A stretch of 64,000 nucleotides of DNA, from sequence record MN850610.1; one strand, written 5' to 3'. The notes below the pieces were generated by a model. The model had not been told where the DNA came from and ran no database searches. It saw nothing but the letters and a program-made list of their open reading frames with translations. The stretch is from Escherichia phage Andreotti. The translations under genes were made by a program, and so were the position numbers. This document shows, piece by piece, positions 1 to 64,000 of this stretch (within the stretch, counting starts at the first letter, position 1; every line of letters starts with the position of its first letter).

Positions 1-90
1 TGCAGACCACACTCAGGTCTGGCTCTCTATAAAAACCTACCTGCACAAATCTAAAATGATTTTTCTTGCCCGACCTGAGTGTGGTCTGCA
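1..90. repeat. perfect 19-bp inverted repeat (arms 1-19 and 72-90); may extend beyond window start
   Basis: tgcagaccacactcaggtc (1-19) is the exact reverse complement of gacctgagtgtggtctgca (72-90). Confidence 0.8.
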
Positions 91-227
91 CGTTTTGAAA
101 ATGAAAAAGCTCTTTGGAGATTATCTGCACAGTTTGAAAATGAATTTTCTCTTTGGAGTTCAAAATTCTCTCTACAGATTTCTCTACAGAACTCTACCTG
201 CACAATTCTGAAATGAAAAAGCCCTCC
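41..227. repeat. four degenerate direct repeats CTGCAC-N-TTTGAAAATGAA-(AAAAGC/TTTTCT)-CTTTGGAG (approx 41-68, 86-118, 125-158, 198-227)
   Basis: read directly: ctgcacaaatctaaaatga / ctgcacgttttgaaaatgaaaaagctctttggag / ctgcacagtttgaaaatgaattttctctttggag / ctgcacaattctgaaatgaaaaagc. Confidence 0.7.
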
Positions 228-289
228 TTACCTGAAAAATTTACCAGATAAGAAAGGCTTAGGCTATTGTGAATATCCTACAGAGTTTC

Positions 290-1075
290 TTAGTTCTTTG
301 CGTCTAAGAAGGTAACTTCTGGTGAAGAGAAAACTGTCTCGATATCCTCATCAGTTCTTGCATAGATATAAGTATCTGCATCACTGCCAAATGTTACTGC
401 AATCCTGTGATTGCTCTTCGACAGGTGGGTAACTAGAGCGTTACTCAGAGACATCTTTTCAACCGGAGGGTTACTTTGATGTATCTTACCTTTTCTTCGT
501 CTGAAGAGGGTAACTGCGTTATCTGTGAACACTGCTACACCTGCAAAGTATTCTGGTTCACAGTAGTTCTTCCAACCTGAGCGTAACTTGTGGTACATCT
601 CTCCTTCGTAGACATAAAGATACACATCTACACTCTTCATCACCTGATTAATGATAACTGTGACGGCTTGAGGGTCTAGCCCACCGATACCTGCACCAAT
701 CATAGGTAAACCAACCTTCTTCAACTGGTTGACTTCACAGTATCTGTTAAGCTGCTTCAAAGATGACTCTAAAGCACTGTATCGGGCATCTTTACCAGTC
801 TTAAGCTGAGTGTAAAGGTTAGCTATACGGCCTTGTTCTAAACGTGCTACAGAGAAATTACCCAGTAAATTTTCACAGGGTTTGTGGCCTATACCACCTG
901 CATATAGATAAACTTCTGTATCGGTCTCATATGCTTTTGGGTAAAGTTTAGAAATCTTGTCAGCGATACCTGCACCCATTAAATTCATACAGTTGCAACC
1001 GTGACCGATGATGTCAAACTTACCTTTATCAAATGCGGCAAAGATATCACCATTGATTATTTTTACAATACCCAT
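290..1075 (-). CDS. macro-domain-like (ADP-ribose binding/processing) protein, N-terminal half; C-terminal half unassigned
   Basis: N-terminus IINGDIF...DIIGHGCNCMNLMGAGIADKI fits the macro-domain pattern (GDIT...N...G.GV..AI); family assignment from motif only. Confidence 0.4.
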   Translation of the reverse strand: MGIVKIINGDIFAAFDKGKFDIIGHGCNCMNLMGAGIADKISKLYPKAYETDTEVYLYAGGIGHKPCENLLGNFSVARLEQGRIANLYTQLKTGKDARYSALESSLKQLNRYCEVNQLKKVGLPMIGAGIGGLDPQAVTVIINQVMKSVDVYLYVYEGEMYHKLRSGWKNYCEPEYFAGVAVFTDNAVTLFRRRKGKIHQSNPPVEKMSLSNALVTHLSKSNHRIAVTFGSDADTYIYARTDEDIETVFSSPEVTFLDAKN

Positions 1076-1276
1076 TTAACATCTCTCCCAAGACTCTTTA
1101 TCTTCTGAAGGTTTTACACGCTGTCCTTCGTGGTCTACCCAGATGCACCCACAACCTTCACAGATTACTGGCATTGCGTAGCCAGCTTTAAAGTCATCTT
1201 CAGTGATAAGACCTTTTAAGTCACCTGTATCACGTCCGAACATTTCGATAGAACAATCTTTACAGAAGTCAGCCAT
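1076..1276 (-). CDS. small Cys-rich (zinc-binding?) protein; start moved to ATG at 1276 (MADFCKDCS...)
   Basis: CxxC...CEGCGC motifs; GAGG Shine-Dalgarno about 10 nt upstream of the internal ATG; the upstream part of the track ORF overlaps the neighbouring gene. Confidence 0.4.
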   Translation of the reverse strand: MADFCKDCSIEMFGRDTGDLKGLITEDDFKAGYAMPVICEGCGCIWVDHEGQRVKPSEDKESWERC

Positions 1277-1496
1277 GAATAATTGCCTCTTGAATGATGA
1301 TACCTTTACCACAACGACTTTTAAAGTCTTCCAATGGTTCAGAGATGAAGCCACGTAAGCAGTCAGTGAATACTAAGTTCTTCCTGTAAGCTATCACATC
1401 ATTTGCTGTAAATGGGATGACCTCATTTCGTCCAATGAACACTGCTGACCTGATAAGCTTTCGTGTCTTTTTATCTCTGGCTAGTATTACTTTCAT
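1269..1496 (-). CDS. hypothetical protein
   Basis: co-directional ORF, 8-nt overlap with downstream gene; no recognisable motif. Confidence 0.4.
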   Translation of the reverse strand: MKVILARDKKTRKLIRSAVFIGRNEVIPFTANDVIAYRKNLVFTDCLRGFISEPLEDFKSRCGKGIIIQEAIIHG

Positions 1497-1797
1497 AGTT
1501 TACCTTCTCAGTTAGCTCATATAAATCAACATGCTCAATACTATCAATGTTGATATCAATCTTTTTGAAGCGTTCTATCACTTCGTTGTCAGTCATCCAT
1601 ATCAGACACCAATGATTCTGAATGGATTCTTCAAGAAGGTCAACACAATCTTTAAAAGTTTTTGTGTCACTTCTTGTTCCGACCACTGCAATTGTTCCAT
1701 ATAGCCACTTACCATTGCCGTAAGTTACTTGTGCTACACCAACCTCTTTATCTTTCTCGTAGTAAACGGCTACAAAATCTCTTCCATTAATCTGCAT
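1471..1797 (-). CDS. hypothetical protein
   Basis: co-directional ORF in tightly packed block. Confidence 0.45.
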   Translation of the reverse strand: MQINGRDFVAVYYEKDKEVGVAQVTYGNGKWLYGTIAVVGTRSDTKTFKDCVDLLEESIQNHWCLIWMTDNEVIERFKKIDINIDSIEHVDLYELTEKVNYESNTSQR

Positions 1798-1799
1798 AG

Positions 1800-2069
1800 T
1801 TACTTCCTCGTTTTAAGAACTGCTAAGATTTCTTTAGAGTCTGGTAAGAACCATGTGTAGTGATTCTCTTTGATTTCTGGATGAGTGTCAACCTTTATTT
1901 TGCACTCTTTACCAACATGCTTAAGCTGTGCTGTGACACCTTGCATAAAGATATGACACATCACATTATCCATAATGGTTGGTAAGAAGTCAATTCGCAT
2001 ATAAGTTTCTTTTGGTCGTGGTAACAGTAAGTAACCTTCTACATAGAAAGTGTCTTGATTCTCTGTCAT
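1800..2069 (-). CDS. hypothetical protein
   Basis: co-directional ORF, 2-nt gap to upstream gene. Confidence 0.45.
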   Translation of the reverse strand: MTENQDTFYVEGYLLLPRPKETYMRIDFLPTIMDNVMCHIFMQGVTAQLKHVGKECKIKVDTHPEIKENHYTWFLPDSKEILAVLKTRK

Positions 2070-2335
2070 TGCTGCTTATTCCCTAATAAAATCATGTCAA
2101 TAAGGTTATTAGCTTTAATTGTACACTGGTAAAAGCCGTCACGGTAGAACTCAAGTGCTTCTGCTACATCACTGCCTGTGTTGCCTTTGATGATATACCG
2201 TGACTCTTCTTGAGTGTACTTATCACTCTCACTTACTTGGGAGTTTTTGAATGTACTGTTCACTTTGTTCGTTGAACACCCTGACATAGTTATCAGTAAC
2301 ACAAACATTATAAAACTCTGGCTTAGTTTTTTCAT
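2066..2335 (-). CDS. o-spanin candidate (outer-membrane lipoprotein), overlapping the 3' end of the upstream gene
   Basis: N-terminal signal MKKLSQSFIMFVLLITMSGC with lipobox-like MSGC; start lies inside 2229-2576 in another frame, the classic overlapped Rz/Rz1 arrangement. Confidence 0.4.
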   Translation of the reverse strand: MKKLSQSFIMFVLLITMSGCSTNKVNSTFKNSQVSESDKYTQEESRYIIKGNTGSDVAEALEFYRDGFYQCTIKANNLIDMILLGNKQQ

Positions 2336-2576
2336 ATGTTAGTACCTCTTTTGTATGCTTATTCTTAGCAAGCACATCTTTCAAATCATTTTTGTAATTG
2401 GTGCTCAGTGTGACTAATCCTTCCTGATAAGCATCTTTAGCAACACTTATGAGCTTTTGATTGTTTAGCTCAGTTTCAGCAACTTGATAGTCTCTGTAAG
2501 AGTATCCTCCCCAGACACCTGCACCAACTAAGAAAACAATTATGAAAGTAGCTTGACAGAACTCTTTAAATGTCAT
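2229..2576 (-). CDS. i-spanin candidate (N-terminal TM anchor plus periplasmic helical domain)
   Basis: hydrophobic segment ATFIIVFLVGAGVWGGY then charged helical region; overlapped by lipoprotein ORF. Confidence 0.4.
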   Translation of the reverse strand: MTFKEFCQATFIIVFLVGAGVWGGYSYRDYQVAETELNNQKLISVAKDAYQEGLVTLSTNYKNDLKDVLAKNKHTKEVLTYEKTKPEFYNVCVTDNYVRVFNEQSEQYIQKLPSK

Positions 2577-2595
2577 TTAACAATCTCCTGAAATG

Positions 2596-2616
2596 AAAAA
2601 GGCTCCCGAAGGAGCC
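2596..2616 (-). terminator. intrinsic terminator (hairpin ggctcc-cgaa-ggagcc followed by U-run on minus-strand transcript)
   Basis: plus strand shows A5 then GC hairpin; downstream of gene ending at 2629. Confidence 0.55.
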
Positions 2617-2628
2617 TGTATCTTAACC

Positions 2629-3093
2629 TTAACCGAGGACTTTAGCAAGGATATTTGCAGCCATCGAAGAAGCTTTTGCAGCAGCAACTACGCCAGCTTT
2701 GACAGTGCTATCCTTGATAGCAGATACCGTTGCAGCATCAGTAAAGAGATAAGTAGTTGTTTTAGAACCACTTGTAAAGGAAAGCATAAGAGCAGTTTCC
2801 AGATTGAAAGAGCGATACGGAGCACCTTCTTTAACGATACCTTCAGCACCTAATTCTGAAGCCATCCCCATATCATAGATAGTCATCAGGTTTTCTTTGT
2901 GTGCTGTGGTTGAGCCAGAACCTTTTACGTGTTTCTTAACATTCAAAAGAGCACGATACTCTCGGATGTTACCGTCTGCTTTTACGTTGACAGCACGGAA
3001 AATTTTACCCTCAAAGTTGCTCTTGATAATGTTACGAACTACTTCAGATTTGTTTGCCGTAACGTCCAGTGCTACCGTAATGATATTGTTCAT
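2629..3093 (-). CDS. hypothetical protein
   Basis: co-directional ORF; no recognisable motif. Confidence 0.5.
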   Translation of the reverse strand: MNNIITVALDVTANKSEVVRNIIKSNFEGKIFRAVNVKADGNIREYRALLNVKKHVKGSGSTTAHKENLMTIYDMGMASELGAEGIVKEGAPYRSFNLETALMLSFTSGSKTTTYLFTDAATVSAIKDSTVKAGVVAAAKASSMAANILAKVLG

Positions 3094-3103
3094 AAGTTTT
3101 CTC

Positions 3104-3799
3104 TCAATGTTTAACTAACATGGTTTTGATGTGTGGAAGTATTCTGTTCACCTTCTGCACATTCTTCTCTGTGTCTTCTATAAAACATACTATATTAAAG
3201 TAAGGCAGAATGCAAGACTGAATCATCCTCACTTTCAAACTTTCTGCACTTATAGAGTTAGTCCCAAAACCACGCATAAAAAGCATGTAGTCATGCTCTG
3301 TGTTATGCCTTAAAAACATCTCAGTAGGTATTCTCTGAGATTCACCTCTCGCTGTCAAGAGTCCAATGGCAGCATGACTAGCAATTGCATCAATAATACT
3401 AAAGACATACGTTGGTTTTGCTCTTACAGAGTCAAGAAGATTAGTGTACTGTGAGAATGACCCATCAGTCAATTCCGTTGAGCAATCTTCGTGATTAAAA
3501 TTTGTAAGAACACCATCAATATCTGCTAAGATGAGGTTACCTTTTTCTACAAGGTCTTTATTGACTATGACTAAACTGTCACGTCTTACACCTATAGATT
3601 GTCCGGTCTCTTTGTCCACAACGTTCACAATTGGCTCTGATGTGTGAAACTCTTCAAGTGAACATACAACTTCTCTTGCAGTGTCTTCAAAATCCCTACA
3701 CTGTTCTGGAGTCCATACACAGGAATCAAGACCTAACTCATGAGGATGTAAGTCATAAGCATGGCACAGTACTTCATCAGACTTTTTTAATTTTTTCAT
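3104..3799 (-). CDS. HAD-superfamily phosphatase, possibly 5'(3')-deoxyribonucleotidase-like
   Basis: LILADIDGVLTNF resembles the DxDGVLxDF motif I of HAD/NT5C enzymes; motif sits about 90 aa from the N-terminus, so assignment is tentative. Confidence 0.35.
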   Translation of the reverse strand: MKKLKKSDEVLCHAYDLHPHELGLDSCVWTPEQCRDFEDTAREVVCSLEEFHTSEPIVNVVDKETGQSIGVRRDSLVIVNKDLVEKGNLILADIDGVLTNFNHEDCSTELTDGSFSQYTNLLDSVRAKPTYVFSIIDAIASHAAIGLLTARGESQRIPTEMFLRHNTEHDYMLFMRGFGTNSISAESLKVRMIQSCILPYFNIVCFIEDTEKNVQKVNRILPHIKTMLVKH

Positions 3800-4325
3800 G
3801 GTTTACCTTAGAAATGTTTATTGCAAATTCACATTGAGCGATGACTTTCATATTGTTATAGACATCTTGAGAGTATTTCTTAGCTTTAGGAATTTTGTAC
3901 GAATACCCAGCATTATATGATGCTAAAACTTTTTGTAAAGTCTTCTTTGACTTTGGCTGACCATGCACCTTTGTCCAAAACTCAAGCTCTTTGTGCGTTT
4001 CCTTCGCAGCATAGTCAAAGTCTTTTAAGAGTTTCTTTTTAGCCACATTAGGACTAATTTTGTTACGCTTTACAACAGTCTTCAAGTGATTCTGGAAAAT
4101 ACCATAATCATGTGTCTTTTTATTCTCTACCTTCAGACCTAACTCTGACTCTTGTAAGGCTATAGCAGCTAGAGTGATACCCCAACCTTTACCCATGTTA
4201 TTCTCACCATACTGGTAAGCTTTTAACATGTTTACTTTTTGGCTAATTGATAGCTCTGGGCAGTCAACTGCATAAGATAAGTGTGCTGTAAACATTAAGC
4301 ACAAACCTAGAATCAATTTCTTCAT
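3777..4325 (-). CDS. soluble lytic transglycosylase (SLT domain) with N-terminal signal peptide; endolysin candidate
   Basis: signal MKKLILGLCLMFTAHLSYA; SLT motifs AIALQESELG (catalytic Glu), GIFQ, SYNAGY. Confidence 0.65.
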   Translation of the reverse strand: MKKLILGLCLMFTAHLSYAVDCPELSISQKVNMLKAYQYGENNMGKGWGITLAAIALQESELGLKVENKKTHDYGIFQNHLKTVVKRNKISPNVAKKKLLKDFDYAAKETHKELEFWTKVHGQPKSKKTLQKVLASYNAGYSYKIPKAKKYSQDVYNNMKVIAQCEFAINISKVNHEKIKKV

Positions 4326-4384
4326 TGGTTCTCCTGTTTAGTTTATCGTGACAACAATTATACAGTACTCTGCACAAAACACAA

Positions 4385-4412
4385 ATAAAAAAGGCCGCCG
4401 AAGCAGCCTTTT
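4385..4412. terminator. GC hairpin flanked by A-run and T-run (bidirectional terminator-like)
   Basis: aaaaaaggccgccgaagcagcctttt between convergent-like gap after gene ending 4426. Confidence 0.4.
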
Positions 4413-4425
4413 AAGAAATTACTTA

Positions 4426-5535
4426 TTAGCTTTCACGTTTACGTTGGGAGATAAGTTCTCCAGCAGTACCAACGATGACATGTAAAGCTTCAGTCTTGCC
4501 ATCCCATGCTTTCAGCACTTTACGTTGATTATCAACGATTGCTGCAACTTCATAACGAGACGAGCGCATCTTCATATCGTTGTAATCAGTTGGTACGGAT
4601 ACAACGTCTCGTGGATGGACACGAACCTTCAGAATTGTATCACCTGAGAAACAACGAACATAATCCCAAGCACCAACATGAAGACCTTGAGAGCAAGTCA
4701 CGTTACGGTTATTATCAACCATCCAACGTGGCATTTCTACAATGTTACCCAAATCATTAGGTACTCTGTAGGTGTGGGAGTCAACCAGCTTGCCTTCACG
4801 AGTAGATACTTTCTTCCAACCAATGATGTAGCCTTCTTCATCAATTTCAACATCAAGGTGAGATACGAAGCCCCAAAGTTGTTCTACGGAATCTTTAGAT
4901 GGGTTTTCCATCAGTTTTTCGAAGAACATCACAAGGCGTTCGAAACCTTTATCTCCAGTCTTCATCATGTGAAGAATACGGTCAACCAGAGTAGAACGCA
5001 TCTCAACAGCACCATAGAATAGTTTGTCGCCTTTGATTGTGATAGCACCCTGAGTGAAGTTTTCGATAGACTTACGAATGTTCATCAGTTCAAAGGCTTT
5101 CTTAAACTCACCTTTCACAACATGAACTACAATCTCTTGATAGTTCGGATGAGTAGATTCAACAATTTCAGACTCTGAACCGTAAGTCATAATTACAGAG
5201 TCACCAGTAATCATGTACTCAATCTTGTCATCTTTCTGCATAGCTTCATGCAGTTTATTTACTGGAGCTTTCTGTACAGCATCTTTAACAACCTTTTCAA
5301 CTGGTTTGTCAGCTTTCTTTTTAAAGGTCTTAGCAACTTGCTTCAAAGTCTTCGTAGCTGGTGTAGAAGTCACCTTCTTATTCCCTTTTAAGGTTGCTTC
5401 ATGACGCTCTACAGCACGACCGACTGAACGGGTTGAGGTGTTAAATTTCTGTGCAATAGCGGTTTTAGTCAGCTTGCCCTCTTTAACCAGTTTGTAAATT
5501 TCTGCGTCAATCTGTGCTTTAGTTTTAGTAGTCAT
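4426..5535 (-). CDS. rIIB: rIIB-like protein
   Basis: immediately downstream of the rIIA-like gene in the same orientation and of comparable size to T4 rIIB; no motif verified. Confidence 0.45.
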   Translation of the reverse strand: MTTKTKAQIDAEIYKLVKEGKLTKTAIAQKFNTSTRSVGRAVERHEATLKGNKKVTSTPATKTLKQVAKTFKKKADKPVEKVVKDAVQKAPVNKLHEAMQKDDKIEYMITGDSVIMTYGSESEIVESTHPNYQEIVVHVVKGEFKKAFELMNIRKSIENFTQGAITIKGDKLFYGAVEMRSTLVDRILHMMKTGDKGFERLVMFFEKLMENPSKDSVEQLWGFVSHLDVEIDEEGYIIGWKKVSTREGKLVDSHTYRVPNDLGNIVEMPRWMVDNNRNVTCSQGLHVGAWDYVRCFSGDTILKVRVHPRDVVSVPTDYNDMKMRSSRYEVAAIVDNQRKVLKAWDGKTEALHVIVGTAGELISQRKRES

Positions 5536-5584
5536 CTTATTACTCTCTCTTGTTAGTTAATAAATCATTTTGTGATGCCATTTT

Positions 5585-5604
5585 AAGGGGCTTCAAAGCC
5601 CCTT
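5585..5604 (-). promoter_or_regulatory. conserved intercistronic stem-loop AAGGGGCT-N4-AGCCCCTT upstream of the rIIB-like start
   Basis: perfect inverted repeat, no U-run; the same hairpin family recurs at 10359-10374 and 45042-45059. Confidence 0.45.
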
Positions 5605-5614
5605 GTCAAACACT

Positions 5615-7981
5615 TTAATCGTAAATTGTAGTCCCTTCTGGAACACATTTTACATCAAAGCCTAAGAACTTACTCACTTCGATGGGTGACACTTTATTCC
5701 AATCCAAATGAGAAAGCAAGAAGTTTTCTTGTTTTCTTTTTGAAAGGTAGTTTGTCACCTTAATGACCATACGGTCACCAGCTTTCTTAATTTTCTTGTA
5801 AAGCTTTGTATCATTGTCAAGACAGTCTTTCAAAGTTTTCAATACACTAACAGTATAAGTGTATGCAAATGGTGCAGCAACGTATTGGATTTTACCGAAC
5901 ATTGCCTCTACAGCCTCTTCATTACCTTCTAAGAAGATAGTTTTGTTTGTGTCTCGTGAATAGCAATAGCCACGAGAAATCTTCCTGTTATTGAACGTAA
6001 AGTTTCTGGCAATAATCCAACTGCTTGTAAGGTCAAGGACACCATTCATATAGATACGTGTCATATACCTGTTATGATTAATCCAATGAACATCAGTTAA
6101 GCTGTCGTTCAAGAGTTTCTCATCTACTTCAATCCAGTCTTCTGGTATCTTTTTCCAATTTGCTTTTCGGAAAATATAGACTGTCTTCCCTGTAACATTA
6201 GCAACTGACTTGGCTACATCTTCTGGAGATGAGCAAAAACATTCGCCATCAACTGTATCACCAACTGCCTTAATGTAAAGCTGAGGTTCTTCAATTGTAT
6301 CGAAGTCCTCTGAAACCTCTTTATAGGAAGCTACACCTTCTGCTGGAACAGCTTTCCAGAGTTTTACAACACCCCTTACAGCTTCTTTGCGCTGGTAATG
6401 GTGCTCCTTATCAGACATTTTCACAATCTTTAACAAGCTTTTATCAAGTTTGTGTAGATTGATTAGGTCGTCTAACTCTTTTTCAGTCGAGAATACAAAC
6501 ACAATACCATTATATCTGTGAAACAGACTTGACTCACTGGCGTAGTCTCGACATGCACCACGCAGAATCTGATTGCGGCCTACAGTCTTTTCAGTACCGT
6601 TTTTATTGCGACGGTCATTAATCACGAACAAAAACTGTTCAATTTGGCTTTTACGCATTGCACCAAAGATATTGAACATGCTCGCCTCTTGAGTGTAGGA
6701 AAGTGCTGTTGCACGAATCTTACTCTCTAAAGAGTTGAACTTAACATAAGCAACTGGATTGTATAGGTAGTCCACTTTAGGAATGTTGTTTCCTTTACTG
6801 TCAACCTTAATATTACCTTTGCCGTCACGTTCATAGATGACTGAGCCGTCCTCTGCGTAGATAATTCCACGACGAATGTTTAGTAATTCTTCTTCCAGAG
6901 AATCAAGCTTAACACCTCCCCACTCTAGCTTTGGACACACAACATTAAACATCTCTCGTGAGTTCAAGCGTAACTCAGCATAAGCCTGTGCAGCATCCAT
7001 GAGTGTAGGTTGACTATTAACTTTCTTGATAACATCCTTTGTAATTGCTTCAGTTATCTTTTTAGTAGCCTCGATGATAACATTTTTTGTCGTGTCATTC
7101 ATCTGCAATGCTTCACGAGAAGCTGCAATAGCAACTGAACCAATAGGCATGTAGATGTTTACAAGGTCTATGCTCCTGCGGAAAAATTCTGGTAATACTT
7201 TGAAGAAATCATCACCAAGTAATGCCTCCATATTAACTGGGTAGGCAATATTACCCATAACCACGTTAAACTCTGTTCTATTGCTGCTTGAACGCCAGCT
7301 ATGCTTATGAGTCATGGCATCATAGACACCTTCTTCACGAGCAATCACATCCATATCTGCTAATATATCATTATACTCCACATTACTCTCTGGTTTTACA
7401 GCAAAGTATGAGTATACATTACCAGCCTCTTCAAAGAACTTTGAAATACGGTGGTCAGCAACTGCCACACGTACAGCTAAACCATTAGGTTCATTTGTTT
7501 GGTTAGTAGTAAGCTTAGTTACTTGAGGGATACCATTCTCAAGGTAAACAGAGTACTTATTAACAACACCATCAACATAGCTAGATACTGTGAATGACTG
7601 AGCAATTGCAAACGGTGACTTTGAGCCGATACCCATTGCACCAATGTAGTCATTAGAGTCATTCTTCGTAGAAGCCCCGTAGTTCAGATACAAGCTCATT
7701 ACTTTGTCATGGGTTAAACCAGTTCCAAAGTCACGGACTTCAAAGTAAGGCTCAAATCGAGTAGGCAAATGCACATGGAACGGGATGTTTTCTTTTCCAG
7801 CTTCTTTCTGAGCATCTACTGCGTTACATGACAGTTCACGAATCACTGCTCGCTCTTTAAACGTGTATACACCAGAACTCAAAAGGCTGAACATTTCAGG
7901 TGTCATTGTAATTTGTGCTTGAGATGTCTCCAAAGAAGTTGAACTCTTAATCACTTCTGCGTGGTCGTTTACCATGCGCAT
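5615..7981 (-). CDS. rIIA: rIIA-like protein with N-terminal GHKL-type ATPase fold
   Basis: N-terminal motifs RELSCNAVDA (N-box), VRDFGTGL (G1), GAMGIGSKSPF (G2), matching the pattern remembered for T4 rIIA; about 790 aa. Confidence 0.6.
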   Translation of the reverse strand: MRMVNDHAEVIKSSTSLETSQAQITMTPEMFSLLSSGVYTFKERAVIRELSCNAVDAQKEAGKENIPFHVHLPTRFEPYFEVRDFGTGLTHDKVMSLYLNYGASTKNDSNDYIGAMGIGSKSPFAIAQSFTVSSYVDGVVNKYSVYLENGIPQVTKLTTNQTNEPNGLAVRVAVADHRISKFFEEAGNVYSYFAVKPESNVEYNDILADMDVIAREEGVYDAMTHKHSWRSSSNRTEFNVVMGNIAYPVNMEALLGDDFFKVLPEFFRRSIDLVNIYMPIGSVAIAASREALQMNDTTKNVIIEATKKITEAITKDVIKKVNSQPTLMDAAQAYAELRLNSREMFNVVCPKLEWGGVKLDSLEEELLNIRRGIIYAEDGSVIYERDGKGNIKVDSKGNNIPKVDYLYNPVAYVKFNSLESKIRATALSYTQEASMFNIFGAMRKSQIEQFLFVINDRRNKNGTEKTVGRNQILRGACRDYASESSLFHRYNGIVFVFSTEKELDDLINLHKLDKSLLKIVKMSDKEHHYQRKEAVRGVVKLWKAVPAEGVASYKEVSEDFDTIEEPQLYIKAVGDTVDGECFCSSPEDVAKSVANVTGKTVYIFRKANWKKIPEDWIEVDEKLLNDSLTDVHWINHNRYMTRIYMNGVLDLTSSWIIARNFTFNNRKISRGYCYSRDTNKTIFLEGNEEAVEAMFGKIQYVAAPFAYTYTVSVLKTLKDCLDNDTKLYKKIKKAGDRMVIKVTNYLSKRKQENFLLSHLDWNKVSPIEVSKFLGFDVKCVPEGTTIYD

Positions 7982-8009
7982 AATACTTTCCTCTCAGTTT
8001 ACTGTTAAA

Positions 8010-8186
8010 TTACTTATTAAACATTTTACCAGAACCACCACACATAGGGCAACATCCTGCCCTTATGTACCCCTCTCCATTACAGTAGTCACATTTTTTG
8101 TGCTCTGCAAAGTACTTACAAAGGAGGTAAACAAATACTGCTACACTACCAAGTGACAGTAAAATTTCTATCCAATATGCTTGCAT
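8010..8186 (-). CDS. small membrane-anchored protein with DnaJ-type zinc finger (58 aa, not in ORF track)
   Basis: hand-translated MQAYWIEILLSLGSVAVFVYLLCKYFAEHKKCDYCNGEGYIRAGCCPMCGGSGKMFNK; two CxxCxGxG repeats; GAGAGGTGA Shine-Dalgarno upstream. Confidence 0.35.
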   Translation of the reverse strand: MQAYWIEILLSLGSVAVFVYLLCKYFAEHKKCDYCNGEGYIRAGCCPMCGGSGKMFNK

Positions 8187-8503
8187 GACTCACCTCTCAT
8201 ATTTTTGTAAAGGATAAAGCTTCTGTCATGGACAATACTTGTAGACACTGCAAAGTTACTTTCAAGCATCTGTTTGTTTGGATTGTAGAAGCTTTCTTTA
8301 AACTCGTCAAGTGCAAATTGGTGATTGTCTGGAAGACCTTTTACACAGACTTTTATTGTGATTGCTGCTGCAATCTTACCAGTCAGTTCTTCTTTAGCTG
8401 CTACTAAAATTTTGTTAAGGAACTTTTTACCATCTTCAGGTTTCTTAATGTTCTCCCAACGTTCTTCTAGGACAACGTTAATGTTCATTTCTTTGATTTT
8501 CAT
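8168..8503 (-). CDS. hypothetical protein
   Basis: co-directional ORF; no recognisable motif. Confidence 0.5.
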   Translation of the reverse strand: MKIKEMNINVVLEERWENIKKPEDGKKFLNKILVAAKEELTGKIAAAITIKVCVKGLPDNHQFALDEFKESFYNPNKQMLESNFAVSTSIVHDRSFILYKNMRGESCKHIG

Positions 8504-8518
8504 AATCTTCTCCAGAAA

Positions 8519-8543
8519 TTAAAAAGGCTCCCGTAGGAGCCTC
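8519..8543 (-). terminator. intrinsic terminator (ggctcc-cgta-ggagcc plus U-run on minus transcript)
   Basis: A-run then GC hairpin on plus strand, just downstream of gene ending at 8557. Confidence 0.55.
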
Positions 8544-8556
8544 TTATCATATACTT

Positions 8557-10338
8557 TTAAAGCTGCTTGTCAATATTATTTCGAATATCTCCAAGAGTTG
8601 TATAACCGAACTGCTCAGAGTCGCTAAAGACTAAACGTAAAGCACAAGCTTGGTGGTCAAGTACATCTGCAAAACTCTGGAATCCATAGCCATCTACAGC
8701 TTTCAGCTTATCACCATCCCACATAGGTGCTACACCACCAAAGGCAGATTTCTTAACACCACTATCTGTTTTAGGGTCTTTTGCAAGCATAATCTCTTTA
8801 CCACCAATGCTTGCAAGAGTTGCTTTGACAGCAAATGCAAAGGTGTCACGAGTCATGTACTGGTAAGTGTAAGAGCCTACACCAAACACTACGTTAGAGC
8901 TTGCAAAACCCATTTCATACAGACGCTTCAGGATTTCGTTTGCACGTTCCAGCGTGATAGAGTCACCATAGATAAGGCCGATGTGCTCATCCAGTACCTT
9001 AAACCCTTTAGAGTTAATAGTCCCTCCGAAGATGTTGTACAGGGTCTTAATAGCTCCATCAATCTCTGCTACAGGACGTGTTACAACGTTTGCAGAGCCA
9101 ACCATATAAGCATTTTTCAACATCACTGTATCAGCAACTCCAAAGTCTTCTCTGTCAACAACCATTTCGTAGCCTTCTGACAGTAGCCATCCAGCAATAC
9201 CATAGTTGATGTTTTCAAGCTTCATGTTCAGAACAGCATTCAACATTGTGTCACTAGCTTCCAGCTTGCTTAGGTGCTCATAATAAGCCTTCTTAGCACA
9301 CTCTAAGTGGATTGCTTTATAGCCTGTGACAATATGTACAGGGTCTCCAGAGTCAGGGCGAATTACCAGCTTACCATCACGTTCCATAATTTCTTTACGA
9401 AGTGCTGGTAAGATTTCTGACACAGTTCTCCAGAAGTTATAAGTATCTGAAACAATACTTGCAATACCAGTTGGGTAAGTTTCTGTTAAGAAACGACGGA
9501 AGGTTTGCAACTCACCTTTAAAGCGTCTTTCCTCTTCAATCAATTCATTACCACCTTCCCAAGCAATGTTTGCACACATTACAGAGTGTTCAGTGGCTGG
9601 TACAGAACTACCAATATCAGAAATTGGGTAAGACTGTCCATAGATGCGTTTAGCCGTGTATACAGCAGGGAAGCTATCAGTTCCTTTAAAGCTGGTTAAG
9701 TGACCTACAGCATTAAATGCGTCATCGGTAAAGCCGGACATACCACGCATAGCAAAGTCATGGCACTGATAAGGTAAATGTAAGTCATTGTCGCAAGTAA
9801 GGTCAGCCCACTTCTTACAGATACGTTTGTAGTGCAATGCAATAGTTGCAATGGTGCAAGTCTTCCAAATCTCAGCAGAGAAAGCATCTTCCAGATAACC
9901 TGCTACCCAATGGAAACCTGAAACAGTGTTCTGGAAGACAATCATTGGAACACACATAGGAACAACTGTACCTTCTTCTACAGCGTATACTTCAACTGGT
10001 AGATAGCCTAAATCGTGAAGTGCTTCCCAATGCTCTCGACCGATAGCATCTTTACCCAGAACACCATTCATGACTTCTAAGATTTCGTCAACTGCTTCTT
10101 TTTTATCACGTTCAAAGAAAGTGGCGTTCCAGTGGTCTATCAGGTAATCTTTAACGAAACGTTGAATACCAAAAGCTACTACACCATCAATTGCTAAGGG
10201 GCTGTTAAACCATTTGTCACTACGTGGTGTCAGGTTGAACATCAAGTATTCTGTTGCACTAGGGTACTGGTAAACATGACCAGATTTGTAAGCATCTGCG
10301 TTTAAACCTGCTGGTACTGCGTAAAGCGATTTAGTCAT
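8557..10338 (-). CDS. nicotinamide phosphoribosyltransferase-like protein (NAMPT/NadV family, or the related Namat)
   Basis: 593-aa ORF directly downstream of a Prs-like gene; assignment rests on size and gene pairing known from Felix-O1/KVP40-type phages, not on a verified motif. Confidence 0.5.
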   Translation of the reverse strand: MTKSLYAVPAGLNADAYKSGHVYQYPSATEYLMFNLTPRSDKWFNSPLAIDGVVAFGIQRFVKDYLIDHWNATFFERDKKEAVDEILEVMNGVLGKDAIGREHWEALHDLGYLPVEVYAVEEGTVVPMCVPMIVFQNTVSGFHWVAGYLEDAFSAEIWKTCTIATIALHYKRICKKWADLTCDNDLHLPYQCHDFAMRGMSGFTDDAFNAVGHLTSFKGTDSFPAVYTAKRIYGQSYPISDIGSSVPATEHSVMCANIAWEGGNELIEEERRFKGELQTFRRFLTETYPTGIASIVSDTYNFWRTVSEILPALRKEIMERDGKLVIRPDSGDPVHIVTGYKAIHLECAKKAYYEHLSKLEASDTMLNAVLNMKLENINYGIAGWLLSEGYEMVVDREDFGVADTVMLKNAYMVGSANVVTRPVAEIDGAIKTLYNIFGGTINSKGFKVLDEHIGLIYGDSITLERANEILKRLYEMGFASSNVVFGVGSYTYQYMTRDTFAFAVKATLASIGGKEIMLAKDPKTDSGVKKSAFGGVAPMWDGDKLKAVDGYGFQSFADVLDHQACALRLVFSDSEQFGYTTLGDIRNNIDKQL

Positions 10339-10358
10339 CTTTTAATCTCTCTCAAAAT

Positions 10359-10374
10359 GGGGCTTTCAAGCCCC
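10359..10374 (-). promoter_or_regulatory. conserved intercistronic stem-loop GGGGCTT-N2-AAGCCCC between the Prs-like and NAMPT-like genes
   Basis: perfect inverted repeat about 20 nt upstream of the NAMPT-like start codon. Confidence 0.45.
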
Positions 10375-10383
10375 TATAAAGTT

Positions 10384-11265
10384 TCAATCAATGGTTGCTA
10401 CAGTAACTTGGGCGTAATGTGTTAAGCCACGGTCTTTAGCTTCACCTAAAGTGTTTGTAGTGTAGATATGGTCAATACCGTTGTCAAGTAAGTTTTCAAC
10501 ACCTTTAGAGAAAATACCATGAGTTACATAGAGTTCCACACGTTTTGCACCTGCTTCACGTAGGTGTTTAGCTGCCTCTACGAAGGTTCGACCACCATCA
10601 CAGATATCATCAAGAATCATGACAGTTTTATCGGTCAAATCAACATCGTCAAGGATTCGCATACCAGTGATTTCTCCAGTCTTAAGATTGCGCACCTTAG
10701 ACATTGTGATATACGGTTTATCCACCTCTTTAGCGGTATCTTCAGTCTTCTTAGCTGCACCTGCATCTGGGGCTACCAAGAAATCAATGCGTGGGTCACT
10801 TGCAAAGTGTACTGCCACATCTTTTTGCTTCATGCTTTGAAAGCACTTAAATAAGTTTTCTGCAACATTACTGTGAGGGTCAAGAGCACATACTGCATCA
10901 AAACCCATTGCATTAACTAGGTTGGCAAAGACTTTCAGTGCTGCTGCATCACCTTTGAACATGTGGCGGTCATATCGAGCATTTGGTAAGAACCCGAAAA
11001 CAACGGTTTTCATCGCTGATTTCTGGGGAACAAGACTGTCAACGGCATCCTTAGCCAAAGCTAATGCAAACAGTGTATCTTTGTCATATCCCTGTACAGT
11101 AATTATAACATTATCAATCTTACCAGCATTACGCTCAGTAAACTTAACAAAATCTTCAGAGAAGTTTCCACCAATTTCTCCAGATGGGAATTGAATGATA
11201 TTAAATTTTTCTGTGTGGAAGAATTTCTCTTGAGCGGTGACGACGGCTTCAATAACAGTTTTCAT
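10384..11265 (-). CDS. ribose-phosphate pyrophosphokinase-like protein (Prs family; could be ADPR-PP synthetase type)
   Basis: PRPP-binding motif VMILDDICDGGRTF near C-terminus; start moved to ATG at 11265 (MKTVIE), preceded by a purine-rich GAGAGAG stretch. Confidence 0.6.
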   Translation of the reverse strand: MKTVIEAVVTAQEKFFHTEKFNIIQFPSGEIGGNFSEDFVKFTERNAGKIDNVIITVQGYDKDTLFALALAKDAVDSLVPQKSAMKTVVFGFLPNARYDRHMFKGDAAALKVFANLVNAMGFDAVCALDPHSNVAENLFKCFQSMKQKDVAVHFASDPRIDFLVAPDAGAAKKTEDTAKEVDKPYITMSKVRNLKTGEITGMRILDDVDLTDKTVMILDDICDGGRTFVEAAKHLREAGAKRVELYVTHGIFSKGVENLLDNGIDHIYTTNTLGEAKDRGLTHYAQVTVATID

Positions 11266-11276
11266 AGTTTTCTCTC

Positions 11277-11555
11277 TCAATCAAAAGTTACGTTTGTTAC
11301 TGCCATTGCAGATTTGCATTTTGCAGGGTCTACAACGTGATAAAGTACACTACAGTTACCTGTGCTGTCTGGTACAGGCTTTACCCATTGCTGCTTTATA
11401 TTTGGCTCCCCTAAGTCTTTGTAAGAGCCATCTGTAAAGTTGTTTACCATCTCAAGTGCAATTGGTTCTGGAACATGCCCACGTATCATGTACATTTCAC
11501 AACCATTACCGCCTTCACTGACTAATGGTAAAATCTCCCACTTCTCTTTAGCCAT
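11277..11555 (-). CDS. hypothetical protein
   Basis: co-directional ORF. Confidence 0.45.
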   Translation of the reverse strand: MAKEKWEILPLVSEGGNGCEMYMIRGHVPEPIALEMVNNFTDGSYKDLGEPNIKQQWVKPVPDSTGNCSVLYHVVDPAKCKSAMAVTNVTFD

Positions 11556-12063
11556 TGTAAGTTGCCCTATAAACTGTCTCGAACTTCAACAGGAGAGATA
11601 TTGCCAAATCTGTATAGTTGTTGTCAAGCACATCTGGCATATTATTTTTGATATATTTCTCTTGCTCTTCATAGGTCATCTTAGTTGTGCTTAGAAGGTT
11701 ATCTCCCTGCTTCTGGTTATCAAGTTTAGTCTGGATAAACCAGTTTGCACAGTGATGCTCACCACCCTTTGTAACAGGTTTGTGGTGGCCTAATGTGAAG
11801 GATTGACTACCTGTGTATCTACAAAGCTTATTGAGCACTGCAATGGTGTTCTTCACAACAAAACATTCATACAGGTTATCTATAGTGTAGTGTGGGTAAT
11901 AACGGAATAGTACTCTTTCACGAGTACTTTCACGATTCCAGAGAATCATGTGATTGGAGTTTGAGGGGTCGTATTGGTGGGAGTCAATGAACTCTTGACG
12001 TTCCTCAAAGCTAAGTCTTAACACTGACATTGCAGCAGAACGTTTTAGGTTTGACAGATACAT
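11548..12063 (-). CDS. hypothetical protein
   Basis: co-directional ORF. Confidence 0.5.
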   Translation of the reverse strand: MYLSNLKRSAAMSVLRLSFEERQEFIDSHQYDPSNSNHMILWNRESTRERVLFRYYPHYTIDNLYECFVVKNTIAVLNKLCRYTGSQSFTLGHHKPVTKGGEHHCANWFIQTKLDNQKQGDNLLSTTKMTYEEQEKYIKNNMPDVLDNNYTDLAISLLLKFETVYRATYNG

Positions 12064-12074
12064 ATCATCTCCAA

Positions 12075-12103
12075 AATAAAAAGGGAACTGTAAAGGTTCC
12101 CTT
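12075..12103 (-). terminator. intrinsic terminator (agggaac-loop-gttccct plus U-run on minus transcript)
   Basis: A-run then hairpin on plus strand, downstream of gene ending 12115. Confidence 0.5.
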
Positions 12104-12114
12104 ATAGTATCTGT

Positions 12115-12435
12115 TTACTGAGCTACTTTCAAGATGCTTGTGAATGAAATCTCACTCTCATCCATAAACTCTTTTGCTTCTCCAGTAACTTTTACAAAGT
12201 TATCTAGGCAGATAATCTTCTTATCTTTCTTGCTATAGGTTAGCTTGACCTTTTCAATATCTTTCTTAGAGTTTTTCTCTTCATTAAAGAGCTTCACAGC
12301 TTCTTTAAATGGTAGGTATGAACCATCATCATCGCTAATAAAACCTGTGCCGCAATAGTAGAAGTTATATTCTTTAGCCATAAACTGGCACAGTACGAAA
12401 ATCTGTAATTTGCGAGTGTTATATACTTTGCTCAT
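12115..12435 (-). CDS. hypothetical protein
   Basis: co-directional ORF. Confidence 0.5.
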   Translation of the reverse strand: MSKVYNTRKLQIFVLCQFMAKEYNFYYCGTGFISDDDGSYLPFKEAVKLFNEEKNSKKDIEKVKLTYSKKDKKIICLDNFVKVTGEAKEFMDESEISFTSILKVAQ

Positions 12436-12437
12436 GA

Positions 12438-12704
12438 TTATTTAACCTTCTTATTACGTTTACGGTTACGAGCTTTCTTAGCTGCTCGTTTAATAGCTGC
12501 TGCACCAGACTGGTGGTGAGCTTGTTTCTTACCACCTTTACCACGTCCTACGTAGATGTAAGGCTGCTGTTCAATTTGGCTTGTAAGAACCTGTGCAACC
12601 GCTGAAGCATCTACACCGACCTGCTTTCCAGTCATAGAAATGATTGCTGCTGCTTTTGCCAGTGCCTTCAAGAAGCCAGCCTTCATATTACCTAAAATTC
12701 CCAT
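12438..12704 (-). CDS. small protein with poly-basic C-terminal tail (nucleic-acid binding?)
   Basis: C-terminus KRAAKKARNRKRNKKVK. Confidence 0.45.
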   Translation of the reverse strand: MGILGNMKAGFLKALAKAAAIISMTGKQVGVDASAVAQVLTSQIEQQPYIYVGRGKGGKKQAHHQSGAAAIKRAAKKARNRKRNKKVK

Positions 12705-12719
12705 TTTTAGTCTCTCTCA

Positions 12720-13076
12720 TTAAAGTTTAATACAGAACTTATGGAGTTCTTCTTCAGTGATACCGATTGGAGTTACACCTTCTCTGATGTTTTGAATCCT
12801 GTAGAAGTCTCCAAATTTATCTGACTCGTGTATGGCAAAGGTGACATTCTTTACAATCGTTGCAAGAGCACATAATGAATGTGCACCAAATTTTTCTCTT
12901 GTATAAATAATCCAGGCATCTAACTTGTTGATGTCATAAGTCCACTTGCCAGAATAATCATTCTGCTCGCCATTGACAATCGCCTTGCCATCCATACTCT
13001 TTTCTCCAGAGGTTTTGGTTATCAGAACCACGATATGGTTTAACTGTTGGTTTAGACGAATCATACTTACCATCAA
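12720..13076 (-). CDS. hypothetical protein; true start probably downstream of the track start
   Basis: track start is TTG and overlaps the nrdG 3' end by about 119 nt. Confidence 0.3.
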   Translation of the reverse strand: MMVSMIRLNQQLNHIVVLITKTSGEKSMDGKAIVNGEQNDYSGKWTYDINKLDAWIIYTREKFGAHSLCALATIVKNVTFAIHESDKFGDFYRIQNIREGVTPIGITEEELHKFCIKL

Positions 13077-13443
13077 TCACCACGTCAACATATTTCATTA
13101 CATCTAAGTGGATTTTTTCGTGCAGTTGAAAACCTGTCCAAAGCCATATAGACTTTTCTGGATAAACAGTTTTAATACGCTTGCATATGTTGGTGACCTC
13201 TTGAATGTTTCTGTCATCCAGAGGCTCCCCACCAAGTATTGACAGCCCACTGATAGCATTATCATCCATTAACTTAATGATGCCGTAGAGGTTTGCATAG
13301 GTAAACTCTTTACCAGCATTAAACTTCCAAGACTCCCTGTTAAAGCAGCCTTCACAGTGATGCTTACAACCAGCTACGAAGAGGCTTACACGAACCCCTT
13401 CACCATTAGCTGTGTCAAATGGTCTAATCTCCATGTAATTCAT
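12958..13443 (-). CDS. nrdG: anaerobic ribonucleotide reductase activating protein (radical SAM)
   Basis: CKHHCEGC (CxxxCxxC) radical-SAM motif near N-terminus, about 160 aa, RGSDNQ near C-terminus. Confidence 0.7.
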   Translation of the reverse strand: MNYMEIRPFDTANGEGVRVSLFVAGCKHHCEGCFNRESWKFNAGKEFTYANLYGIIKLMDDNAISGLSILGGEPLDDRNIQEVTNICKRIKTVYPEKSIWLWTGFQLHEKIHLDVMKYVDVVIDGKYDSSKPTVKPYRGSDNQNLWRKEYGWQGDCQWRAE

Positions 13444-13502
13444 CTAGTTACCTCACCAATAAATATAAATGTTCTTTAAACCTTTTCTTCGAATTGTTTT
13501 AC

Positions 13503-13898
13503 TCATTCAAACACCACCTCACAAGGAACCTGTTTAGTAATAAACTCTTCACAGTGTTCTTTAATAAAGTTTTGTAATGGAACACAGTCTTGCGCGCAAG
13601 TCATTAGCATAATGTACTCTGGATTCATGATGTTTTCAAGGGTGTAGAAGACAACATCATTAGATAATTCATGACCATCTTCTTCAGACCAAGTTCCAGT
13701 GACTACAGCTAATTTATCAAGTAACTCATTAGGCAACGCTACACCGTCTTCTACGGAGTCGCTTAGAACATTGTCGCTGATGTACAATGTGAAGACTGTA
13801 TGGAATGTTGAGTATTTTACGTGATTCTTTTCGCAAGAGCCACACTCTGAGGCGTAGTCTTTAACCCACTCTAACTGTTTTTGGTTCAACTTAATCAT
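13503..13898 (-). CDS. hypothetical protein
   Basis: co-directional ORF. Confidence 0.45.
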   Translation of the reverse strand: MIKLNQKQLEWVKDYASECGSCEKNHVKYSTFHTVFTLYISDNVLSDSVEDGVALPNELLDKLAVVTGTWSEEDGHELSNDVVFYTLENIMNPEYIMLMTCAQDCVPLQNFIKEHCEEFITKQVPCEVVFE

Positions 13899-14095
13899 AA
13901 TTTCACCCTAGTTGGTAATGCACTGAATGCTATAGCTAACCCTAAAAATGGTTTGAAGCATGACCATAAATCCATTTGTCCGTGATATGATAATCTCCAT
14001 TGTGGGTCTGAAAAACCCCATACCATAACACTAACCCCAAAGAAGAAGATTAGAATGTGGAGTATGTATATCAACGTTTTTGATATTTTAAACAT
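13895..14095 (-). CDS. small membrane protein
   Basis: hydrophobic segment ILHILIFFFGVSVMVWGF. Confidence 0.4.
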   Translation of the reverse strand: MFKISKTLIYILHILIFFFGVSVMVWGFSDPQWRLSYHGQMDLWSCFKPFLGLAIAFSALPTRVKL

Positions 14096-14199
14096 TTTAA
14101 CTTATCTCTCAATTCACAATAAGAAAGTCCTAAAAAGAATCCTAGTAAGACAGAACCTATGAACAAACCGATAATACTCTCTGCCATGTCTGACATCCA

Positions 14200-14238
14200 A
14201 TAAAAAGGTGATGTAAGCCTATCAAGACCCACATCACC
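14200..14238 (-). terminator. intrinsic terminator after nrdD (8-bp stem ggtgatgt/acatcacc, large loop, U-run)
   Basis: inverted repeat plus A5 on plus strand immediately downstream of nrdD stop at 14249. Confidence 0.45.
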
Positions 14239-14248
14239 TTGTCAAGTT

Positions 14249-15115
14249 TTACATAGAAATCCTGTCACGAATCTCAGCGATTTTTGCATCATTCATTCGG
14301 GATTCACCTTTAATCTTAGTCCATCCCAGATATCCGCACACCCTGTTAATCACAGAGATGTCATGTGAATGGCAAACCTCACATTCTTCAACATCAGCCT
14401 TTGGTCTGTTACCACAATGTTCACAGATTGCTAAGTCAAAGTTAAGTCCCTGATAGAAACCTTTCAACATACCTCTTGTAATACAACTTTTAAGTGCTGG
14501 TAAGTTTTCTGGGTTAGCTACCCTTACATACTGGATTCTGCCACCTCTACAGATATGGAAGAATGGCTCTTCTAAGTCCTGCTTCTCAAATGGTGAGATG
14601 TTTGCTGCAACATTCATATGGAAACTGTTTGTAAAGTATTCCTTGTCAGAAACGCCTTTAATAACACCAAACATATCTCTGAACTGTTTTAGCTGAGTTC
14701 CACACAATGACTCTGCTGGAGTGCCATATACTGCATACAGGAAGCCATCTTCATTCTTAAACTCTTCAGTTTTCATGTTAATGTATGCCAGAACATCGTA
14801 TGCAAAACTAGAACTTCCAACTTCATGAAGTCGTTTACCTTCAGCAAGAACAGATAACTCATCAAGAGCAGTAACCCCAAAAGAAGCTGTGAAGGATTTC
14901 ACAATATCCCAACCAACCTTGTCAGTAGGCTTCTTAGTCCCTTTATACAGACCACCTTGTGTGAATGCAAGAGGGTTAGAACTTGCTGGCATATTGGCAA
15001 TCATTTCGTAACGTTTCTTATGGAAGCTGCGAATCATTTCTAGGTACTTATCAAGCTCTTTCCAGAAATCTAAACCATTCTCTTTAGAATACTGGTAAAT
15101 CATTGGTAAGTTCAA
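14249..15115 (-). CDS. nrdD: anaerobic ribonucleoside-triphosphate reductase, C-terminal part (exon 2)
   Basis: glycyl-radical motif RVCGYLG and Zn ribbon CEHCG...CEVC at C-terminus; exon boundary not determined, track start is only the first Met. Confidence 0.7.
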   Translation of the reverse strand: MNLPMIYQYSKENGLDFWKELDKYLEMIRSFHKKRYEMIANMPASSNPLAFTQGGLYKGTKKPTDKVGWDIVKSFTASFGVTALDELSVLAEGKRLHEVGSSSFAYDVLAYINMKTEEFKNEDGFLYAVYGTPAESLCGTQLKQFRDMFGVIKGVSDKEYFTNSFHMNVAANISPFEKQDLEEPFFHICRGGRIQYVRVANPENLPALKSCITRGMLKGFYQGLNFDLAICEHCGNRPKADVEECEVCHSHDISVINRVCGYLGWTKIKGESRMNDAKIAEIRDRISM

Positions 15116-15935
15116 AGATACAGCACCAATGTTAGCACGACCTACATAAAACTCTTCACCATCTTCGTTATGGTATGGTGATAAAAACGCTCTACACTTG
15201 TTGTTCAGGTAAGTTCGCTACGCTTACCCCGCTTTATTCAAGCTGCTTACTGTCACCAGTAAGTCCAGACTATATCTTCTACTTATTTCTAAGTAGCGTA
15301 CCATTTCGAGTCGCTTGACCCTACACCGCTACATTCATCACGGTTAGTCGTTTGGCATTTAGATGTATTCAAATTCATGTTCAAAGTTATTATGTTCTTT
15401 TACACCCTTCAGTATTGAAGAGATAGTCTTGCGATTATACCCAAGTATCTTGGATAACTCTCGTATCGAGTTCGCAACAATAACTTCTTTTGTTACTTTG
15501 TGTGTAGCCTTCACAGCATATGAACGCTTACAAAACTTGTAGCAACCATTCTCATAACCTTCTTTAACATTCTCAGAATGAGTTCCCCATTCTAAGTTAG
15601 AAGCATGGTTATTCAGTTTGTTATCATCTTTGTGTTTTACAATTGGAAGATTGTTCGGGTTAGGTACATATTTCTCAGCAACTAACCTATGAACATACAT
15701 GTCACGATTCTTCTTACCGTAAAACCTCACTTTCATATACCCAGTGTTGGATTTCCACTGCTTAAGTTCTACACCATTTTTCCTAAAGACTCTTCCGTCT
15801 TCAGTAACATGATAATTTGGCATGTAATACTCCTATGTTGTATAGTTTCTTACATCGTACATCATTTAGCACAGGATTGTCTACATCTGTAGAGTTTCCC
15901 TGTTTAGGCACGTTTTAGATGAGCTATAGAGCCTG
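15116..15935 (-). mobile_element. intervening sequence splitting nrdD, probably a self-splicing (group I-like) intron carrying an HNH homing endonuclease; boundaries approximate
   Basis: nrdD reading frame broken by stop at 15936 and resumed downstream; insertion contains a free-standing HNH ORF plus non-coding flanks; T4-type phages carry introns in nrdD. Confidence 0.45.
15359..15823 (-). CDS. HNH homing endonuclease (intron-encoded)
   Basis: HNH motif HKDDNKLNNHASNLEWGTHSEN; C-terminal helix-turn-helix-like region. Confidence 0.6.
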   Translation of the reverse strand: MPNYHVTEDGRVFRKNGVELKQWKSNTGYMKVRFYGKKNRDMYVHRLVAEKYVPNPNNLPIVKHKDDNKLNNHASNLEWGTHSENVKEGYENGCYKFCKRSYAVKATHKVTKEVIVANSIRELSKILGYNRKTISSILKGVKEHNNFEHEFEYI

Positions 15936-17135
15936 TTAACCCATCGGTGAAATAACCTTGCCAGAACGCTCAAAAGCTTCTGCTACAGCACCATGACCAG
16001 ATACACTTAAGAAATCTGGATACATTGCTTTAGAGCAACACTCAATAGCTTTACTGTACAGGTGTCCTTGACAGATATTCTCATCGTGTCTCTTCTGGTC
16101 ATAAATATAAACCAGTTTAGGGAATACAACAGGCTTCTTGCTCTTACCTTGTCCATTCATACGAACATCTAGGAGAGTACTTGCAATCATGTATTGCAGT
16201 CGGTTATCTTCATTGGACATATCTGAGTCAAGTAACCCGAATGTCAAAGTTGTAAATGCAAAATCCCCACGGCTACAAGGCACAGTGTTTAGCTTCATTT
16301 CAAGTGACTGGAAACCTTGAGTCAGTTCAATCTGTAGCTGCTCCATGACATAGTTGTGGTAATGTTCTTTAGGAATACCATAAGCTGTTGCTTTTTCAGC
16401 ATGGTAACGTAGAGACTTCTTAGCATACGGTACAAGTACCTTATCAATCTCTGCTAAAGTAAAGCCACCAAATTGCTGTGCAGTTGCTGAAAGAACTACA
16501 TCACCAATAACCTGTAAGGCTGATAGTACAGACTTTGGTTCACAATATTCAATGCCAGACATTTCAAAGCCACCTTTCAGGACTTTACCAATGTCAAACA
16601 GACAACAGTTGATACCACCAAAAATTAGGTCTCTTAAGTCATGGATATAAATAAACCCTTTTTCAATGGCTTCAAGTTCCTCTGGTGTTAAGTGGTACTG
16701 TTTAAAGATTTCTTTAGTCAGGTAACCACGAATAATTGAACCTTTTGTAGAAATTAAACTGCTGTCAAAATTAGCGTTTTCTCGGTCACCTAAGAAGAGT
16801 GTATCCTTAGTCTTCTGGTAAAGTTCATCCCAATTTTGAGCAACTTCTTTACGGTAATTTCTATATGTTGAGTAAGACTCATAAATCTCGTGATTGACTT
16901 CTGCCAAAGCACCCTCAACAATACTGTGAATATCATTTACTGAAATTAGCAAATTATTCTGTTTAGTAGATTTTACCAGAATCCTCATAAATGCTGACTC
17001 AAGAGCTTGAGTAACATCTGGTGGAAGCTCTTTATAACCAACTCTGTTAGCTGACTTTGTGACTGCTACTAAAACTTTTTTGATATCAGGTTCTTCAAGT
17101 GAGCCATTCTTTTTAATAATCTGTACTTTGTTCAT
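15936..17135 (-). CDS. nrdD: anaerobic ribonucleoside-triphosphate reductase, N-terminal part (exon 1)
   Basis: about 400 aa upstream partner of the glycyl-radical C-terminal part, adjacent to nrdG; terminates at an in-frame stop before the insertion. Confidence 0.6.
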   Translation of the reverse strand: MNKVQIIKKNGSLEEPDIKKVLVAVTKSANRVGYKELPPDVTQALESAFMRILVKSTKQNNLLISVNDIHSIVEGALAEVNHEIYESYSTYRNYRKEVAQNWDELYQKTKDTLFLGDRENANFDSSLISTKGSIIRGYLTKEIFKQYHLTPEELEAIEKGFIYIHDLRDLIFGGINCCLFDIGKVLKGGFEMSGIEYCEPKSVLSALQVIGDVVLSATAQQFGGFTLAEIDKVLVPYAKKSLRYHAEKATAYGIPKEHYHNYVMEQLQIELTQGFQSLEMKLNTVPCSRGDFAFTTLTFGLLDSDMSNEDNRLQYMIASTLLDVRMNGQGKSKKPVVFPKLVYIYDQKRHDENICQGHLYSKAIECCSKAMYPDFLSVSGHGAVAEAFERSGKVISPMG

Positions 17136-17154
17136 TATTGCCCCTTTACATGTT

Positions 17155-17176
17155 AAAAAGGTCTCCGAAGAGACCC
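17155..17176 (-). terminator. intrinsic terminator (ggtctc-cgaa-gagacc plus U-run)
   Basis: A5 then hairpin on plus strand between genes ending 17184 and starting 17135. Confidence 0.5.
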
Positions 17177-17183
17177 TTTCATT

Positions 17184-17390
17184 TTAAATCTTTTTAGAAA
17201 ACTTCGCAAAGAGTTCTCTTAGTTTTTCAGTGATACCTAACTGTATCTCTAATATTTCGAAGATAACCCATAGTAACATGGCTCCAAACAATGAACCTTG
17301 TTCAAAGTCAGTAAATAGGTTAACAATAAGCATACCAATCACAATAGCTGGTGCATCAACAACCAAACCTTCCCAAATGCGTTTAAGCAT
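17184..17390 (-). CDS. small membrane protein
   Basis: hydrophobic segments VVDAPAIVIGMLIVNLF and LFGAMLLWVIFEIL. Confidence 0.4.
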   Translation of the reverse strand: MLKRIWEGLVVDAPAIVIGMLIVNLFTDFEQGSLFGAMLLWVIFEILEIQLGITEKLRELFAKFSKKI

Positions 17391-17625
17391 TATTCACCTC
17401 TGCCATAAAATTCTGTAGCGTCCCAACAGGTTTTAGGTTTTGTCCATCAGTTTTCATGATGAATGGCATCTGACGAACTGGCATCTGTGCAATATCCATC
17501 AGGTCTGATAGCTCATAGTCCTGTCCTAACATTCTCACAACATGGTCAATACCACGAGCTTTTGCAAAATTCTTTGCAGTCTCACACTGAGGGCATCCAG
17601 TTTTGGAGTAAATTATATAAGTCAT
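17383..17625 (-). CDS. glutaredoxin-like redoxin (RNR electron donor)
   Basis: CPQC active-site motif near N-terminus, 80 aa, directly downstream of nrdB. Confidence 0.6.
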   Translation of the reverse strand: MTYIIYSKTGCPQCETAKNFAKARGIDHVVRMLGQDYELSDLMDIAQMPVRQMPFIMKTDGQNLKPVGTLQNFMAEVNNA

Positions 17626-18698
17626 TAAGGAACCTCTAAAAATCCACTATTCAAATCATCTACAACAGTATTCAACAGGTACGCACCGTTCTGTTGCTCC
17701 TGATTAGCATTCTGCTCTTTATCAATTTCCATCTTCTTAATCATGTACTTCAAAGGTGGTTCTTTGGGAGCTACAAAATCTCTTGGAATGCCAAACATAT
17801 CATACAGTGGGGCAGCATTATAGTAAACCCACTCATGAAGAAGCTTTGTATTTAAGCCAACTACAGCACGTCCTTCGGAGAAGATATAATACGACCATTT
17901 CTCTTCACTTTCAACTACTTCATCTAAGATTACTTTAATCTCTGGAAGAATCTGTTGAAAAGCTTTCTGCCACTCATCATCTCTTAAAGTTTCTTTTAAA
18001 ACTTCAATATCAATTTTAGTGTGAAGGATTTCGTCAAGCATAATTTTCTGTACCGCTTGAGCAATACCCTGAAATTTATCTTGAGCATCAAGTGCAAAAG
18101 TACATGCAAAGGATGCCATAAAAGATATACCTTCCAGTGCAGTCACTGCAAACAGACCTTTCAGAATCACTTTATGGAAGTGTAAAGGGTCTTTGTCCAG
18201 AAGTGAATCACGGACATAACTCAGTCGGTAGTTTATCCCTTCATCCAGTAATTCTTCAAGAACACGATTCACAGTTTTTAATCGGTCTTGCACAGCAACA
18301 TTCTGGTTAATCTCATCTAAGATTGTTTCAGGGTTTTTAATACATTGTCTTACAATCTCTGAGTAAGTAAGAGCATGTAGGTTTTCAATCTCAGACTGCT
18401 TCATAATTGCAGTTGCATAAATGTCATCAGAGATAAAAGGTGCAAAGGCAAATGCCAAGCTCTTAGCAACTTGAGTGTCTGCTTCCCATTGCCACTTAAG
18501 AATCTCAAGCATTACACCTGACATTGATGCTGGGACACTCTCAAAATCAAGACGTGATTGTTCAAAAGGGAACTCATCTTCTGACCAGTCTTGTGCTTTT
18601 TGTTGTTTATAAAGTTCAAAGATTTTTGGGTAGTGCTTATTGAGTGAGTCAAAAGTTTTTCTCTCACCACCTAAAAAGATTGGGTGCTGGTTAATCAT
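17625..18698 (-). CDS. nrdB: ribonucleotide reductase small subunit (class I R2)
   Basis: ferritin-like motif LFAVTALEGISFMASF; start moved to ATG at 18698 (MINQHPIF) because the track start is TTG and overlaps the upstream ORF. Confidence 0.7.
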   Translation of the reverse strand: MINQHPIFLGGERKTFDSLNKHYPKIFELYKQQKAQDWSEDEFPFEQSRLDFESVPASMSGVMLEILKWQWEADTQVAKSLAFAFAPFISDDIYATAIMKQSEIENLHALTYSEIVRQCIKNPETILDEINQNVAVQDRLKTVNRVLEELLDEGINYRLSYVRDSLLDKDPLHFHKVILKGLFAVTALEGISFMASFACTFALDAQDKFQGIAQAVQKIMLDEILHTKIDIEVLKETLRDDEWQKAFQQILPEIKVILDEVVESEEKWSYYIFSEGRAVVGLNTKLLHEWVYYNAAPLYDMFGIPRDFVAPKEPPLKYMIKKMEIDKEQNANQEQQNGAYLLNTVVDDLNSGFLEVP

Positions 18699-19036
18699 AG
18701 CGTGATTTCTCCTTTCTTTATCATTTCTAAGGCTTGTTTTCTGTCTAAAACTTCCCAATTTTCTTTGTTAAACATCTCATAAGGTCTTGCGTAGATTTTA
18801 CCATCTGCTATAGAGATGTAAGAGATACCAGCAACCCATGAGTCATCCTTTTGTTTTATCATCATATCTGTGCTACTCACATAGTACATCGTTTTCCGAG
18901 GCTTGTGGAGCAAGTATATAGGCCGCTCATGTTTTTCTATTAAATCTTTCATGGTCTCTCCAAAGTTATTTTTAGAGGGTCTTTTACGACCCTCATAATT
19001 GTTAAAACTAAACACCACAACCCTCGCAATAAGCAT
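18695..19036 (-). CDS. hypothetical protein between nrdA and nrdB; real start probably the internal ATG near 18952 (MKDLIEK)
   Basis: track ORF overlaps nrdA 3' end; internal ATG has GGAGAG Shine-Dalgarno. Confidence 0.35.
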   Translation of the reverse strand: MLIARVVVFSFNNYEGRKRPSKNNFGETMKDLIEKHERPIYLLHKPRKTMYYVSSTDMMIKQKDDSWVAGISYISIADGKIYARPYEMFNKENWEVLDRKQALEMIKKGEITL

Positions 19037-21242
19037 CTTGCAGTGCAGATTTACCTACACCAATGCGACTGTTAAGGTAGTACATGGTTTTCATACCTAC
19101 CGAGTTGGCATAAATCATGTACTTCAAAGCTTGAGCCAATGATACCTTCTTAGCTTTTGCGTAGTCAACATAGAAATCTGAAGAGATAGCTTGACCAGTG
19201 AACTTTTGAACAATTGCATAACAATCAATCAGGTCAAAGGTGTCAATACCCCAAGCAATTTCATAGACATACTTCAGTTCTTCATAATCTGGAACAATAA
19301 ACAGTACGTTACCGGTTGCAGACTTTTTAGTTAAAATAAAGTCACGAATTGGGTACAAGCCGTTTGTCGTATTAGTTGCTAGTGAAGAACTCTCATTAGG
19401 CATGTAAGCTTCTAATACAGAGTTTCGGATTCCACCATTTTCTTTGATACGTTGTGCTAAGTCATCCCAATCATATCGTAGTTTTGCATCATGCTTCTCA
19501 TCAATCTTCTTGTTGGCTGTCTTTGGAGGAACCCAGCCTTCAGGATACTTAGTGAACTTCATGTACTCTGGAACTCCACGCTCTTTAGCAAGTCTCAGAG
19601 AGGCTTCATGTAGATAGTAAGAGTGCATCTCTGCAAGTTCATGAAGCTTCGTTTTACCTGCTCGTGAAGAGTAGTTCACGTAGTTCTTCGCAAGGTAATG
19701 AGCCACATTTGTAAGGCCAATCCCAACAGAACGACGCTTCTGAACATGGTTACGCATCGACGGATACGGATAATCCATAAGGTCAATAACGGAGTCAACC
19801 ATTGCAAGAGCATAATAAGCAACGTCAGCGTATTCATCTTCTGAAATTCTCCCTGCAACCAAACTAGCTAGGAAGCAAAGAGCCACCTCACCATCCTCTT
19901 TCACAGCATCGTCTCTGTAAAGGTCTGTCTCTTTCTCAAAACCATACACTGGCAATACAATTTCCATACAAAGATTTGACATCTTCAATGGTTCTTTAAA
20001 TGGTGTATGTGTGTTTGCATTGTTGGTGAAGAATGGATACACACGACCTGTAGCATAACGCTGTTGAATAAACAGCTTAGCAATTTCACGAGCCTTGACT
20101 CGTCTGTGCTTAACACCTGAATGTACTGCATGACCAACTGCCATAGCAAACTCATCAGCAGATGCTGTGTAGAACATGTCATAGAGTTTTGGTGCATCTT
20201 TGTAAGAGAATAGCAACCAATCTGTATCATACTGAACACACTGCCAAAAATAATCGTTTGTGCCGAATGAATAGTCCATCTCATTAATACGTTTAGAAGG
20301 AACCGTTGTAGGGTGCTTCAAACGCAGTAAATCTTCAATCTGCGGGTCTAGAGCAGTGTAGAAGTTATTAGCTGAACCGCCACGACTCTTCTGTTTGTTT
20401 GCCTCTACAGATGAACGTACAAGCTTGTAATAAGGTAGTTTACCCATGTGCTCAATCGTATTTTGACGGATACCATCACCAATAGTACGTGTCTCCATCA
20501 GCATACCAATACCAGCTTGCTTTGTGGTCATATCATAAGCAACCTTTGCAGCAATACCAAGAGACTCAGCAGTATCATTTGCCTTAATCAAACAGCATGA
20601 CGCATAACCTGATTTAGTTGCTCTTAACCCGTTTAAATAGGGCGTAGGAGCGTTAATCTTCAGGTCAGATAGGTAAGTGTACAGCTTGATAACATCTTGC
20701 AGTCTACGGTGCTTTGGTTGCTTCTCAAAGGCTTTCATAGCCATACCCATGAACATAAATTGTGGTGACTCAAAAAGTCTTCCCGTTTTAATATCACGGA
20801 TACCATACTTGTCTCTGAACTGTTTCAAGACTGCATAACCGTAAGAGATATCTTTTGAGTGTACGATGTAACCTTGCAGGTATTCAAGCTCTTCCTGTGA
20901 ATAGTCCATCTTCTCCCAAAGTCCCGCCCTCTCCATGTTTTTAACGAAGGTAACCAGCGTAGGAACCTTAGTAAAACCTCCAAAGGCTTCTTTGTAGATA
21001 ATTCCTAGAAGTAGCCGTCCAGCCATATCTGAGTACTCTTGAGTTTGTTTATCAACACAAACATCAATCATGGCTTGGTGCATCTCTTTTGTAGTGCAAC
21101 CTTCATAGACACGTTTCATGGCTTCCATAGTGACTTCTGACCAGATAATACCACGCTTATCTGCCCATGATGCCCACTTATTCAGTCTTTCTGGGTCAAA
21201 GTTTACTACTGTACCGTTTGATTTTTTAATTGTCTTAATCAT
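19008..21242 (-). CDS. nrdA: ribonucleotide reductase large subunit (class I R1)
   Basis: 744 aa; active-site region MSNLCMEIVLP; C-terminal CEGCGV redox tail. Confidence 0.75.
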   Translation of the reverse strand: MIKTIKKSNGTVVNFDPERLNKWASWADKRGIIWSEVTMEAMKRVYEGCTTKEMHQAMIDVCVDKQTQEYSDMAGRLLLGIIYKEAFGGFTKVPTLVTFVKNMERAGLWEKMDYSQEELEYLQGYIVHSKDISYGYAVLKQFRDKYGIRDIKTGRLFESPQFMFMGMAMKAFEKQPKHRRLQDVIKLYTYLSDLKINAPTPYLNGLRATKSGYASCCLIKANDTAESLGIAAKVAYDMTTKQAGIGMLMETRTIGDGIRQNTIEHMGKLPYYKLVRSSVEANKQKSRGGSANNFYTALDPQIEDLLRLKHPTTVPSKRINEMDYSFGTNDYFWQCVQYDTDWLLFSYKDAPKLYDMFYTASADEFAMAVGHAVHSGVKHRRVKAREIAKLFIQQRYATGRVYPFFTNNANTHTPFKEPLKMSNLCMEIVLPVYGFEKETDLYRDDAVKEDGEVALCFLASLVAGRISEDEYADVAYYALAMVDSVIDLMDYPYPSMRNHVQKRRSVGIGLTNVAHYLAKNYVNYSSRAGKTKLHELAEMHSYYLHEASLRLAKERGVPEYMKFTKYPEGWVPPKTANKKIDEKHDAKLRYDWDDLAQRIKENGGIRNSVLEAYMPNESSSLATNTTNGLYPIRDFILTKKSATGNVLFIVPDYEELKYVYEIAWGIDTFDLIDCYAIVQKFTGQAISSDFYVDYAKAKKVSLAQALKYMIYANSVGMKTMYYLNSRIGVGKSALQDAYCEGCGV

Positions 21243-21261
21243 TTTTTGAATCCTACAGATG

Positions 21262-21284
21262 AAAAGAGCCTCCGAAGAGGCTCC
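21262..21284 (-). terminator. intrinsic terminator (gagcctc-cgaa-gaggctc plus U-run)
   Basis: A-run then hairpin on plus strand downstream of gene ending 21290. Confidence 0.5.
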
Positions 21285-21289
21285 CTAGT

Positions 21290-21625
21290 TTAAATCTTGA
21301 AAATTTGCTCATTCTGCCACATATCGTAAAACTTATCACTTACCTTTGTGACTGAAGAAGTGTGCATACAGTTCAGGAACCACGATGGTGTATTACCATT
21401 CATAATTGCTTCAAGCTCTTGTGCAGTGCTCTCATCCATGTCTGCAACAACGTAATTACCTCGTATCTTGCAAACAATTCTTCCAAACAAGATTGCACTT
21501 CTGCCTCTTCGGTCATCACAGTACATAACTGTGTCCCCGTGCTTAACATCTTGTCCGATACTATCAACACCTAATTTAGCACCTGAGATAATGTCATCAT
21601 AAGATAGCTTTTTTGCTTTAGACAC
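21290..21625 (-). CDS. hypothetical protein
   Basis: co-directional ORF. Confidence 0.45.
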   Translation of the reverse strand: MSKAKKLSYDDIISGAKLGVDSIGQDVKHGDTVMYCDDRRGRSAILFGRIVCKIRGNYVVADMDESTAQELEAIMNGNTPSWFLNCMHTSSVTKVSDKFYDMWQNEQIFKI

Positions 21626-21950
21626 GGTATTTCTCCAAGTTTCTTTTTAGATACAACCAACCATAGTCAGTCCTTTCTACACCCATAAAGAGCGGAGCCA
21701 TCACAACTTTACCGAAAGTATTCCTGTGTTGGCAGATTTCAAAGGAATACTCTTTCTCGATATCAATCCCATATTTGTACAGGACTGCTTTTAAAACTTG
21801 TTCATTATCCAGAAGTGTATCTGGAGTCTCACCATACTTCTCAAGTAACGGGTCATACATAAACACCGTCATAGAAATATTGTAGTTTGAGAAGTGGCTC
21901 TTCTGAGCCACACCTTCTTTATTAATGTTCTGTGAATCCATTATAACCAA
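21618..21950 (-). CDS. hypothetical protein
   Basis: co-directional ORF. Confidence 0.45.
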   Translation of the reverse strand: MVIMDSQNINKEGVAQKSHFSNYNISMTVFMYDPLLEKYGETPDTLLDNEQVLKAVLYKYGIDIEKEYSFEICQHRNTFGKVVMAPLFMGVERTDYGWLYLKRNLEKYRV

Positions 21951-22677
21951 CCCCTTTTAACCAGCACTTCAGGTTATTAGCATCATAATTCAGTTTCGGG
22001 TATGAGGTTACATGGAACTGCTCACCATCATAGTAGACAATATCTGCAATCCATAGTCCGTTCTCTTTACAGAAGTCTTTATCTGCTTTAGAGGTAATTG
22101 GATTAACTTCTACAAAACCATCTACACCCAAATCCTTTAAGCTACCTACAATACCTTTGCAGATAACGCATGTCTCAGATACTACCACAAAAAGTTCTTG
22201 GCTTTCAAGCTCTACAATGTATTCACCAAGCTGTACTTTAGGGAGATTTGATTGCTTCATAATCTTCCCATCGTCTGCACGGACAATCGCATACCACTCT
22301 TTACCATCAACCACTGACATTCGAATAATACACTCTTGACCAGTACGCTTCTCAATATCTGCAAGACGTTTTAAAGCTTCTTCATAGTCATCTGTGTACT
22401 TCAGGTCATTATTATGGCAAACAGCTTTCATAGCACCGTTATGGTCATGTTGTGACAGGTAAATCAAACCGTCAAGAACATATTGCAAATCTGCCTGAGC
22501 ATCCAGTGTCTCAATGGGGTCTTTCTCTTCAATTGCTTTTACAAGCTCTTTTGCTTCTTCAAGCATACACAGAGATTGAGATTTTAAAGATTCCCAATAC
22601 TCATTACTGTAAGGTTGCTTTTGAGTGTTTCCACAACGAAGGTTCCAGTTTTTTACTGATTCTCTTGAGTTAAACAT
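21922..22677 (-). CDS. hypothetical protein
   Basis: co-directional ORF. Confidence 0.45.
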   Translation of the reverse strand: MFNSRESVKNWNLRCGNTQKQPYSNEYWESLKSQSLCMLEEAKELVKAIEEKDPIETLDAQADLQYVLDGLIYLSQHDHNGAMKAVCHNNDLKYTDDYEEALKRLADIEKRTGQECIIRMSVVDGKEWYAIVRADDGKIMKQSNLPKVQLGEYIVELESQELFVVVSETCVICKGIVGSLKDLGVDGFVEVNPITSKADKDFCKENGLWIADIVYYDGEQFHVTSYPKLNYDANNLKCWLKGVGYNGFTEH

Positions 22678-22901
22678 TCGGACTCCTTAAAATATCTGTT
22701 AACTTTTAGCTCTCGTGTTTCAATATATTCTAGATGCTCACGTAGCTCTTGACGTTTAAGCATTAGGTGCTGCATTTGTGATTCAACGGCTTCAACTTCT
22801 TTAATTATTGACTCTCTAGCATTTGCAAGAATGCGCTCAAGTTCTTCAATCTTACTGTCAACTTTTGCTACATGACTCACAGCTTTGCTTTTGTTAAACA
22901 T
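22653..22901 (-). CDS. small coiled-coil protein
   Basis: heptad-like charged helical sequence. Confidence 0.4.
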   Translation of the reverse strand: MFNKSKAVSHVAKVDSKIEELERILANARESIIKEVEAVESQMQHLMLKRQELREHLEYIETRELKVNRYFKESECLTQENQ

Positions 22902-22922
22902 TTTATTCTCTCTTAATAGTTA

Positions 22923-23423
22923 TCAAGCACAATTTGCTTTCATTACCTTATGGATTCTTTTTTCAGCATCTTCATAAGTTTCTTTAGTAATAAACTTAAT
23001 TGCTGCAATATTGGCATTGTAGAAGAGTCTGAGCTTCGAGTCAATCCTTTTTGTCATTACATCGAACTTATGCTGAAGGTTTGCTTCACCATAAACTAGG
23101 CCACCTTTTGTGTAGTAGGTTTGGATAATGTAAAAATCAAAAGATTCCTTTCCAAAGCTCTCAATATCTTTTTTAATATACTCAGAAGAAGTTTCATAAG
23201 TCATCCAATCACTCTCCTTAGTGACTACCTTCTTCCGAGTCTTCCCAGCAACTTTTCTTTTGGTCACACTATTAAGCTGCTTCTTACCCAAATAGTACTG
23301 TCCAGTCTTTTTGCAGTACACTAGGTAGACAAAACCAAAGTGCTTTGCTGGGTCAACTTCACCACATAGTGAAACCCAATGTCCATATTCAGGGCAATTG
23401 CCAAAACCTTTAACTTTAATCAT
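22923..23423 (-). CDS. GIY-YIG-type endonuclease-like protein (possible homing endonuclease)
   Basis: N-terminal FGFVYLVYCKKTGQYYLGKK resembles the GIY...YIG module. Confidence 0.4.
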   Translation of the reverse strand: MIKVKGFGNCPEYGHWVSLCGEVDPAKHFGFVYLVYCKKTGQYYLGKKQLNSVTKRKVAGKTRKKVVTKESDWMTYETSSEYIKKDIESFGKESFDFYIIQTYYTKGGLVYGEANLQHKFDVMTKRIDSKLRLFYNANIAAIKFITKETYEDAEKRIHKVMKANCA

Positions 23424-23956
23424 TCATGAGCTTCTCCGTGATTTGTAAACTCTCTATGGAGTTCTTCTCTTTTCTTTTTGACAACTGATTCAGCCTCAGT
23501 GATAGAGTCAAATAAACCTAGATGGTAGCATACTTTATTATGCTTGACTTGTGCAGCCCACCTACCCCTTTGCTTGTGGTAATATACACCCTTCACACCA
23601 GACTTATTATCTTTTCTTTTGACTGCATTGCAGTTGTTGTCTGACCTGCTACACTCTCTCAAATTGTCGAACCAGTTGTCGTGCCTGATACCATTCTTGT
23701 GGTCAACAAATTTTGGGAGGTATCCTTTCATATACAAGAATGCCAGTCTGTGTGCTGCATATCTTTTTCCGAAGAGTTTTATATAAATATAACCACTATG
23801 ATGTTTAAGACCTGCTACTGAGCCAGCTTTGGCCTTACCTTTTCTACCAACTAACCAAGTAAAGACCCCTGTTTCGGGGTCATAGTGCAGGTATTCTTTA
23901 AGAGTTTGTTGAGTTAACATTTGGTGTCCACCCATACTTATCAAAAGTGAAATCAT
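23420..23956 (-). CDS. HNH homing endonuclease (AP2-like C-terminal domain), paralog of 33512-34024
   Basis: HNH region FVDHKNGIRHDNWFDNLRECSRSDN; shares N-terminal YDPETGVFTW with the other HNH gene. Confidence 0.6.
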   Translation of the reverse strand: MISLLISMGGHQMLTQQTLKEYLHYDPETGVFTWLVGRKGKAKAGSVAGLKHHSGYIYIKLFGKRYAAHRLAFLYMKGYLPKFVDHKNGIRHDNWFDNLRECSRSDNNCNAVKRKDNKSGVKGVYYHKQRGRWAAQVKHNKVCYHLGLFDSITEAESVVKKKREELHREFTNHGEAHE

Positions 23957-24944
23957 CTTTCTTGTTTCTTTCCTGATAAGCTAAGAAAAAGTGTTGCTGC
24001 ATTAGCTCTAAGGGTGTTCTGGTAATTGTTTGACCATCCCACGAGACATAAGTGTATGACTCTTTCTTAGCATAAAGCTCATAAATTGCATCAAGACACT
24101 CTTTGTAAGTGGTTTTACCTTCAAGGGCTTTCATTATAGTAACCTTACCAACACCCTTTAAACCAAAATAGTTATCCGCATTATCACCAGCCACAGCTTG
24201 GTAACAAAGAAATTTAAAACCTACCCCAACTGTCTTCTTAGCTTTTGGTGTCGATTTTATTGGGCAATCCCAAATTTCACCAACGTTGTTATCAGCAATG
24301 AAAATCAAAGGTGACTTTTCATAGGTCATATCAATGCAGTAAGTCCCTTCAGCTTGGCGAAGGTCTTTATCAATACTCATTAAGGCAGCCTTTTTTCCCA
24401 TCTTTTCAGCTTTAGCAATAACGATAGAGTCTGCTTCAAATCCATCAAGAATTAGTTTGAACTCTGGTCTTGACAGAAGATACTCACGACAAGCGACTAA
24501 GTGTGTTGGTGTGACAGCATCTTTACGGTTACCTTGATATTGGTGTTCAAGACCTTTAATGTCTTTATGTTTATGCACACCTTTCTCTGTTAAATAACCT
24601 ACCCAAGTTCTTTCTTTACCCACAATCTTAAGCCATTCCTGAAGAACCTGTTGAGTAGCCATGATAGCTTCTTTTTCACTCTTAGCTTCTTTCCAAGTCT
24701 GTCTTTCCCATTCATCTTCATCAAATGTCAGGCCAAGTTCTTCCACAAGGATTCTCTGGTCTGCTAACCATCTTGCAGCGTCTTTCGCATTATCAAATGG
24801 TTCAGATTCCTCTGCTGTGAGTTTATTGACATATTTATATTTTGCTTTCTCAACTACACAAGCACCTTTATAGGCAATACTGTCAGAGTCGATAAAAACA
24901 TGTGTAACTGAATCGGGAAGTTTTGGTAATGTGTACTTCTCCAT
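23898..24944 (-). CDS. 5'-3' exonuclease / flap endonuclease (RNase H-like)
   Basis: FEN motifs VFIDSDSIAY, LILDGFEADSIVIA and LMSIDKDLRQ. Confidence 0.6.
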   Translation of the reverse strand: MEKYTLPKLPDSVTHVFIDSDSIAYKGACVVEKAKYKYVNKLTAEESEPFDNAKDAARWLADQRILVEELGLTFDEDEWERQTWKEAKSEKEAIMATQQVLQEWLKIVGKERTWVGYLTEKGVHKHKDIKGLEHQYQGNRKDAVTPTHLVACREYLLSRPEFKLILDGFEADSIVIAKAEKMGKKAALMSIDKDLRQAEGTYCIDMTYEKSPLIFIADNNVGEIWDCPIKSTPKAKKTVGVGFKFLCYQAVAGDNADNYFGLKGVGKVTIMKALEGKTTYKECLDAIYELYAKKESYTYVSWDGQTITRTPLELMQQHFFLAYQERNKKDDFTFDKYGWTPNVNSTNS

Positions 24945-24960
24945 TATGGCTCTCCATATG

Positions 24961-24988
24961 AAAAAGCCCCATACTAAGTACAGGGCTT
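24961..24988 (-). terminator. intrinsic terminator-like hairpin plus U-run
   Basis: A5 then agcccc...agggct hairpin on plus strand downstream of gene ending 25007. Confidence 0.4.
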
Positions 24989-25006
24989 TAAAGTAACTTT
25001 TAGAGA

Positions 25007-25864
25007 TTAGTCTTCTGTATCGAAGTCTTCATCTTCTTCGTCATCTGGGTCTGGCAAGTCTTCATCATCACCATCATCAGAATCGTTCGAAGGTTTGTGG
25101 TCTTTTGCGTCTTCTTCAGTGATTTCACCGTTATCTTCAACACCATCAAGACCAAGCATAGCCAGTTCATCTTCATCCAGTTCAGGTTCACCATTAGCAC
25201 CGTTACCACCAGTGTAAGGTACAAGAGTATCAATGATAAACTGTTCCTGAATAGGTTTTGTCAGAACATTGTTCTCAAAAGTGTAGAAGTGAGTAGAGAG
25301 AATCACACTACCGAAAGAACCGTTACCAACTGCAATATCTGGATGAATTACATCATAGTTCTTGTCATCTTCATGTTTATCAGATGCTTGAGCTTTGATT
25401 TTCTTCATCGGCTGTTTAACAGCTACACGCTTACCATTTACTTCTTCAATCAGCATTACAGGGAATGACTGTTTAGCTGTCCATACAGCACCATCTTTAT
25501 AAGCTGCTGCACGACTTACTTTCAAGATGTAGTAAGTGTCTGCTTCAAATGGTGGTTTGCAGCCAAACTTCTCTTCGAAGTCATCTGCATCAACTGCTTC
25601 AGTAGTAACTTTATCCCAACCTTCTGGGTTCTTCTTAGACTTAGTAAACTCTTTAAAGAGTTTGTTACCGTCTTCTGCCAGAATTGATACGCTGTAGTTA
25701 CAGTCTTTGCCTGGGAATTTCTTATCAATAGACTTACCTTTTCCCGGACGTGGTGAAGTGTTCAGGTAATAAAACCAGACATCTTTCAGCAGGTAACGCA
25801 GAGTTTGACGTTCAGTACCATTGTACTTCTCTACCGGAGCTTTCATTTTAACAACTTTAGACAT
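25007..25864 (-). CDS. ssDNA-binding protein candidate with acidic C-terminal tail
   Basis: C-terminus DGDDEDLPDPDDEEDEDFDTED, reminiscent of phage SSB tails; sits beside the primase-helicase gene. Confidence 0.35.
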   Translation of the reverse strand: MSKVVKMKAPVEKYNGTERQTLRYLLKDVWFYYLNTSPRPGKGKSIDKKFPGKDCNYSVSILAEDGNKLFKEFTKSKKNPEGWDKVTTEAVDADDFEEKFGCKPPFEADTYYILKVSRAAAYKDGAVWTAKQSFPVMLIEEVNGKRVAVKQPMKKIKAQASDKHEDDKNYDVIHPDIAVGNGSFGSVILSTHFYTFENNVLTKPIQEQFIIDTLVPYTGGNGANGEPELDEDELAMLGLDGVEDNGEITEEDAKDHKPSNDSDDGDDEDLPDPDDEEDEDFDTED

Positions 25865-25936
25865 TATTTAAACCTCTATCTCAATTTATGAAGAGTACCA
25901 ATTCTAGTTTGTTGATACTCTATTGTCAAATACTAA

Positions 25937-26086
25937 TTACTGGAAGTTGTGCTTATCTTTAGAAGCTGCTTTACGTGCAGTTTTTCCAGTTCTTACACGT
26001 TTTTCTTCATAGTATTTTGCTGGTTTTCCAGCAGTGGCTTTTAAGGAATCCCCAAAAACTTTTTCAAATGCTTTAGAGTGTTTCAT
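25937..26086 (-). CDS. small basic protein (49 aa, not in ORF track)
   Basis: hand-translated MKHSKAFEKVFGDSLKATAGKPAKYYEEKRVRTGKTARKAASKDKHNFQ; GGAGA Shine-Dalgarno; ATGA overlap with upstream stop. Confidence 0.3.
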   Translation of the reverse strand: MKHSKAFEKVFGDSLKATAGKPAKYYEEKRVRTGKTARKAASKDKHNFQ

Positions 26087-26376
26087 GATATTCTCCGATA
26101 TACTTGATATTCAAACACATTCTCTTTAATTATAAACAGCCAACTAATATTATGCTGAGGCAGCGCAATGATGACTGTAATCATGCTTTGGTGGAAATCT
26201 TCTTTTATCTCAACTTCCCCGTCGCATTTCATAAGGAGCATTCTATAGAACCTATCAATCTTTGTCAAACACTCTTCCTGAAATTTATTTAAACTTTTTT
26301 CTTCAAAGAAGGGTGTGAACCCCTCTCTTTTATAACTATCACTCAGTTTCGAATGGGCAGTCATCTGCATCCTCAC
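26083..26376 (-). CDS. hypothetical protein (start uncertain; overlaps primase-helicase 3' end)
   Basis: co-directional ORF. Confidence 0.3.
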   Translation of the reverse strand: MRMQMTAHSKLSDSYKREGFTPFFEEKSLNKFQEECLTKIDRFYRMLLMKCDGEVEIKEDFHQSMITVIIALPQHNISWLFIIKENVFEYQVYRRIS

Positions 26377-28330
26377 TTAATACAGGTGGAATCGTTGAGC
26401 TTTGACGCTGCTCTTCAGTATAGACTTCACCAGTCTCACGGTCAAACACTTCATCCTCATAATGTGGCAAAGAGTCATCATAATGGTCTTCAGCTTCACC
26501 AATACCAAACTGTTGGCGAATATTTTCTGCTGCGCCATCAATGTCAACTCCACAACCAGATGCTTTGATAAGACGCCCTGTATCTGGATTGTACCAAGTA
26601 TGACCAGCAATACCAGTTGACTTACCATGACGACGACATTTAGTTAGCTTGATTTTTGTCAAGTTTTTCTTAACAGGGTCTGGGTCAACCTTGTTACGCA
26701 TTAACAGAATGTTGTTCATAGAAATCTGGAAATACGCACCAGAACCTTTAATATCCTCTTCAGAGATATCTCCACCTTCAGAGTTAGCCTTCTGACCACC
26801 TGCACTCTTACGAACGTGACAGACGTTCACCTGTGCATACTGGTAGCGTTTGCAACGACGCAATAGCTCAGATAAAACTTCCTCTTCATCCGTATCTGAA
26901 CGTGACAGAGCCAACGTAATAGGGTCAAGAATAATAATCTTACAGTCTAAGCTGTTAACAAGATAGTCAACAAACTCCAGCAAGTTATCTTGGTCAATTG
27001 CCCCTTGATGGTCAACGATGTGGATACGACGACCTTTAGACAGTTCTGCGTGTGCCTTCTTCAATTCATCCCAATCACGTTCGTCATAAGGAATCTCAGA
27101 AATCTGCTTGCTAAGGTGGATTGCACAGAGCATCTCCATCAACTCTTCATAGGTATCTTCTACAGGAATTACACCAATATTGTAATCGGTATCTTTCCAA
27201 GCAGTATAAATCATTTCACGGGTGTAAGCTGATTTACCTACTGAGGATGGTGCTGCCAGAGTTGTAATCTCACCTAAACCGTAACCACCATAAGTCAGTC
27301 TGTTCAAATCCCCGAAAGATTCTGGGAAAGGAATCAATGGAATCTGACCACGATTCTTCATTGCCTCAAAACCATCTGCGAAGTTCTTGATACCAGCAGG
27401 ACAGTAACGAGGTGCATTGTAGATACGCTGCTTAAATCCTTCCAGAACTGTATCTTTCTCTTTATAGAACTTTGTCCACCATTCGTTAAGGTCTTTTACA
27501 CCCTCTGGATACTGGAATAAACGAACCTTCTCAATCGGAAGGATACCAGCAGCCTCTTTGGTAGCTTTAGCACCTGCTTCATCATTATCAAAGCACAAGT
27601 AAATCTCATCAAATGATGTGATGTACTGATAGTTGTCTTTGATAGACTTAATGTTTGCACCTGATGGGACAGATACGTGACAGTAATTCTTACGACGAGA
27701 CTTGTCCTTAATCGCAAGAGAAGTCATATAGATTGCTGTCGCACATTCCATCTCACCTTCCCAGATGAATAGGCGGTTACCACCTTCTGGAGCAATCCAT
27801 GAACCGAACATTGCAAGTTCACCTTTAATATCTCCAACACCACCAGAAAAGTCTTTTAGCTTACCACGTAGGTGCTCTTTTGGATGGTCTTCTGGATAAC
27901 GATGACGTACACGGTAACCGACGTGCTCTAGCTTACCATCTTCATTACGTTTGTAAGTTGGATAGAAATGCGCATCAATTTCACCGTCACTGTCAATGTC
28001 AACCTTGATACCCAAACGCTCAAGAACTTTTGCAGGAATCTTCCTATCCTTTAAGTCCATTGCTTCAAGGTTTTCTTTGACATCTTCTAAATCCATTCCA
28101 CGGAAAGTACGGTTTTTATTGTCTGAACCAGTAGAATAAGTGCTCACGATTTGTCCTTTATCAAAATCCCACTCTGGGAAACCTTTGTTACAGCTAAAGC
28201 AAGTCATCGAATAAGAATCATCGTCATGATGATAGATTGAACCAGCATCTGATGAACCACAACGTGGACATGCACAATGACCAATAAACTGACCAGCCTC
28301 TTTCAATTTACGACCTTTAGACATTAGCAC
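26339..28330 (-). CDS. bifunctional DNA primase-helicase (T7 gp4-like)
   Basis: N-terminal Zn ribbon CPRCGSSD...CFSCN; Walker A APSSVGKSAYT in the C-terminal helicase half. Confidence 0.7.
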   Translation of the reverse strand: MLMSKGRKLKEAGQFIGHCACPRCGSSDAGSIYHHDDDSYSMTCFSCNKGFPEWDFDKGQIVSTYSTGSDNKNRTFRGMDLEDVKENLEAMDLKDRKIPAKVLERLGIKVDIDSDGEIDAHFYPTYKRNEDGKLEHVGYRVRHRYPEDHPKEHLRGKLKDFSGGVGDIKGELAMFGSWIAPEGGNRLFIWEGEMECATAIYMTSLAIKDKSRRKNYCHVSVPSGANIKSIKDNYQYITSFDEIYLCFDNDEAGAKATKEAAGILPIEKVRLFQYPEGVKDLNEWWTKFYKEKDTVLEGFKQRIYNAPRYCPAGIKNFADGFEAMKNRGQIPLIPFPESFGDLNRLTYGGYGLGEITTLAAPSSVGKSAYTREMIYTAWKDTDYNIGVIPVEDTYEELMEMLCAIHLSKQISEIPYDERDWDELKKAHAELSKGRRIHIVDHQGAIDQDNLLEFVDYLVNSLDCKIIILDPITLALSRSDTDEEEVLSELLRRCKRYQYAQVNVCHVRKSAGGQKANSEGGDISEEDIKGSGAYFQISMNNILLMRNKVDPDPVKKNLTKIKLTKCRRHGKSTGIAGHTWYNPDTGRLIKASGCGVDIDGAAENIRQQFGIGEAEDHYDDSLPHYEDEVFDRETGEVYTEEQRQSSTIPPVLSEDADDCPFETE

Positions 28331-28517
28331 CTCTTCGTTGTAGTTCTGCTTTTAATCCATTTTCAATCTTATCCAGTTCATGAATTTCATCTGCAATCTC
28401 TTTCCTTCGTGATTCAACTCTCTTAAGACGTTCAATCATTACCTCATTGGAAAGAGATGAGAGTTCCACTAAACGGTGGTCAATAACTTTAAAATTGTCT
28501 TTTACTCTCATCTTCAT
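28317..28517 (-). CDS. hypothetical small coiled-coil protein
   Basis: co-directional ORF. Confidence 0.4.
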   Translation of the reverse strand: MKMRVKDNFKVIDHRLVELSSLSNEVMIERLKRVESRRKEIADEIHELDKIENGLKAELQRRGANV

Positions 28518-28525
28518 TCTCTCTT

Positions 28526-29269
28526 TTAAATCTTCAGGATAGCTCTTAGTTTGCTCTCAAGGTCTTCAAGAGTACCATTATTATGAATAATGTCACGCTC
28601 ATATTTTGTAGAAATGCCATTTTCTGAAACATGTGATGAAACTTTGTCCACATTGTCTCTTTTTACTTCAATAGTTTGGTGTGCAAATCTACTCAGCCAC
28701 TCAGCTTCAGAGTCAAATCTTAAATCACTGATTAAAACAACACCTTCTTGATTTCTAAGTGAGCAAACATCAAAGAAATTTACCATTCGTTTTTCGAGGT
28801 CTTTAGACCAGAACTTGTCACCCATAACTTTACGGATAACTTCAGTGCCCCAAATCTGTTGAATTTGTCTTGATGAGAATTTATACTTTTTACTAAATCC
28901 CAGACGTGTTAATAGAGTCGGTTTAGCAACCTTCTTAAGCTCCATGATTAATCGTCCGGTTAACTCTGACATAAGCTTAAAATCCATATGGTAACGTTCG
29001 CCTTTGAAGGTGAACTCCATAGCTTCAGTAACTTTGAACATTAGCTCAGGATATGATAAGTCAAATACCTGTGGAGTCTCTTTAGTTTCACCATACAGGT
29101 CATTCCAAGTCAGGTCAAATATCTTTGATGCAGATAGCTTAAGGTTGTCTGCATAAGCCATTACAGCAACATTATAGCCATATTCATCCTCTAAGATGTT
29201 CTTCACAATAGAACATGAGGTGTCTTTTCCAGAACGTGCCTTTCCAGTAAATGCGATAATATTACTCAT
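28526..29269 (-). CDS. P-loop nucleotide kinase, dNMP-kinase-like
   Basis: Walker A IIAFTGKARSGKDT at N-terminus. Confidence 0.45.
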   Translation of the reverse strand: MSNIIAFTGKARSGKDTSCSIVKNILEDEYGYNVAVMAYADNLKLSASKIFDLTWNDLYGETKETPQVFDLSYPELMFKVTEAMEFTFKGERYHMDFKLMSELTGRLIMELKKVAKPTLLTRLGFSKKYKFSSRQIQQIWGTEVIRKVMGDKFWSKDLEKRMVNFFDVCSLRNQEGVVLISDLRFDSEAEWLSRFAHQTIEVKRDNVDKVSSHVSENGISTKYERDIIHNNGTLEDLESKLRAILKI

Positions 29270-29288
29270 TTTATCTCCCTTAATTACT

Positions 29289-29311
29289 AAAAAGCCCCCA
29301 ACTAAGGAGGC
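29289..29311 (-). terminator. intrinsic terminator (hairpin with G-U pair plus U-run)
   Basis: A5 then gcccccaactaaggaggc on plus strand downstream of gene ending 29331. Confidence 0.4.
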
Positions 29312-29330
29312 TTGTAAGATTTATAAAGAC

Positions 29331-30131
29331 TTAGTGCAGTTGCTCAGCAGACTCTTTTTCAGCCATAGCTGAGATTTGCTTCACAAAATCATCACCGAAG
29401 TTAATGCGTAGTTTCTCTTCAATGATTGAAGCACCAATGTTCACCAAAACATCATTGATTGCTTGCATACTAACGCCACCAGTCATCTCCTCAATGAACT
29501 CAATACTCACACCCATCATCTGTGAAAGTTGGATTAGTGCAACGATATTCATCATCGTGGAGATAGCTGGAATCATCAGTGCAACTTTCACCTGAAGTGG
29601 TTCTATATCAGCTACAGAGTCATTTTCAACAGCTTCTTCCAAAGACTCTTTAGTTTGCTGGATAATCTCTTTGATTCGTGGGTTTAATTCTTCTACGCCC
29701 CAATCAAGTTTTTCATATCGTGAAAGTTTCTCTTCCATACGCTTCTCAAGAACAGCCATAACAGCACTCGTTGATGAGATAAGCGTATCAATAATGAAAT
29801 CAGTGTCCTTAGTCAGCAACAGTTCCTTATCTTCGTCTGACATCCTGATATAGTCATTCTTTTGCATTTCATAAAAAATGAACTCAGCAAGTGCATCAAC
29901 ACCAACCGCAATAGATGCCAGAGCAAGTGTAGTGTCTGTTAACATCATGTTGACCTGTTCTGCAAAAGCACCGTTATCAGACTTGTCTTCAGGCAAGTTA
30001 TAGCTTGCAGGCATAAACTGTTCTGTGTAGTTGTTACCACGAAGAATCATAGCCATGCTTTCTACGGCATTGATTAAGAATGCTTCATCAACACCTTTCT
30101 CTTCAAGCATCTTTTCTACATCGATATTCAT
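29331..30131 (-). CDS. hypothetical protein
   Basis: co-directional ORF. Confidence 0.5.
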   Translation of the reverse strand: MNIDVEKMLEEKGVDEAFLINAVESMAMILRGNNYTEQFMPASYNLPEDKSDNGAFAEQVNMMLTDTTLALASIAVGVDALAEFIFYEMQKNDYIRMSDEDKELLLTKDTDFIIDTLISSTSAVMAVLEKRMEEKLSRYEKLDWGVEELNPRIKEIIQQTKESLEEAVENDSVADIEPLQVKVALMIPAISTMMNIVALIQLSQMMGVSIEFIEEMTGGVSMQAINDVLVNIGASIIEEKLRINFGDDFVKQISAMAEKESAEQLH

Positions 30132-30132
30132 A

Positions 30133-30555
30133 TTATTTCTCTCTCAGTTGGTTAAGTTTCTTTCTAGAACATTTTAAGTTTTCGGATGAAGAAAAGTCAA
30201 GTGTCTTTTCAGAACGTGGATAATAGTGCCTATCCCAAGAAGTTTCAACATCGTTAATCAGTGACGCTAGATTACACAGGTCTGTACCACTTTGCAACCT
30301 CTTTTTAAGAGAATCTAGTAAAGCAACTGTGTCTTTAGCTTTACGTCTCGCTGTAGCAACATCTTTCATATGCTCAAACACAGAGCATTTTAAGTCATCT
30401 TCATAGTTTTCAGATAACTCTATTTCATGTTGTATATCAACCATTCTCCTGTGATGGTGAGCATATTCCCGTTGAGCAGCAATGTCAAGTTCTTCCAACT
30501 TCTGCAAAGCTCTAACAAAGTCAGCTATGTCTGGGTGAACAAACATTTTCTGCAT
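30133..30555 (-). CDS. hypothetical protein
   Basis: co-directional ORF, first gene of the minus block next to the divergent region. Confidence 0.5.
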   Translation of the reverse strand: MQKMFVHPDIADFVRALQKLEELDIAAQREYAHHHRRMVDIQHEIELSENYEDDLKCSVFEHMKDVATARRKAKDTVALLDSLKKRLQSGTDLCNLASLINDVETSWDRHYYPRSEKTLDFSSSENLKCSRKKLNQLREK

Positions 30556-30812
30556 GTAAGCCTCTTTTAAGTAACTATTAAGTTTTAATCTTTTATCTTA
30601 ACGTATTCTATACGTTATACTTTAAAGCTTTTTAAAAGCTATTAAATAATCTTTTAAGAGTTTTAAAGTATCTGTATAGTTAAACTGTTAAGTAACCTTT
30701 TAAGTAAAAACCCACTTCGCAAAGATTAACACCTTGTCAAGTGCATTGTCAACTTGCTTTTTATAATTTTTTGCAGTAATGTATGAGGTTAATGATTTTA
30801 GAGGGAGTAAAA
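30556..30812. promoter_or_regulatory. AT-rich divergent intergenic region with three CTTTTAAG repeats and a consensus TATAAT; candidate divergent early promoters or origin
   Basis: 257 nt non-coding between divergent gene blocks; ctcttttaagt, atcttttaagag, accttttaagt; TATAAT near 30762 with no good -35 at 17 nt. Confidence 0.35.
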
Positions 30813-33512
30813 ATGGAAAACGTAGATTTTAAAAACTTACATTTAGTTGGTGATACAGAAACTGATGGTTTACTCCTTGAGTTCACTAAAGTGCACGTAA
30901 TGGCTTTCGCAGACTATAAATCTGACGATGAAGAGCCGCCTGTATGGGTCTTTACAGATGAGCCTATCCTCGGTCACAAGTATACCAAGTATATTAAGGG
31001 TGGCTTACGTGAAGGTATTGAGTTTGCGTTAAAGGCAAAACGTCTTTGCATCCATAACGGTCTCGGTTATGACTGGTGGGTTTTCAATCACATTGCACCT
31101 GATTTATGGAACTTTGATAATCCAAAGTGTAAACCGTGGAGTAATTTCTTTCAGGATTCTCTTATCCAGTCTCGTGTTCAGTGGATGGATAGACCAACTC
31201 CAAAGGGTTATAAAGGTGCTCATGGTTTGGCTGCATGGGGTGCTCGTGTCGGTGTTCGTAAACCAGAGATTGAACATTGGGGTGTGTGGAATGCAGAAAT
31301 CTTCACTCGTGTTGTAGAAGATATCCGTATTAACGCCAAAACTAAACGGGCACTTGATAACGAGTATCTCAAGCTTAAGAAGTGTGGTATAGACACTTAT
31401 GAAACTTACATGCGAGCTAAAGAAACATCTTTCTGGATGAGTCAACAGGCTATCAATGGTTGGAAAGCTGATAAAGAGCTTATGGAGTTCCATGTAAAGG
31501 AACTTGACAAGTTGACTAATGAACTTGCTTCAGAAGTTGAACCGCATCTACCTCCAACTATTAAGACCAAAGGTAAAGTCACTGGAGAAGAGTTTGCAAA
31601 AGCTTGGAATGAGTATGTTGAAGCATTTGGTCATGCAGATGGACTGAAAAGAATTACCAAGTACCCTAAGACGAAGTATCGTCAGCAGGTGCGTAATGGT
31701 GAGATGCAGACTTATGAAATCAAACCATTTGGTAAGCCAACTACAAAGATTTTTAACATTGAAAAAAGGAATTGCTATACACCAACCAACTCTGTAACTG
31801 GTGAAGAGTACAAGGAAGGTTTTGTAGCAATGAAGGATGCTCGTGCAATTTGCAATGAGTTGAATGCAAAGATTGGTAAGAAATGCAAAGACTGGAAGCC
31901 AGTAAAAACAGTCAAAACTGTGAAGTACTATAACAGCCACGTTGTTAACCACTTTGAACTTGAGTCAAGTCGCTACACAGGTTTGATTGATGCACCATAT
32001 ACACCAATTGAGTTTGAAGTTTCTCGTATGACTCAGGTAGCAGTTGTTAAAGACTACTTGAAATCGGTTGGTTGGATTCCAGATGACTGGAACTACAAGA
32101 AAGACTCAGACGGTCGCCCTGTCAAAGTTTGTCGTTTCAAAGACAATAAAAAGATGATTACAAAACATCCTAAGTGGCAGGAAATGGTTGAGCGGTGTGG
32201 TTTGAGCTATGTTGAGCACGAAGGTGTACAGTACATTGAGCATAATTGGTCTGTGAAGAAATACACAGATTTGCTTGAACCTTGCTTAATCCGTACTTCA
32301 CCAAAACTTACTGAATCATCTTATGATACGATTGAAGGTGAGCTTGGGCAGAAGATTGCTAAATACTACACTTTGATGCACCGACGCAGAACTATTGAGA
32401 ACTCAAAGGATGACGAGAAAGGTTGGCTGAACCAGATTCGTCCAGATGGTCGCCTTAGTGCTGGTGCAATGGTATTTGGTACTTCAACTGGACGTATGAC
32501 CCAGTATGGTATTGTAAACGTACCGTCTGGTGCTGCTGTCTATGGAGAACCAATGAGGGCAGTGTGGATTTGTGAAGAGGGAACCAACGTAGTCTCTGTT
32601 GATATGAACTCAGCCCAGCTAGTTCTACTTTGTAACTTTATGGGTGATAAAGAGTTCACCAAAGCGGTAACGCAAGGTAAAGAAGAGATTGAGTTTATTC
32701 GTCAAGAAGATGGACGCTATTACTGCAAACATTTTGATGAGTACCTAAACCCAGAGATTGATAAGTACCTTCGCTATGACTCTGAGAATGACCTGTACGT
32801 TGTCTATTCAGGGACTGATGCACATACACTGAACAGTATTTACTTTAGCTTGAATGATGAGCAGGATATCTTGACTTGTCGAGCTACTCAGGATGAGAAT
32901 CTTCTTCATGAGATTAGCAAAGGTCGTAAGAAAGCTAAGAATGGTATCTATGCACTACTGTTTGGTGCAGGTGATGAAAAGTTTGCTAAAACTATTAAGG
33001 CAGCCACTACTCAGGAAGGTGCATTAACTAAACAGACTTACTTTGTGCGTTTGCCAAAGATTAAGAAACTATTAGATGACTTGGAAGATGACTACAAAGC
33101 AACTAAAAAGGCACTTGAAGAGGTGTTTGGTAAGACTGCTGCAATCTCTAAAGGGGGCTTTGTAAAGGTTGCTGGAGCTTGGTTGTGGTGTAAATCTCCA
33201 CATAAGTTATTGAATTATTTGCTCATGGGTTCGGAGGCTCAGATTCAGAATGAGGCAATTAACCTTGCTTGTAGAAGAGCATGTGAAGAAGGGTTGACAA
33301 AATTAAATGGACGAAAACCAGCAATTGGTGCTAGGCTTTTGCTGGCATACCACGATGAAAACAGTTGGGAGTGCCCAGAAAGTATGACTCAAGAAGTTAA
33401 AGCCATAACTGACTGGATGTATGGTCAGGCATCTAAGAATTTAGGTTTGAAGAGTGAGACGCTTGTAACTGGCACAGGAAAGGTTGGTAAGAGCTGGTAT
33501 GAGGTACATTGA
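30813..33512 (+). CDS. DNA polymerase, family A, with 3'-5' exonuclease domain
   Basis: Exo I LVGDTETDGL; pol motifs VVSVDMNSAQL (A), RKKAKNGIYALLFGAG (B), LAYHDE (C); start moved to ATG 30813 (MENVDF) after AGAGGGAG Shine-Dalgarno. Confidence 0.8.
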   Translation: MENVDFKNLHLVGDTETDGLLLEFTKVHVMAFADYKSDDEEPPVWVFTDEPILGHKYTKYIKGGLREGIEFALKAKRLCIHNGLGYDWWVFNHIAPDLWNFDNPKCKPWSNFFQDSLIQSRVQWMDRPTPKGYKGAHGLAAWGARVGVRKPEIEHWGVWNAEIFTRVVEDIRINAKTKRALDNEYLKLKKCGIDTYETYMRAKETSFWMSQQAINGWKADKELMEFHVKELDKLTNELASEVEPHLPPTIKTKGKVTGEEFAKAWNEYVEAFGHADGLKRITKYPKTKYRQQVRNGEMQTYEIKPFGKPTTKIFNIEKRNCYTPTNSVTGEEYKEGFVAMKDARAICNELNAKIGKKCKDWKPVKTVKTVKYYNSHVVNHFELESSRYTGLIDAPYTPIEFEVSRMTQVAVVKDYLKSVGWIPDDWNYKKDSDGRPVKVCRFKDNKKMITKHPKWQEMVERCGLSYVEHEGVQYIEHNWSVKKYTDLLEPCLIRTSPKLTESSYDTIEGELGQKIAKYYTLMHRRRTIENSKDDEKGWLNQIRPDGRLSAGAMVFGTSTGRMTQYGIVNVPSGAAVYGEPMRAVWICEEGTNVVSVDMNSAQLVLLCNFMGDKEFTKAVTQGKEEIEFIRQEDGRYYCKHFDEYLNPEIDKYLRYDSENDLYVVYSGTDAHTLNSIYFSLNDEQDILTCRATQDENLLHEISKGRKKAKNGIYALLFGAGDEKFAKTIKAATTQEGALTKQTYFVRLPKIKKLLDDLEDDYKATKKALEEVFGKTAAISKGGFVKVAGAWLWCKSPHKLLNYLLMGSEAQIQNEAINLACRRACEEGLTKLNGRKPAIGARLLLAYHDENSWECPESMTQEVKAITDWMYGQASKNLGLKSETLVTGTGKVGKSWYEVH

Positions 33513-34024
33513 TGAGAGATTGTGGATTCACACATGAACAGTTAAAGTCTTGGTTAGATTATGACCCCGAAACAGGGGTCTTAACATGGATTGGCAGACC
33601 CCCACATAGTAGTAGGGTGGTTATTGGAAGCCAAGCCGGAGCAATTAAGCGCACAAGGTCTGGTGTGTATATGCACACACAGATTTTAGGATACAGGACA
33701 GGTAATCACCGAATTGCTTGGTTCTGGATGACAGGTAAGTGGCCTGATAAACACATTGACCACAAAGATGGAGATGGTTTGAATAACGCTTGGGACAATC
33801 TAAGAGAGGCCACAAAAGAACAGAATATGTCTAATAGGAGACAACCTAGAACATCAAAAAACTTAAAAGGTACAAGTAGAAGCAAGTCTGGTAAGTGGAT
33901 AGCCCAGATTAACCATAATGGCAAGACTATACATATAGGAACATACACAACAGAAGAAGAAGCCCATAAAGCTTACTGTGAAGCTGCTGTGAAACTCCAC
34001 GGAGAGTTTGCAAAACTATCTTGA
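33512..34024 (+). CDS. HNH homing endonuclease (AP2-like C-terminal domain), free-standing downstream of the polymerase gene
   Basis: HNH region HIDHKDGDGLNNAWDNLREATKEQN; start overlaps polymerase stop. Confidence 0.6.
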   Translation: MRDCGFTHEQLKSWLDYDPETGVLTWIGRPPHSSRVVIGSQAGAIKRTRSGVYMHTQILGYRTGNHRIAWFWMTGKWPDKHIDHKDGDGLNNAWDNLREATKEQNMSNRRQPRTSKNLKGTSRSKSGKWIAQINHNGKTIHIGTYTTEEEAHKAYCEAAVKLHGEFAKLS

Positions 34025-34075
34025 CAAGGTGCTCATGGAAGAGTACCTTATACAATATCTTATATAGGAGGGCTT

Positions 34076-34285
34076 ATGAGCCACCGTGGAAGAACCCATG
34101 CAGCGATGATGAAAGGTGCTTCAAAGGAAACTATCAAGAACCGTAAGCAGAAGTTGTTTGAGAGAATGAATAGACTCATTGATAACACTTCCCTGTCTGG
34201 TGGTGAGAAAGTTTTCCTTAAAAGTAACCTTAAAAGTATTGCACAAGAACTTGTAGATATTGAATATTGGAGACATCAAAAATGA
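34076..34285 (+). CDS. hypothetical protein
   Basis: co-directional ORF. Confidence 0.4.
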   Translation: MSHRGRTHAAMMKGASKETIKNRKQKLFERMNRLIDNTSLSGGEKVFLKSNLKSIAQELVDIEYWRHQK

Positions 34286-34500
34286 CACTTGCAGACGTTA
34301 TTCAGCAACTTCATGATAACTGCTACACTCCAGAGTTAATTCAGGAGATGTCCATTGTAGTCATGCCTAGCAAGTTCGTAAAAACCTTTAACAACGACGC
34401 TTTAAGGTCTACACACATCCTTATCGTTGATGGTAAGATTGCAAAAGACCGTACTGGAGTACTCAAAGGCGAACGTATTGATATTCTGGAGTTGCTATGA
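34282..34500 (+). CDS. hypothetical protein (start set to ATG 34282, MTLADVIQ)
   Basis: co-directional ORF with ATGA-type coupling to neighbours. Confidence 0.4.
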   Translation: MTLADVIQQLHDNCYTPELIQEMSIVVMPSKFVKTFNNDALRSTHILIVDGKIAKDRTGVLKGERIDILELL

Positions 34501-34643
34501 AGAAAATGTACAGTCTATGGGGAAGGGTTGGTAAGGGTTTTGACTGGACACTTCTTCGTTCAAACGTTAAACGTAGTGAATTACCAGAACTCATCACTCA
34601 CTATTTAAAAACATACAGAGAGGTAGACTATCGTGAACAATAA
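34497..34643 (+). CDS. small basic protein (48 aa, not in ORF track)
   Basis: hand-translated MKKMYSLWGRVGKGFDWTLLRSNVKRSELPELITHYLKTYREVDYREQ; start overlaps upstream stop. Confidence 0.25.
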   Translation: MKKMYSLWGRVGKGFDWTLLRSNVKRSELPELITHYLKTYREVDYREQ

Positions 34644-34890
34644 GGTTAAGAGTTGTGTGAAAGCAATGGTTGCACTTGGAGTAATTTTTCTGGCTGGCTG
34701 CAACCCATCTTATGAAAACAAAGATGCTTCTTACAGCCTCCCTCCAGAGATGCAAGACTGCAAAATCTACAAACTCAATGGTGATGCTATAAGCAGAGAT
34801 ATTGTTGTTGTCAGATGCCCAAACTCTCAAACAACAACATCTTATAGCTATGGCAAAAATGGTCAATCACATACTACGGTTATTGAGTGA
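34633..34890 (+). CDS. lipoprotein candidate
   Basis: signal peptide with lipobox LAGC (VALGVIFLAGCNPS); GTG start. Confidence 0.45.
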   Translation: MNNKVKSCVKAMVALGVIFLAGCNPSYENKDASYSLPPEMQDCKIYKLNGDAISRDIVVVRCPNSQTTTSYSYGKNGQSHTTVIE

Positions 34891-34900
34891 GGTTTTCACG

Positions 34901-35107
34901 ATGGAAGTATTAGTAAACTATATCTATCGTTATGATGTTGTTCACTCCACTACAACCATAGCTCAACGTAACCCAATAGTCCCACGAGAAGGTGAATTGG
35001 TTCGCATTGATGGTTGGACTTACACTGTTGAGAGCATCATTCATAAGTTTGATGTTGCTGGTGATGTTCAAGTTATCGACGTAGAGATTGGTGGTAAGAG
35101 AAAATGA
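34901..35107 (+). CDS. hypothetical protein (start set to ATG 34901)
   Basis: GAGG Shine-Dalgarno then ATG; upstream part of track ORF overlaps the previous gene. Confidence 0.4.
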   Translation: MEVLVNYIYRYDVVHSTTTIAQRNPIVPREGELVRIDGWTYTVESIIHKFDVAGDVQVIDVEIGGKRK

Positions 35108-35322
35108 CTGTAGAAGATAAATTTAAGAACGCAGTTCTTACAGAAGATGGTGAGCTTGAAACATTCATTCTTCGTGTTGATGGTAAGCTATTCCGGTGTC
35201 GTTGTGGGTCAAACTGTTTCCATAAACCAGATAAAAATGACTTAGAGCTTTACGCATGTAATGCTTGCAATACTTGGTATCACTCAGAGGTTAAAAATGA
35301 CAATCCTATACAAACAAAATAA
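35104..35322 (+). CDS. small Cys-rich zinc-ribbon protein
   Basis: CRCGSNC...CNACN motifs. Confidence 0.4.
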   Translation: MTVEDKFKNAVLTEDGELETFILRVDGKLFRCRCGSNCFHKPDKNDLELYACNACNTWYHSEVKNDNPIQTK

Positions 35323-36400
35323 AGATGGTTCCTTCAACGTCTGGTCATGCGTTGCTGTAGGTGACAAAGTTATCACAACCTACGGTAAAGAAAATGGCAA
35401 GATGATGTTTGAAGAGTACACAGCAGAGCCTAAGAACATCGGTAAAAAGAATGAGCGTAACGCTGAACAGCAAGCTCTCTTTGAAGTTGCTGCTAAGTAT
35501 AAAAAGCAAGTTGACCGTAAAGGCTACGCTTACACAAAAGAGTCTGCAAAGAATACTGAGAAAGTAGGTGTACAACTTGCTCATGATGCTGCAAAGGTTA
35601 GTCATGCAAAGTATCTGAAGTTCCCTGCTGATGCTCAACCAAAACTTGATGGTGTACGTTGTAGAATTTCAAGACACTTAAGTATTGGCAGTGTATTTAC
35701 AGCATATTCTCGTGAGAATACTGTTTACAAAATCCCTACTGAACTAATACCTGACATTATGGCAATGTTAAGGCTCCACAAAGATGTTGATGAATTTGAT
35801 GGAGAGATTTATGCTCATGGGTGGGACTTAGAAGATATTGTCTCCATGATTAAAAATGAAGACAATCCTGACAGACACTTACTTAAGTTCTACTGGTATG
35901 ATATCTGTGACAGTACTAAAACGTGGCCTGAGCGTAGAGATATTATTGAGACTTCACCATTGAATGACTTTAGAGACGGCTGTAAAGTTGTCCCTGTTAA
36001 ATCTCGTCGTGTAAATTCTTGGGAAGAGTTTGATGAAGCTCATGATAAGTGGGTTGAAGCTAAGTTTGAAGGTGCAATGTACCGTTCAATCTCTGAAGAA
36101 TCTTTCTACGAGTGTGGTCACCGTTCATACTTCTTGATTAAACACAAGAAGATGCACACTGAAGAGTTTAAAGTGACTGGTGTAAAGACCGATAAGCGTG
36201 GTCATGGCAAGTTCGTTGTAGAGACTCTTCCTAATGTCTTTGTAGATGTTTCATGGAAAACTACCCATGAGAAGAAGAAGTATCTTGCTGAACATCCTGA
36301 AGAGTTTATCGGGAAACCTTTAACGGTTCAGTTCCAGAAGATGACTCGTAAGGGGTCTTTACAGTTCCCTGTAGGGCTAGTTATTAGGGATTATGAATAA
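35297..36400 (+). CDS. ATP-dependent DNA ligase
   Basis: motif I KLDGVRC (KxDGxR), later FEGAMYRS and LIKHKK; start set to ATG 35297 after GAGG. Confidence 0.65.
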   Translation: MTILYKQNKDGSFNVWSCVAVGDKVITTYGKENGKMMFEEYTAEPKNIGKKNERNAEQQALFEVAAKYKKQVDRKGYAYTKESAKNTEKVGVQLAHDAAKVSHAKYLKFPADAQPKLDGVRCRISRHLSIGSVFTAYSRENTVYKIPTELIPDIMAMLRLHKDVDEFDGEIYAHGWDLEDIVSMIKNEDNPDRHLLKFYWYDICDSTKTWPERRDIIETSPLNDFRDGCKVVPVKSRRVNSWEEFDEAHDKWVEAKFEGAMYRSISEESFYECGHRSYFLIKHKKMHTEEFKVTGVKTDKRGHGKFVVETLPNVFVDVSWKTTHEKKKYLAEHPEEFIGKPLTVQFQKMTRKGSLQFPVGLVIRDYE

Positions 36401-36403
36401 ACT

Positions 36404-36562
36404 ATGTTCAGTACAGTCATTCTGTTTATACTGGTTGTCTTTGTATTGTCATACGTTGCAAGTAAGCTTTTGGACACATCTTTTGCAATGGGTGTCTTGT
36501 TTACAATCTTTTGTTTCGTGACACATATAGCTATCAGAACTTTTTTTATAAAAAGTTGTTGA
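36404..36562 (+). CDS. small hydrophobic membrane protein (52 aa, not in ORF track)
   Basis: hand-translated MFSTVILFILVVFVLSYVASKLLDTSFAMGVLFTIFCFVTHIAIRTFFIKSC. Confidence 0.3.
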   Translation: MFSTVILFILVVFVLSYVASKLLDTSFAMGVLFTIFCFVTHIAIRTFFIKSC

Positions 36563-36586
36563 CATAGAAAATTTGGTGAGTATACT
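36559..36586 (+). promoter_or_regulatory. sigma70-like promoter TTGACA-N16-TATACT directly upstream of the first repeat array
   Basis: TTGACA at 36559-36564, TATACT at 36581-36586. Confidence 0.45.
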
Positions 36587-36619
36587 GAGCAGCATAAACC
36601 AACGGGTACTCACCAACAT

Positions 36620-36926
36620 CACTTAAGAGTCTTTGAAAAGGGTTTTTTAAGTGATGTGGGGCGAGGCTCGGTGAGGTGGGGTAAGGCATAGTGCGGTGCT
36701 GTTTGGTATGGGTAGTTAGTCTCAGCTACATTAAAATGAGACTTACCTTTTTAAAAGGTCTTTAAACAGGGTCTTTTAATAAGGTTGTGTGATGTGATGT
36801 ATGGTGCTGTGGAGTTTGGTTAGGTCCGGTCAGGTATGGTATGGTGATGTGAGGTATGGGTGGATGGTAGTAGCCACGTTAAAAATCTACCAAGTTTCTA
36901 AAGAGTCTTCTGTTGAGGGTTCTTTA
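36620..36926 (+). repeat. repeat array A: two full modules (hairpin-1, G/T-rich pentamer tract, hairpin-2) plus a terminal hairpin-1 copy
   Basis: hp1 36620-36653 and 36745-36785; GT tracts about 36654-36715 and 36786-36865; hp2 36718-36743 (then T5) and 36866-36891; hp1 variant 36899-36926. Confidence 0.75.
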
Positions 36927-36949
36927 CAAACAACTTAACAATCAACTAA

Positions 36950-37555
<606 letters not shown>

Positions 37556-37557
37556 TT

Positions 37558-37998
37558 ATGAATACAAAAGCATTAGCAGCAAAGTTTAGTTACGGTGACA
37601 CTGTATCACACTCTGAGATGGATACCTTCTTAGGTATTGTGAAGCCAACTTATCAAGGTGACATTGTTAAGTACGAAGATGAAATGAAGGCTTATGCGCT
37701 TACACGTCTAAACCGACTTGAGAAGTTTATTGAGAAGCTTCTTAAAGAAGAGAAGATTTATCTGGTTGCTTCAATGGGTGTTGGTTATCGTGTGGTTGAG
37801 CCTAAGCATCAAGCAACTATTGCAAAACGCAAAATGTCTGGTAAGATTGGTCGTGCTTTAAAGCAAGCCACTCAAGCGATTGAGAATGTGAACACTATGG
37901 CACTTAGCCATCAAGAACGTTCACGACTAATTGAACAGCAAAACCACTTAGCTGCTATGAAAGCTAACATTAACAAGCAACGTAGAAAACCTTTCTAA
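37558..37998 (+). CDS. hypothetical protein (cassette gene 2)
   Basis: 2-nt spacing to gene 1; basic C-terminus; followed by a terminator. Confidence 0.5.
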   Translation: MNTKALAAKFSYGDTVSHSEMDTFLGIVKPTYQGDIVKYEDEMKAYALTRLNRLEKFIEKLLKEEKIYLVASMGVGYRVVEPKHQATIAKRKMSGKIGRALKQATQAIENVNTMALSHQERSRLIEQQNHLAAMKANINKQRRKPF

Positions 37999-38011
37999 GT
38001 TGACTAGGTAG

Positions 38012-38034
38012 CCTCTTCGGAGGCTCCTTTTTAA
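38012..38034 (+). terminator. intrinsic terminator (agcctc-ttcg-gaggct plus T5)
   Basis: GC hairpin with T-run 14 nt after cassette gene 2 stop. Confidence 0.55.
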
Positions 38035-38420
38035 AAGGTCTTTAAACAGGGTCTTTTAATAAGGTATTGTTCGGTGTTGTATGGTAGGGTCTGGTCCGGC
38101 AGGGTCTGGTTCGGTCCGGTAGGGTCTGGTATGGGTAGTTAATCGGAGCTACATAAAAATTCGATTACATCACTTAAGAGTCTTTTAAGAGGGTTTTTAA
38201 GTGAGGTGTGGCACGGTAATGCTAGGTAGGGTCAGGTCAGGTCAGGTGAGGTAAGGTGTGGGTAGTTAGTCTCAGCTACATTAAAATGAGACTTACCTTT
38301 TTAAAAGGTCTTTAAGAGGGTCTTTTAATAAGGTATTGTATGGTGTAGTTTGGTTAGGTATGGTTGGGTGTGGTAAGGTAGGGTATGGAAGGATGGCAGT
38401 AGCCTTATAAAAAATCTGCC
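38028..38420 (+). repeat. repeat array B: three modules (hairpin-1, G/T-rich pentamer tract, hairpin-2)
   Basis: hp1 38028-38067, 38173-38205, 38297-38336; GT tracts 38068-38140, 38206-38267, 38337-38394; hp2 38142-38169, 38270-38295 (then T5), 38395-38420. Confidence 0.75.
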
Positions 38421-38439
38421 AAATAAGCTATAAAATCTG

Positions 38440-38474
38440 TTGACAAGTCAGGTGTTATAGCTTATTTTTATACT
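38440..38474 (+). promoter_or_regulatory. possible promoter (TTGACA with weak -10 TATTTT at 17 nt, TATACT further on)
   Basis: TTGACA 38440-38445; imperfect spacing to the better -10. Confidence 0.25.
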
Positions 38475-38512
38475 CAATGTAATACAAAATTTAATATAAC
38501 TTTGAGGTCATT

Positions 38513-38896
38513 ATGAAAAAGGTTTTATTAGCTGCTGCAATGGTTATGGCAATGAATTTACCAGTTAATGCAACAGAACTTCCAAATGTGGACTTATCAG
38601 GTGTTCCAGAAGACACTTGCCAGATTGTTAAAGGTGTTGCTCTAGCTAATGGTGAGTTACTTAAACCAATCTCTGAAGAGTCTTTAACAGAGATGACTGA
38701 TAAGGTAACTGACTATCAGTATCGTGTTCTTGCAGAGTATTTCCTACAATCTGCAAATATTAAAGAGAAGCACCCTGATGATATTGATGTACAGGCTATG
38801 CTCAATCATCGTATTCAGTTTAAAGAAGACTTGATGCAAAAAGCTATGTATGGTGTTGAGTATTTCTTAGAAAACAGAAGCTGCACAGGTATTTGA
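38513..38896 (+). CDS. secreted/periplasmic protein of unknown function
   Basis: signal peptide MKKVLLAAAMVMAMNLPVNA. Confidence 0.5.
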   Translation: MKKVLLAAAMVMAMNLPVNATELPNVDLSGVPEDTCQIVKGVALANGELLKPISEESLTEMTDKVTDYQYRVLAEYFLQSANIKEKHPDDIDVQAMLNHRIQFKEDLMQKAMYGVEYFLENRSCTGI

Positions 38897-38897
38897 T

Positions 38898-39110
38898 ATG
38901 GCTCTTAAAAAGTTACATCCCAGAAGCGGTTATGGTAAGATAATTGACGATACAGACGGCTTTACAGTCTTTACAGTCATCTGTCAAGATGATTCACAGA
39001 TTGAAAAGGTTCTTGATGATTATCTTAATGATGAACGTGAAAAGGTTAGAGCTACAAACATAGATTCATTGCTTGACACTTCACGCAAACGGAAGAAGAA
39101 AGATGAATGA
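38898..39110 (+). CDS. hypothetical small protein
   Basis: co-directional ORF. Confidence 0.4.
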   Translation: MALKKLHPRSGYGKIIDDTDGFTVFTVICQDDSQIEKVLDDYLNDEREKVRATNIDSLLDTSRKRKKKDE

Positions 39111-39402
39111 GGTTTTTGACCCTTATGCCCCACAAGATGATTGGGAGGCTGATAGAGAGGCTGAAATGGAGAGTTATATTTGTCCAATGGATGTAGACGA
39201 AATGAGAGACTTCGTTGCACATCGTTTTAAGAGAGAGATTAAATCCAGAGGTCTTTCTCAAGAGCAAGTTGCTAAAATTTGTGGTATCTCTCAGGCTCGT
39301 GTATCCAACATAATCCATCTCACTGGTAACGTCTCCCTTGAGTATATGTTGGAAGTATGTGAAAAATTTGGTGTTAATTTCAATTTAAGGTTGGCAGATT
39401 AA
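39103..39402 (+). CDS. helix-turn-helix DNA-binding protein
   Basis: HTH-like segment LSQEQVAKICGISQARVSNIIH; start set to ATG 39103. Confidence 0.45.
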   Translation: MNEVFDPYAPQDDWEADREAEMESYICPMDVDEMRDFVAHRFKREIKSRGLSQEQVAKICGISQARVSNIIHLTGNVSLEYMLEVCEKFGVNFNLRLAD

Positions 39403-39403
39403 T

Positions 39404-39763
39404 ATGAAACGTGAAAACATTATCCACTCTGAAAACTTCGCATTAGGCTTTTATGGCGTACCAACTCACCTTGAAAAGTATTATGGTGTGAAGATTCTCT
39501 CCAATCTCATTATGGCTTACAAAGATGGTAAGATTAAGCACACTGAGAAGAAACGTGTCATGGGCTATATGGCTGTAGGTTCAGCAATCTCGAACATTAA
39601 GCTGGAAACCACTAGCAGTCAGATTGTAAAAGACCACTTCATCAAAGAGCTTTACCAGAATCTTGATGGTGTAGATGTTCAGGCTGTTTGGTTGGATGTT
39701 GATGGTCATAATTACACAAGTTTTGTTTTCAAAAACGATGACATTAAGTGTTTGTTCCCATAA
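39404..39763 (+). CDS. hypothetical protein
   Basis: co-directional ORF. Confidence 0.45.
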   Translation: MKRENIIHSENFALGFYGVPTHLEKYYGVKILSNLIMAYKDGKIKHTEKKRVMGYMAVGSAISNIKLETTSSQIVKDHFIKELYQNLDGVDVQAVWLDVDGHNYTSFVFKNDDIKCLFP

Positions 39764-39776
39764 TAGGTGATTAACT

Positions 39777-40292
39777 ATGATTGATATCTTCTTACAAGAT
39801 GCTCATGCAGACTTCCTTAAAGAGATGCTTAAAAAGTTTATGGCTTCACAGTATGAGAATGAAGCATCTTTTAAAATAGTTACATGTGGCGACGAAGCTG
39901 GTTTTGTTGAGATTGAACATGAAGGTACTGGAAAGACTGTTTGTAAGCTACCTGATAGCATGTTCTCTAAAACGTTCTTAACAAAGACTAGTATAAATGT
40001 TAAGCTTGTTCCTCAGATTGAAACATACTCTGGTACAGATTACCCTAAAGGCTTCAAGTCACTGATGAAACACTTCTTAGATGACTTTGTGAGTAATCTT
40101 CTAAGTGAGGTAACAGAAAGCCGTACAATATTAACTGTAGAGAATCTAGGGAACACTATCAGGGTTACTTCTGACCGATATTCTATGAGTCTCTTCGACT
40201 TTGTACCTAAGAACTTTGATGGTATTCTGGATGAAGAAGATGACTGTGTAGACTTTATATTGGTTCTTGAACCAGTTTTTGAGGTTAAATAG
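39777..40292 (+). CDS. hypothetical protein
   Basis: co-directional ORF. Confidence 0.45.
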   Translation: MIDIFLQDAHADFLKEMLKKFMASQYENEASFKIVTCGDEAGFVEIEHEGTGKTVCKLPDSMFSKTFLTKTSINVKLVPQIETYSGTDYPKGFKSLMKHFLDDFVSNLLSEVTESRTILTVENLGNTIRVTSDRYSMSLFDFVPKNFDGILDEEDDCVDFILVLEPVFEVK

Positions 40293-40553
40293 ATGAAAAT
40301 TGAACACTGCTATGAGTCTGATGGAACACCTATCCGTTGTCCACATTGTGGGTGTACAGACTTACAAGGCGAGGTAAGTGAAATAGTCAACGGTCATATT
40401 GCTGAAGAAAGTACCCGATGCACAGTGTGTAATGAAATTATCGCTTTCTGGGCTTATGGTTCATACCAACCCTCTCCACATTTTATCTACCATCGTAGTA
40501 AAGTTGTGAAGAGTGTCATCAACTGGTTCATTAAGAAAGGGTTTACAAAATGA
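40293..40553 (+). CDS. small zinc-ribbon protein
   Basis: CPHCGC...CTVCN motifs. Confidence 0.45.
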   Translation: MKIEHCYESDGTPIRCPHCGCTDLQGEVSEIVNGHIAEESTRCTVCNEIIAFWAYGSYQPSPHFIYHRSKVVKSVINWFIKKGFTK

Positions 40554-41095
40554 TTAAACTAATATTTGCAAGTGGTGAAAACGGTGAATTTGGTACTCCA
40601 ACTGGTATGCCGTGGCCTCGACATAAACAGGACATGCAAGAGTTTAAGAGACTCACTAAAAATAACTTAGTAGTCATGGGTAATGAGACTTTTAAGACTC
40701 TGGGTAGTAAACCTTTACCAGAACGTTCAAACCTCATCTTAACAAATTCTGTACCATACTTAGGCATAGACTTTGGCAAAGATGATGTAATGTATGCTAA
40801 AGCCAGTAAAGAGTCATTTGGAGCATTTTTGAAGTATCTTGATAGCTCTATTGATGAAGATGTCTTTGTAATTGGTGGTGCAGGTGTTCTTGTCGATGCT
40901 TTGCCGTATGCTGGTGTAGTTTTCCATACAGTTTTCCATAAAGTCACTGAAGAGGCCACTGTGTATTTACCTTTTGAAAACTTCTTCGATAAACTGTATG
41001 ATAACCGTGTATTTGCAAAGGTGCAGTCAAGACCCTCAGATGATGGTAAAGCAACCTTTGAGATTTATGTTCCACAAGTAAAAGGACACTTTTGA
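40550..41095 (+). CDS. frd: dihydrofolate reductase
   Basis: MIKLIFASGENGEFGTPTGMPW...VVMGNETFKTLG...LPERSNLILT matches the DHFR N-terminal pattern. Confidence 0.75.
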   Translation: MIKLIFASGENGEFGTPTGMPWPRHKQDMQEFKRLTKNNLVVMGNETFKTLGSKPLPERSNLILTNSVPYLGIDFGKDDVMYAKASKESFGAFLKYLDSSIDEDVFVIGGAGVLVDALPYAGVVFHTVFHKVTEEATVYLPFENFFDKLYDNRVFAKVQSRPSDDGKATFEIYVPQVKGHF

Positions 41096-41096
41096 T

Positions 41097-41996
41097 ATGT
41101 CACAAGCTGATTTGAGTTACAAAAATATCCTGAACCATGTTCTATCTGTTGGTGAACTGCGTACTACACGAACTGGGGATGTTATCTCTGCATTTGCTCC
41201 ACCACAGTTTCGTTTTGATATGCGTACTGGTTTCCCACTCTTAACATCTAAACAGGTGTTTACACGGCAAGTTATTGGGGAAGCTTTATGGTTCCTGAAT
41301 GGTGAGAATAAACTTGGCGAACTCCGTTACCGTACTTGGGGTGAAAATGATGGGGAACGCTGGACTATCTGGTCAGATGATTTTAAACGCTGGTTAAGCT
41401 CTAACTATTCTTCTGAGCAAGACTGGTTAGAAGATGCAGGTGGGAGAATCTACGGGGTTCAGTGGAGAAACTTTGAAGGTCATAACGGTTGTGTTGTAGA
41501 CCAGTTAGAGACCTTAGTAACGAAGATGAAAGGTGATATCACAGACCGTTACATGCTTGTTAATGCTTGGAATGCAGCAGATATTGCAGCTAACTCAATG
41601 GCTTTAGCACCTTGTCATGTTCTGTTTCAGATTTATATCACTAACGAAGGTGAGGTTGACTTACAATGGTATCAACGTTCTGTAGACACCTTTTTAGGTC
41701 TTCCATTTAACATTGCATCTTATGGTTTTATTCTGGAAGTACTTTGCAAGATGACTGGATATACTCCACGGTACTTGATAGGTGTCTTTGGGGATACTCA
41801 GATTTATCAGAACCATATGAAGCAGGTTTATGAACTGATGAACAATGAAGAGTTCCATGCACCAACTTTTGAGATTGGTCTACAACTTAATACTTTAAGT
41901 GACCTGAAACATCTTACTGCAAGTGACTTTATCGGTGGAATTAGTAACTACCAACATGCAGGAAAGATTGAAGCACCTTTGTCAGTAGGTAAGTAG
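41097..41996 (+). CDS. thyA: thymidylate synthase
   Basis: active-site region ALAPCHVLFQIYI (catalytic Cys). Confidence 0.8.
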   Translation: MSQADLSYKNILNHVLSVGELRTTRTGDVISAFAPPQFRFDMRTGFPLLTSKQVFTRQVIGEALWFLNGENKLGELRYRTWGENDGERWTIWSDDFKRWLSSNYSSEQDWLEDAGGRIYGVQWRNFEGHNGCVVDQLETLVTKMKGDITDRYMLVNAWNAADIAANSMALAPCHVLFQIYITNEGEVDLQWYQRSVDTFLGLPFNIASYGFILEVLCKMTGYTPRYLIGVFGDTQIYQNHMKQVYELMNNEEFHAPTFEIGLQLNTLSDLKHLTASDFIGGISNYQHAGKIEAPLSVGK

Positions 41997-42000
41997 AAAC

Positions 42001-42028
42001 AAAAAAGGCTCCCGTAAAAAGGAGCCTT
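42001..42028. terminator. terminator between convergent thyA and minus-strand block (hairpin ggctcc-cgtaaaaa-ggagcc)
   Basis: A6 before and T-rich stretch after the hairpin; strongest for the minus-strand transcript. Confidence 0.5.
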
Positions 42029-42034
42029 AAAATT

Positions 42035-42406
42035 TTATTTTTCAGTATTCTTTGTGTTCTTCTCAGTAATAGCTTGGAGGGCTGATACTGATTGAGCCAG
42101 ATTATTTACACTGTCAGAGAATTTATCAAGAGTTTTGGTAAGTTTTGCGTTTTCACCCTTAACATTCTCTAACTGAACTTTCTGGTTCTCCATCCCTAGC
42201 TGAATCAGTCTCATGTCAGACTGTAAATCACGAATAGCTGAATAGTTACTTTTGGAATAATTATCTAGCTGCTGTAACTTTGTTGTGACAGACACTTCTT
42301 GCTTACCACTTGAAACTTGCATAGTGGTATACATCCCAATAACACTAAAAATACCAACAACAATTACACCAATATTGTTTTTAAAAGCTTCCTCTAGCCA
42401 CTTCAT
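42035..42406 (-). CDS. membrane-anchored coiled-coil protein
   Basis: N-terminal TM IGVIVVGIFSVIGMY then helical region. Confidence 0.4.
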   Translation of the reverse strand: MKWLEEAFKNNIGVIVVGIFSVIGMYTTMQVSSGKQEVSVTTKLQQLDNYSKSNYSAIRDLQSDMRLIQLGMENQKVQLENVKGENAKLTKTLDKFSDSVNNLAQSVSALQAITEKNTKNTEK

Positions 42407-42600
42407 TTATTCTCCCCCTTAAAAGCTTTTTCTAAGTTATCTACGAACTCATCATCAATAGGTGTGTCTGTTTTACTCGCAAGATATCTTGCAAGCCTAA
42501 AGAACACTTTCTCAATCATGTATTCACTTAGAAGGGATAAAATGAGTTTCCAGAAGAAGCTACCTAGATTTTTTAGAAGAATTGCTAGGATTGTAGGCAT
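42403..42600 (-). CDS. small hydrophobic protein (holin-like or tail-fibre associated)
   Basis: PTILAILLKNLGSFFWKLILSLL hydrophobic segment, 65 aa. Confidence 0.35.
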   Translation of the reverse strand: MPTILAILLKNLGSFFWKLILSLLSEYMIEKVFFRLARYLASKTDTPIDDEFVDNLEKAFKGENK

Positions 42601-42679
42601 TTAATCACCTCATCAGCCAAGATGGTGAGAATACCCATAAAGAATATTAACACCATCTTAACAATCAGTCAACAAGGGA

Positions 42680-45022
42680 TTAAGCAGTTCTCACCCAAGC
42701 CATTAACTTGTAGAACTGGTTAGTAACACTAAATGCTGAACCAGAACCTGTACCACCAGTGTTACCACTTACTGTATGACTGTGAGCACCAATACCAACA
42801 CTGTGAGCATGGTTACCAGCAGAAGCGGCAGTACCACTTACGGAGTGGGTGTGAGCACCGTTAGCATCGGTGTAACCCGGTCCTACACCAATACTACCAC
42901 CACCACCACCAGAGTAGTGTGTAGAGTTCTGACCAATCCACGAAATGGAATGGTTGTGGTTACCAGCAGATGAAGTAGAGCCACTTACAGAGTGAGTGTG
43001 AGCACCAGTCGTGTTAGTGTTTTTTGTTCCGTAGTCAAACGATGAGGTAGTCGCAGAAAAACTGTGCGTGTGCGAAGGTAAGTTACCAACAGCTAACGTT
43101 ACAGAATCTGAACCACCAGTTGTAGCAACATCTGAACCATTTGCTGCTGCAATTCTAATAGTCCTACCAACACCATTCTTCAGATACGTCCAAGTTAGGC
43201 CAGGCAGTGCTGTATTAGGGTTAACATTACTGTTAAACCACGTCACAATACCTACTGGATAGATTTTATTCAGGTCTGTAGAGTCACTAATTGCTTCTGC
43301 AATCTTCTGGTCAGTTTCAGCTTTAGTGTATGCACCAATCTCTGAAGGGGTAGGTTTCTGAGCTTCAGTGTAAACCTTAGACCATTCAACCTCAAAGCCA
43401 AGTGTGTCTCTGGCTGACCTGTACCACATCCCACCATTTTTCGATTCAAATCTTAATTGTGCAGATGGTGTTAGGGCTTTCGCATTAGAGGCCATGTGCA
43501 AGACTAAACGGTTTTGCCCACTAGATTTTGTCTCAAGATAGATTCCTGATGGTTGGTCCCAAGCCACACCACCAGCAGCCTCGGTCTTCGAAGCTCTGAA
43601 TGCTGACCAGAAATACTTTGAATCGGCTTTGTCTTTACCGTAATACCTTGCATCAAAGTTTGTGAAGTTGCTAGGTTGTACTTGACCACCAATTACTAAG
43701 TTTGCATTAATTGATACTTCGGAACCAATGCTTAGTCTTTTACCAGTTTTATAGTTATACAACCTAACAGTGTCACTGCCGTCGTCATCATTGCCAACAT
43801 ACCACCTATTCGTTCCATCATAATCCTTACCCATAATGTAAAGTTCGGAGGTTGATTTTCCTTGTAACACGAGAGCTTCACCATTAGTGTTAATAACCTG
43901 CTTTGCAGTGAACGTGTTACTTCCATTAGTTCTTGCAATTGTACTTAATGTTGCTGCTGGAATGTATCTAGAGTCAATGTTAGCCCAATCTGAAGGCTGA
44001 ACTTGACCAGTGATTTTCACAGTCTTAGTAGTGGTAATCACATTTGACAAAGAGATAGTTGTACTCGTGGTGTAGTTATGTAGGTTGACTACAGAATCAG
44101 AGTTATCAGTCCCTAAGTAGAACTTGTTTGTCCCATCAGCCTTCTGCCCCAGCAAGTATAGTCCAGTTGCAGCAGTGGCATTCTTAATGACTAGTACAGC
44201 GTTATCTCTGGTGATATTGAACTCTCCTACAAAATTGTTAATACCCCTGAAGGTGTTATTGCCAACTAGCTGTGCAAATCTCTGATTAGCTGCTGTCTGT
44301 GTGAAGTATCTTGCATCCAAGTTAGAGAAGTCAGAAGGTTGCACTTGACCATTGATTGATAAAGACCTATTAAAAGAAGCAGCCGTGCCTAGAGTGAGGA
44401 TGGAACCTAGTTTACTCTCGATTTGAACATCAAGACTACCCCTAATCAGGTTCCCAATAGCCCAAGTTTTTTCATTACTTGCATCCCTACCTACAATAGC
44501 AGAGTATGCTCTATCCCCACTCACAGGAGACCTTAGTGTTAACTGTTCCCCATTTGCTACAATTGTCTGTCTAGAGTTAAATGTGTTTGTAACAGCCAAC
44601 CTTGCATATCTTGCGTCATTCTCTTCATTAGTTCTCATCCCAAGTTCATTAGGGCTTGGCTTATTCAGAGTATGATAAACAGTTGCAGACCTTGAAGCAT
44701 CTGCAATAGTTAGTTTAAGACCGTTTGCATTGATTTTAAAAGCCTTTAAAACATCCCCCATAGTAATCTCAGAAGAGTCTGTAGGGTCAAATACTGCCTT
44801 ACCACCATAAAGTAACTTGACAATTCCTAAGTCACCCGTCATAGTGCTACCAGCAATCTGAACAAATCTTTCTAGTTTAAAAGACGCTAAGAAGTCTTGA
44901 TAGGTCATTCGACGGTCTTCATCACCTAACATTTCAGGTCTCTTTTTAACCCTGACATGGAGAAGGTCGTCTGAACGGATTGTGTCGATTGAGTTTAATT
45001 CACTCAACTTGTAATCTGCCAT
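42680..45022 (-). CDS. tail fibre protein with C-terminal His-rich HxH repeats
   Basis: 780 aa at distal end of tail module; AHTHSVSG, NHNHS, NHAHSVGIGAHSHTVSG repeats; C-terminal region similar to 45069-46217. Confidence 0.6.
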   Translation of the reverse strand: MADYKLSELNSIDTIRSDDLLHVRVKKRPEMLGDEDRRMTYQDFLASFKLERFVQIAGSTMTGDLGIVKLLYGGKAVFDPTDSSEITMGDVLKAFKINANGLKLTIADASRSATVYHTLNKPSPNELGMRTNEENDARYARLAVTNTFNSRQTIVANGEQLTLRSPVSGDRAYSAIVGRDASNEKTWAIGNLIRGSLDVQIESKLGSILTLGTAASFNRSLSINGQVQPSDFSNLDARYFTQTAANQRFAQLVGNNTFRGINNFVGEFNITRDNAVLVIKNATAATGLYLLGQKADGTNKFYLGTDNSDSVVNLHNYTTSTTISLSNVITTTKTVKITGQVQPSDWANIDSRYIPAATLSTIARTNGSNTFTAKQVINTNGEALVLQGKSTSELYIMGKDYDGTNRWYVGNDDDGSDTVRLYNYKTGKRLSIGSEVSINANLVIGGQVQPSNFTNFDARYYGKDKADSKYFWSAFRASKTEAAGGVAWDQPSGIYLETKSSGQNRLVLHMASNAKALTPSAQLRFESKNGGMWYRSARDTLGFEVEWSKVYTEAQKPTPSEIGAYTKAETDQKIAEAISDSTDLNKIYPVGIVTWFNSNVNPNTALPGLTWTYLKNGVGRTIRIAAANGSDVATTGGSDSVTLAVGNLPSHTHSFSATTSSFDYGTKNTNTTGAHTHSVSGSTSSAGNHNHSISWIGQNSTHYSGGGGGSIGVGPGYTDANGAHTHSVSGTAASAGNHAHSVGIGAHSHTVSGNTGGTGSGSAFSVTNQFYKLMAWVRTA

Positions 45023-45041
45023 TATAAATTTTCCTCTTAAA

Positions 45042-45059
45042 AGGGGCTATACAGCCCCT
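45042..45059 (-). promoter_or_regulatory. conserved intercistronic stem-loop AGGGGCT-N4-AGCCCCT between the two tail-fibre genes
   Basis: perfect inverted repeat about 20 nt upstream of the 42680-45022 start codon. Confidence 0.45.
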
Positions 45060-45068
45060 GTAAAGAAA

Positions 45069-46217
45069 TTAAGCTGTTCTCTGCCATACATACAATACGA
45101 AGGATGGCTGTTCAACACTAAATGCTTGACCAGAACCAGTTGGACCAGTTGTGCCAGAGTGCGAATGCTCACCTGCTCCGGTTACTGTTACTGTTGCTGA
45201 GTGGCTGTGGGAACCAATTGCAACAGAATGGCTGTGAGCACCAATACCAACCGTATGATTATGCGCACCAATTGCTACAGAGTGAGTGTGGTTGTTAGCT
45301 GTTGTCAACGTAGCTCTTGGGTCATAGCTTGCCCCCTCAACCGATAAACCTCTCCAGCCACCATCAGCATAGCCACGGTTAATGAATGTTGTTTGTGTTA
45401 AGCCAGCGGCACTTGTTGTTCTGTTGCCATAGTCGTAAGTAGATACGGTCTTGGTTCCGTAGTCAAACGTTGTAGTCCCTTTAGTGCCATAATCAAAAGC
45501 ACTGATAGAGGACGTTGCACCATGAGTGTGACCGCCACCAGTGACATACACTGAGTGGGTATGTGCAGGGATGTTATTAACCGTCAATGCAGTAGTCTGT
45601 GAACCAAACGTTGAACCAACTGGCCTAGAAGCACTATCATAACCTACAAGTGCTCTTCCTTTTGAAACTAACTCCCAAGTGCCTCCACAAATTAAATATG
45701 TAGAAGGGTTTGCAGGATTCATAGAGAGATGGATAGTACCTACTGGATAAGAAGCCTGAACAGCCTTGTACAAGTTATTTACTGCTCTTGCTGTAGCATA
45801 CTTATCTGCATCCTCGTTATAAAGGTTAGATGTCACCCAGTTCTGAACATTACTTAACCCAACCTGTGCCTTAGTGGTATTGTGTGGGTTGCTCTTATCA
45901 TCAATATGTTGTTGAATAAGATTATTAACCTCTTCTGAAGACATAATCTGTAGATTTGCTCTTGCCTCAGCTACATTAACAATGTCTGATAAGTTATTTT
46001 CAGCAACTAACTGGAGAGCATTAATAACGTTATCTAAACCAATTTGTGTCTTAGTAACACCATGAGGGTTATTTCTTAGGCTTGAGTGTGGAGCAAGTAA
46101 TTGCTCAAGAGTGCATCTCTTATCCTCGATACCCTGTTTAAGATGGAAGATATCACTAAGGTCAATTGGTAAGGCTGCTTGAGGCAAGGCACTAATTTGA
46201 ATTTCACCTACTGCCAT
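45069..46217 (-). CDS. tail fibre protein paralog with His-rich HxH repeats
   Basis: AHTHSV, NHTHSVAIGAHNHTVGIGAHSHSVAIGSHSHS; C-terminus GSGQAFSVEQ...WQRTA parallels GSGSAFSVTNQ...WVRTA. Confidence 0.6.
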   Translation of the reverse strand: MAVGEIQISALPQAALPIDLSDIFHLKQGIEDKRCTLEQLLAPHSSLRNNPHGVTKTQIGLDNVINALQLVAENNLSDIVNVAEARANLQIMSSEEVNNLIQQHIDDKSNPHNTTKAQVGLSNVQNWVTSNLYNEDADKYATARAVNNLYKAVQASYPVGTIHLSMNPANPSTYLICGGTWELVSKGRALVGYDSASRPVGSTFGSQTTALTVNNIPAHTHSVYVTGGGHTHGATSSISAFDYGTKGTTTFDYGTKTVSTYDYGNRTTSAAGLTQTTFINRGYADGGWRGLSVEGASYDPRATLTTANNHTHSVAIGAHNHTVGIGAHSHSVAIGSHSHSATVTVTGAGEHSHSGTTGPTGSGQAFSVEQPSFVLYVWQRTA

Positions 46218-46219
46218 TA

Positions 46220-54235
<8,016 letters not shown>

Positions 54236-54236
<1 letters not shown>

Positions 54237-54475
54237 TACATTTTTCCTGCTCTTCTAAGTTCGTTGTAAGCAATTTCCTCTTTATACGACCTCTGAATTT
54301 CAAGAAATTGTCTCAATGATAATAAATCAGAGAATGTCATAGCAAAGAGTTGGTCAAGTGTTTCTTTACACCCTTCCATACCATAAATAGCAAGCACAAA
54401 TTTCATCTCGTCTGCTTCTTCATAGGTTGCCTCTACAGCAGCATCAGTTAGTGGTGTCTGTAGAGTGTTACCCAT
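54236..54475 (-). CDS. tail assembly chaperone, frameshift-extension (T-like) part; frame open upstream to about 54556
   Basis: ORF in -1 frame relative to 54478-54876, overlapping its last ~26 codons. Confidence 0.45.
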
Positions 54476-54477
54476 GT

Positions 54478-54876
54478 TTACTGAGAAGTTAGGCTTTTGA
54501 AAATGCTTGCTTCGAAAAAACTTCCGAAGTTTGCCTCCAGCGCAAATGCTAAGTAATCAATGAACTCACCATAGTTTGCTTGGAAGTACGTATCAATATT
54601 AAGTGGGAAGTCATCAACAGTTGCCCCTTGAAATAACAGGGTTGCCATCTCTTCAAGGTTAATTTCTTCAATTCTGTCAAAACAAGCTTCAACAAGCTCT
54701 TTAAATGGAACCATTGGAGCTTCTTTCTTATCTTTATCCGTAAGACTTGACAGCATCTGTGCAAATGTTGGAACAACAATTTTACCCAACTTCATAGACA
54801 TCTTAATACCATCTCTTGCCCCAAGCAGGATGATATTTACTTTCTTACCATTAATTACTCTAGATTCTGTTTTCAT
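54478..54876 (-). CDS. tail assembly chaperone (G-like)
   Basis: position between tube and tape-measure genes; contains slippery heptamer near 3' end. Confidence 0.5.
   Translation of the reverse strand: MKTESRVINGKKVNIILLGARDGIKMSMKLGKIVVPTFAQMLSSLTDKDKKEAPMVPFKELVEACFDRIEEINLEEMATLLFQGATVDDFPLNIDTYFQANYGEFIDYLAFALEANFGSFFEASIFKSLTSQ
54514..54520 (-). other. programmed -1 ribosomal frameshift slippery site U UUU UUC
   Basis: minus-strand agt ttt ttc in the zero frame; -1 frame continues into ORF 54236-54475. Confidence 0.5.
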
Positions 54877-54904
54877 TGTGATTCCTTAATACTTTTAAAA
54901 GAAA

Positions 54905-54938
54905 CAAAAAAGGGGAAGACCTTTTAAAGTCTCCCCCT
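54905..54938 (-). terminator. terminator-like hairpin with U-run
   Basis: A6 then gggga(a)gac...gtctcccc on plus strand downstream of tube gene. Confidence 0.4.
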
Positions 54939-54949
54939 TATAGGATTTA

Positions 54950-55396
54950 TTAAACACTTGACGCTGGAATTGTAGAAGTGTAGTCTAACTTCTCACAACC
55001 AAAAATCCAAGTTTTAGAGTTCTGGTCACGACCAAGTTCAATCTGCGGTAACTCCTGCAACCAAGCGTTAATACCAGTTGCCAGAACAGAGCCTGATGGG
55101 TCGTAGATTACGAAGTTAGAAGAGATATCTTCTTCAAGTTCCATATTGTCTTGTTTAGCTTGAATTGCAGAAAGCATCTGGTTAGAGAGAGAAGTCTGCA
55201 TTAACTCAATCTCAATAGTACCTGTCTTGTCTGCATTTCTTGTCAGAGCAACTTGACCACCTGCACCAACAACTGGTGTCACGAGTGGTGATGTTCTCTG
55301 TAGACGCAAGAATGAGTCTGGGGCAAAGCCTTCAATGGCAATACCATTCCAGCTACATACAACGTCTTTAGGGGAATATTGCTGATACATAGCCAT
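54950..55396 (-). CDS. tail tube protein candidate
   Basis: 148 aa between sheath and chaperones. Confidence 0.45.
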   Translation of the reverse strand: MAMYQQYSPKDVVCSWNGIAIEGFAPDSFLRLQRTSPLVTPVVGAGGQVALTRNADKTGTIEIELMQTSLSNQMLSAIQAKQDNMELEEDISSNFVIYDPSGSVLATGINAWLQELPQIELGRDQNSKTWIFGCEKLDYTSTIPASSV

Positions 55397-55411
55397 TCCA
55401 ATTTACCTCTA

Positions 55412-56764
55412 TTATTCGTAAGCCACTGTACCTTTCAAGTCAACATCCAAGATAGCCCCTGCTAAGATACCTGCGAAGGTAACATCTTTCAGGATACGTG
55501 CTTTCTTGTCTGCTAAAGCAACTTGAGAGGCTTTAGGAACATTAACTGTGTAAGATGACAGGAAGTTTCTGTTGACTGCTCTTTGCAGAGAGGTTTCAAT
55601 GACTTGACGAATACGGGTAATACCAGTATCATCATAAGTAATCTTACCACCCTTCTGGTTAATTAGCAAGTCTCTCAGAGAAGTTTTCAGGTCTGATTCT
55701 AACCAGTCAACACCACGGACGATATCAATCCATTCCCCACCAGAAGTAATCCCTCTACGAACCACTGGAACACCACCATCAAGGTCAATAAAGTTACAGT
55801 GACGTACATCTAAAGCAGACTTCTGAATACTTGTCAGAGGTCTCTGATTAGATGGTTGTAGAGAAGCTGCTACGCCAGTTAGCTGAGCATTACCCCAAGC
55901 AATTGAGCCTGCATCATATGGAGCACCATAAGCAATGTATGCCATCTCTGGGTAATCTTCTGCTGCTGCGTGATGCCACAAGCAAACTGTACGAGTGTAC
56001 ATATTCTTAGCAAGCTGTGCTGGAACATCATTTGCACTGGCTAATTCTGTACCTTGTAGGGCTGTTACATCAGAGTTAGCCGTAAAGAAGATTTTCTTAC
56101 GAGCCTGAATCTCAGAAGCCATTGCTAAGACAAACTGTTGAGTTCTGTCTTCTGCTGCAATGAAATACCAGTCAGTAGAGTAAGCTTCGATAGCTGCCAG
56201 AGCAGTTGCTGCTGTATCAGCAGTTGTACTTGCAATATATACAGTCTGTGCTGTGGTTGTTACTTTCACAAAGTCATTATCACCAGCTTTGGTAATAATC
56301 ATTGTGGCAGAGCCATTGCTACCAGTTACATTCACAGAAACCTTATCTTTGATTGTTGGGTCAGCTTCAATCTGTGTTTTAAACTGTTGCAACACTACCT
56401 CAGCAGTGTCTGAATCTTGTGCTGTGTACTGGTATGGTTGAGAAATTCCACCGCCAACAGCTACAGTAATTGAGTAGTCTGTACTTTCGGTAACGGCATC
56501 AGGAATTGATACAGTGTACTGCATAGCACGTCTACCAATATAAAGCTGAGTTACTTTAGGAGTCTGACTCCAAAGTTGTTTAGCAGCCTTATATGCAGCA
56601 GACCTCTCATCGAAATCTTCAGCAACTTCAGTTAAGGAAGTGTAACCACGTACTCTTTCTTCAAAGTTATCTGTTGAAGCTAAGAATAGTGGCAAACCAA
56701 AACCTTCTCTTGTAGTTCCTGCGGTGTTCAATGTAATATCTACATTAACAATTGGATTCCACAT
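55412..56764 (-). CDS. tail sheath protein candidate
   Basis: 450 aa immediately upstream of tube gene. Confidence 0.5.
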   Translation of the reverse strand: MWNPIVNVDITLNTAGTTREGFGLPLFLASTDNFEERVRGYTSLTEVAEDFDERSAAYKAAKQLWSQTPKVTQLYIGRRAMQYTVSIPDAVTESTDYSITVAVGGGISQPYQYTAQDSDTAEVVLQQFKTQIEADPTIKDKVSVNVTGSNGSATMIITKAGDNDFVKVTTTAQTVYIASTTADTAATALAAIEAYSTDWYFIAAEDRTQQFVLAMASEIQARKKIFFTANSDVTALQGTELASANDVPAQLAKNMYTRTVCLWHHAAAEDYPEMAYIAYGAPYDAGSIAWGNAQLTGVAASLQPSNQRPLTSIQKSALDVRHCNFIDLDGGVPVVRRGITSGGEWIDIVRGVDWLESDLKTSLRDLLINQKGGKITYDDTGITRIRQVIETSLQRAVNRNFLSSYTVNVPKASQVALADKKARILKDVTFAGILAGAILDVDLKGTVAYE

Positions 56765-57364
56765 TTATTTTACCCCTTTGGAGTCTACATCTAGATGGAT
56801 AGTATATTCTGGTGGCTCTTGTCCTTCTTCATAAACCAACTCACCATCAACAATGACACGCTCAATAATACTTCCACGTTCATCCTTCAGGACTGAGTTT
56901 TTTACAAGAGTTACAACAAGAGGTGCAGAATTTTCGAAATCTGTATTGAGATAAGTATAGTCATTCGGGATAGCTCCAGTGTCTAGTACTGTAGCTCCTG
57001 TTTCTTCAAGGATTAAATCTCTGACTGAACTCATCTCTAATCGTTGTTTAAGCTCAAGCATAATACTGTGAGCACCTTTACCATTCACCGTAATTAATAC
57101 TGGAATCTGAAAAGCAATTCTGTAGCAAACTACATCATCCTCAACAAACTTATCAAGAACCCAACCATAAGGTGTTGCAGCATCTTGACAATATACGGTA
57201 ATAAATGGCTGGTCAGGTTTTAAACCTTTGTCATTTGAGTTATCAGAAGGGTAAGCTCTAATTACATTTGGTCTATTATTTTTATCACGAGCTAGTCTGT
57301 GACCAATAACACCCACTAAGGTTCTAACTAGACCTTTTTCAAGTTCTGCTGTTTCTAACTGCAT
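56765..57364 (-). CDS. neck / tail completion protein (hypothetical)
   Basis: synteny between capsid and sheath genes. Confidence 0.35.
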   Translation of the reverse strand: MQLETAELEKGLVRTLVGVIGHRLARDKNNRPNVIRAYPSDNSNDKGLKPDQPFITVYCQDAATPYGWVLDKFVEDDVVCYRIAFQIPVLITVNGKGAHSIMLELKQRLEMSSVRDLILEETGATVLDTGAIPNDYTYLNTDFENSAPLVVTLVKNSVLKDERGSIIERVIVDGELVYEEGQEPPEYTIHLDVDSKGVK

Positions 57365-57740
57365 TCATTTTATCCCTTCTAATAATGATATATTCATAAT
57401 GGGATGTATGGGCTAATTGCTGTGACCAATCCATAGTCATAAATACTTCATACTCATGACCATCAATCATAACAATATCAGACTCATTCCACTCTACATC
57501 ATCTGAAGTTCTAAGTCTATATGTGGTATACAGGATTCTTGTATCGGTAAGCCTGATACCTTCCGGTAAAGCAATTTGTGTACCATTCTTTACAGAACCT
57601 TTGATATATGGCTGGATATTACCTTTACAGTTAACCTCTACAATATCTTGTGAAGCTACCCAATCACCATCATCATTATAATAACCGTCTTCAGAGACTT
57701 TACGCTTTACTACAAAGCTGTGTCTGTTTAAGAGTCTCAT
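57339..57740 (-). CDS. neck / head-tail joining protein (hypothetical)
   Basis: synteny. Confidence 0.35.
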   Translation of the reverse strand: MRLLNRHSFVVKRKVSEDGYYNDDGDWVASQDIVEVNCKGNIQPYIKGSVKNGTQIALPEGIRLTDTRILYTTYRLRTSDDVEWNESDIVMIDGHEYEVFMTMDWSQQLAHTSHYEYIIIRRDKMNAVRNSRT

Positions 57741-58219
57741 TTCTTAATACCCTTCTTAGTAGAAATTTTATAAGCAAGGTTATCTCTTAAGTCACCTGTC
57801 TCAACAAGAGGTGCGTTAAAGCCTTTTTTCTTGACTGTGGAAGGTGCGTTAGGAGGGAGGATAGCAGAATTACCAAAACCCCTTTTAATTGCCTTTTGAG
57901 CATTCTTTGCAAATGCTTCTAAGGTATCTGAAGGGTCTGTGTTGAGACTGCTAAGTTGCTTATATAGATTCTTCTTAGTCTGCTCTAACAAGGTCTGTTT
58001 GTTTAGCATCATAGTGATTTCAAACAACCTACGATATACTTTACCAGAAGCTGAAGGAACCCCAATAACTTCTTGCAAATACATTAAAGCAGGATAAGAA
58101 AAACCAGAGCTATGTTGACCTTGTTCTTGAAAATACCCAACTTGAGCATTAGCCGTTTGCAAGTTCTTCATAGCCCCGACTAATTTTGCTCTAGCGGGGT
58201 GAATAACCCTTTTAACCAT
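57737..58219 (-). CDS. head-tail connector protein (hypothetical)
   Basis: synteny. Confidence 0.35.
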   Translation of the reverse strand: MVKRVIHPARAKLVGAMKNLQTANAQVGYFQEQGQHSSGFSYPALMYLQEVIGVPSASGKVYRRLFEITMMLNKQTLLEQTKKNLYKQLSSLNTDPSDTLEAFAKNAQKAIKRGFGNSAILPPNAPSTVKKKGFNAPLVETGDLRDNLAYKISTKKGIKK

Positions 58220-58668
58220 TATTCATCTCGCTCGATAATAAATACGCCATTAACACGGTTGCAGTAATCTCTGCCTTCGTATCTGGCAGCATCACCATAT
58301 TCTGTGTATTTCTTGACAGAGCAAGGATTCTGACGACGCATGTCAATATCACACTGATTAATACCACCTGCATAGGGTAGTCCTGAAACAGAGCTTTTAA
58401 CAAGGTCGTCATAAACAGCTTTCAGAGACTTGAATCTGGAAGAGTTACGTAAATAAACACCACCAACCTTCTCATCTCCCATCTTGGCTACTTGAAAGAG
58501 TAAATATTTAAGAGCTTTGATGGCTGCTTTCTTTTCATCCTTTCCAGATTCTAGATAGAACCACTCTAGCACAGACTGCTCAATAAGAATTTCATCATTA
58601 TTGGTGTCTGTGCAGAGGATTCTTACTCTATCAAGAGGGTTATTGGCTGGGTCGCCTGTATAACACAT
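58219..58668 (-). CDS. head completion protein (hypothetical)
   Basis: synteny. Confidence 0.35.
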   Translation of the reverse strand: MCYTGDPANNPLDRVRILCTDTNNDEILIEQSVLEWFYLESGKDEKKAAIKALKYLLFQVAKMGDEKVGGVYLRNSSRFKSLKAVYDDLVKSSVSGLPYAGGINQCDIDMRRQNPCSVKKYTEYGDAARYEGRDYCNRVNGVFIIERDE

Positions 58669-58689
58669 TCATAACCCTCCTTAAGAATA

Positions 58690-59799
58690 TTATTCTTGAG
58701 CGTCAGAACGAACATCTACCAGCAACTGAGGACGTGTGCAGTATGGCAGCATGTAAGAGTGAGCTTCAAAGTCAATACCTTCGTCACGGTCTTTTTCGTA
58801 TTCGAATACGTACAGTTCCTGACCCAAAGTATTTGCATAACCCATCTTAGGACATGGGCCATATGCCACTTCGAAGATGTTGTTTGCTTCACCCAGCATA
58901 GAAACGTTAGGGAAAGCATGACCTACACCTACAGTTCCATCCTGAGTAACACCATCAATACTAACCAGAGTATGAACCTTACCACGCTTGTCTTTGAACT
59001 TACCGTTGTACTGGACAAACTTAACACCACCGTAGTAGAAAGTGTTCATATGAGCCTGAACGCCGTCAGCACCACCAGTTCTCAGAGAACCAGTAATCTG
59101 TTGCCAAGCCAGTGGAGTCTGCTGTGCAAGATAAGCGTCACGAATCTTAGGGTGCTTAACCAGTTTGCTGAAGAATACACGGTCAACAACTACGTGAATT
59201 TCTTCACCGTTGATTACAGTGCCAGTCTTAGCTTCGTCTTCCATGTGCATACGCAGTTCTTCAATAGCAGCATCGATGTCAGCATTAGGGTTGTCAAGGT
59301 CGAAGTAAATAGTCTTCTTCTCAACGTCGAACTGCTTGTACAGGTCAGCATACAGAGTACCACGAGCATCAACAACTTTACCCTTCAGAGCTTGCATAAA
59401 CAAGAACTCACGAGTAATATCGAACTTGGTACGAATCTTCATCAGCTTCTTAGCACGTACTACAGCTTCAGTAGTCAGTTCGTTTGCAGTGCCTGGCTGA
59501 CGTACACCCTGAATCTCATCAGGAGTAATGCTTTCAACTTCTTTGAAGTACATCATTGGGAAGCTGATTTGACGAACACGCTCAGGTGCGCTAGTCTCTG
59601 CTTTACGGCTATCACGGTCTACCGCATCAAGCAAGCTAACATCCCAATCAGTCAAGTCCATAAGGAAAGTAGTTTGGGTGATTGGTGCTGAACGGAACAG
59701 ACCTAAGTTGGAAATATACCCATAAGTATTAGGGATAGACTGGACTTCACCAGTCAGGTCAGCAAGGAAAAATCTGCTTTTTTCAGAATTAGTCAACAT
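58690..59799 (-). CDS. major capsid protein
   Basis: 369 aa, follows S49 protease/scaffold and a small decoration-like gene in a lambda B-C-D-E-like order. Confidence 0.55.
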   Translation of the reverse strand: MLTNSEKSRFFLADLTGEVQSIPNTYGYISNLGLFRSAPITQTTFLMDLTDWDVSLLDAVDRDSRKAETSAPERVRQISFPMMYFKEVESITPDEIQGVRQPGTANELTTEAVVRAKKLMKIRTKFDITREFLFMQALKGKVVDARGTLYADLYKQFDVEKKTIYFDLDNPNADIDAAIEELRMHMEDEAKTGTVINGEEIHVVVDRVFFSKLVKHPKIRDAYLAQQTPLAWQQITGSLRTGGADGVQAHMNTFYYGGVKFVQYNGKFKDKRGKVHTLVSIDGVTQDGTVGVGHAFPNVSMLGEANNIFEVAYGPCPKMGYANTLGQELYVFEYEKDRDEGIDFEAHSYMLPYCTRPQLLVDVRSDAQE

Positions 59800-59832
59800 T
59801 GTAAAATTCTCCAGAATGTCTTATTATTGTTA

Positions 59833-60210
59833 TTACAGGCCAGTTGGTACGAAATCAATACCTTTAGCAGCCAGAGCTTTCTTGACTTCAGTAGCATCAA
59901 CGCTTGATTCAAGAGTTAGCAGGTCTTTCAGTTCTGCATCACGGTGGATACCTACCACTTTCAACTGACCATGATAAGACAGTTGCAGGTCTGCGTAGAA
60001 ATTAACGATACATACAGAGTCTGCTTGGGCTTCTTCTCCAGCTTGTACCTTAGTACCATCTGCTTTCAGAACTTCACCTACGCGGTATTCTGTTGAAGCA
60101 ACTGGAGTGTACTCTTTACGAGAGTGGCCTGTTGGTGTAATCTGTTCCCAAAGAATGATATCATTCAGAGGTTCTCTGTTACCTAACTTAGTAAAACCTT
60201 GATATGCCAT
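59833..60210 (-). CDS. head decoration-like protein
   Basis: 125 aa between protease/scaffold and major capsid genes. Confidence 0.35.
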   Translation of the reverse strand: MAYQGFTKLGNREPLNDIILWEQITPTGHSRKEYTPVASTEYRVGEVLKADGTKVQAGEEAQADSVCIVNFYADLQLSYHGQLKVVGIHRDAELKDLLTLESSVDATEVKKALAAKGIDFVPTGL

Positions 60211-60221
60211 TATTGTGTTCC

Positions 60222-61568
60222 TTATTTGATAAGAGATTTTAGAGCATTCTGGAGAGCCAGTTTGCGTTGTTCAGCGGTGTCTTCGGAAGCATTCTTAGCT
60301 GGTTCTTTTTCTTCTTCAACCAAATCAGCTTCGCCGTCATTACCCATTTCTTCCATAGCATTAGAATGTTCAAGAACAGCACCAGCAGTTTCTTTCAGCT
60401 TGGTAATTTCTGATTCTTTTTCTTCCATTGCAGAAGCATGGGACGCGATAGTTTCATTAAGTTTCTGGTTAGCACCTTCCATAGCATTCATAAACAGAAC
60501 ACTCAGAGGGTTGTCAAGACCAGCACCTAAAATAGTCGTTGCAGCTTCTTTTGCATCAAATCCAAAAGCTTCAGCAGAAGCAGAAATCTTATTAGTCAAA
60601 TCTGACAAAGCAGCTTCCTGTTCTTTAGCTTTCATTTGAGCAACCTGAAGACGCAAAGCTTCTAGTTCTTGCTTTTCTTGTTCAGTCATTTCTTCACCTG
60701 AATTGTTAACGTTTAAACTTACAGGAGCCTCTTCAGAACCTTGTAAGTAATTTAAGAAATCATCTTGAGACATGATTGAGTTAATTAAACCAAGTTCAAG
60801 AGCTTCCTGAGCAGAATAAACATTCGCCTCAGTATTCTTTACAGCTTCTTCAGAGAGATTACGAGATTCGGCTACAAAACCTGTAAAGGTTGCGTAGGTA
60901 TCATTAATTCTCTTTTGAAGTCTTTCTTTGCTTTCTTCTGAGAGTGCTTGGAATGGTGAACCCATACCTTTAAACTCACCAGCTTTGATGACGTTAATTG
61001 TTACGCCATTCTTTTCAAATGCCTTAGTTAATTCCTGATGAACCATAATTACACCAATAGAACCAACATCTGCATCTGGTGATGCAATAATTTCTTCAGC
61101 AGAAGATGCAAGAGCGTATGCAGCGGAACAAGCGAACTCATCTACATAAGCAATAATTTTCTTTTGGCCTCTTGAAGCCATAATGTGACGTGCTAATTCA
61201 AAGCAACCTGAAGCTTCACCACCACCGGAATCAATATGCAGAACAATAGTCTTGATTGACTCATCTGCTAAAGCTTCGTCAAAGCCTCTACGCAAACCTT
61301 CATAAGAGCTTAATCCACCAGTACACATTGCATCAATGAATGTCATACGATGGGTTAAACCACCCATAATAGGAATAATAGCAATGTCATCTTTTACTTT
61401 TAAAAGACTTCTTGCTTCACCTTTGGGTTTATCAAAGTTTACTGCTGCTTGGACATCACCCAGCAATCTGTTATTCACATAAGTTGCTGCTGAGTGAGCT
61501 AATGATTCAGTGGCTAGTAAAGGTTGGTTGAATAATCTATCAGCAAGTCTGAAGATATTCGAACTCAT
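60222..61568 (-). CDS. prohead protease (S49/ClpP-fold) fused to scaffold-like C-terminal domain
   Basis: IVLHIDSGGGEASG...YVDEFACSAAYALASSA matches S49 peptidase pattern; C-terminal half is charged and helical. Confidence 0.55.
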   Translation of the reverse strand: MSSNIFRLADRLFNQPLLATESLAHSAATYVNNRLLGDVQAAVNFDKPKGEARSLLKVKDDIAIIPIMGGLTHRMTFIDAMCTGGLSSYEGLRRGFDEALADESIKTIVLHIDSGGGEASGCFELARHIMASRGQKKIIAYVDEFACSAAYALASSAEEIIASPDADVGSIGVIMVHQELTKAFEKNGVTINVIKAGEFKGMGSPFQALSEESKERLQKRINDTYATFTGFVAESRNLSEEAVKNTEANVYSAQEALELGLINSIMSQDDFLNYLQGSEEAPVSLNVNNSGEEMTEQEKQELEALRLQVAQMKAKEQEAALSDLTNKISASAEAFGFDAKEAATTILGAGLDNPLSVLFMNAMEGANQKLNETIASHASAMEEKESEITKLKETAGAVLEHSNAMEEMGNDGEADLVEEEKEPAKNASEDTAEQRKLALQNALKSLIK

Positions 61569-61579
61569 TTTTACTCACC

Positions 61580-61912
61580 CTATTTGTTTAAATCTACAGA
61601 GACTGAAGAGATAACATAGATACCTTCTTCAGCAAAGAATTGAGGTTTGCTAAGAGCACCAGTTGCCACGCATTTATCGTTAGCATCCCACAAGCTATAG
61701 TGTGAGACCGTTGCAGAAGCTGGAACAGTAATATTAACTGTATCTTCTGAGGCAATTAAGCCATTATCCGGTTCAGAAAAATAAATAGCCACTGGCTGAG
61801 TAACCTTATTTGCTGTAGGGTCTGCCGTTGGGTCTACATTGTGTAAAATAATAGTCGTTGGGGTTAGCGTGGCGAGGATTTTATTCTTACCATCAATAGT
61901 TAATGTTCCCAT
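61580..61912 (-). CDS. hypothetical head protein
   Basis: synteny. Confidence 0.4.
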   Translation of the reverse strand: MGTLTIDGKNKILATLTPTTIILHNVDPTADPTANKVTQPVAIYFSEPDNGLIASEDTVNITVPASATVSHYSLWDANDKCVATGALSKPQFFAEEGIYVISSVSVDLNK

Positions 61913-62412
61913 TAATTAAACCTTACTTTTTGTTTAAGGACTGTTGAATGGTTACCAGATTCATCTACCACATTTACAATCATATCATATACTTTACCTT
62001 TGACAAGTACTTTGTAATCATTTTGTGAAAAAATGTATTCAAGTCTGTTTGTTTCTTTATTAACTGTCATTGGAGATTGAAATGCAGTGTCGAGGGTAAT
62101 GAAAGCGGCTTCAATGCTATTAACATTGATACGTTTATTCTCGCAGTTATATAACTTTACACCCAAAAGGCATGAACTGTCAAATGGAATTTTAACAATT
62201 TCACTACAATTTCCTGAAATAAACGGTTTTCCACTCATTGGTGCATCAAGTAACCTGCAAATAGTGAAAACGTCAGAGGTTCCACCATCACTTACATAAC
62301 CTGAAAGGCTGACCCTTGAGCCAGCCCCTACAGATAATTTGTCAGTGATAATAAGAACACCTCTATACGAATGCACTCGTGTAGCATTTGAAATAGAGAT
62401 AACTTCAGCCAT
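61912..62412 (-). CDS. hypothetical head protein
   Basis: synteny. Confidence 0.4.
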   Translation of the reverse strand: MAEVISISNATRVHSYRGVLIITDKLSVGAGSRVSLSGYVSDGGTSDVFTICRLLDAPMSGKPFISGNCSEIVKIPFDSSCLLGVKLYNCENKRINVNSIEAAFITLDTAFQSPMTVNKETNRLEYIFSQNDYKVLVKGKVYDMIVNVVDESGNHSTVLKQKVRFN

Positions 62413-63878
62413 TATTTATTTGCCTTATTTGCTGTGCTTGGGTCTTTCGCTGAAGGTGTCTTTGCAGTACCTTCTCCAGCGGTCTTATAACCATCTCCTG
62501 AGCGGCTTTGACTATTTGGAGAAAGCTTTTCAGATACTGGTTGAGACTCATCAGCAGGAGGAAGACCAATATGCTCTCTAAGCTTGTTAGATAGCTCTTT
62601 GTCAACTTCCAAAGCACCTACTGCAACAGTCTTCTGGATATAAGAGCCAATTGCTTCAAGGTCTGGAGTTTCGATATCATCATATGTGATTTGTACATGT
62701 TCTTCATCGTCCCACATATTAAGAGCATAAGTCTGTGCAACTAAATCACGGTTAATTACGTTCTTAATTTGCTTCAGCAGAATATCTACCGACATTGCTA
62801 GTAAGCTTGTCTTAGAATCTGCAAGAGAGAATGAACCGTATTTTGACTGACCCATAGCAAGAACATCTGACATAAATGCCATCATAATCTGCTTGGAATA
62901 TCTGTCAATAATAGAACCTGTGTCGTATGCTTTAGCACCCTGTCTAGAAACTAATGAGAACTCGAAAATATCCTCTTTAGTATCTGGGTCGATATATCTA
63001 GGCCAGATTAAACCTGCTCTGTCATTTGCAATCATATCATTAACAACAGTTTTGCAGTATTGTACGAAAGCTTTCTTTTCAGGTTCTGCATTTTCATCCA
63101 GATAGTCCGGTGGTAAACCAATCTTTGGCATACCTACCAAGTCTCTTGAAACACCAACAGCTTCATACTCTTCAATCTGTACTTTATATTTCCACGGTAC
63201 ATAAGCATTAAGTAATGGTGAACGACCTTCTGGGTTTCCATATTCATCGTCATACTTAAACAGCATGAATTTAGCTCGTGGAAGTTTTCTTGTCAGTGGT
63301 CTTTCTCCGAGATTAATTGCTCCAGCAATATGTGAAACATTTCTCAGATTCTGTCTAACACCAGTAACTTTTCTAAAGTCTTCGTCAAAGTACCACTTAT
63401 CAAGCGTTGACTGGTTTCTGATTGGCAATTTAGCCCATCCGATTAAACCATCATCGAATTTCGATTGGTACTTCCCTTTCTTACCCTGACGCTTCTTATA
63501 AACTTTTTCATTAACACAGAACCCATAAGTGCAGAATGACATTACAGAATTAATAAAATCTGCCCAATCATGCTCCATGTCATCCATTAAAGAATTAAAG
63601 AAGTCTGCTCTTTCAAGCATTTTAGGGTCTTGCTCTTTTCCCTTTGGAGGTACGAATCTCCAGTTGACTTTTCTGACAAACATCTTAATAATATTTACAG
63701 ATGCTGCTACAGCAGGGTCACGCATCATTAATTGGAAAGTTTTAATACTTTCAGGGAACCTTAGTGCCTGACGAGGTTCTTCATAGATTCTTCCATTCTT
63801 AACCTTCAGACCCAAAGAACCTACTTCACCCATTCTAAATGGTGGTAAGCTTTCTTGTGTTTCTGTAATATCTGCCAT
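62412..63878 (-). CDS. portal protein candidate
   Basis: 488 aa at the head-module start upstream of protease; AGGTGA Shine-Dalgarno; terminase expected just beyond the window end. Confidence 0.5.
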   Translation of the reverse strand: MADITETQESLPPFRMGEVGSLGLKVKNGRIYEEPRQALRFPESIKTFQLMMRDPAVAASVNIIKMFVRKVNWRFVPPKGKEQDPKMLERADFFNSLMDDMEHDWADFINSVMSFCTYGFCVNEKVYKKRQGKKGKYQSKFDDGLIGWAKLPIRNQSTLDKWYFDEDFRKVTGVRQNLRNVSHIAGAINLGERPLTRKLPRAKFMLFKYDDEYGNPEGRSPLLNAYVPWKYKVQIEEYEAVGVSRDLVGMPKIGLPPDYLDENAEPEKKAFVQYCKTVVNDMIANDRAGLIWPRYIDPDTKEDIFEFSLVSRQGAKAYDTGSIIDRYSKQIMMAFMSDVLAMGQSKYGSFSLADSKTSLLAMSVDILLKQIKNVINRDLVAQTYALNMWDDEEHVQITYDDIETPDLEAIGSYIQKTVAVGALEVDKELSNKLREHIGLPPADESQPVSEKLSPNSQSRSGDGYKTAGEGTAKTPSAKDPSTANKANK

Positions 63879-64000
63879 TCTTCTTCACCTAGCTATCAAC
63901 GTCTAAGCCCCTCATATGGGTTTCCTCTCACTAAGTCTGTGTGAGCACCCATTGATGGTGGCTTGAATAATTTAACTTCGTTAAGACTGTTGAAAGCATC

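What the first reader, a model, noticed from the sequence alone, without database searches (positions are those of the whole stretch)
1..289. Non-coding region at window start with a perfect 19-bp inverted repeat and four 25-35 bp direct repeats
Positions 1-19 and 72-90 form an exact inverted repeat, whose right arm merges into the first of four direct repeats of consensus CTGCAC-N-TTTGAAAATGAA-(AAAAGC)-CTCTTTGGAG. The region lies downstream of the macro-domain-like gene and continues past the window edge. Iterated repeats plus a long palindrome are typical of replication origins, packaging sites or clustered regulator-binding sites.
Basis: seen in the sequence. Interest (0 to 1): 0.5.

Follow-up and report, generated by a model that had tools for sequence, protein, structure and literature searches.

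The report
Assembly-artefact palindrome beside conserved phage repeats
The "perfect palindrome" at the window start is most likely a sequencing/assembly fold-back artefact. The four direct repeats next to it are a real non-coding element of unknown function, conserved in all Felix O1-like phages, and they are not the genome ends.

Summary
The window is a Felix O1-like myophage (Felixounavirus). Positions 1-289 are the gene-13-proximal part of a ~500-bp untranslated gap between two early gene blocks.

Both observations are present in the sequence and are far beyond chance.

**The inverted repeat is probably not biological.**
- Its left arm (nt 1-15/16) is absent from 291 related phage records and all IMG/VR relatives. 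They carry a G-quadruplex/H-DNA polypurine tract there instead.
- Other assemblies break at that same tract.
- One snap-back at a natural 7/8 inverted repeat reproduces the window's first 100 nt exactly.

**The four repeats are real.**
- Core: yCTGCAC-N6-AAAATGA-W5-SC.
- They occur at one locus per genome, in one orientation, in five Ounavirinae lineages.
- The fourth repeat supplies the U-tract of the published terminator t13.
- They are not the termini; the mapped terminal repeat lies 4.6 kb away.
- They are not coding, not a structured RNA and not a dispersed promoter class.

My best guess is a DNA-level array of protein-binding sites that controls the early region. An origin of replication or a plus-strand non-coding RNA remain possible.

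Interest is modest.

The parts
1..16 (.). Left arm of the 'perfect' inverted repeat. It is a reverse-complement copy of window 75-90 and is most likely a fold-back artefact at the start of the contig.
   Evidence: No alignment among 291 related phage records starts upstream of window nt 13, and most start at 16-19. The six IMG/VR relatives that hold this stretch carry other sequence there. The junction pattern is not found in viral or metagenome contigs. A simulated snap-back on the LMP33 sequence reproduces window 1-100 exactly.
17..24 (.). Natural half-site GGTCTGGC, which pairs 7/8 with 67-74. This is the microhomology that would prime the snap-back.
   Evidence: Present in LMP33, LMP34, UAB_Phi87 and EC106. 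It is the only complementary site found for the 3' terminal 8-mer.
67..74 (.). Natural half-site GCCCGACC, the partner of 17-24. It is part of the tail of repeat unit 1.
   Evidence: Conserved TTGCCCGACC tail.
72..90 (.). Right arm of the inverted repeat. It is natural sequence: a variable spacer (75-86) followed by the 5' flank of unit 2.
   Evidence: Positions 79-86 are among the most polymorphic in this stretch across 24 distinct Felixounavirus/Suspvirus sequences. The left arm copies this isolate's own allele, GAGTGTGG.
38..65 (+). Repeat unit 1 core (TACCTGCACAAATCTAAAATGATTTTTC). The orientation is that of the written consensus; the acting strand is unknown.
   Evidence: Weight-matrix score 34.7 bits. 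Orthologous unit found in all 11 genomes compared.
83..110 (+). Repeat unit 2 core (GGTCTGCACGTTTTGAAAATGAAAAAGC).
   Evidence: 36.3 bits..
122..149 (+). Repeat unit 3 core (TATCTGCACAGTTTGAAAATGAATTTTC).
   Evidence: 36.6 bits. Missing in the BPS17L1/phiWec177 lineage, which has three units.
195..222 (+). Repeat unit 4 core (TACCTGCACAATTCTGAAATGAAAAAGC). Its A-run is the complement of the U-tract of terminator t13.
   Evidence: 37.2 bits. Overlaps the terminator tail.
24..33 (+). Secondary motif TCTCTATAAA, the 5' extension of unit 1.
   Evidence: Direct-repeat family D3, 24-59 vs 181-216, 83% identity. The same motif occurs twice upstream of the units in Hafnia phage Zyzzx.
169..190 (+). 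Two tandem copies of TCTCTACAGA (169-178 and 181-190). They form the 5' extension of unit 4.
209..260 (-). Intrinsic terminator of gene 13, published as t13. The hairpin is at 260-219 and the U-tract at 218-209.
   Evidence: Scan hit with 17 pairs. Listed as t13, 7947..7994, in Whichard 2010 Table 2. The stem is kept with different sequences in Mordin, ESh21 and Silverhawkium. Its G.U pairs make it specific to the minus strand.
290..1075 (-). Gene 13: Macro-domain protein annotated as 'phosphatase' / ADP-ribose-binding.
   Evidence: Pfam Macro E = 1.2e-7. phrog_335 E = 2e-113. Felix O1 ORF13.

Best explanation
Two different things sit at the window start.

**1. The inverted repeat is probably an artefact.** Nucleotides 1-16 are probably not phage sequence in this arrangement.
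- In relatives, the DNA just left of window nt 17 is a 31-nt homopurine mirror repeat, GGGGAGAGGGGGAG-TAA-GAGGGGGAGAGGGG. It matches both the G-quadruplex and the H-DNA sequence patterns.
- I infer that a polymerase copying towards it stalled. The nascent 3' end GCCAGACC then snapped back onto the natural near-complement GGTCGGGC 44 nt behind it and was extended.
- That gives an inverted copy of nt 75-90. The assembler used such a chimeric molecule to cap a contig that breaks at the G-tract.
- This sequence of events is inferred, not observed.

**2. The four direct repeats are genuine.** They form an array of ~28-nt units with core yCTGCAC-RWWTYN-AAAATGA-W5-SC.
- The array occurs once per genome and always in the same orientation.
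- It lies between the intrinsic terminator of the Macro-domain gene 13 and a conserved TTGACT box with a divergent promoter pair.
- Unit 4 doubles as the terminator's U-tract.

**Proposed mechanism.** The units most likely act at the DNA level as clustered binding sites for one sequence-specific protein, of phage or host origin. The protein would contact GCAC and AAAATGA about one helical turn apart, next to an orientation-free A/T tract. The resulting complex would sit at the border between the gene 1-13 block and the gene 14-23 early block. There it would set termination or read-through, or the activity of the adjacent early promoters.

- **Shown:** the anatomy, the conservation and the exclusions.
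- **Inferred:** the binding protein and its effect.
For: **Identity of the region.** The window is 96-98% identical to Felixounavirus genomes, reverse-complemented relative to the Felix O1 record.

**Artefact.**
- No alignment among 291 related records starts upstream of window nt 13, and most start at 16-19. LMP33, LMP34 and LMP25 are 100% identical from nt 16 onward.
- Relatives have the G-tract where the left arm sits.
- Independent assemblies end in or next to that tract: LMP34 'partial genome', EC106, and IMG/VR contigs L011, L015 (with a Nextera adapter at its end), L053, L013 and L040 (an E. coli mukB chimera).
- Of the broken assemblies whose upstream sequence can be read, all carry the G-tract allele. 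About 40% of relatives carry a different allele there.
- The right arm lies in one of the most polymorphic segments, and the left arm copies this isolate's own allele.
- The snap-back simulation reproduces window 1-100 exactly.

**Repeats.**
- There are 3-4 units in 11 genomes from Felixounavirus, Suspvirus, Mooglevirus, Kolesnikvirus and Hafnia phage Zyzzx.
- GCAC, T7, AAAAT and GA are invariant or nearly so in 30 distinct units.
- In the Erwinia and Hafnia phages the units are among the few stretches with detectable nucleotide similarity to Felix O1.
- Only four sites exist across the whole genome, which I reconstructed from the 64-kb window plus the 31 kb of Felix O1 that the window does not cover; the next best site scores 11 bits.
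- There is no base-pair covariation on either strand outside the terminator.
- The W5 block flips between A5 and T5 among units and among orthologues. That is neutral for DNA shape but not for an RNA.
- The region is transcribed: the Felix O1 'ORF14' RT-PCR amplicon was positive, peaking at 25 min, while ORF13 and ORF16 peak at 5 min.
Against: **Artefact.**
- I could not see the raw reads or the source record. 'Window start = contig start' is inferred only from the coincidence of the homology break with nt 1-16.
- A real, very recent inverted duplication in this isolate is not formally excluded.

**Repeats as binding sites.**
- No binding protein is identified.
- The neighbouring small genes have no recognisable DNA-binding domain.
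- Unit spacing is only loosely in helical phase: 37-55 and 73-77 nt, or 3.5-7.3 turns.
- A-tract periodicity reaches only about the 95-99th percentile of genome windows.
- A plus-strand promoter-like element points into the array. It is TTGACT-N17-TAAGAG or TAGCCT in the Felix O1 group, and a 10/12 match, TTGACC-N18-TATACT, in the Erwinia phage. An RNA-level role for an unstructured motif is therefore not excluded.
- I found no paper describing or testing these repeats.
Confidence: 0.45

Rival explanations
1. The repeats, together with the adjacent promoter and the G-rich tract, form a transcription-primed origin of replication. This would be the analogue of the T7 primary origin in a phage that uses host RNA polymerase.
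For: - The element is unique in the genome.
- The replisome is T7-type: a Toprim + DnaB_C primase-helicase, a family-A polymerase and a ligase.
- A promoter-like TTGACT box points into the array, and a G-rich non-template strand lies at its start.
- There are 3-4 iterated units, reminiscent of the lambda origin (own knowledge).
Against: - There is no A+T-rich unwinding element. GC is 0.34-0.39 against a genome median of 0.39.
- Cumulative GC skew shows no inflection at the locus; the skew follows transcription units.
- No initiator gene is nearby.
- The -10 of the plus-strand promoter lacks the conserved final T in G-type genomes.
- The G-tract is replaced by unrelated sequence in about 40% of relatives.
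Confidence: 0.15
2. The array is the body of a plus-strand non-coding RNA transcribed from the TTGACT promoter. The four single-stranded A-rich modules would act as a sponge or decoy for an RNA-binding protein or nuclease, or as an antisense RNA to the 3' end of gene 13.
For: - The TTGACT box is conserved at fixed spacing, including where the downstream sequence has been replaced. The Erwinia phage has a strong plus-strand promoter.
- The region is transcribed with timing different from its neighbours.
- AAAAUGA is invariant in every unit.
Against: - No covariation or conserved fold on either strand.
- No Rfam match.
- A5/T5 flips are not equivalent in RNA.
- There is no plus-strand terminator. 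The t13 hairpin relies on G.U pairs that become A.C mismatches on the plus strand.
- The units are only 66-83% alike with variable spacing, unlike type III antitoxin arrays.
- Nothing similar occurs in plasmids or E. coli genomes.
- The published RT-PCR was not strand-specific.
Confidence: 0.15
3. The 19-bp inverted repeat is real in this isolate: a recent inverted duplication that forms a hairpin or cruciform with regulatory or replicative function.
For: The arms are exact and would fold strongly. The window edge cuts the left arm, so the true arm could be longer.
Against: - It is unique among about 300 relatives.
- The break coincides with the first 16 bases of the sequence.
- It replaces a region that holds the conserved promoters of the next gene block.
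- The right arm is not conserved.
- The same site is a hotspot for contig ends, adapters and chimeras.
Confidence: 0.08
4. The units are low-affinity DnaA boxes. Together they would make a T5 'injection stop signal'-like checkpoint at the inner border of the terminal ~5-kb early block, or a DnaA-titrating site.
For: - All four Erwinia-phage units read CTATGCACA or TTATGCACG, 8/9 to TTATNCACA.
- The locus lies about 4.6-5.2 kb (about 6%) from the right physical end.
- The T5 injection stop signal is a conserved untranslated repeat region with DnaA boxes (10.1101/866236).
Against: - In the window and all Felixounavirus, Suspvirus and Mooglevirus genomes, the boxes match only 5-7/9.
- Two-step DNA transfer has never been reported for this group.
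- The T5 DnaA model is itself only in silico.
Confidence: 0.04
5. The repeats are functionless relics: duplicated terminator tails that persist as recombination joints between mosaic modules.
For: - Unit 4 is part of a terminator tail.
- A unit-like sequence follows terminator t2 at window ~4340-4375.
- Lineages with a different gene-13 allele switch sequence exactly inside unit 2.
Against: Relics would not keep 12 or more invariant positions, the same number and the same order of unit types. These features persist across lineages whose flanking genes have diverged to 73% identity or lower, or beyond nucleotide detection.
Confidence: 0.08
6. The region is a packaging site or genome terminus, or it encodes small proteins (annotated ORFs such as Felix O1 ORF14, LMP33 hypothetical proteins and Mordin gp014).
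For: Several records start or end here. Gene callers place short ORFs on both strands.
Against: - The mapped terminal repeat is elsewhere.
- The terminase gene is about 22 kb away.
- The record ends are explained by the G-tract.
- The ORFs differ in strand, start and length between genomes. Unit spacing breaks the frame in Mordin, phiEa104 and Zyzzx.
- There is no family support.
Confidence: 0.02

Closest known systems
Snap-back (fold-back) inverted chimeras at contig ends
   Same: An inverted copy of nearby sequence sits at the first bases of the sequence. It is joined at a short natural inverted repeat (7/8 nt) next to a polymerase-blocking G-rich tract, and it is absent from all relatives.
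   Different: I could not inspect reads. Whether the step that made it was library preparation, amplification or the assembler is unknown.
Iteron arrays of the lambda origin and of plasmid origins
   Same: Three to four same-orientation repeats of about 20-28 bp with A-tracts, at one locus per genome and conserved at the sequence level.
   Different: The units are 37-77 bp apart rather than about 20. There is no adjacent A+T-rich unwinding element. There is no initiator gene around or near the array, and the replisome is T7-type.
T7 primary origin (promoters followed by an A+T-rich region)
   Same: The replisome is T7-type and a promoter-like element points into an untranslated region.
   Different: The promoter would be a host sigma-70 promoter and is weak in most genomes. 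T7 has no iterated units. There is no experimental evidence.
T5 injection stop signal region (Davison, bioRxiv 10.1101/866236)
   Same: A strongly conserved, untranslated, repeat-rich region a few kb from a genome end, at the border of a block of small early genes. Some lineages have DnaA-box-like 9-mers.
   Different: This region is far smaller and simpler. It lies outside the terminal repeat. The DnaA-box match is poor in Felixounavirus. Two-step transfer is not known in this group.
Felix O1 terminator t13 (Whichard et al. 2010, PMC3185647)
   Same: Window 209-260 (minus strand) is this terminator.
   Different: The paper lists the hairpin only. It does not mention the four units or that the terminator tail is one of them.
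Type III toxin-antitoxin antitoxin RNA arrays (ToxI and phage pseudo-ToxI)
   Same: Tandem units of about 36-40 nt with an A-rich motif, preceded by a promoter and followed by a hairpin.
   Different: The units are only 66-83% alike with unequal spacing. There is no toxN-like gene, no Rfam hit and no similar host or plasmid locus.

Membership tests
Contig-end fold-back artefact | Lies at the extreme end of the sequence | tested here: met
   The left arm is window nt 1-16/19. That the window start equals the contig start is inferred, not seen.
Contig-end fold-back artefact | Absent from close relatives that are otherwise identical | tested here: met
   No alignment among 291 related records starts upstream of nt 13, and three records are 100% identical from nt 16. 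IMG/VR relatives also lack it.
Contig-end fold-back artefact | Junction at a short natural inverted repeat, beside a polymerase block | tested here: met
   GGTCTGGC pairs with GCCCGACC at 7/8, next to the G4/H-DNA mirror tract. The simulation reproduces nt 1-100.
Contig-end fold-back artefact | Junction unsupported by properly paired or long reads | not testable with these tools
   No read data are available.
Phage packaging site / genome terminus | Coincides with the physical DNA ends or the terminal repeat | tested here: not met
   The UAB_Phi87 terminal repeat (PMC4837284, Fig. S1) maps to Felix O1 12,779-13,341. It is not in the window.
Iteron-type replication origin | Several same-orientation repeats at a unique locus | tested here: met
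   Four units at this locus and no other site in the genome.
Iteron-type replication origin | Adjacent A+T-rich DNA unwinding element | tested here: not met
   GC in 200-nt windows is 0.335-0.41, against a genome median of 0.385-0.39 and a 5th percentile of 0.325-0.34.
Iteron-type replication origin | Cognate initiator protein encoded at or near the iterons | tested here: not met
   The neighbouring genes have no DNA-binding or Rep domain. The replisome is gp4-like primase-helicase plus PolA.
Iteron-type replication origin | Replication starts here | not testable with these tools
   GC skew is uninformative because it follows transcription.
Intrinsic (Rho-independent) terminator | G+C-rich hairpin followed by a U-tract, downstream of a gene, with the stem kept by compensatory change | tested here: met
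   Window 260-209, minus strand. Published as t13. The stem is kept with different sequences in three genera.
Sigma-70 promoter class (each unit a promoter) | -35 and -10 hexamers at 16-18 bp spacing, conserved in register, with units dispersed before genes | tested here: not met
   Isolated consensus hits occur on different strands in different genomes. The units are confined to one locus.
Structured non-coding RNA | Match to a known family, or a conserved fold with covariation | tested here: not met
   No Rfam hit in 1-289 at E <= 5. RNAalifold gives no covariation support on either strand, and compensatory pairs are few.
Type III antitoxin-like RNA repeat array | Near-identical tandem units of fixed length next to a toxN-type gene | tested here: not met
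   Unit identity is 66-83% and spacing is 39/45/73. The flanking gene is a Macro-domain gene on the other strand. No host or plasmid counterpart was found.
DnaA-box cluster | 9-mers within one mismatch of TTATNCACA | tested here: not met
   The window units score 6, 6, 7 and 6 of 9. Only Erwinia phage phiEa104 reaches 8/9 in all four units.
Protein-coding small ORF | Reading frame, start and length conserved among relatives | tested here: not met
   Annotated ORFs differ in strand and extent. Unit spacing is not a multiple of 3 in Mordin, phiEa104 and Zyzzx.

The most novel reading that the evidence does not exclude
The four-unit array, with the neighbouring G-quadruplex/H-DNA tract and divergent promoters, could be an entry or replication checkpoint of Ounavirinae. 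One version is a T5-injection-stop-like site, where host DnaA or another host protein holds the DNA after the terminal ~5-kb block of small early genes has entered. The other is the long-sought origin of a T7-type replisome that is primed by host RNA polymerase.
Probability: 0.12. Interest if true: 0.7.

Novelty: new member of a known kind. Interest (0 to 1): 0.3.

Why it matters
**Practical.** Felix O1-like phages are diagnostic and therapeutic workhorses, and hundreds of their genomes are deposited. This case shows that a conserved G-quadruplex/H-DNA tract repeatedly breaks their assemblies and leaves artefacts at record ends. I saw an inverted copy, an adapter, a host chimera and an N-rich duplicate. 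Such artefacts can be mistaken for terminal or regulatory structures.

**Biological.** The four-unit array is one of the most conserved non-coding elements of the subfamily, and I found no description of it. How transcription is timed and where replication starts are both unknown for this group; Whichard 2010 states the former explicitly. A unique cis element at the border of two early blocks is therefore a concrete place to start.

Tried and rejected
- **tRNA/tmRNA scan of the window:** none found.
- **Rfam at E <= 5:** nothing in 1-289.
- **Identifying the source contig by the junction sequence:** no hit in IMG/VR or JGI metagenomes. Nothing in the phage collection is more than 98% identical to the first 3 kb.
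- **Packaging site or terminus:** rejected after mapping the published terminal repeat.
- **KhF1 'two places in record':** I first suspected a terminal repeat. It proved to be a low-quality, N-rich overlap.
- **Sigma-70 promoters in each unit, on either strand:** only scattered matches that are not in register. By eye I also compared sigma-54, the marbox, and Fur, IHF, Fis, CRP and MotA boxes, and found no convincing fit. These comparisons rest on recalled consensus sequences, not on a tool.
- **RNA structure:** no covariation support.
- **Coding potential of the short ORFs:** rejected.
- **Host or plasmid counterparts of the array (antitoxin mimicry):** none.
- **Arrays outside Ounavirinae:** 29 of 30 IMG/VR hits are phages of about 51-94 kb of this group. 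The single 182-kb contig looks unrelated.
- **GC skew:** follows transcription and shows no signal at the locus.
- **A-tract periodicity and A+T richness:** unremarkable to mildly elevated.
- **DNA-binding domains in neighbouring genes:** none.
- **Literature:** no paper describing these repeats or a Felix O1-type transcriptome.
Full report
**What the window is.** The first 3 kb match 257 phage records. The best matches are Felixounavirus genomes at 96-98% identity, in reverse orientation relative to the Felix O1 reference. In Felix O1 the genes run rIIA ... ORF13 (Macro-domain 'phosphatase', 7130-7915), then a ~500-bp gap, then ORF15 onward, all on one strand. Window 290-1075 (minus strand) is ORF13 (Pfam Macro, phrog_335). 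Window 1-289 is therefore the part of the untranslated gap that lies next to gene 13. The rest of the gap lies beyond the window edge. In the closest complete relative, LMP33, the gap is L003 2754-3274.

**Checking the observation.** Both features are in the sequence as described.
- Positions 1-19 and 72-90 are exactly complementary, or 23 nt with one mismatch.
- In 300 dinucleotide shuffles the longest exact arm was 13. The fold energy has z = -8.5.
- Four same-orientation repeats are present at 38-65, 83-110, 122-149 and 195-222.
- A weight matrix built from related phages scores them at 34.7-37.2 bits. The next best site in the window scores 10.3 bits.

**The inverted repeat is most likely an artefact.**
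- No alignment among 291 related records starts upstream of window nt 13, and most start at 16-19. Three relatives (LMP33, LMP34, LMP25) are 100% identical from nt 16 onward.
- Where the window has TGCAGACCACACTCA, relatives have ...CTTGACTTTTGGGGAGAGGGGGAGTAAGAGGGGGAGAGGGGTT, followed by GGTCTGGCTCTC.
- That tract is a perfect 14+3+14 homopurine mirror repeat, which is the H-DNA type. It also fits the canonical four-G-run quadruplex pattern.
- The tract is a recurrent breakpoint for assemblies. LMP34 ('partial genome') and EC106 end inside it. So do IMG/VR contigs L011 and L015, the latter with an untrimmed Nextera adapter. L053 starts just upstream of it and L013 ends in unit 2. L040 begins with E. 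coli mukB fused to the phage at a shared CCCGACCTGA.
- Of the broken assemblies whose upstream sequence can be read, all carry the G-type allele. About 40% of relatives carry a different sequence there.
- The natural sequence contains an imperfect 8-nt inverted repeat, GGTCTGGC (17-24) and GCCCGACC (67-74).
- I simulated a nascent strand that copies towards the G-tract, stops at its edge, snaps back on this repeat and is extended. The simulation reproduces the first 100 nt of the window exactly from the LMP33 sequence.
- The right arm lies in one of the most polymorphic segments of the region (positions 79-86). The left arm copies this isolate's own allele.
- The junction sequence is not found in IMG/VR or JGI metagenome contigs. 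The window does not contain the other side of the break.
- I could not see reads, so this remains an inference. I put it at about 0.85.

**Not the genome ends.** The 608-bp direct terminal repeat of the close relative UAB_Phi87 was determined by Bal31 digestion and run-off sequencing (PMC4837284). It is not in the window. In Felix O1 it maps to record positions 12,779-13,341, between ORF23 and ORF24. That is 4.6 kb from this locus. The terminase gene is at about 30.6 kb. The records that start or end here are explained by the G-tract. The KhF1 'second copy' is a low-quality, N-rich overlap.

**What is really there.** Read in the direction of transcription (window minus strand), the order is:
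1. The stop codon of gene 13.
2. The published intrinsic terminator t13: hairpin 260-219 and U-tract 218-209.
3. The four units.
4. Outside the window: the polypyrimidine complement of the G-tract, a nearly invariant CTTGACTTTT box, conserved A/T-rich DNA, and a strong sigma-70 promoter for the next early gene (TTGACT-N17-TAGTAT).

The t13 stem is kept with different sequences in other genera. It relies on G.U pairs, so it works only in the minus-strand RNA. Unit 4 overlaps the terminator, and its A-run is the complement of the U-tract.

**Conservation of the units.**
- The same architecture, with three or four units in the same orientation and position, is found in Felixounavirus, Suspvirus (SUSP2), Mooglevirus (Mordin, ESh21, Silverhawkium), Kolesnikvirus (Erwinia phage phiEa104) and Hafnia phage Zyzzx.
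- Thirty distinct units align without gaps. GCAC, AAAAT and a following A are invariant. A T at +7, GA at +15/16 and a C at +22 are nearly invariant.
- The consensus is ta-yCTGCAC-RWWTYN-AAAATGA-W5-SC.
- Within the genus the cores are invariant while the spacers vary.
- In the Erwinia and Hafnia phages the units are among the few stretches with nucleotide similarity to Felix O1.
- Across the whole genome, which I reconstructed from the 64-kb window plus the 31 kb of Felix O1 that the window does not cover, only these four sites score above 12 bits.
- In IMG/VR the two-unit pattern occurs almost only in contigs of this phage group.
- Nothing similar exists in 72,556 plasmids or 5,426 E. coli genomes.

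**What the units are not.**
- They are not coding. Annotated ORFs over them differ in strand, start and length. They have no family support. Unit spacing breaks the frame outside Felixounavirus.
- They are not a known or structured RNA. There is no Rfam match and no covariation support on either strand.
- They are not a promoter class. Consensus hits are sporadic, fall on different strands in different genomes and are not in register. The element is confined to one locus.
- They are not good DnaA boxes in this phage, at 6-7 of 9. All four Erwinia-phage units reach 8 of 9.

**Most likely mechanism.** The evidence has five parts:
- sequence-level rather than structure-level conservation;
- a single locus per genome;
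- fixed orientation;
- two invariant blocks about one helical turn apart;
- an adjoining A/T block that flips freely between A5 and T5 among units and orthologues.

The flip is neutral for DNA shape but not for an RNA. I therefore favour a DNA-level array of binding sites for one sequence-specific protein. The array would sit at the border between the gene 1-13 block and the block of small early genes 14-23. It would act on termination or read-through at t13, or on the nearby divergent promoters. The anatomy, conservation and exclusions are shown. The protein and its effect are inferred. I put this at about 0.45.

The region is transcribed. The Felix O1 'ORF14' amplicon (8042-8254, equal to window 162 to about -50 on the minus strand) was RT-PCR positive with a maximum at 25 min. 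ORF13 and ORF16 peaked at 5 min. That assay was not strand-specific.

**Rivals.**
- *Transcription-primed origin.* This is attractive because the replisome is T7-type and a TTGACT box points into the array. Against it, there is no A+T-rich unwinding element, no skew signal, no initiator gene and a weak -10 in most genomes.
- *Plus-strand non-coding RNA.* The conserved TTGACT-N17 arrangement supports it, even where the downstream sequence is replaced. So does a 10/12 promoter match in the Erwinia phage. Against it are the A5/T5 flips, the lack of structure and the lack of a plus-strand terminator.
- *T5 injection-stop-like site.* This reading (10.1101/866236) is speculative but not excluded.
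- *Functionless relics.* This is unlikely given the depth of conservation.

**Known or new.**
- The terminator is published.
- The palindrome is not a real feature.
- I found no description of the four-unit array or of the mirror-repeat G-tract in the papers I could search. The Felix O1 genome paper lists other direct repeats only.
- I file the array as a new member of a known kind: clustered direct repeats acting as a cis element in a phage regulatory gap. Its function is untested.
- Interest is modest overall. It would be higher if the array proves to be the origin or an entry checkpoint.

Noticed in passing
Just outside window nt 1; LMP33 L003 2968-2998, Felix O1 L001 5965-5995: A perfect 31-nt homopurine mirror repeat, GGGGAGAGGGGGAG-TAA-GAGGGGGAGAGGGG, which fits both the G-quadruplex and H-DNA patterns, in a 39% G+C phage. 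It is conserved in Felixounavirus, Suspvirus and Mooglevirus. About 40% of relatives replace it with an unrelated allele that keeps TTGACT-N17-TAGCCT. It is a recurrent assembly breakpoint.
   Followed up: partly
LMP33 L003 2817-2845 (minus) and 2959-2987 (plus); phiEa104 L018 928-956 (minus) and 991-1020 (plus): A back-to-back promoter-like pair beyond the window edge. One is a strong sigma-70 promoter for the next early gene. The other is a plus-strand TTGACT box aimed at the repeats. The -10 is weak in Felix-type genomes, while the Erwinia phage has a 10/12 match.
   Followed up: partly
IMG/VR loci L040 (first ~200 nt), L015 (last ~40 nt), L011, L053 and L013: Contig-end junk at this same locus: E. 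coli mukB fused to the phage at a shared CCCGACCTGA, an untrimmed Nextera adapter, and contig ends inside or beside the G-tract.
   Followed up: partly
KT184313.1 (KhF1) record 1-377 vs 87,984-88,356 (L006/L007): The record starts with a low-quality, N-containing duplicate of its own end, covering this intergenic region (89.7% identity). It looks like an unresolved assembly overlap rather than a terminal repeat.
   Followed up: yes
GU169904.1 'Staphylococcus phage SA1', 128,687-128,960: A 147-kb record labelled as a Staphylococcus phage carries this Felix O1-type region at 95.6% identity. It is probably a mixed or chimeric record.
   Followed up: no
window ~4340-4375 (minus strand): The tail of terminator t2 (TTTTTTATTTGTGTTTTGTGCAG) resembles a repeat unit (10.3 bits, the best non-locus hit). 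A perfect TATAAT follows 7 nt later. This could be a terminator-promoter joint related to the units.
   Followed up: partly
window 162-1 and beyond (minus strand); Felix O1 record 8042-8254: Felix O1 'ORF14' (70 aa, pI 10.1, no homologues) runs through units 3-1 and the polypyrimidine tract and is probably not a gene. Its RT-PCR amplicon was positive and peaked later (25 min) than the flanking ORF13 and ORF16 (5 min).
   Followed up: partly
Zyzzx L020 ~1125-1170; UAB_Phi87 terminal repeat (PMC4837284, Fig. S1): TGTAAAG occurs four times just upstream of the TTGACT box in the Hafnia phage. The mapped terminal repeat of UAB_Phi87 is densely packed with TGTTAAG/TGTAAAG-type motifs. This may be a second family of binding sites.
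   Followed up: no
BPS17L1 L022 969-1044; phiWec177 L023; IMG/VR L012: A lineage with a different gene-13 allele and terminator has only three units. It switches sequence exactly inside unit 2, so the units act as recombination joints between mosaic modules.
   Followed up: partly
L041 1786-1852 (IMG/VR contig of 182 kb): Two GCACC-TTTNAAAAAT-RA units 60 nt apart in an unrelated large phage contig. This is probably a chance match to the search pattern.
   Followed up: no

What the first reader, a model, noticed from the sequence alone, without database searches (positions are those of the whole stretch)
290..1075. Macro-domain-like protein: possible ADP-ribose processing or anti-defence role
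The N-terminal half carries a macro-domain-like signature (GDI...DIIGHGCNC...MGAGIADKI), and the C-terminal about 120 aa is unassigned. Macro domains bind or hydrolyse ADP-ribose derivatives, so a phage copy could reverse host ADP-ribosylation or degrade ADP-ribose-derived signals. Together with the Prs-like/NAMPT-like pair this suggests investment in NAD+/ADP-ribose metabolism.
Basis: partly seen in the sequence, partly recalled or inferred. Interest (0 to 1): 0.5.

Follow-up and report, generated by a model that had tools for sequence, protein, structure and literature searches.

The report
Phage anti-DarT macrodomain with extra domain
This Felix O1-type phage gene encodes an ADP-ribose-removing macrodomain related to phage T4's anti-DarTG2 factor AdfM, so it most likely strips a host defence toxin's ADP-ribose marks off phage DNA, and it carries an extra 104-residue domain, of unknown role, found only in this phage subfamily.

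Summary
Window 290-1075 (minus strand) is an intact 261-aa ORF. Residues 1-157 are a genuine macro domain (Pfam 32.1 bits against a cutoff of 22; AF2 pLDDT 91; the nearest folds are TARG1, DarG and Poa1p).

The window is a Felixounavirus. The macro domain aligns end to end with T4 Tk.4 (35% identity, E 2e-24, same PHROG 335). Tk.4 was named AdfM in 2025 because deleting it sensitises T4 to DarTG2. The family has an invariant Thr-Gln where TARG1 and DarG have the catalytic Lys. SCO6735, a proven thymidine-ADP-ribose DNA hydrolase, has the same Gln.

The most likely function is removal of DarT2's ADP-ribose from phage ssDNA. This rests on homology and was not tested on this protein.

The Prs/NAMPT-like pair about 7.5 kb away looks like the known NARP1 system and is mechanistically separate. 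This is a modest variant of a known kind.

The parts
290..1075 (-). Complete CDS (261 aa plus stop codon): two-domain macrodomain protein, the orthologue of Felix O1 ORF13 / Felix01p025 'phosphatase'
   Evidence: ORF list. It is 98.7% and 97.1% identical to Felix O1 over the two halves and matches PHROG 335 at E 2e-113. Felix O1's annotation reads '17.5 kD protein in tk-vs intergenic region'.
605..1075 (-). Macro domain (residues 1-157), of the T4 Tk.4/AdfM type within the TARG1/DarG/Poa1p-like group
   Evidence: Pfam Macro covers residues 25-141. Alignment to T4 Tk.4 residues 2-152 gives 35% identity, E 2e-24. The family profile hits TARG1 at 9e-17, M. tuberculosis DarG at 2e-16, Poa1p at 3e-14 and SCO6735 at 1e-13. 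Foldseek target TM-scores are 0.77-0.87.
992..994 (-). Codon for Asn28, the conserved active-site Asn (equivalent to DarG N22, SCO6735 N27 and PhiKZ AdfM N23)
   Evidence: Invariant across the family. It aligns with T4 N25 and PhiKZ N23. Mutating this Asn lowers activity in DarG, SCO6735 and PhiKZ AdfM.
806..811 (-). Codons for Thr89-Gln90 of the invariant NLYTQ motif. Gln90 occupies the position of the catalytic Lys of TARG1 (K84) and DarG (K80), as Gln85 does in SCO6735
   Evidence: The profile alignment places NLYTQ against TARG1 YLITK (numbering checked). Papers give SCO6735 Gln85 as equivalent to K84/K80, and Q85A is inactive. The Gln is invariant in 30 family members.
680..700 (-). Codons for I126-G-A-G-I-G-G132, the glycine-rich phosphate-binding loop
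   Evidence: G127 and G129 are invariant. The loop aligns with TARG1 IGCGLDR, and TARG1 D125 aligns with G131. SCO6735 G126 and G128 are functionally important.
293..604 (-). C-terminal domain (residues 158-261): a linker helix, six β-strands and a short helix. It is lineage-specific and its function is unknown
219..260 (-). Terminator-like hairpin followed by a T-run, 30 nt downstream of the stop codon; probably the end of the transcription unit
   Evidence: Consensus scan: a 17-bp stem followed by TTTCATTTCA. This is a pattern match only.

Best explanation
The gene encodes an anti-DarT2 counter-defence enzyme of the T4 Tk.4/AdfM type. When the host DarTG2 toxin-antitoxin system is triggered, DarT2 uses NAD+ to ADP-ribosylate thymidines in single-stranded phage DNA and so blocks replication. 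The N-terminal macrodomain binds the ADP-ribose moiety through the HGCNC/MGAGIA and IGAGIGG loops. It hydrolyses the ribose-thymine bond, releasing free ADP-ribose and restoring the DNA. Catalysis is of the SCO6735 type: Gln90, held in place by Asn28, positions the distal ribose for water-mediated cleavage, and there is no nucleophilic Lys as in TARG1 and DarG. The C-terminal β-rich domain (158-261) is an Ounavirinae-specific appendage that packs against the macrodomain. Its role is unknown; my best guess is that it tunes substrate or partner recognition. Shown here: the fold, the homology, the conserved active-site residues, the domain boundary, purifying selection and the taxonomic restriction. 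Inferred: the substrate (dT-ADPr DNA), the DarTG2 target, the catalytic mechanism, and everything about the C-terminal domain's role.
For: Macro domain and fold. Full-length homology to T4 Tk.4: 35% identity, E 2e-24. Same PHROG 335 as T4 Tk.4 and PhiKZ AdfM. It is the only macro gene in the window. T4 tk.4 was the single HIDEN-SEQ hit on DarTG2, and a clean knockout sensitised T4 (bioRxiv 10.1101/2025.11.20.689424). The only NCBIfam and PADLOC hit is DarG: 48 bits at E 1e-12, and 47.7 bits. Both are stronger than T4 AdfM's own DarG hits of 30 and 36 bits. H25, N28, T89-Q90, G127 and G129 are invariant. They correspond to SCO6735 H24, N27, Q85, G126 and G128. SCO6735 hydrolyses dT-ADPr DNA and protects against DarT, and its Q85A and N27S mutants lose activity (PMC9411070). 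PhiKZ AdfM shows biochemically that a phage macrodomain removes DarT2 marks (PMC13309987). Strong purifying selection: ω 0.07. The gene lies in the rIIA/rIIB/PNK leftward cluster, which has sigma-70-like promoter matches. That fits the early expression such a factor would need, but this is inference.
Against: Nobody has tested this protein, or any Felixounavirus, against DarTG2; literature searches found nothing. For T4 Tk.4 itself the evidence is genetic and from a preprint, and DNA de-ADP-ribosylation is inferred there too. The biochemically proven phage AdfM (PhiKZ gp104) belongs to a different, DarG-type lineage that retains the Lys. It is only 23% identical to the window protein, E 3e-4. 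The family is about equally distant from TARG1, DarG, Poa1p and SCO6735 (54-65 bits), so sequence alone does not fix substrate specificity. SCO6735's DNA-positioning lysines (K34, K89) have no clearly conserved counterparts. The extra C-terminal domain could redirect specificity. One relative fuses this macro type to a cyclic-phosphate-processing cREC_REC domain, which shows the clade is used in other contexts.
Confidence: 0.6

Rival explanations
1. The macrodomain reverses ADP-ribosylation of a different macromolecule. Candidates are RNA or protein modified by another host defence ADP-ribosyltransferase, or by a phage enzyme. The C-terminal domain would supply that different target specificity.
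For: TARG1-group macrodomains, including SCO6735, also act on protein substrates. The family is equidistant from several enzymes with different substrates. The lineage-specific, faster-evolving C-terminal domain (47% identity against 76% between Felixounavirus and Mooglevirus; ω 0.19 against 0.07) is what a specificity or partner-binding module might look like.
Against: The closest characterised relative (T4 Tk.4) has a DarTG2-specific phenotype. The only defence-library hit is DarG. No ADP-ribosyltransferase was seen among the neighbours examined. No alternative target is indicated by any result.
Confidence: 0.15
2. It is a small-molecule ADP-ribose derivative hydrolase. That would be the ADP-ribose-1''-phosphate phosphatase implied by the database label 'phosphatase' (Poa1p-like), or an O-acetyl-ADP-ribose deacetylase. 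Either would serve nucleotide or RNA-repair metabolism rather than defence evasion.
For: Poa1p is among the top sequence and fold neighbours (56 bits; target TM 0.77). The shared HxCNC motif is visible in the T4-Poa1p alignment. GenBank and PHROG label the family 'phosphatase' or 'A1pp'. A polynucleotide kinase lies 2 kb upstream. A relative is fused to a cyclic-phosphate-processing domain.
Against: The 'phosphatase' label is an old transfer by homology, not an assay. No Tpt1/KptA 2'-phosphotransferase or RNA ligase, which would generate Appr-1''-p, is annotated in the Felix O1 regions examined or found among the window ORFs scanned. Poa1p has Ser where this family has the invariant Gln, and Poa1p S30 aligns with Leu32 here (alignment combined). 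T4 Tk.4's phenotype is defence-specific.
Confidence: 0.1
3. It acts mainly by binding rather than catalysis. In this reading the C-terminal domain, or the macrodomain surface, sequesters DarT2, making the protein a functional analogue of full-length DarG. This reading also covers the protein acting as a sponge or hydrolase for ADP-ribose-derived immune signals such as Thoeris His-ADPR or gcADPR.
For: Full-length DarG inhibits DarT through its non-macro part as well. Catalytically dead SCO6735 inhibits DarT strongly by interaction. Phage AdfB neutralises DarT purely by binding. Macro domains can bind His-ADPR, as in type II Thoeris ThsA. A two-domain layout with a fast-evolving second domain fits an arms-race interface.
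Against: The C-terminal domain has no sequence match to DarG models beyond the macro part and no structural match to anything solved. Its net charge is not conserved (-3 to +4, pI 4.9-9.4). That does not fit a conserved acidic ssDNA mimic like DarG's C-terminal domain. All catalytic-site residues are invariant under strong purifying selection, which argues that catalysis matters. There is no evidence at all for signal binding.
Confidence: 0.08

Closest known systems
T4 Tk.4 = AdfM (anti-DarT factor Macrodomain; bioRxiv 10.1101/2025.11.20.689424)
   Same: Homologous over the whole of Tk.4 (35% identity, E 2e-24). Same PHROG 335. Same signature motifs: HGCNC, MG(A/S)G(I/V)A, NLYTQ and P-x-IGAGIG. 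Same Gln at the catalytic-Lys position. Both lie in the early or accessory gene region of a virulent enterobacterial myovirus, and both phages have a Vs.1-like gene upstream on the same strand.
   Different: T4 AdfM is a single domain of 155 aa. The window protein has an additional 104-aa C-terminal domain that is absent from T4-like phages. The anti-DarTG2 phenotype is shown only for T4.
Streptomyces coelicolor SCO6735 (PDB 5e3b), thymidine-ADP-ribose DNA hydrolase
   Same: TARG1/ALC1-like macrodomain with Gln in place of the catalytic Lys and no Asp of the TARG1 dyad. The Asn, His and Gly-x-Gly residues shown to matter in SCO6735 are invariant here. Profile E-value 1e-13.
   Different: It is a bacterial, single-domain, DNA-damage-regulated orphan enzyme. 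Its DNA-positioning lysines K34 and K89 are not clearly conserved here. Sequence similarity is remote.
DarG2 antitoxin of DarTG2 (T. aquaticus and M. tuberculosis; PDB 5m31, 5m3e, 5m3i; NCBIfam NF048014)
   Same: Best defence-family match. Top structural neighbours. Same expected reaction (removing ADP-ribose from thymidine in ssDNA). Two-domain layout with the macrodomain at the N-terminus.
   Different: The score is far below the equivalog cutoff (48 against 250 bits). Gln replaces the catalytic Lys80. The C-terminal domain is unrelated to DarG's DarT-binding domain by sequence and gave no fold match. There is no adjacent darT.
PhiKZ gp104 AdfM (Cell Rep 2026, PMC13309987)
   Same: A phage-encoded macrodomain in PHROG 335 with the conserved active-site Asn. 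It is biochemically shown to erase DarT2 marks and to rescue cells from DarT2 toxicity.
   Different: It belongs to a different lineage: it is DarG-type (E 9e-25 to M. tuberculosis DarG, with the FPTK..W motif and the Lys retained). It is only 23% identical to the window protein. It is a single domain and is imported into the phage nucleus.
Human TARG1/OARD1 and yeast Poa1p
   Same: Nearest solved structures by sequence profile and by fold.
   Different: TARG1 uses a Lys84/Asp125 dyad; here these positions are Gln90 and Gly131. Poa1p is an ADP-ribose-1''-phosphate phosphatase with Ser at the Gln position. Neither has the C-terminal domain.

Membership tests
Macro domain (Pfam PF01661) | Profile score above Pfam's gathering threshold | tested here: met
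   32.1 bits against a cutoff of 22, E 1.2e-7, residues 25-141 covering profile positions 2-117 of 118.
Macro domain (Pfam PF01661) | Three-layer alpha/beta/alpha macro fold | tested here: met
   AF2 model with pLDDT 91 and pTM 0.89. Foldseek hits to TARG1, DarG and Poa1p at E about 1e-10, with TM 0.77-0.87 on the target.
Macro domain (Pfam PF01661) | ADP-ribose binding | not testable with these tools
   The binding-loop motifs (MGAGIA, IGAGIGG, Asn28) are conserved, but binding itself needs an experiment.
AdfM, T4 Tk.4 type | Homology to T4 Tk.4 over its full length, in the same phage protein family | tested here: met
   35% identity, E 2e-24, Tk.4 residues 2-152. Both are in PHROG 335. It is the only match to Tk.4 in the window.
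AdfM, T4 Tk.4 type | Shared active-site residues (His, Asn, Thr-Gln, Gly-x-Gly) | tested here: met
   H25, N28, T89, Q90, G127 and G129 are invariant in alignments that include T4 Tk.4.
AdfM, T4 Tk.4 type | Single-domain protein of about 155 aa | tested here: not met
   The window protein is 261 aa with an extra domain at 158-261.
AdfM, T4 Tk.4 type | Protects the phage from DarTG2 | not testable with these tools
   Shown only for T4. No report for any Felixounavirus was found.
DarG antitoxin (NCBIfam NF048014 equivalog) | Score above the equivalog cutoff | tested here: not met
   48 bits against a cutoff of 250. Only profile positions 4-154 of 338 are matched.
DarG antitoxin (NCBIfam NF048014 equivalog) | Catalytic Lys (K80) | tested here: not met
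   Gln90 occupies the TARG1 K84 / DarG K80 position (the K84/K80 equivalence comes).
DarG antitoxin (NCBIfam NF048014 equivalog) | C-terminal DarT-binding domain | tested here: not met
DarG antitoxin (NCBIfam NF048014 equivalog) | Encoded next to darT | tested here: not met
   The neighbours are small phage ORFs, spanins and PNK. None is annotated or detected as an ADP-ribosyltransferase.
SCO6735-type (Gln) TARG1-like DNA ADP-ribosylhydrolase | Gln at the catalytic-Lys position, supported by the conserved Asn | tested here: met
   Q90 and N28 are invariant. The Q position aligns with TARG1 K84, and the paper states that SCO6735 Q85 is equivalent to K84. The equivalence is by transitivity; no direct residue alignment to 5e3b was printed.
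SCO6735-type (Gln) TARG1-like DNA ADP-ribosylhydrolase | DNA-positioning lysines (K34, K89) | tested here: inconclusive
   The window has K40, K92 and K95 nearby, but these are not conserved in T4 Tk.4 or across the family.
Poa1p-like ADP-ribose-1''-phosphate phosphatase | Poa1p active-site residues (H23 and S30 were the mutants deposited) | tested here: inconclusive
   The His is conserved (H25). Poa1p S30 aligns with T4 T29, and so with window Leu32 (combined). Poa1p has Ser where this family has Gln90. I did not verify the effect of those Poa1p mutations.

The most novel reading that the evidence does not exclude
The Ounavirinae-specific C-terminal domain is a new, structurally unprecedented module that either binds and blocks DarT2 directly or retargets the macrodomain. 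In the first case the phage protein would be a convergent analogue of full-length DarG, combining an eraser with a toxin inhibitor in one chain. In the second case it would direct the enzyme to a different ADP-ribosylated substrate or defence system than T4 AdfM handles.
Probability: 0.15. Interest if true: 0.6.

Novelty: new variant of a known kind. Interest (0 to 1): 0.35.

Why it matters
If correct, this extends the recently recognised AdfM counter-defence to the Felix O1-like phages. These are widely used for Salmonella and E. coli typing, biocontrol and therapy, and DarTG2 carriage by a host could otherwise limit them. It also replaces the uninformative 'phosphatase' label carried by more than 200 genomes. 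The work highlights that the two proteins now called AdfM come from different macrodomain lineages with different catalytic residues (Lys in PhiKZ, Gln in T4 and Felix O1). The fused orphan domain is a concrete, testable handle on how a phage eraser enzyme might be tuned: compare full-length against residues 1-157. Together with NARP1 in the same genome, it shows that this phage group carries at least two separate answers to NAD+-based immunity.

Tried and rejected
1. C-terminal domain as a homologue of DarG's DarT-binding domain. Rejected: no match to DarG profiles beyond the macro part and no fold match.

3. C-terminal domain as a conserved basic DNA binder or acidic DNA mimic. Not supported: net charge ranges from -3 to +4 across the family.

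4. Remote relatives of the C-terminal domain elsewhere. The exhaustive HMMER profile search found only the same two-domain family, two truncated fragments (P0032, P0039), and β-propeller or other repeat proteins matched in many short stretches. I regard these last hits as β-hairpin-repeat similarity rather than homology, but this is a judgement.

5. The abutting upstream Cys-rich 66-aa ORF as a conserved partner. Rejected: it is conserved in Mooglevirus (92%) but is replaced by an unrelated ORF in Pectobacterium phage Wc4, which still has the two-domain protein.

6. RNA-repair context (PNK nearby) implying Appr-1''-p phosphatase. Weak: no 2'-phosphotransferase or RNA ligase was found in the annotated Felix O1 regions or the scanned window ORFs.

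7. A second macro gene or a paralogue of the C-terminal domain in the window: none.

8. A structured RNA in or around the locus: no Rfam match in window 1-1400.

9. Literature on Felix O1 or Bas63 against DarTG, or on the Felix O1 macro domain: nothing found. LeRoux et al. 2022 is not held.

Full report
**Observation.** Window 290..1075 holds a single ATG-initiated ORF of 261 aa on the minus strand, with nothing of 40 aa or more on the opposite strand. Pfam's Macro model matches residues 25-141 at 32.1 bits, above its gathering cutoff of 22. PHROG 335, labelled 'phosphatase', matches residues 1-260 at E 2e-113. The one correction is that the unassigned C-terminal part is about 104 aa, not about 120.

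**Source and annotation.** The window is a Felix O1-like myovirus (Felixounavirus, Ounavirinae). Bases 1-3200 are 95-98% identical to about 200 such genomes. The gene is the orthologue of Felix O1 ORF13 / Felix01p025. It is the last gene of a leftward cluster that starts with rIIA and rIIB and includes a polynucleotide kinase and the spanins. A terminator-like hairpin sits 30 nt after its stop codon.

**The macro domain.** Residues 1-157 align with the whole of T4 Tk.4 (155 aa) at 35% identity, E 2e-24. A 30-sequence family profile hits these solved structures:
- TARG1: 9e-17
- M. tuberculosis DarG macrodomain: 2e-16
- Poa1p: 3e-14
- SCO6735: 1e-13
- T. aquaticus DarG: 1e-13

An AlphaFold2 model is confident (pLDDT 91, pTM 0.89). 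Its nearest solved folds are the same proteins, with TM 0.77-0.87 on the target. Every hit covers only the first 155-180 columns or so. The only NCBIfam and PADLOC hits are the DarG antitoxin models, over their macrodomain part only. The NCBIfam hit (48 bits) is far below that model's equivalog cutoff of 250 bits.

**What is known about the relatives.**
- T4 tk.4 was the single significant HIDEN-SEQ hit on a DarTG2 host. A clean knockout sensitised T4 to DarTG2, and the gene was named adfM (bioRxiv 10.1101/2025.11.20.689424).
- Independently, PhiKZ gp104 was also named AdfM. It was shown biochemically to remove DarT2's ADP-ribose from a TNTC oligonucleotide and to rescue cells from DarT2 toxicity (PMC13309987).
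- These two proteins are not the same lineage. PhiKZ AdfM matches M. tuberculosis DarG at E 9e-25 and keeps the FPTK..W motif with the catalytic Lys. T4 Tk.4 is closest to BT1257 and Poa1p, and matches DarG only at about 5e-4.
- The window protein is of the T4 type. It is 23% identical to PhiKZ AdfM, E 3e-4.

**Active site.** Across the family the motif NLYTQ is invariant. Its Gln (Q90) aligns with TARG1 Lys84, and TARG1 Asp125 aligns with Gly131. TARG1 K84 corresponds to DarG K80, the residue whose mutation inactivates DarG (PMC5179494). A Gln at this position has a characterised precedent. S. coelicolor SCO6735 has Gln85 there, and its Q85A/E and N27S mutants are inactive. The enzyme cleaves thymidine-linked ADP-ribose on DNA and protects against DarT (PMC9411070). 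The window protein's invariant H25, N28, Q90, G127 and G129 correspond to SCO6735 H24, N27, Q85, G126 and G128. N28 also aligns with PhiKZ N23, whose mutation lowers AdfM activity. SCO6735's DNA-positioning lysines have no clearly conserved counterpart. So the macrodomain looks catalytically competent, with a Gln-type rather than Lys-type site.

**The C-terminal domain (158-261).**
- Structure: the model shows a linker helix, six β-strands and a short helix. Modelled alone it is less confident (pLDDT 77). The high pTM of the full-length model suggests that it packs against the macrodomain.
- Sequence searches: it has no Pfam, NCBIfam or PADLOC hit.
- Exhaustive profile search: a profile of the domain searched against 1.84 billion representatives found 11 proteins. 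These were the same two-domain family, two truncated fragments of it, and β-propeller or other repeat proteins hit in many short stretches. I take the last group to be β-hairpin similarity rather than homology.
- Distribution: tblastn finds the domain in 242 phage records, all Ounavirinae-type. A very divergent two-domain version occurs in Pectobacterium phage Wc4, also Ounavirinae.
- Selection: it is a real, constrained domain. All 28 copies checked are intact, and ω is 0.19, against 0.07 for the macrodomain.
- Rate: it evolves faster. Against Moogle it is 47% identical, the macrodomain 76% and the neighbouring small ORF 92%.
- Charge: its net charge is not conserved, ranging from -3 to +4. 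That argues against both a dedicated DNA binder and an acidic ssDNA mimic of the kind described for DarG's C-terminal domain.

**Mechanism proposed.** The protein most likely removes DarT2-installed ADP-ribose from thymidines in single-stranded phage DNA, using a SCO6735-like Gln-assisted, water-mediated hydrolysis. This would restore replication on DarTG2-bearing hosts. The C-terminal domain modulates this in an unknown way. The fold, homology, conserved residues, selection and distribution are shown here. The substrate, the target system and the chemistry are inferred from relatives. I put confidence at about 0.6.

**Rivals.**
- Another ADP-ribosylated macromolecule as substrate: 0.15.
- Small-molecule processing, meaning the Appr-1''-p phosphatase implied by the old 'phosphatase' label or an O-acetyl-ADP-ribose deacetylase: 0.10. 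This is weakened because no 2'-phosphotransferase or RNA ligase was found in the regions examined.
- Action mainly by binding DarT or an ADP-ribose-derived signal: 0.08.

**The Prs/NAMPT remark.** The adjacent ORFs 10384-11280 (Pribosyltran/Pribosyl_synth) and 8557-10338 (NAPRTase/NAMPT_N) are real. They match the description of NARP1 (Adps plus Namat). NARP1 was discovered in Bas63, itself a Felixounavirus. It rebuilds NAD+ from ADP-ribose and nicotinamide to counter NAD+-depleting defences. The hydrolase's product, free ADP-ribose, is formally a NARP1 substrate. No evidence links the two, and they lie about 7.5 kb apart.

**Verdict.** The thing found is a Felixounavirus member of the T4-type AdfM family with a lineage-specific orphan domain. 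That makes it a variant of a kind that has been known since 2025-2026, and interest is modest (0.35). The open question worth an experiment is what the extra domain adds.

Noticed in passing
window 1-231: The region just downstream of the gene and its terminator-like hairpin is rich in repeats. There are three copies of a 35-nt unit (starting at 85, 124 and 197; TCTGCAC..TTTGAAAATGAA..CTCTTTGGAG) and two copies of a 36-nt unit (24, 181). There is also a tandem TCTCTACAGA (169, 181) and a 23-nt inverted repeat (1-23 / 68-90). The core motif is essentially confined to this spot (3 of 4 window matches, against 0.07 expected by chance). There is no Rfam match. The window starts inside this region, so it may be truncated.
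   Followed up: partly
window 1076-1276 (-): A 66-aa Cys-rich ORF (CxxC ... CxxCxC, possibly zinc-binding) ends immediately before the macro gene's ATG. It belongs to PHROG 2210 (unknown function). It is 92% identical in Mooglevirus, much more conserved than its neighbour, but Pectobacterium phage Wc4 has an unrelated ORF in its place.
   Followed up: partly
window 8557-10338 (-) and 10384-11280 (-): An adjacent NAMPT-like (NAPRTase plus NAMPT_N) and Prs-like (Pribosyltran plus Pribosyl_synth) gene pair. It fits NARP1 (Namat plus Adps), the NAD+ reconstitution pathway first described in the Felixounavirus Bas63. I did not verify this by direct comparison with the Bas63 proteins.
   Followed up: partly
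window 14249-15115 (-) and 15936-17135 (-): The anaerobic ribonucleotide reductase NrdD is split into two ORFs (Pfam NRDD profile positions 284-560 and 1-250). They are separated by about 800 bp containing another ORF (15359-15823). This suggests an intron or homing-endonuclease insertion.
   Followed up: no
literature; L002:6923-7390 (T4 tk.4) compared with PhiKZ gp104: Two independent studies gave the name AdfM to proteins from different macrodomain lineages. PhiKZ gp104 is DarG-type with the catalytic Lys. T4 Tk.4, like the window protein, is BT1257/Poa1p-like with Gln at that position. PHROG 335 lumps both together.
   Followed up: yes
P0026 (metagenomic relative, 339 aa): A relative of this macro type is fused at its C-terminus to a cREC_REC 'cyclic-phosphate processing receiver' domain instead of the Ounavirinae domain. 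This shows that the macrodomain clade accepts different C-terminal partners.
   Followed up: no
window 3777-4325 (-), equivalent to L001 10057-10605: This 182-aa ORF is the counterpart of Felix O1 ORF3. That gene is annotated as the homologue of T4's '20.7 kD protein in vs-regB intergenic region' (Vs.1). As in T4, it lies upstream of the Tk.4 homologue on the same strand, possibly a remnant of shared gene order. It has a weak, sub-threshold SLT transglycosylase match (18.8 bits against a cutoff of 21.3).
   Followed up: no

Follow-up and report, generated by a model that had tools for sequence, protein, structure and literature searches.

What is the meaning of a short GC-rich hairpin that recurs, in nearly the same form, in three gaps between unrelated genes of a single phage genome? 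The stretch of DNA analyzed here, hereafter the window, is 64,000 nucleotides of Escherichia phage Andreotti (sequence record MN850610.1), and it is the genome sequence of a Felixounavirus, a Felix O1-like myovirus. The original prediction of a near-identical hairpin at three intercistronic sites is borne out by a scan of the window for GGGGCT-N(2-8)-AGCCCC, which returned exactly three matches (5587-5602, 10359-10374 and 45043-45058), none of them in coding sequence. All three have 4-nt loops, so that GGGGCT-N4-AGCCCC describes every match in the whole window. Shuffled sequence gave a mean of 0.01 matches, and 0 of 100 shuffles contained three copies. The three hairpins are:

5585..5604, minus strand: site 1 (rIIA/rIIB), hairpin AAGGGGCT-TTGA-AGCCCCTT, 8 bp stem, 4 nt loop
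10359..10374, minus strand: site 2 (prsA/NAMPT), hairpin GGGGCT-TGAA-AGCCCC, 6 bp stem, tail AUUUUGAG
45042..45059, minus strand: site 3 (tail-fiber/tail-fiber), hairpin AGGGGCT-GTAT-AGCCCCT, 7 bp stem, tail UUUAAGAGG

Only ~6% of the window is intergenic according to rough gene calls, and the placement of 3/3 hairpins in intergenic DNA would therefore be expected by chance with a probability of ~2e-4. The neighboring genes are co-directional on the minus strand at each gap. A Shine-Dalgarno sequence and an ATG follow each site within 19-49 nt, the distance from the hairpin to the next ATG being 49, 20 and 19 nt at sites 1, 2 and 3 (ATG at 5535 for rIIB, 10338 for NAMPT and 45022 for the downstream tail-fiber gene). 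The originally proposed stem length of 7-8 bp is correct for sites 1 and 3; at site 2 the stem ends at 6 bp, the next position holding A opposite A. On its upstream side, the hairpin lies 10 nt past the rIIA stop codon (TAA, 5617-5615), 9 nt past the prsA stop codon (TGA, 10386-10384) and 9 nt past the stop codon of the upstream tail-fiber gene (TAA, 45071-45069), a spacing that is constant at 9-12 nt for all three sites. Fixed spacing from the stop codon, set against 19-49 nt to the ATG, indicates that the element is anchored to the upstream and not to the downstream gene. This constant spacing did not form part of the original prediction. The common module is also wider than the stem, and reads stop-N-TT(T/G)A(C/T)A-GGGGCT at sites 1, 2 and 3. 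A further hairpin, GACCCCGAAACAGGGGTC, found in identical form at two loci, was rejected as a candidate: it encodes a DPETGV motif that is conserved in a pair of homing-endonuclease paralogues.

At site 1, the hairpin is embedded in a predicted promoter:

5580..5609, minus strand: predicted sigma70-type rIIB promoter, -35 TTGACA at 5609-5604, 18-nt spacer, -10 TAAAAT at 5585-5580

The promoter scores 11/12 against the consensus, its spacer between -35 and -10 is the hairpin itself, and the predicted start site for rIIB is at ~5573-5576. The architecture TTGACA-N17/18-TA(G/A)AAT is kept in every relative with an rIIB identity of 76% or more, and also in Felix O1, with the -35 and -10 fixed and the flanks diverging. 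A scan of IMG/VR for the site 1 composite found Ounavirinae orthologues only, and none of the 60 GenBank records among the matches listed carries an annotated regulatory feature at this site. Promoter-like sites with a score of at least 11/12 are overrepresented in the window (seven, compared with 2.1 +/- 1.4 expected) and are all on the coding strand. The association of promoter and stem-loop is found elsewhere in the window with other stems:

25892..25929, minus strand: promoter-embedded stem-loop with an unrelated stem, TTGACA-N17-TAGAAT, arms AGAGTATCAA and TTGGTACTCT enclosing spacer and -10
8522..8573, minus strand: promoter-like TTGACA-N16-TATGAT abutting the canonical terminator AGAGGCTCC-TACG-GGAGCCTTTTT, after NAMPT

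The second of these is another composite promoter/terminator junction. Site 2 has TTTATA upstream of the hairpin and no match at the -10 position (TTTATA...TTTTGA). The corresponding element of site 3 is:

45059..45064, minus strand: -35-like TTTACA abutting the left arm of the site 3 hairpin

There is no usable -10 at site 3 (TTTAAG). A promoter at this site was considered and is treated as a relic; in distant relatives, the TATAAA or TAGAAA past the hairpin shares bases with the Shine-Dalgarno sequence, and a transcript beginning there would consequently be devoid of a ribosome-binding site.

The window possesses only the three short copies; its relatives carry a larger family. The sequence CTTTACAGGGG at site 3 is identical to the 5' module of long-loop cassettes, TTTACA-GGGGCTTA-N13-TAAGCCCC, of which relatives carry 5-10 copies between unrelated small genes (consensus TTTACA-GGGG(C/T)TTA-N13-TAAGCCCC-AGATAAAGAG). 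Five copies in phage humlepung are 88-100% identical over 75-100 nt with flanks at random identity, and a Moogle-like contig has 10 copies. Gene 110 of humlepung is flanked by such cassettes. In 17/17 distinct long-loop cores a -10 of the form TAnnnT is found exactly 17 nt from TTTACA and is enclosed by the arms, and the long-loop copies are likewise anchored to the upstream stop codon. Of the long-loop cores, 9/17 have a sense-strand U·G wobble and 0/17 a sense-strand C·A, as would be expected if the hairpin forms in the mRNA. The notion of one recurrent element common to unrelated operons is upheld, as selected copies acting at the RNA level.

Comparison of ~30 relatives per site revealed that the stems are largely invariant and that all four loop positions vary. 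The site 1 stem is unchanged in 28 of 30 sequences (29 relatives and the window), the one variant, found in two contigs, being a sense-strand C·A mismatch; Felix O1-type variants of site 3 have G·U on the sense strand. No compensatory double changes were found in the six core stem pairs among the ~30 relatives per site. By itself, invariance is no proof that the arms pair, and it would be compatible with sequence-specific recognition too. A distant relative has hairpins of different sequence at both orthologous sites, and at the position of site 3 it has a canonical U5 terminator with TTGACA ahead of it. Two relatives have a degraded form of site 2. In those that carry an HNH gene between prsA and NAMPT, LinBro among them, the whole hairpin is missing and the NAMPT ribosome-binding site is retained. 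The hairpin is therefore dispensable for NAMPT expression, and selection on site 2 may be weak.

We interpret the three hairpins as stem-loop modules of a PeSL-like promoter/stem-loop cassette family found across the Felix O1-like phages (Ounavirinae), with putative termination or stabilization and putative promoter activity, and we assign this reading a probability of about 0.6. The PeSLs of RB49/phi1, T4/PST and KVP40/nt-1 have the same layout, consisting of an upstream stop codon in AT-rich DNA, sigma70-like -35 and -10 hexamers separated by 17 nt, a stem-loop, and a Shine-Dalgarno sequence with ATG. Their stem-loop is a G-tract/C-tract located inside the spacer or over the -10, just as the site 1 hairpin fills the spacer and the long-loop copies enclose the -10. 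In the description of these elements, the G-tract/C-tract stem-loops are in most cases located between -35 and -10 or across the -10, and a U-less one was reported to be about as effective as rrnB T1 in reducing the expression of a reporter (Arbiol 2010, PMC2839356). The RB49 element TTGACA-GGGGATCGGTGATCCCC-TATAAT is the counterpart of TTGACA-(A)GGGGCT-N4-AGCCCCT-TA(G/A)AAT at site 1, and with its upstream context it reads TAA-AAAGTTG-TTGACA-GGGGATC..GATCCCC-TATAAT in the RB49 sequence. The sigma70 -35/-10 pair is present at site 1 only, and sites 2 and 3 match the degraded "half" PeSLs, which have a -35 and stem-loop and no -10 (Comeau 2014, PMC4122927). PeSLs and the Felix O1-like cassettes are both multicopy elements of ~100 nt conserved between unrelated ORFans, both include such half forms with -35 and stem-loop, and copies of both bound indels between related phages. 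Outside the window, the homology blocks shared by humlepung and Felix O1 have their ends at cassette copies, and an indel of 1.15 kb has a cassette copy on both sides.

The likeness is not complete. The cassettes belong to the Ounavirinae and PeSLs to the T4-like Straboviridae, and we found no paper describing PeSLs in Ounavirinae. Unlike PeSLs, most Felix O1-like copies have a TTTACA -35 and a weak -10 (TAnnnT), and unlike PeSLs in hyperplastic ORFan regions, the copies in the window are located in conserved core blocks (rII, NAD salvage and tail fibers). For the Felix O1-like cassettes, promoter, terminator and mini-circle activities are putative.

On an mRNA from the upstream gene, GGGGCU...AGCCCC would fold ~10 nt past the stop codon. 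The folded hairpin may attenuate transcription by partial termination, give the upstream message a 3'-exonuclease-resistant end, or do both, and either role would set the ratio of upstream to downstream expression. It is most likely that the hairpins end or protect the upstream message. Site 1 would be a complete cassette in which a host-type promoter would restart transcription for rIIB ~25 nt downstream. Sites 2 and 3 would be hairpin-only ("half") cassettes with a -35-like TTTAYA and no -10; NAMPT and the distal tail-fiber gene would then depend on read-through, so that both hairpins must be leaky, and termination there, with no promoter belonging to the downstream gene, must be partial. 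Expression in Felix O1 followed by RT-PCR peaked at 10 min for rIIB, 25 min for rIIA and 60 min for both tail-fiber genes, and ORF16 and ORF20 were expressed early (PMC3185647). Each of these two ORFs follows a long-loop cassette in Felix O1. The literature searched contained no Felixounavirus transcript mapping or transcript-end data.

It is unlikely that the three hairpins are simply weak intrinsic terminators that have come to look alike by convergence, as short GC stems might when the genome is AT-rich, and that they belong to no cassette family and have no connection with promoters. Intrinsic terminators do likewise have a GC-rich hairpin a few nucleotides past the stop codon, and the predicted energies with flanks are comparable (-11.5 to -15.9 kcal/mol for the three hairpins versus -14 to -16.6 kcal/mol for canonical terminators). 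The Felix O1 orthologue of site 3, "gggggctgtacagccctcttt", was called by TransTerm and published as the rho-independent terminator t76 (Whichard et al. 2010, PMC3185647, Table 2). At sites 2 and 3, four U fall within 5 nt of the stem, similar stems recur among other terminators of the window (e.g., AGGCTCC/GGAGCCT), and RB49 has comparable promoter-less GGGGGCG-TTAA-GCCCCC-UUUU hairpins. Against this, the shared sequence continues past the stem as stop-N-TT(T/G)A(C/T)A-GGGGCT at three sites, and this longer module recurs without change as the 5' module of the long-loop cassettes, whose copies between unrelated genes are 88-100% identical. The tails themselves also argue against convergence. 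The site 1 stem is followed by UUAAAAUG, which has only UU, a conserved -10 being there instead; the site 3 stem is followed by UUUUAAGA, and in distant site 3 orthologues, which end UAGAAAG or UAUAAAG, the U-run has gone and the hairpin has outlasted it.

The distinction from canonical terminators that was drawn at the outset is sound: the ~12 canonical terminators in the window have UUUUU(C/A/U)AUUU tails. With a canonical U-run defined as at least five U in the 8 nt directly after the hairpin, sites 1, 2 and 3 have the GC-rich hairpin and no such run. The claim that U-runs are lacking is correct in this sense, none of the three having five or more T in the 8 bases past the stem, and it is too strong in that the tails contain some U. 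Unlike those of intrinsic terminators, the U-tracts are of 2-4 U and are not conserved, and classical intrinsic termination should therefore be weak. A terminator scan of 1-20000, which covered sites 1 and 2 but not site 3, did not call either of the two, and they are not in the published Felix O1 terminator table (PMC3185647). No Rfam 15 family matched anywhere in the window at the gathering score.

The original prediction suggested an element of RNA processing or translational control, for example an RNase III-type site or a stabilizing 5' hairpin. In such a reading the hairpin would act on the downstream gene, as a target of RNase III or RNase E, as a 5' stabilizer after cleavage, or as a nucleus for hiding the Shine-Dalgarno sequence. 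We regard this as improbable. Typical E. coli RNase III substrates have roughly two helical turns, or ~20 bp of interrupted double-stranded RNA, and T7 R-sites are interrupted helices of ~20 bp. Like the hairpins of the window, the intercistronic 3'-stabilizing hairpins and RNase III sites of phage early operons separate genes that are transcribed together, and the upstream message would retain them at its 3' end. The stems in the window are only 6-8 bp, too short for such substrates; long-loop cassettes outside the window, which fold to an interrupted helix of ~19-20 bp, are alone in approaching the RNase III size range. The distance to the ATG is variable and that to the upstream stop codon fixed, the site 1 hairpin is upstream of the predicted rIIB start of its embedded promoter and so cannot be the 5' hairpin of that transcript, and site 2 is dispensable. 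These observations speak against both the RNase III-type site and the stabilizing 5' hairpin. For translational control, there is the possibility of a weak helix covering the Shine-Dalgarno sequence at site 3, where RNAalifold predicted an outer helix UUCUUU/AAGAGG with two or three partly compensated pairs, which brings the total to ~12-13 bp. The helix is composed mostly of U-A and U·G pairs with little covariation, pairing of a T-rich tract with a purine-rich Shine-Dalgarno sequence arises trivially, and no such helix was found at site 1. A conserved occluding helix was accordingly not adopted.

It is also improbable that the element acts as DNA, with the perfect palindrome GGGGCT-N4-AGCCCC being the operator of a dimeric DNA-binding protein from phage or host, or a target for recombination or homing. 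In favor of this reading, the stem sequence is invariant, with no covariation, across ~30 phages at three sites, the site 1 palindrome lies between -35 and -10, where an operator would classically repress, site 2 is the insertion point of an HNH homing endonuclease, and the loops flip by inversion, which implies that the arms interact at the DNA level. Against it, the half-site spacing is not fixed (4 nt in short copies versus 17 nt in long-loop copies), U·G variants confined to the sense strand are not expected of a duplex-DNA site, other promoters have stem-loops of unrelated sequence in the same positions, and the orthologous hairpins of a distant relative differ in sequence. The half-site centers of the palindrome are 10 bp apart.

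The PeSL-like cassette family that we favor could be extended to a more dynamic model. It is possible, and we suggest it tentatively, that Felix O1-like phages have a working mobile PeSL-type system, which arose independently or by horizontal transfer from T4-type coliphages, and whose arms would act as U-tract-free insulators and as recombination and template-switch points, so driving the shuffling of modules in a second myovirus lineage unrelated to the first. Under this model, such points would account for the inversions of the loops, the indels bounded by cassettes and the place of entry of the HNH gene. Among the in-window copies, only site 2 coincides with an indel, that of the HNH gene. 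The site 3 hairpin was examined as a tail-fiber recombination joint and rejected, since identity profiles and fine alignment place the mosaic boundary ~50 nt inside the upstream gene. With that boundary off the hairpin, the HNH indel is the only trace of PeSL-style shuffling among the in-window copies.

Felix O1-like phages are widely used in typing, biocontrol and therapy, and a transcription map for them is essentially lacking. The original genome paper left open how transcription passes the many terminators and how timing is set. The repeated promoter/stem-loop cassette would explain the different published timing of rIIB and rIIA, and it provides testable boundaries of transcription units, such as the rIIB start near 5573-5576. 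The cassettes also mark probable joints of recombination, which is of use in engineering and in the tracing of mosaicism. The cassette family is an extension of a known concept to a new phage group and involves no new mechanism; it suggests that U-less G4/C4 hairpins inside sigma70 promoters are a general coliphage design and not a peculiarity of the T4 group.

Across a 6.9-kb region of phage Andreotti that surrounds sites 1 and 2, identity to ~170 Felixounavirus genomes is 94-97%, with phage LinBro as the top match (96.7%); in the tail-fibre region, identity to phage humlepung is 98.9%. Felixounavirus belongs to the Ounavirinae, Felix O1-like myoviruses infecting E. coli and Salmonella. The motif GGGGCT-N2-8-AGCCCC has three exact matches in the window (5587-5602, 10359-10374 and 45043-45058) versus 0.01 in shuffles, which upholds the original prediction of one hairpin recurring at three sites. 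The hairpins are listed as mRNA strand, with neighbouring genes, all of them on the minus strand, named from the annotation of relatives.

Site 1, 5585-5604, minus strand: AAGGGGCU-UUGA-AGCCCCUU, 8 bp, between rIIA and rIIB; upstream flank TAA-AGTGT-TTGACA-A-GGGGCT
Site 2, 10359-10374, minus strand: GGGGCU-UGAA-AGCCCC, 6 bp, between ribose-phosphate pyrophosphokinase (prsA) and NAMPT; upstream flank TGA-AAC-TTTATA-GGGGCT
Site 3, 45042-45059, minus strand: AGGGGCU-GUAU-AGCCCCU, 7 bp, between two consecutive tail-fibre genes; upstream flank TAA-TTTC-TTTACA-GGGGCT

The proposed stem length of 7-8 bp holds for sites 1 and 3 and not for site 2. Predicted energies (-11.5 to -15.9 kcal/mol) are similar to those of the canonical terminators in the window, about a dozen of them, with tails UUUUU(C/A/U)AUUU. 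The tails after the three stems, UU, AUUUU and UUUU at sites 1 to 3, set these hairpins apart from canonical terminators as had been claimed, although the accompanying description of them as lacking a U-run fits site 1 and is overstated for sites 2 and 3. All three are intergenic in a window of which only ~6% is intergenic, a placement with a chance of ~2e-4. The distance to the next ATG is 19-49 nt, in agreement with the 20-50 nt first given, and the distance from the upstream stop codon is a constant 9-12 nt. A fourth U-less hairpin at 18975-18994 (minus strand), GAGGGUC-GUAAAA-GACCCUC followed by UAAAAAUAAC (-13.8 kcal/mol, z = -6.1), lies in the gap after a stop codon and belongs to the same class, its stem being different. 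Several terminators are directly followed by the motif TTTTTCATTT(Y)ARAAYTGTGCAG(G)TA (204-289, 4326-4425 (-); humlepung 78642-79164), and the gap at the left edge of the window contains four copies. An 18-nt palindrome, GACCCCGAAACAGGGGTC, identical at 23864-23881 (minus strand) and 33563-33580 (plus strand), was rejected as an RNA element: it encodes the conserved peptide DPETGV close to the N-termini of two homing-endonuclease paralogues, and its recurrence is a coding coincidence.

At site 1 the hairpin forms the spacer of a predicted promoter, TTGACA-N18-TAAAAT at 5609-5580, which scores 11/12 in a consensus scan. There are seven promoter-like sites of at least 11/12 in the window, compared with 2.1 +/- 1.4 in first-order Markov simulations, and each lies on whichever strand is coding in its region. 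Relatives have TTGACA-(A)GGGGCT-N4-AGCCCCT-TAGAAT with a spacer of 17 or 18 nt, and the composite does not change among relatives with an rIIB identity of 76% or more, whereas the stretch from the -10 to the Shine-Dalgarno diverges. The predicted rIIB start (~5573-5576) is downstream of the hairpin, so only transcripts that come through from rIIA would contain the hairpin. The semi-quantitative RT-PCR table for Felix O1 gives peaks of 10 min for rIIB and 25 min for rIIA (PMC3185647), which fits a separate rIIB promoter. Other near-consensus sigma70 promoters are accompanied by unrelated stem-loops: at 25892-25929 (minus strand) the arms lie around the spacer and -10, at 36559-36640 (plus strand) inverted-repeat arms overlap the -10, and the promoter at 8522-8573 (minus strand) adjoins a canonical terminator. 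In this genome, promoter-embedded stem-loops look like a general feature that extends beyond the GGGGCT stem. Two large non-coding stretches at 36563-36800 and 37999-38512 (plus strand) contain complex direct and inverted repeats, including GGT-rich runs, repeated TTAAGAGTCTTT..AAGGGTTTTTTAAGTG and ACCTTTTTAAAAGGTCTTTAA palindromes, with a very low predicted folding energy (-142 kcal/mol over 514 nt); they may be a replication origin or regulatory region.

Sites 2 and 3 have the 5' module of site 1 but not its -10, the positions 17 nt past the -35-like hexamer being occupied by TTTTGA and TTTAAG, respectively, which are without the essential A2 and T6. The Felix O1 orthologue of site 3, 'gggggctgtacagccctcttt', is listed as rho-independent terminator t76, and sites 1 and 2 have no entry in that published terminator table (PMC3185647); in the type phage, one of the three copies thus has a prior annotation as a terminator. 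Both Felix O1 tail-fibre genes peak late, at 60 min (PMC3185647), a timing consistent with read-through at site 3. LinBro and six IMG/VR relatives have an HNH endonuclease gene between prsA and NAMPT, and in these the segment from the prsA stop to the NAMPT Shine-Dalgarno, hairpin included, is wholly replaced, so NAMPT expression does not depend on the site 2 hairpin. The HNH gene is a free-standing homing-endonuclease gene (retrieved relatives L002 6940-7453, L037, L040, L041, L044, L053 and L054; window equivalent 10339-10383), and the first NAMPT codons of its carriers also differ, which looks like co-conversion.

Conservation was sampled in ~30 IMG/VR relatives per site, anchored on rIIB, NAMPT and the upstream tail-fibre protein. 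The GGGGCT/AGCCCC stem is unaltered in 28/30 sequences at site 1 (window included), 21/23 hairpin-bearing sequences at site 2 and 25/30 at site 3, where the other five have GGGGGCT/AGCCCUC with pairing kept through a sense-strand G·U. No double compensatory changes were found in the six core pairs among these relatives, and strict covariation is therefore uninformative. In the distant contig 3300045988_028620 (rIIB 59% identical), hairpins of differing sequence occupy both orthologous gaps, with arms AAGUGGUC/GGCCACUU at site 1 and a 15-bp stem plus U5 tail at site 3; at this larger distance it is the predicted structure that persists rather than the sequence. All four loop positions are variable, with up to four bases per column. 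At all three sites (loops within 5589-5600, 10361-10372 and 45045-45056; orthologues L003-L090) the 4-nt loops include reverse-complement pairs: TTGA/TCAA at site 1, TGAA/TTCA and TAAA/TTTA at site 2, and ATCA/TGAT, TTAT/ATAA and TGAA/TTCA at site 3. These six pairs, some with identical flanks, compare with roughly 0.4-1.5 expected by a rough hand estimate, and suggest recurrent small 'flip-flop' inversions between the arms among close relatives.

The hairpins belong to a wider family of cassettes. The assembled humlepung genome has three short-loop copies (N4) with a fourth at the right end, and five long-loop copies, just past the window's left edge, of the form TAA-AGTAC-TTTACA-GGGGGCTTA-N13-TAAGCCCC-AGATAAAGAG...SD-ATG, which are 88-100% identical across 75-100 nt between unrelated small genes. 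Long-loop copies precede ORF16, ORF17 and ORF20 of Felix O1, where ORF16 and ORF20 are of the 5-min early class (PMC3185647), and a Moogle-like contig has ten within 6 kb. In 17/17 distinct cores TAnnnT (TATCTT, TAAGAT, TAAAGT, TAGTAT or TATGAT) lies exactly 17 nt after TTTACA with differing intervening bases, good evidence that these cassettes would be promoters with the -10 in the loop. In 9/17 cores the arms read GGGGUU...AGCCCC, with a sense-strand U·G wobble that the opposite strand would have as C·A, and the reverse occurs in 0/17, which favours a hairpin formed in the mRNA and disfavours a protein site in duplex DNA. When humlepung is compared with Felix O1, the ends of homology blocks coincide exactly with cassette copies, and two copies of a second cassette type flank an indel of three genes (1.15 kb). 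This second type occupies gaps between small early genes just beyond the left end of the window (humlepung MN850564 79.1-84.8 kb, L142 35100-40800; Felix O1 L144 8400-12400) and has, after TTGAC(T/A)-N17-TAAWWT, a 5'-proximal hairpin (GGGGAGG-GAATGA-CCTTCCCC) and the conserved leader sequence ACTAAATAAARTCCTAAACTGGAGA.

The element is real, non-random and conserved, and its recurrence, its placement, the promoter architecture, the family relationship and the strand bias can all be read from the sequences; what its hairpins and promoters do, we infer. Most likely the hairpin forms on read-through RNA, folding just after the upstream stop codon, and would either partly terminate transcription or leave an end resistant to 3' exonucleases, and transcription would restart from the overlapping promoter at site 1. 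The U-tracts, short and unconserved, argue against efficient classical termination at the three sites, so the hairpins may act by attenuation or by stabilisation. That the hairpins are weak terminators alike by convergence remains a rival, and is opposed by the flanks shared among sites. A second rival, suggested by the original prediction, is that the hairpins control the processing or translation of the gene downstream; against it are the anchoring on the upstream stop, the stem length and the fact that site 2 is dispensable, while a weak Shine-Dalgarno-occluding helix may form at site 3. The remaining rival, an operator or recombination site acting as DNA, is opposed by half-sites at varying spacing, by sense-strand wobble pairs and by the replacement of the hairpins with unrelated ones.

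The closest parallel is the promoter-early stem-loop (PeSL) of the T4-type phages RB49 and phi1, which is ordered as upstream stop, AT-rich tract, consensus sigma70 promoter, stem-loop, Shine-Dalgarno and ATG. Its stem-loop pairs a G-tract with a C-tract and usually falls between -35 and -10 or covers the -10, and the whole unit is repeated between ORFans and bounds indels (PMC2839356). An RB49 example read directly from sequence, TAAAGTTGTTGACAGGGGATCGGTGATCCCCTATAATG, matches site 1 feature for feature, and 'half' PeSLs keep the -35 and stem-loop only (PMC4122927). Arbiol et al. found that a U-less PeSL stem-loop and rrnB T1 lowered a downstream lacZ to a similar degree (PMC2839356), by analogy the only experimental support for attenuation at such hairpins. 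A literature search found no published description of PeSL-like elements in the Ounavirinae. The three hairpins are best filed as the composite promoter/terminator (PeSL-like) kind, new to this phage subfamily.

Follow-up and report, generated by a model that had tools for sequence, protein, structure and literature searches.

Background

In type I DnaJ/Hsp40 proteins, the cysteine-rich domain (PF00684; 1exk) carries four CxxCxGxG motifs that bind two zinc ions, and it forms a V-shaped domain between the G/F region and the C-terminal domains of the J-domain chaperone. The plant protein LQY1, like BSD2 and ZnJ2, is a stand-alone DnaJ-like zinc-finger protein. It is anchored by an N-terminal transmembrane segment, its CXXCXGXG zinc finger at the C-terminus faces the stroma, and it acts as a protein disulfide isomerase (PMC6805722). 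The Bacillus protein Anti-TRAP (RtpA; 2bx9, 3ld0, 3lcz; PF15777) comprises 53 residues, carries two CXXCXGXG motifs, and binds one zinc in each subunit, which is required for assembly as well as for function, and it acts by binding and blocking another protein (PMC2896485).

The gene studied here occupies positions 8010..8186 on the minus strand of a 64,000-nucleotide stretch of Escherichia phage Andreotti (MN850610.1), referred to below as the window, and encodes a protein of 58 amino acids. Its closest described counterpart is Anti-TRAP, with which it shares the size (~53–58 residues), two CxxCxGxG motifs, an 11-residue spacing from the second Cys of motif 1 to the first Cys of motif 2, and, by prediction, one Cys4 hairpin. 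However, Anti-TRAP is soluble and builds trimers and dodecamers through a C-terminal helix (PMC2896485), whereas the phage protein ends five residues past the second motif, has a predicted N-terminal transmembrane helix instead, and scores far below the curated Anti-TRAP cut-offs. The motif itself is the one found in DnaJ, but with two copies the phage protein holds half a cysteine-rich domain, lacks a J domain, and has a membrane anchor. Its layout of an anchor followed by a zinc finger is that of LQY1, with the cytoplasmic side of the phage finger suggested by the distribution of K/R only. LQY1 is longer, with four motifs and two zinc ions, acts as an isomerase on photosystem II subunits, and its homology to the phage protein is detectable at the motif level only. 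BSD2 appears among the fold matches of the phage protein. To our knowledge, TRAP is absent from enterobacteria.

Small DnaJ-like proteins with such a knuckle are widespread among phages, as the viral structure library BFVD shows. Its fold matches comprise many phage proteins of 46–130 residues that have this knuckle, including RB49 Q7Y3T0, phiEa21-4 gp117, and a “putative heat shock protein” of Bacillus phage Goe2. Most of these differ from the 58-aa protein in having no N-terminal helix or more repeats, and a literature search found no experimentally tested function for any of them.

Annotation in related phages

The source genome is that of a Felix O1-like phage (Felixounavirus), and the 1.1 kb around the gene share 95–96% identity with the genomes of many Felixounavirus phages of Escherichia and Salmonella. 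The gene is not new, as it has already been catalogued and annotated in relatives. Its orthologs include Felix O1 ORF131 (Felix01p243), annotated as “hypothetical membrane protein”, SUSP1 gp080, and Bas63 g83, annotated as “putative membrane protein” and identical to the 58-aa protein at 56/58 residues. In Salmonella phage Mushroom, gp002 is annotated as [quoted passage not shown], a label of which the “heat shock protein” part over-interprets a partial motif match. Other orthologs are labelled “membrane protein” or “hypothetical protein”, while the record of phage dune omits the gene. An earlier reading of the window, made from the sequence only (hereafter the sequence-only reading), had called the gene unannotated, which is true of the open reading frame track used for that reading but wrong for the public records, in which many GenBank annotations exist.

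Near-full-length matches to the 58-aa protein were found in ~325 phage records, with identities of 91–100% within Felixounavirus and 100% copies in FSL SP-107, CRP22, and others. The protein matched the PHROG 3931 profile with an E-value of 1.5e-33, its residues 1–58 covering profile positions 1–59 of 59, and the homologues of Sf14 and Krischvirus matched the same profile with 2.2e-33 and 4.3e-10, respectively. The SUSP1 ortholog has been assigned to phrog_3931 and equated with Felix01p243 (PMC11879866), and the phiEa21-4 record already notes a likeness to RB49p046. Literature searches combining Felixounavirus with DnaJ found nothing, and a search for small membrane zinc proteins of bacteriophages found nothing relevant.

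Coding status and translation signals

The open reading frame consists of 58 codons and a stop codon (8010..8012), starts with ATG, and its product reads MQAYWIEILLSLGSVAVFVYLLCKYFAEHKKCDYCNGEGYIRAGCCPMCGGSGKMFNK. The strand, which had been left unstated in the sequence-only reading, is the minus strand. A Shine-Dalgarno sequence, GAGAGGTGA, lies at 8190..8198 (minus strand) inside the upstream open reading frame, with 3 nt between its end and the ATG. A GGAG/GAGG element is also located 7–10 nt 5' of the start in Mooglevirus (Sf14), Suspvirus (SUSP1), and a further metagenomic lineage, and its distance is unchanged while the residues of the overlapping upstream protein differ at this position in all three. 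In the phage Mushroom record, a ribosome-binding site is annotated at the position of the Shine-Dalgarno sequence. The end of the upstream 111-aa open reading frame and the start of the 58-aa gene overlap by 19 nt (8168..8186, minus strand, from the ORF coordinates), which is consistent with translational coupling.

The frame was intact in 25/25 Felixounavirus copies from GenBank and IMG/VR. Across 22 distinct Felixounavirus alleles, the pooled pN/pS in the 58-aa frame was 0.10, and codon position 3 held 29/42 variable sites. Of the five other frames, four had a pN/pS between 0.95 and 3.9. The fifth, at 0.125, is an antisense frame that has its wobble positions in common with the 58-aa frame and contains stop codons. 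An antisense 60-aa open reading frame at 7974..8156 (plus strand) was rejected as coding, with a pN/pS of 2.2 in its own frame. Against Mooglevirus, Suspvirus, and the further metagenomic lineage, protein identity was 47–55% and dN/dS was 0.24–0.32. The gene evolves faster than the adjoining NAMPT, 111-aa gene, and rIIA but is still clearly constrained. Single-base frameshifts that destroy the zinc finger occur in an A6 run of a few database genomes and may be sequencing errors or real losses. On the pattern of substitutions, 8010..8186 is a genuine protein-coding gene under purifying selection; the loss of frame and non-coding substitution pattern that the sequence-only reading had named as grounds for abandoning it were not found.

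Predicted zinc-binding motifs

Both motifs are exact CxxCxGxG sequences. Motif 1, CDYCNGEG (C32 D Y C35 N G37 E G39), is encoded at 8070..8093 and motif 2, CPMCGGSG (C46 P M C49 G G51 S G53), at 8028..8051, both on the minus strand, and each would contribute two of the four predicted zinc ligands. In a six-frame translation of the whole 64 kb window, CxxCxGxG occurred only twice, both times in the 58-aa frame, whereas in 200 shuffles of the window the pattern turned up 0.21 times on average and never more than 2 times. An alignment of 15 homologues, reaching down to 25% identity, had nine invariant columns, namely Met1, C32, C35, G37, G39, C46, C49, G51, and G53. The additional Cys45, which forms a “CC” doublet in front of motif 2, is common but not invariant, as it is replaced by Pro or Ile in four homologues (P0010, P0033, P0137, and P0092).

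Matches to curated domain profiles stayed below threshold. In Pfam, DUF5351 matched at 9e-4, DnaJ_CXXCXGXG (PF00684) reached 18.3 bits against a cut-off of 32.7 and covered only profile positions 34–65 of 65, and Anti-TRAP (PF15777) reached 11.7 against 32. The NCBIfam model for RtpA (NF058604) scored 14.4 against 65, and TIGR02349 was matched at positions 179–212 only, with 18.6 against 377. Comparison with the PADLOC defence models gave only a meaningless 12-bit match.

The best sequence match in the PDB was the DnaJ cysteine-rich domain 1exk (E=1.3e-3), while the best fold matches were Anti-TRAP of B. licheniformis (3ld0) and B. subtilis (2bx9), which aligned over 28 columns with an rmsd of 0.9–1.1 Å, 32–36% identity, and a probability of 0.99–1.0. 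DnaJA2, BSD2, and DnaJ 1exk came next. The underlying AlphaFold2 model was built on only 8 sequences, and the Foldseek E-values of 0.08–0.45 are weak as the domain is tiny. With two adjacent motifs 11 residues apart, only one Cys4 site can be formed, which argues for a hairpin of the Anti-TRAP type and not for the four-motif, two-zinc domain of DnaJ. In such a hairpin, Cys32, Cys35, Cys46, and Cys49 would together hold a single zinc.

The word-indexed protein search reached close relatives only (7 and 13 matches), and the wider set required an exhaustive HMM search. This search of 1.84 billion representatives returned 677 proteins at E<=1e-3, mostly DnaJ-like proteins with multiple repeats. 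The best 150 of the 677 contained about ten proteins of 52–60 residues that were matched over nearly their whole length, and all eight of those retrieved (8/8) had an N-terminal hydrophobic helix followed by two motifs.

Predicted membrane helix and topology

The transmembrane anchor is predicted at residues 5–23, WIEILLSLGSVAVFVYLLC, encoded at 8118..8174 (minus strand), with a mean Kyte-Doolittle value of 2.11. AlphaFold2, from the 8-sequence alignment, placed a helix at residues 3–28 with short strands after it (mean pLDDT 80). Two polar residues within the helix are largely retained. Glu7 is present in at least 90% of the 15 homologues, being absent from the phiEa21-4 and Arno162 orthologs, and Ser11 does not vary among the 8 closest homologues, while the 15-sequence alignment has Ser, Thr, or Asn at this position. 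A cleavable signal peptide was rejected as there is neither a basic n-region nor an AxA site. A lipoprotein was likewise rejected, since LLC does not make a lipobox and the Krischvirus homologues lack the Cys.

The 58-aa protein has no K/R before the helix and six after it, and the six homologues tested have 0 before and 4–6 after. By the positive-inside rule, the tail would therefore be cytoplasmic (N-out/C-in), which is also where zinc-thiolate sites are stable. This orientation is inferred from the K/R distribution only, and it is less well founded for Mooglevirus and Suspvirus, in which the flank next to the membrane contains one K/R and is net acidic; the flank of Krischvirus (PLKKCKHC) is strongly basic.

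The features described in the sequence-only reading were thus confirmed. The good Shine-Dalgarno is present as GAGAGGTGA, with a GGAG/GAGG element kept across lineages, the N-terminal hydrophobic helix was predicted from hydropathy and by AlphaFold2, and the two exact CxxCxGxG repeats were confirmed, with their four Cys and four Gly invariant in 15 homologues. The combined architecture of a membrane helix with a DnaJ-type zinc finger is supported by the Cys/Gly conservation, the sub-threshold profile matches, and the Anti-TRAP fold match.

Gene neighbourhood

All genes of the region lie on the minus strand in the order ribose-phosphate pyrophosphokinase (10384..11280), NAMPT (8557..10338), 111-aa gene (8168..8503), 58-aa gene, rIIA (5615..7981), and rIIB (4426..5535). 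The position between NAMPT, with or without the 111-aa gene, and rIIA is common to Felixounavirus, Mooglevirus, Suspvirus, Kolesnikvirus, and Pectobacterium phage Arno162. The same order together with the overlap with the 111-aa gene was found in Mushroom, DR094, Sf14, phiSUSP1, Felix O1, Bas63, and the metagenomic contig L037. In Erwinia phage phiEa21-4 (Kolesnikvirus), a 54-aa protein with a helix and two motifs is encoded by the last gene and the overlap with the neighbour is absent; this genome, like that of Felix O1, was seemingly opened at rIIA. In Arno162, a 52-aa homologue follows directly after NAMPT, the 111-aa gene is absent, and orf1 is rIIA (41% identical). Judging from these two phages, the 111-aa gene is often, but not always, the neighbour.

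The 111-aa protein belongs to PHROG 4262 (phrog_4262, E=3.4e-68) and had no match in Pfam, NCBIfam, or PADLOC. Its AlphaFold2 model (pLDDT 62) gave a weak Foldseek match to the C-terminal domain of IF3 (E 0.015, TM 0.45), and its similarity to phiEa21-4 gp116 was marginal (E 0.03). The 111-aa protein is not thioredoxin-like, and it was uninformative as a functional clue. T4 rIIA.1, a small gene 5' of T4 rIIA, was considered as a counterpart of the 58-aa gene and rejected, as its 67-aa product has neither a hydrophobic helix nor Cys.

A second context was found in T4-like phages. RB49, Phi1, JSE, GEC-3S, and about 60 other Krischvirus genomes encode a 52-aa homologue with 42% identity between nrdH, whose 3' end its gene overlaps, and a DUF7570 gene. 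More diverged T4-like contigs repeat the order of glutaredoxin, homologue, and DUF7570, and in several T4-like lineages the homologous gene and the 3' end of the glutaredoxin/NrdH gene overlap by ~8–11 nt. Since the T4-like homologue adjoins nrdH and not rII, the association with rII is specific to Ounavirinae.

Knock-down and knockout phenotypes

Published fitness data exist for two orthologs. In the CRISPRi-ART screen of phage SUSP1, gp080 (57142..57321) was classed as “Not Fit” with a fitness of 1.05 (7 guides, p 0.11), as was gp079, the 111-aa gene, while rIIA was “Semi-Fit” (PMC11879866). Because the SUSP1 lysis genes were also “Not Fit” (PMC11879866), the gp080 result does not discriminate with regard to a role in lysis.

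The second data set consists of PhageMaP barcoded knockouts of the Felixounavirus Bas63 (10.1101/2024.10.10.617714). In the portion of its fitness values considered here, the g83 knockout scored +0.25, +0.11, and +0.48 on S17 and was positive or near zero across four host/defence conditions. On the QatABCD host, the values for g83 were +0.77, +0.66, and +0.81, while rIIA (g84) at -1.26, -1.30, and -1.61 and rIIB (g85) at -1.05, -2.46, and -2.45 were required. In the text of the study, g83 is not among the counters or triggers that are named (10.1101/2024.10.10.617714). Taken together, the SUSP1 and Bas63 screens therefore indicate that laboratory growth does not depend on the gene and that the rII counter-defence does not require it. 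Within the values considered, the gene was not needed along with rIIA and rIIB against QatABCD, and membership in the rII module was accordingly not found. The tie to the rIIA/rIIB-like genes drawn in the sequence-only reading did not hold up, with g83 knockouts positive on the very host that requires both rII genes and with the RB49-like homologue next to nrdH.

Discussion

We propose, at about even confidence, that the 58-aa protein is an accessory, N-out/C-in membrane-tethered protein-binding module with one Anti-TRAP-type zinc hairpin and a conditional benefit for the phage. The protein would be produced together with the rIIA-proximal genes and would span the inner membrane once, as a bitopic protein whose single transmembrane helix separates a very short N-terminus in the periplasm from a cytoplasmic tail of ~30 residues. 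The tail would fold as a single beta-hairpin zinc knuckle around one Zn2+, and the conserved polar face of the helix (Glu7, Ser11) may allow the protein to associate with itself or to dock to a partner in the membrane. The knuckle would then bind a cytoplasmic or membrane-associated protein of the host, a prophage, or the phage itself, and hold or block this target at the membrane. A benefit would be confined to certain hosts, defence systems, or physiological states and would lie outside the core lytic programme. That the benefit is conditional is argued from conservation, because the gene is conserved while a phenotype is absent in both screens. The last step, protein binding with a conditional benefit, is the most uncertain one of the proposal.

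A more far-reaching version, which we consider possible but put forward only tentatively, is that the protein represents a new type of effector. An Anti-TRAP-like knuckle tethered to the inner membrane would capture a specific host or prophage protein there, and the gene would have been exchanged between the Ounavirinae and the RB49-like T4 phages, two unrelated groups of virulent enterobacterial myoviruses, because it pays off only on particular hosts. The captured protein might belong to a defence or abortive-infection system, but a protease or a redox partner would also be conceivable.

Among the alternatives to the protein-binding module, a membrane-anchored thiol/disulfide or chaperone-like factor in the manner of LQY1 or DnaJ, acting on Cys-containing membrane or redox proteins and possibly together with phage NrdH, is unlikely, yet it accounts for several observations. 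LQY1 has the layout predicted for the phage protein (PMC6805722), the homologous gene overlaps the 3' end of the glutaredoxin/NrdH gene in several T4-like lineages, many homologues keep the extra Cys45, and both DnaJ and BSD2 are found among the fold matches. However, LQY1 and DnaJ have four motifs where the phage protein has two and thus one zinc site, the J domain is absent, Cys45 is not invariant, and PF00684 stays well short of its cut-off (18.3 vs 32.7). Moreover, in Ounavirinae the glutaredoxin gene (17383..17625 in the window) is not adjacent to the 58-aa gene, and the 68-aa membrane open reading frame that follows it is unrelated.

The reverse topology (N-in, C-out) would place a disulfide-bonded, Cys-rich tail in the periplasm, for example as an early superinfection-exclusion or envelope-modifying factor. 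Early small inner-membrane proteins of virulent phages often serve in superinfection exclusion and are dispensable in laboratory assays with single infections, so that the dispensability in the screens fits, as does the net acidic flank after the helix in Mooglevirus and Suspvirus. We nevertheless regard this orientation as improbable, since K/R precede the helix in none of the six homologues tested and 4–6 follow it, the Krischvirus flank PLKKCKHC is basic, the signal-peptide n-region and cleavage motif are absent, and in every solved relative that was found the CxxCxGxG hairpin serves to bind zinc in the cytoplasm.

A role as holin or lysis-timing factor, with or alongside rIIA/rIIB, in which the helix and the charged C-terminus form or regulate membrane lesions, appears more doubtful still. 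In the Felix O1 genome paper, transmembrane prediction placed gp131 among five holin candidates (PMC3185647), the gene stands directly 5' of rIIA in all Ounavirinae examined, and the product is small with one transmembrane helix and a basic C-terminus (6 K/R in the tail). Against this, the part of the Bas63 data considered has g83 knockouts fit on the QatABCD host where rIIA (-1.26 to -1.61) and rIIB (-1.05 to -2.46) are required, and the holin label is carried by other Bas63 genes (29 and 153). Holin genes usually accompany endolysin or spanin genes. In the window, the spanin gene lies elsewhere (2229..2576) and the 58-aa gene sits between NAMPT and rIIA, while the RB49-like homologue adjoins nrdH and neither rII nor lysis genes. 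Knockout and knock-down caused no fitness defect, although lysis genes were also non-essential in those screens. Furthermore, we know of no holin class with a conserved Cys4 zinc knuckle. The part in lysis timing that had been suggested for the gene from the sequence is therefore not favoured by the positive knockout fitness of g83, the other holin labels in Bas63, or the location of the RB49-like homologue away from lysis genes.

Finally, a chance open reading frame or a remnant held by constraints on overlapping or adjoining sequence, to which the short length, the lack of a phenotype in two screens, the frameshifted alleles in a few database genomes, and the missing annotation in some records such as that of phage dune might point, is effectively refuted by the substitution pattern (pN/pS 0.10 vs 0.95–3.9 in 4/5 other frames, the 0.125 frame having stops), with only 19/177 nt overlapping another open reading frame, two CxxCxGxG motifs in one frame far from chance expectation, and the frame and 8/8 motif residues kept at 45–60% identity across genera and in the different context of T4-like phages.

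The 58-aa gene is one of many small conserved phage genes, it has as yet yielded no new biology, and it is a modest target for follow-up. It is nonetheless a tractable case, as the protein has a clear two-part architecture, with a protein-protein inhibitor as the nearest relative of solved structure for its zinc knuckle, as two phage lineages without a common origin carry it, and as barcoded resources for knockout (Bas63) and resources for knock-down (SUSP1) exist. Identification of the partner bound by the proposed module would give PHROG 3931 a function, and probably also the wider set of small “DnaJ-like” proteins of phages.

Genes upstream of the zinc-knuckle gene

The genes for NAMPT and ribose-phosphate pyrophosphokinase (8557..11280, minus strand) lie directly upstream. 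Their orthologues in the Felixounavirus Bas63, g80 and g79, reportedly counter the Sir2-HerA defence (PhageMaP preprint, 10.1101/2024.10.10.617714). The counterpart of 8168..11280 on a metagenomic contig of 95.7 kb encodes a 116-aa protein (P0165), whose C-terminal half is that of the 111-aa protein, while its N-terminal part aligns poorly to the 111-aa family and is similar to the start of the pyrophosphokinase. By this make-up P0165 looks like a fusion protein, which suggests a deletion that took out NAMPT in this phage variant.

A near-consensus sigma-70-like promoter candidate, identified by consensus matches only, occurs in the gap between NAMPT and the 111-aa gene (8522..8573, minus strand). 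It consists of TTGACA, a 16-nt spacer, and TATGAT (11 of 12 consensus positions matched); a GC-rich hairpin of 10 bp, with a T-run, comes immediately after it. Judged from sequence, this arrangement may serve both as the terminator of NAMPT and as a promoter from which the 111-aa, 58-aa, and rIIA genes are transcribed.

The predicted model of the 111-aa protein (PHROG 4262; 8168..8503, minus strand) was of low confidence (pLDDT 62) and had a beta-alpha-beta-alpha-beta-beta layout. Its Foldseek match to translation initiation factor IF3, in the C-terminal domain of that protein, was weak, with an E-value of 0.015 and a TM-score of about 0.45-0.5.

Variants of the zinc-knuckle gene

Codons 30-31 of the 58-aa ORF contain an A6 run (8094..8099), and a few database genomes, phiWec177 among them, encode frameshifted versions of 63 aa. 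For at least one of these, P0005, the point of divergence fits the loss of 1 nt from the A6 run; divergence occurs later in P0003, after CNG. In NJ12 the encoded version is 41 aa long and its N-terminus is altered. Sequencing errors could account for these altered versions, as could genuine inactivation of the gene. A 60-aa ORF antisense to the gene (7974..8156, plus strand) was ruled out as coding by its substitution pattern, as pN/pS in its frame was 2.2.

tRNA genes and the nrdH locus

Felix O1-like phages carry about 20 tRNA genes each. ARAGORN found none in the window (1..64000), and the cluster must therefore be located in the part of the genome beyond these 64 kb.

After nrdB, an NrdH-like glutaredoxin of 80 aa with a CPQC motif (17383..17625, minus strand) overlaps by 8 nt at its end with a 68-aa ORF that has two hydrophobic segments and no Cys (17184..17390, minus strand). 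The equivalent pair in Bas63 is annotated as “putative glutaredoxin” (g65) and “membrane protein” (g66). Whereas this Cys-free ORF follows nrdH here, the same slot is occupied by the zinc-knuckle homologue in RB49-like phages. Small membrane proteins of unrelated sequence thus recur downstream of nrdH.
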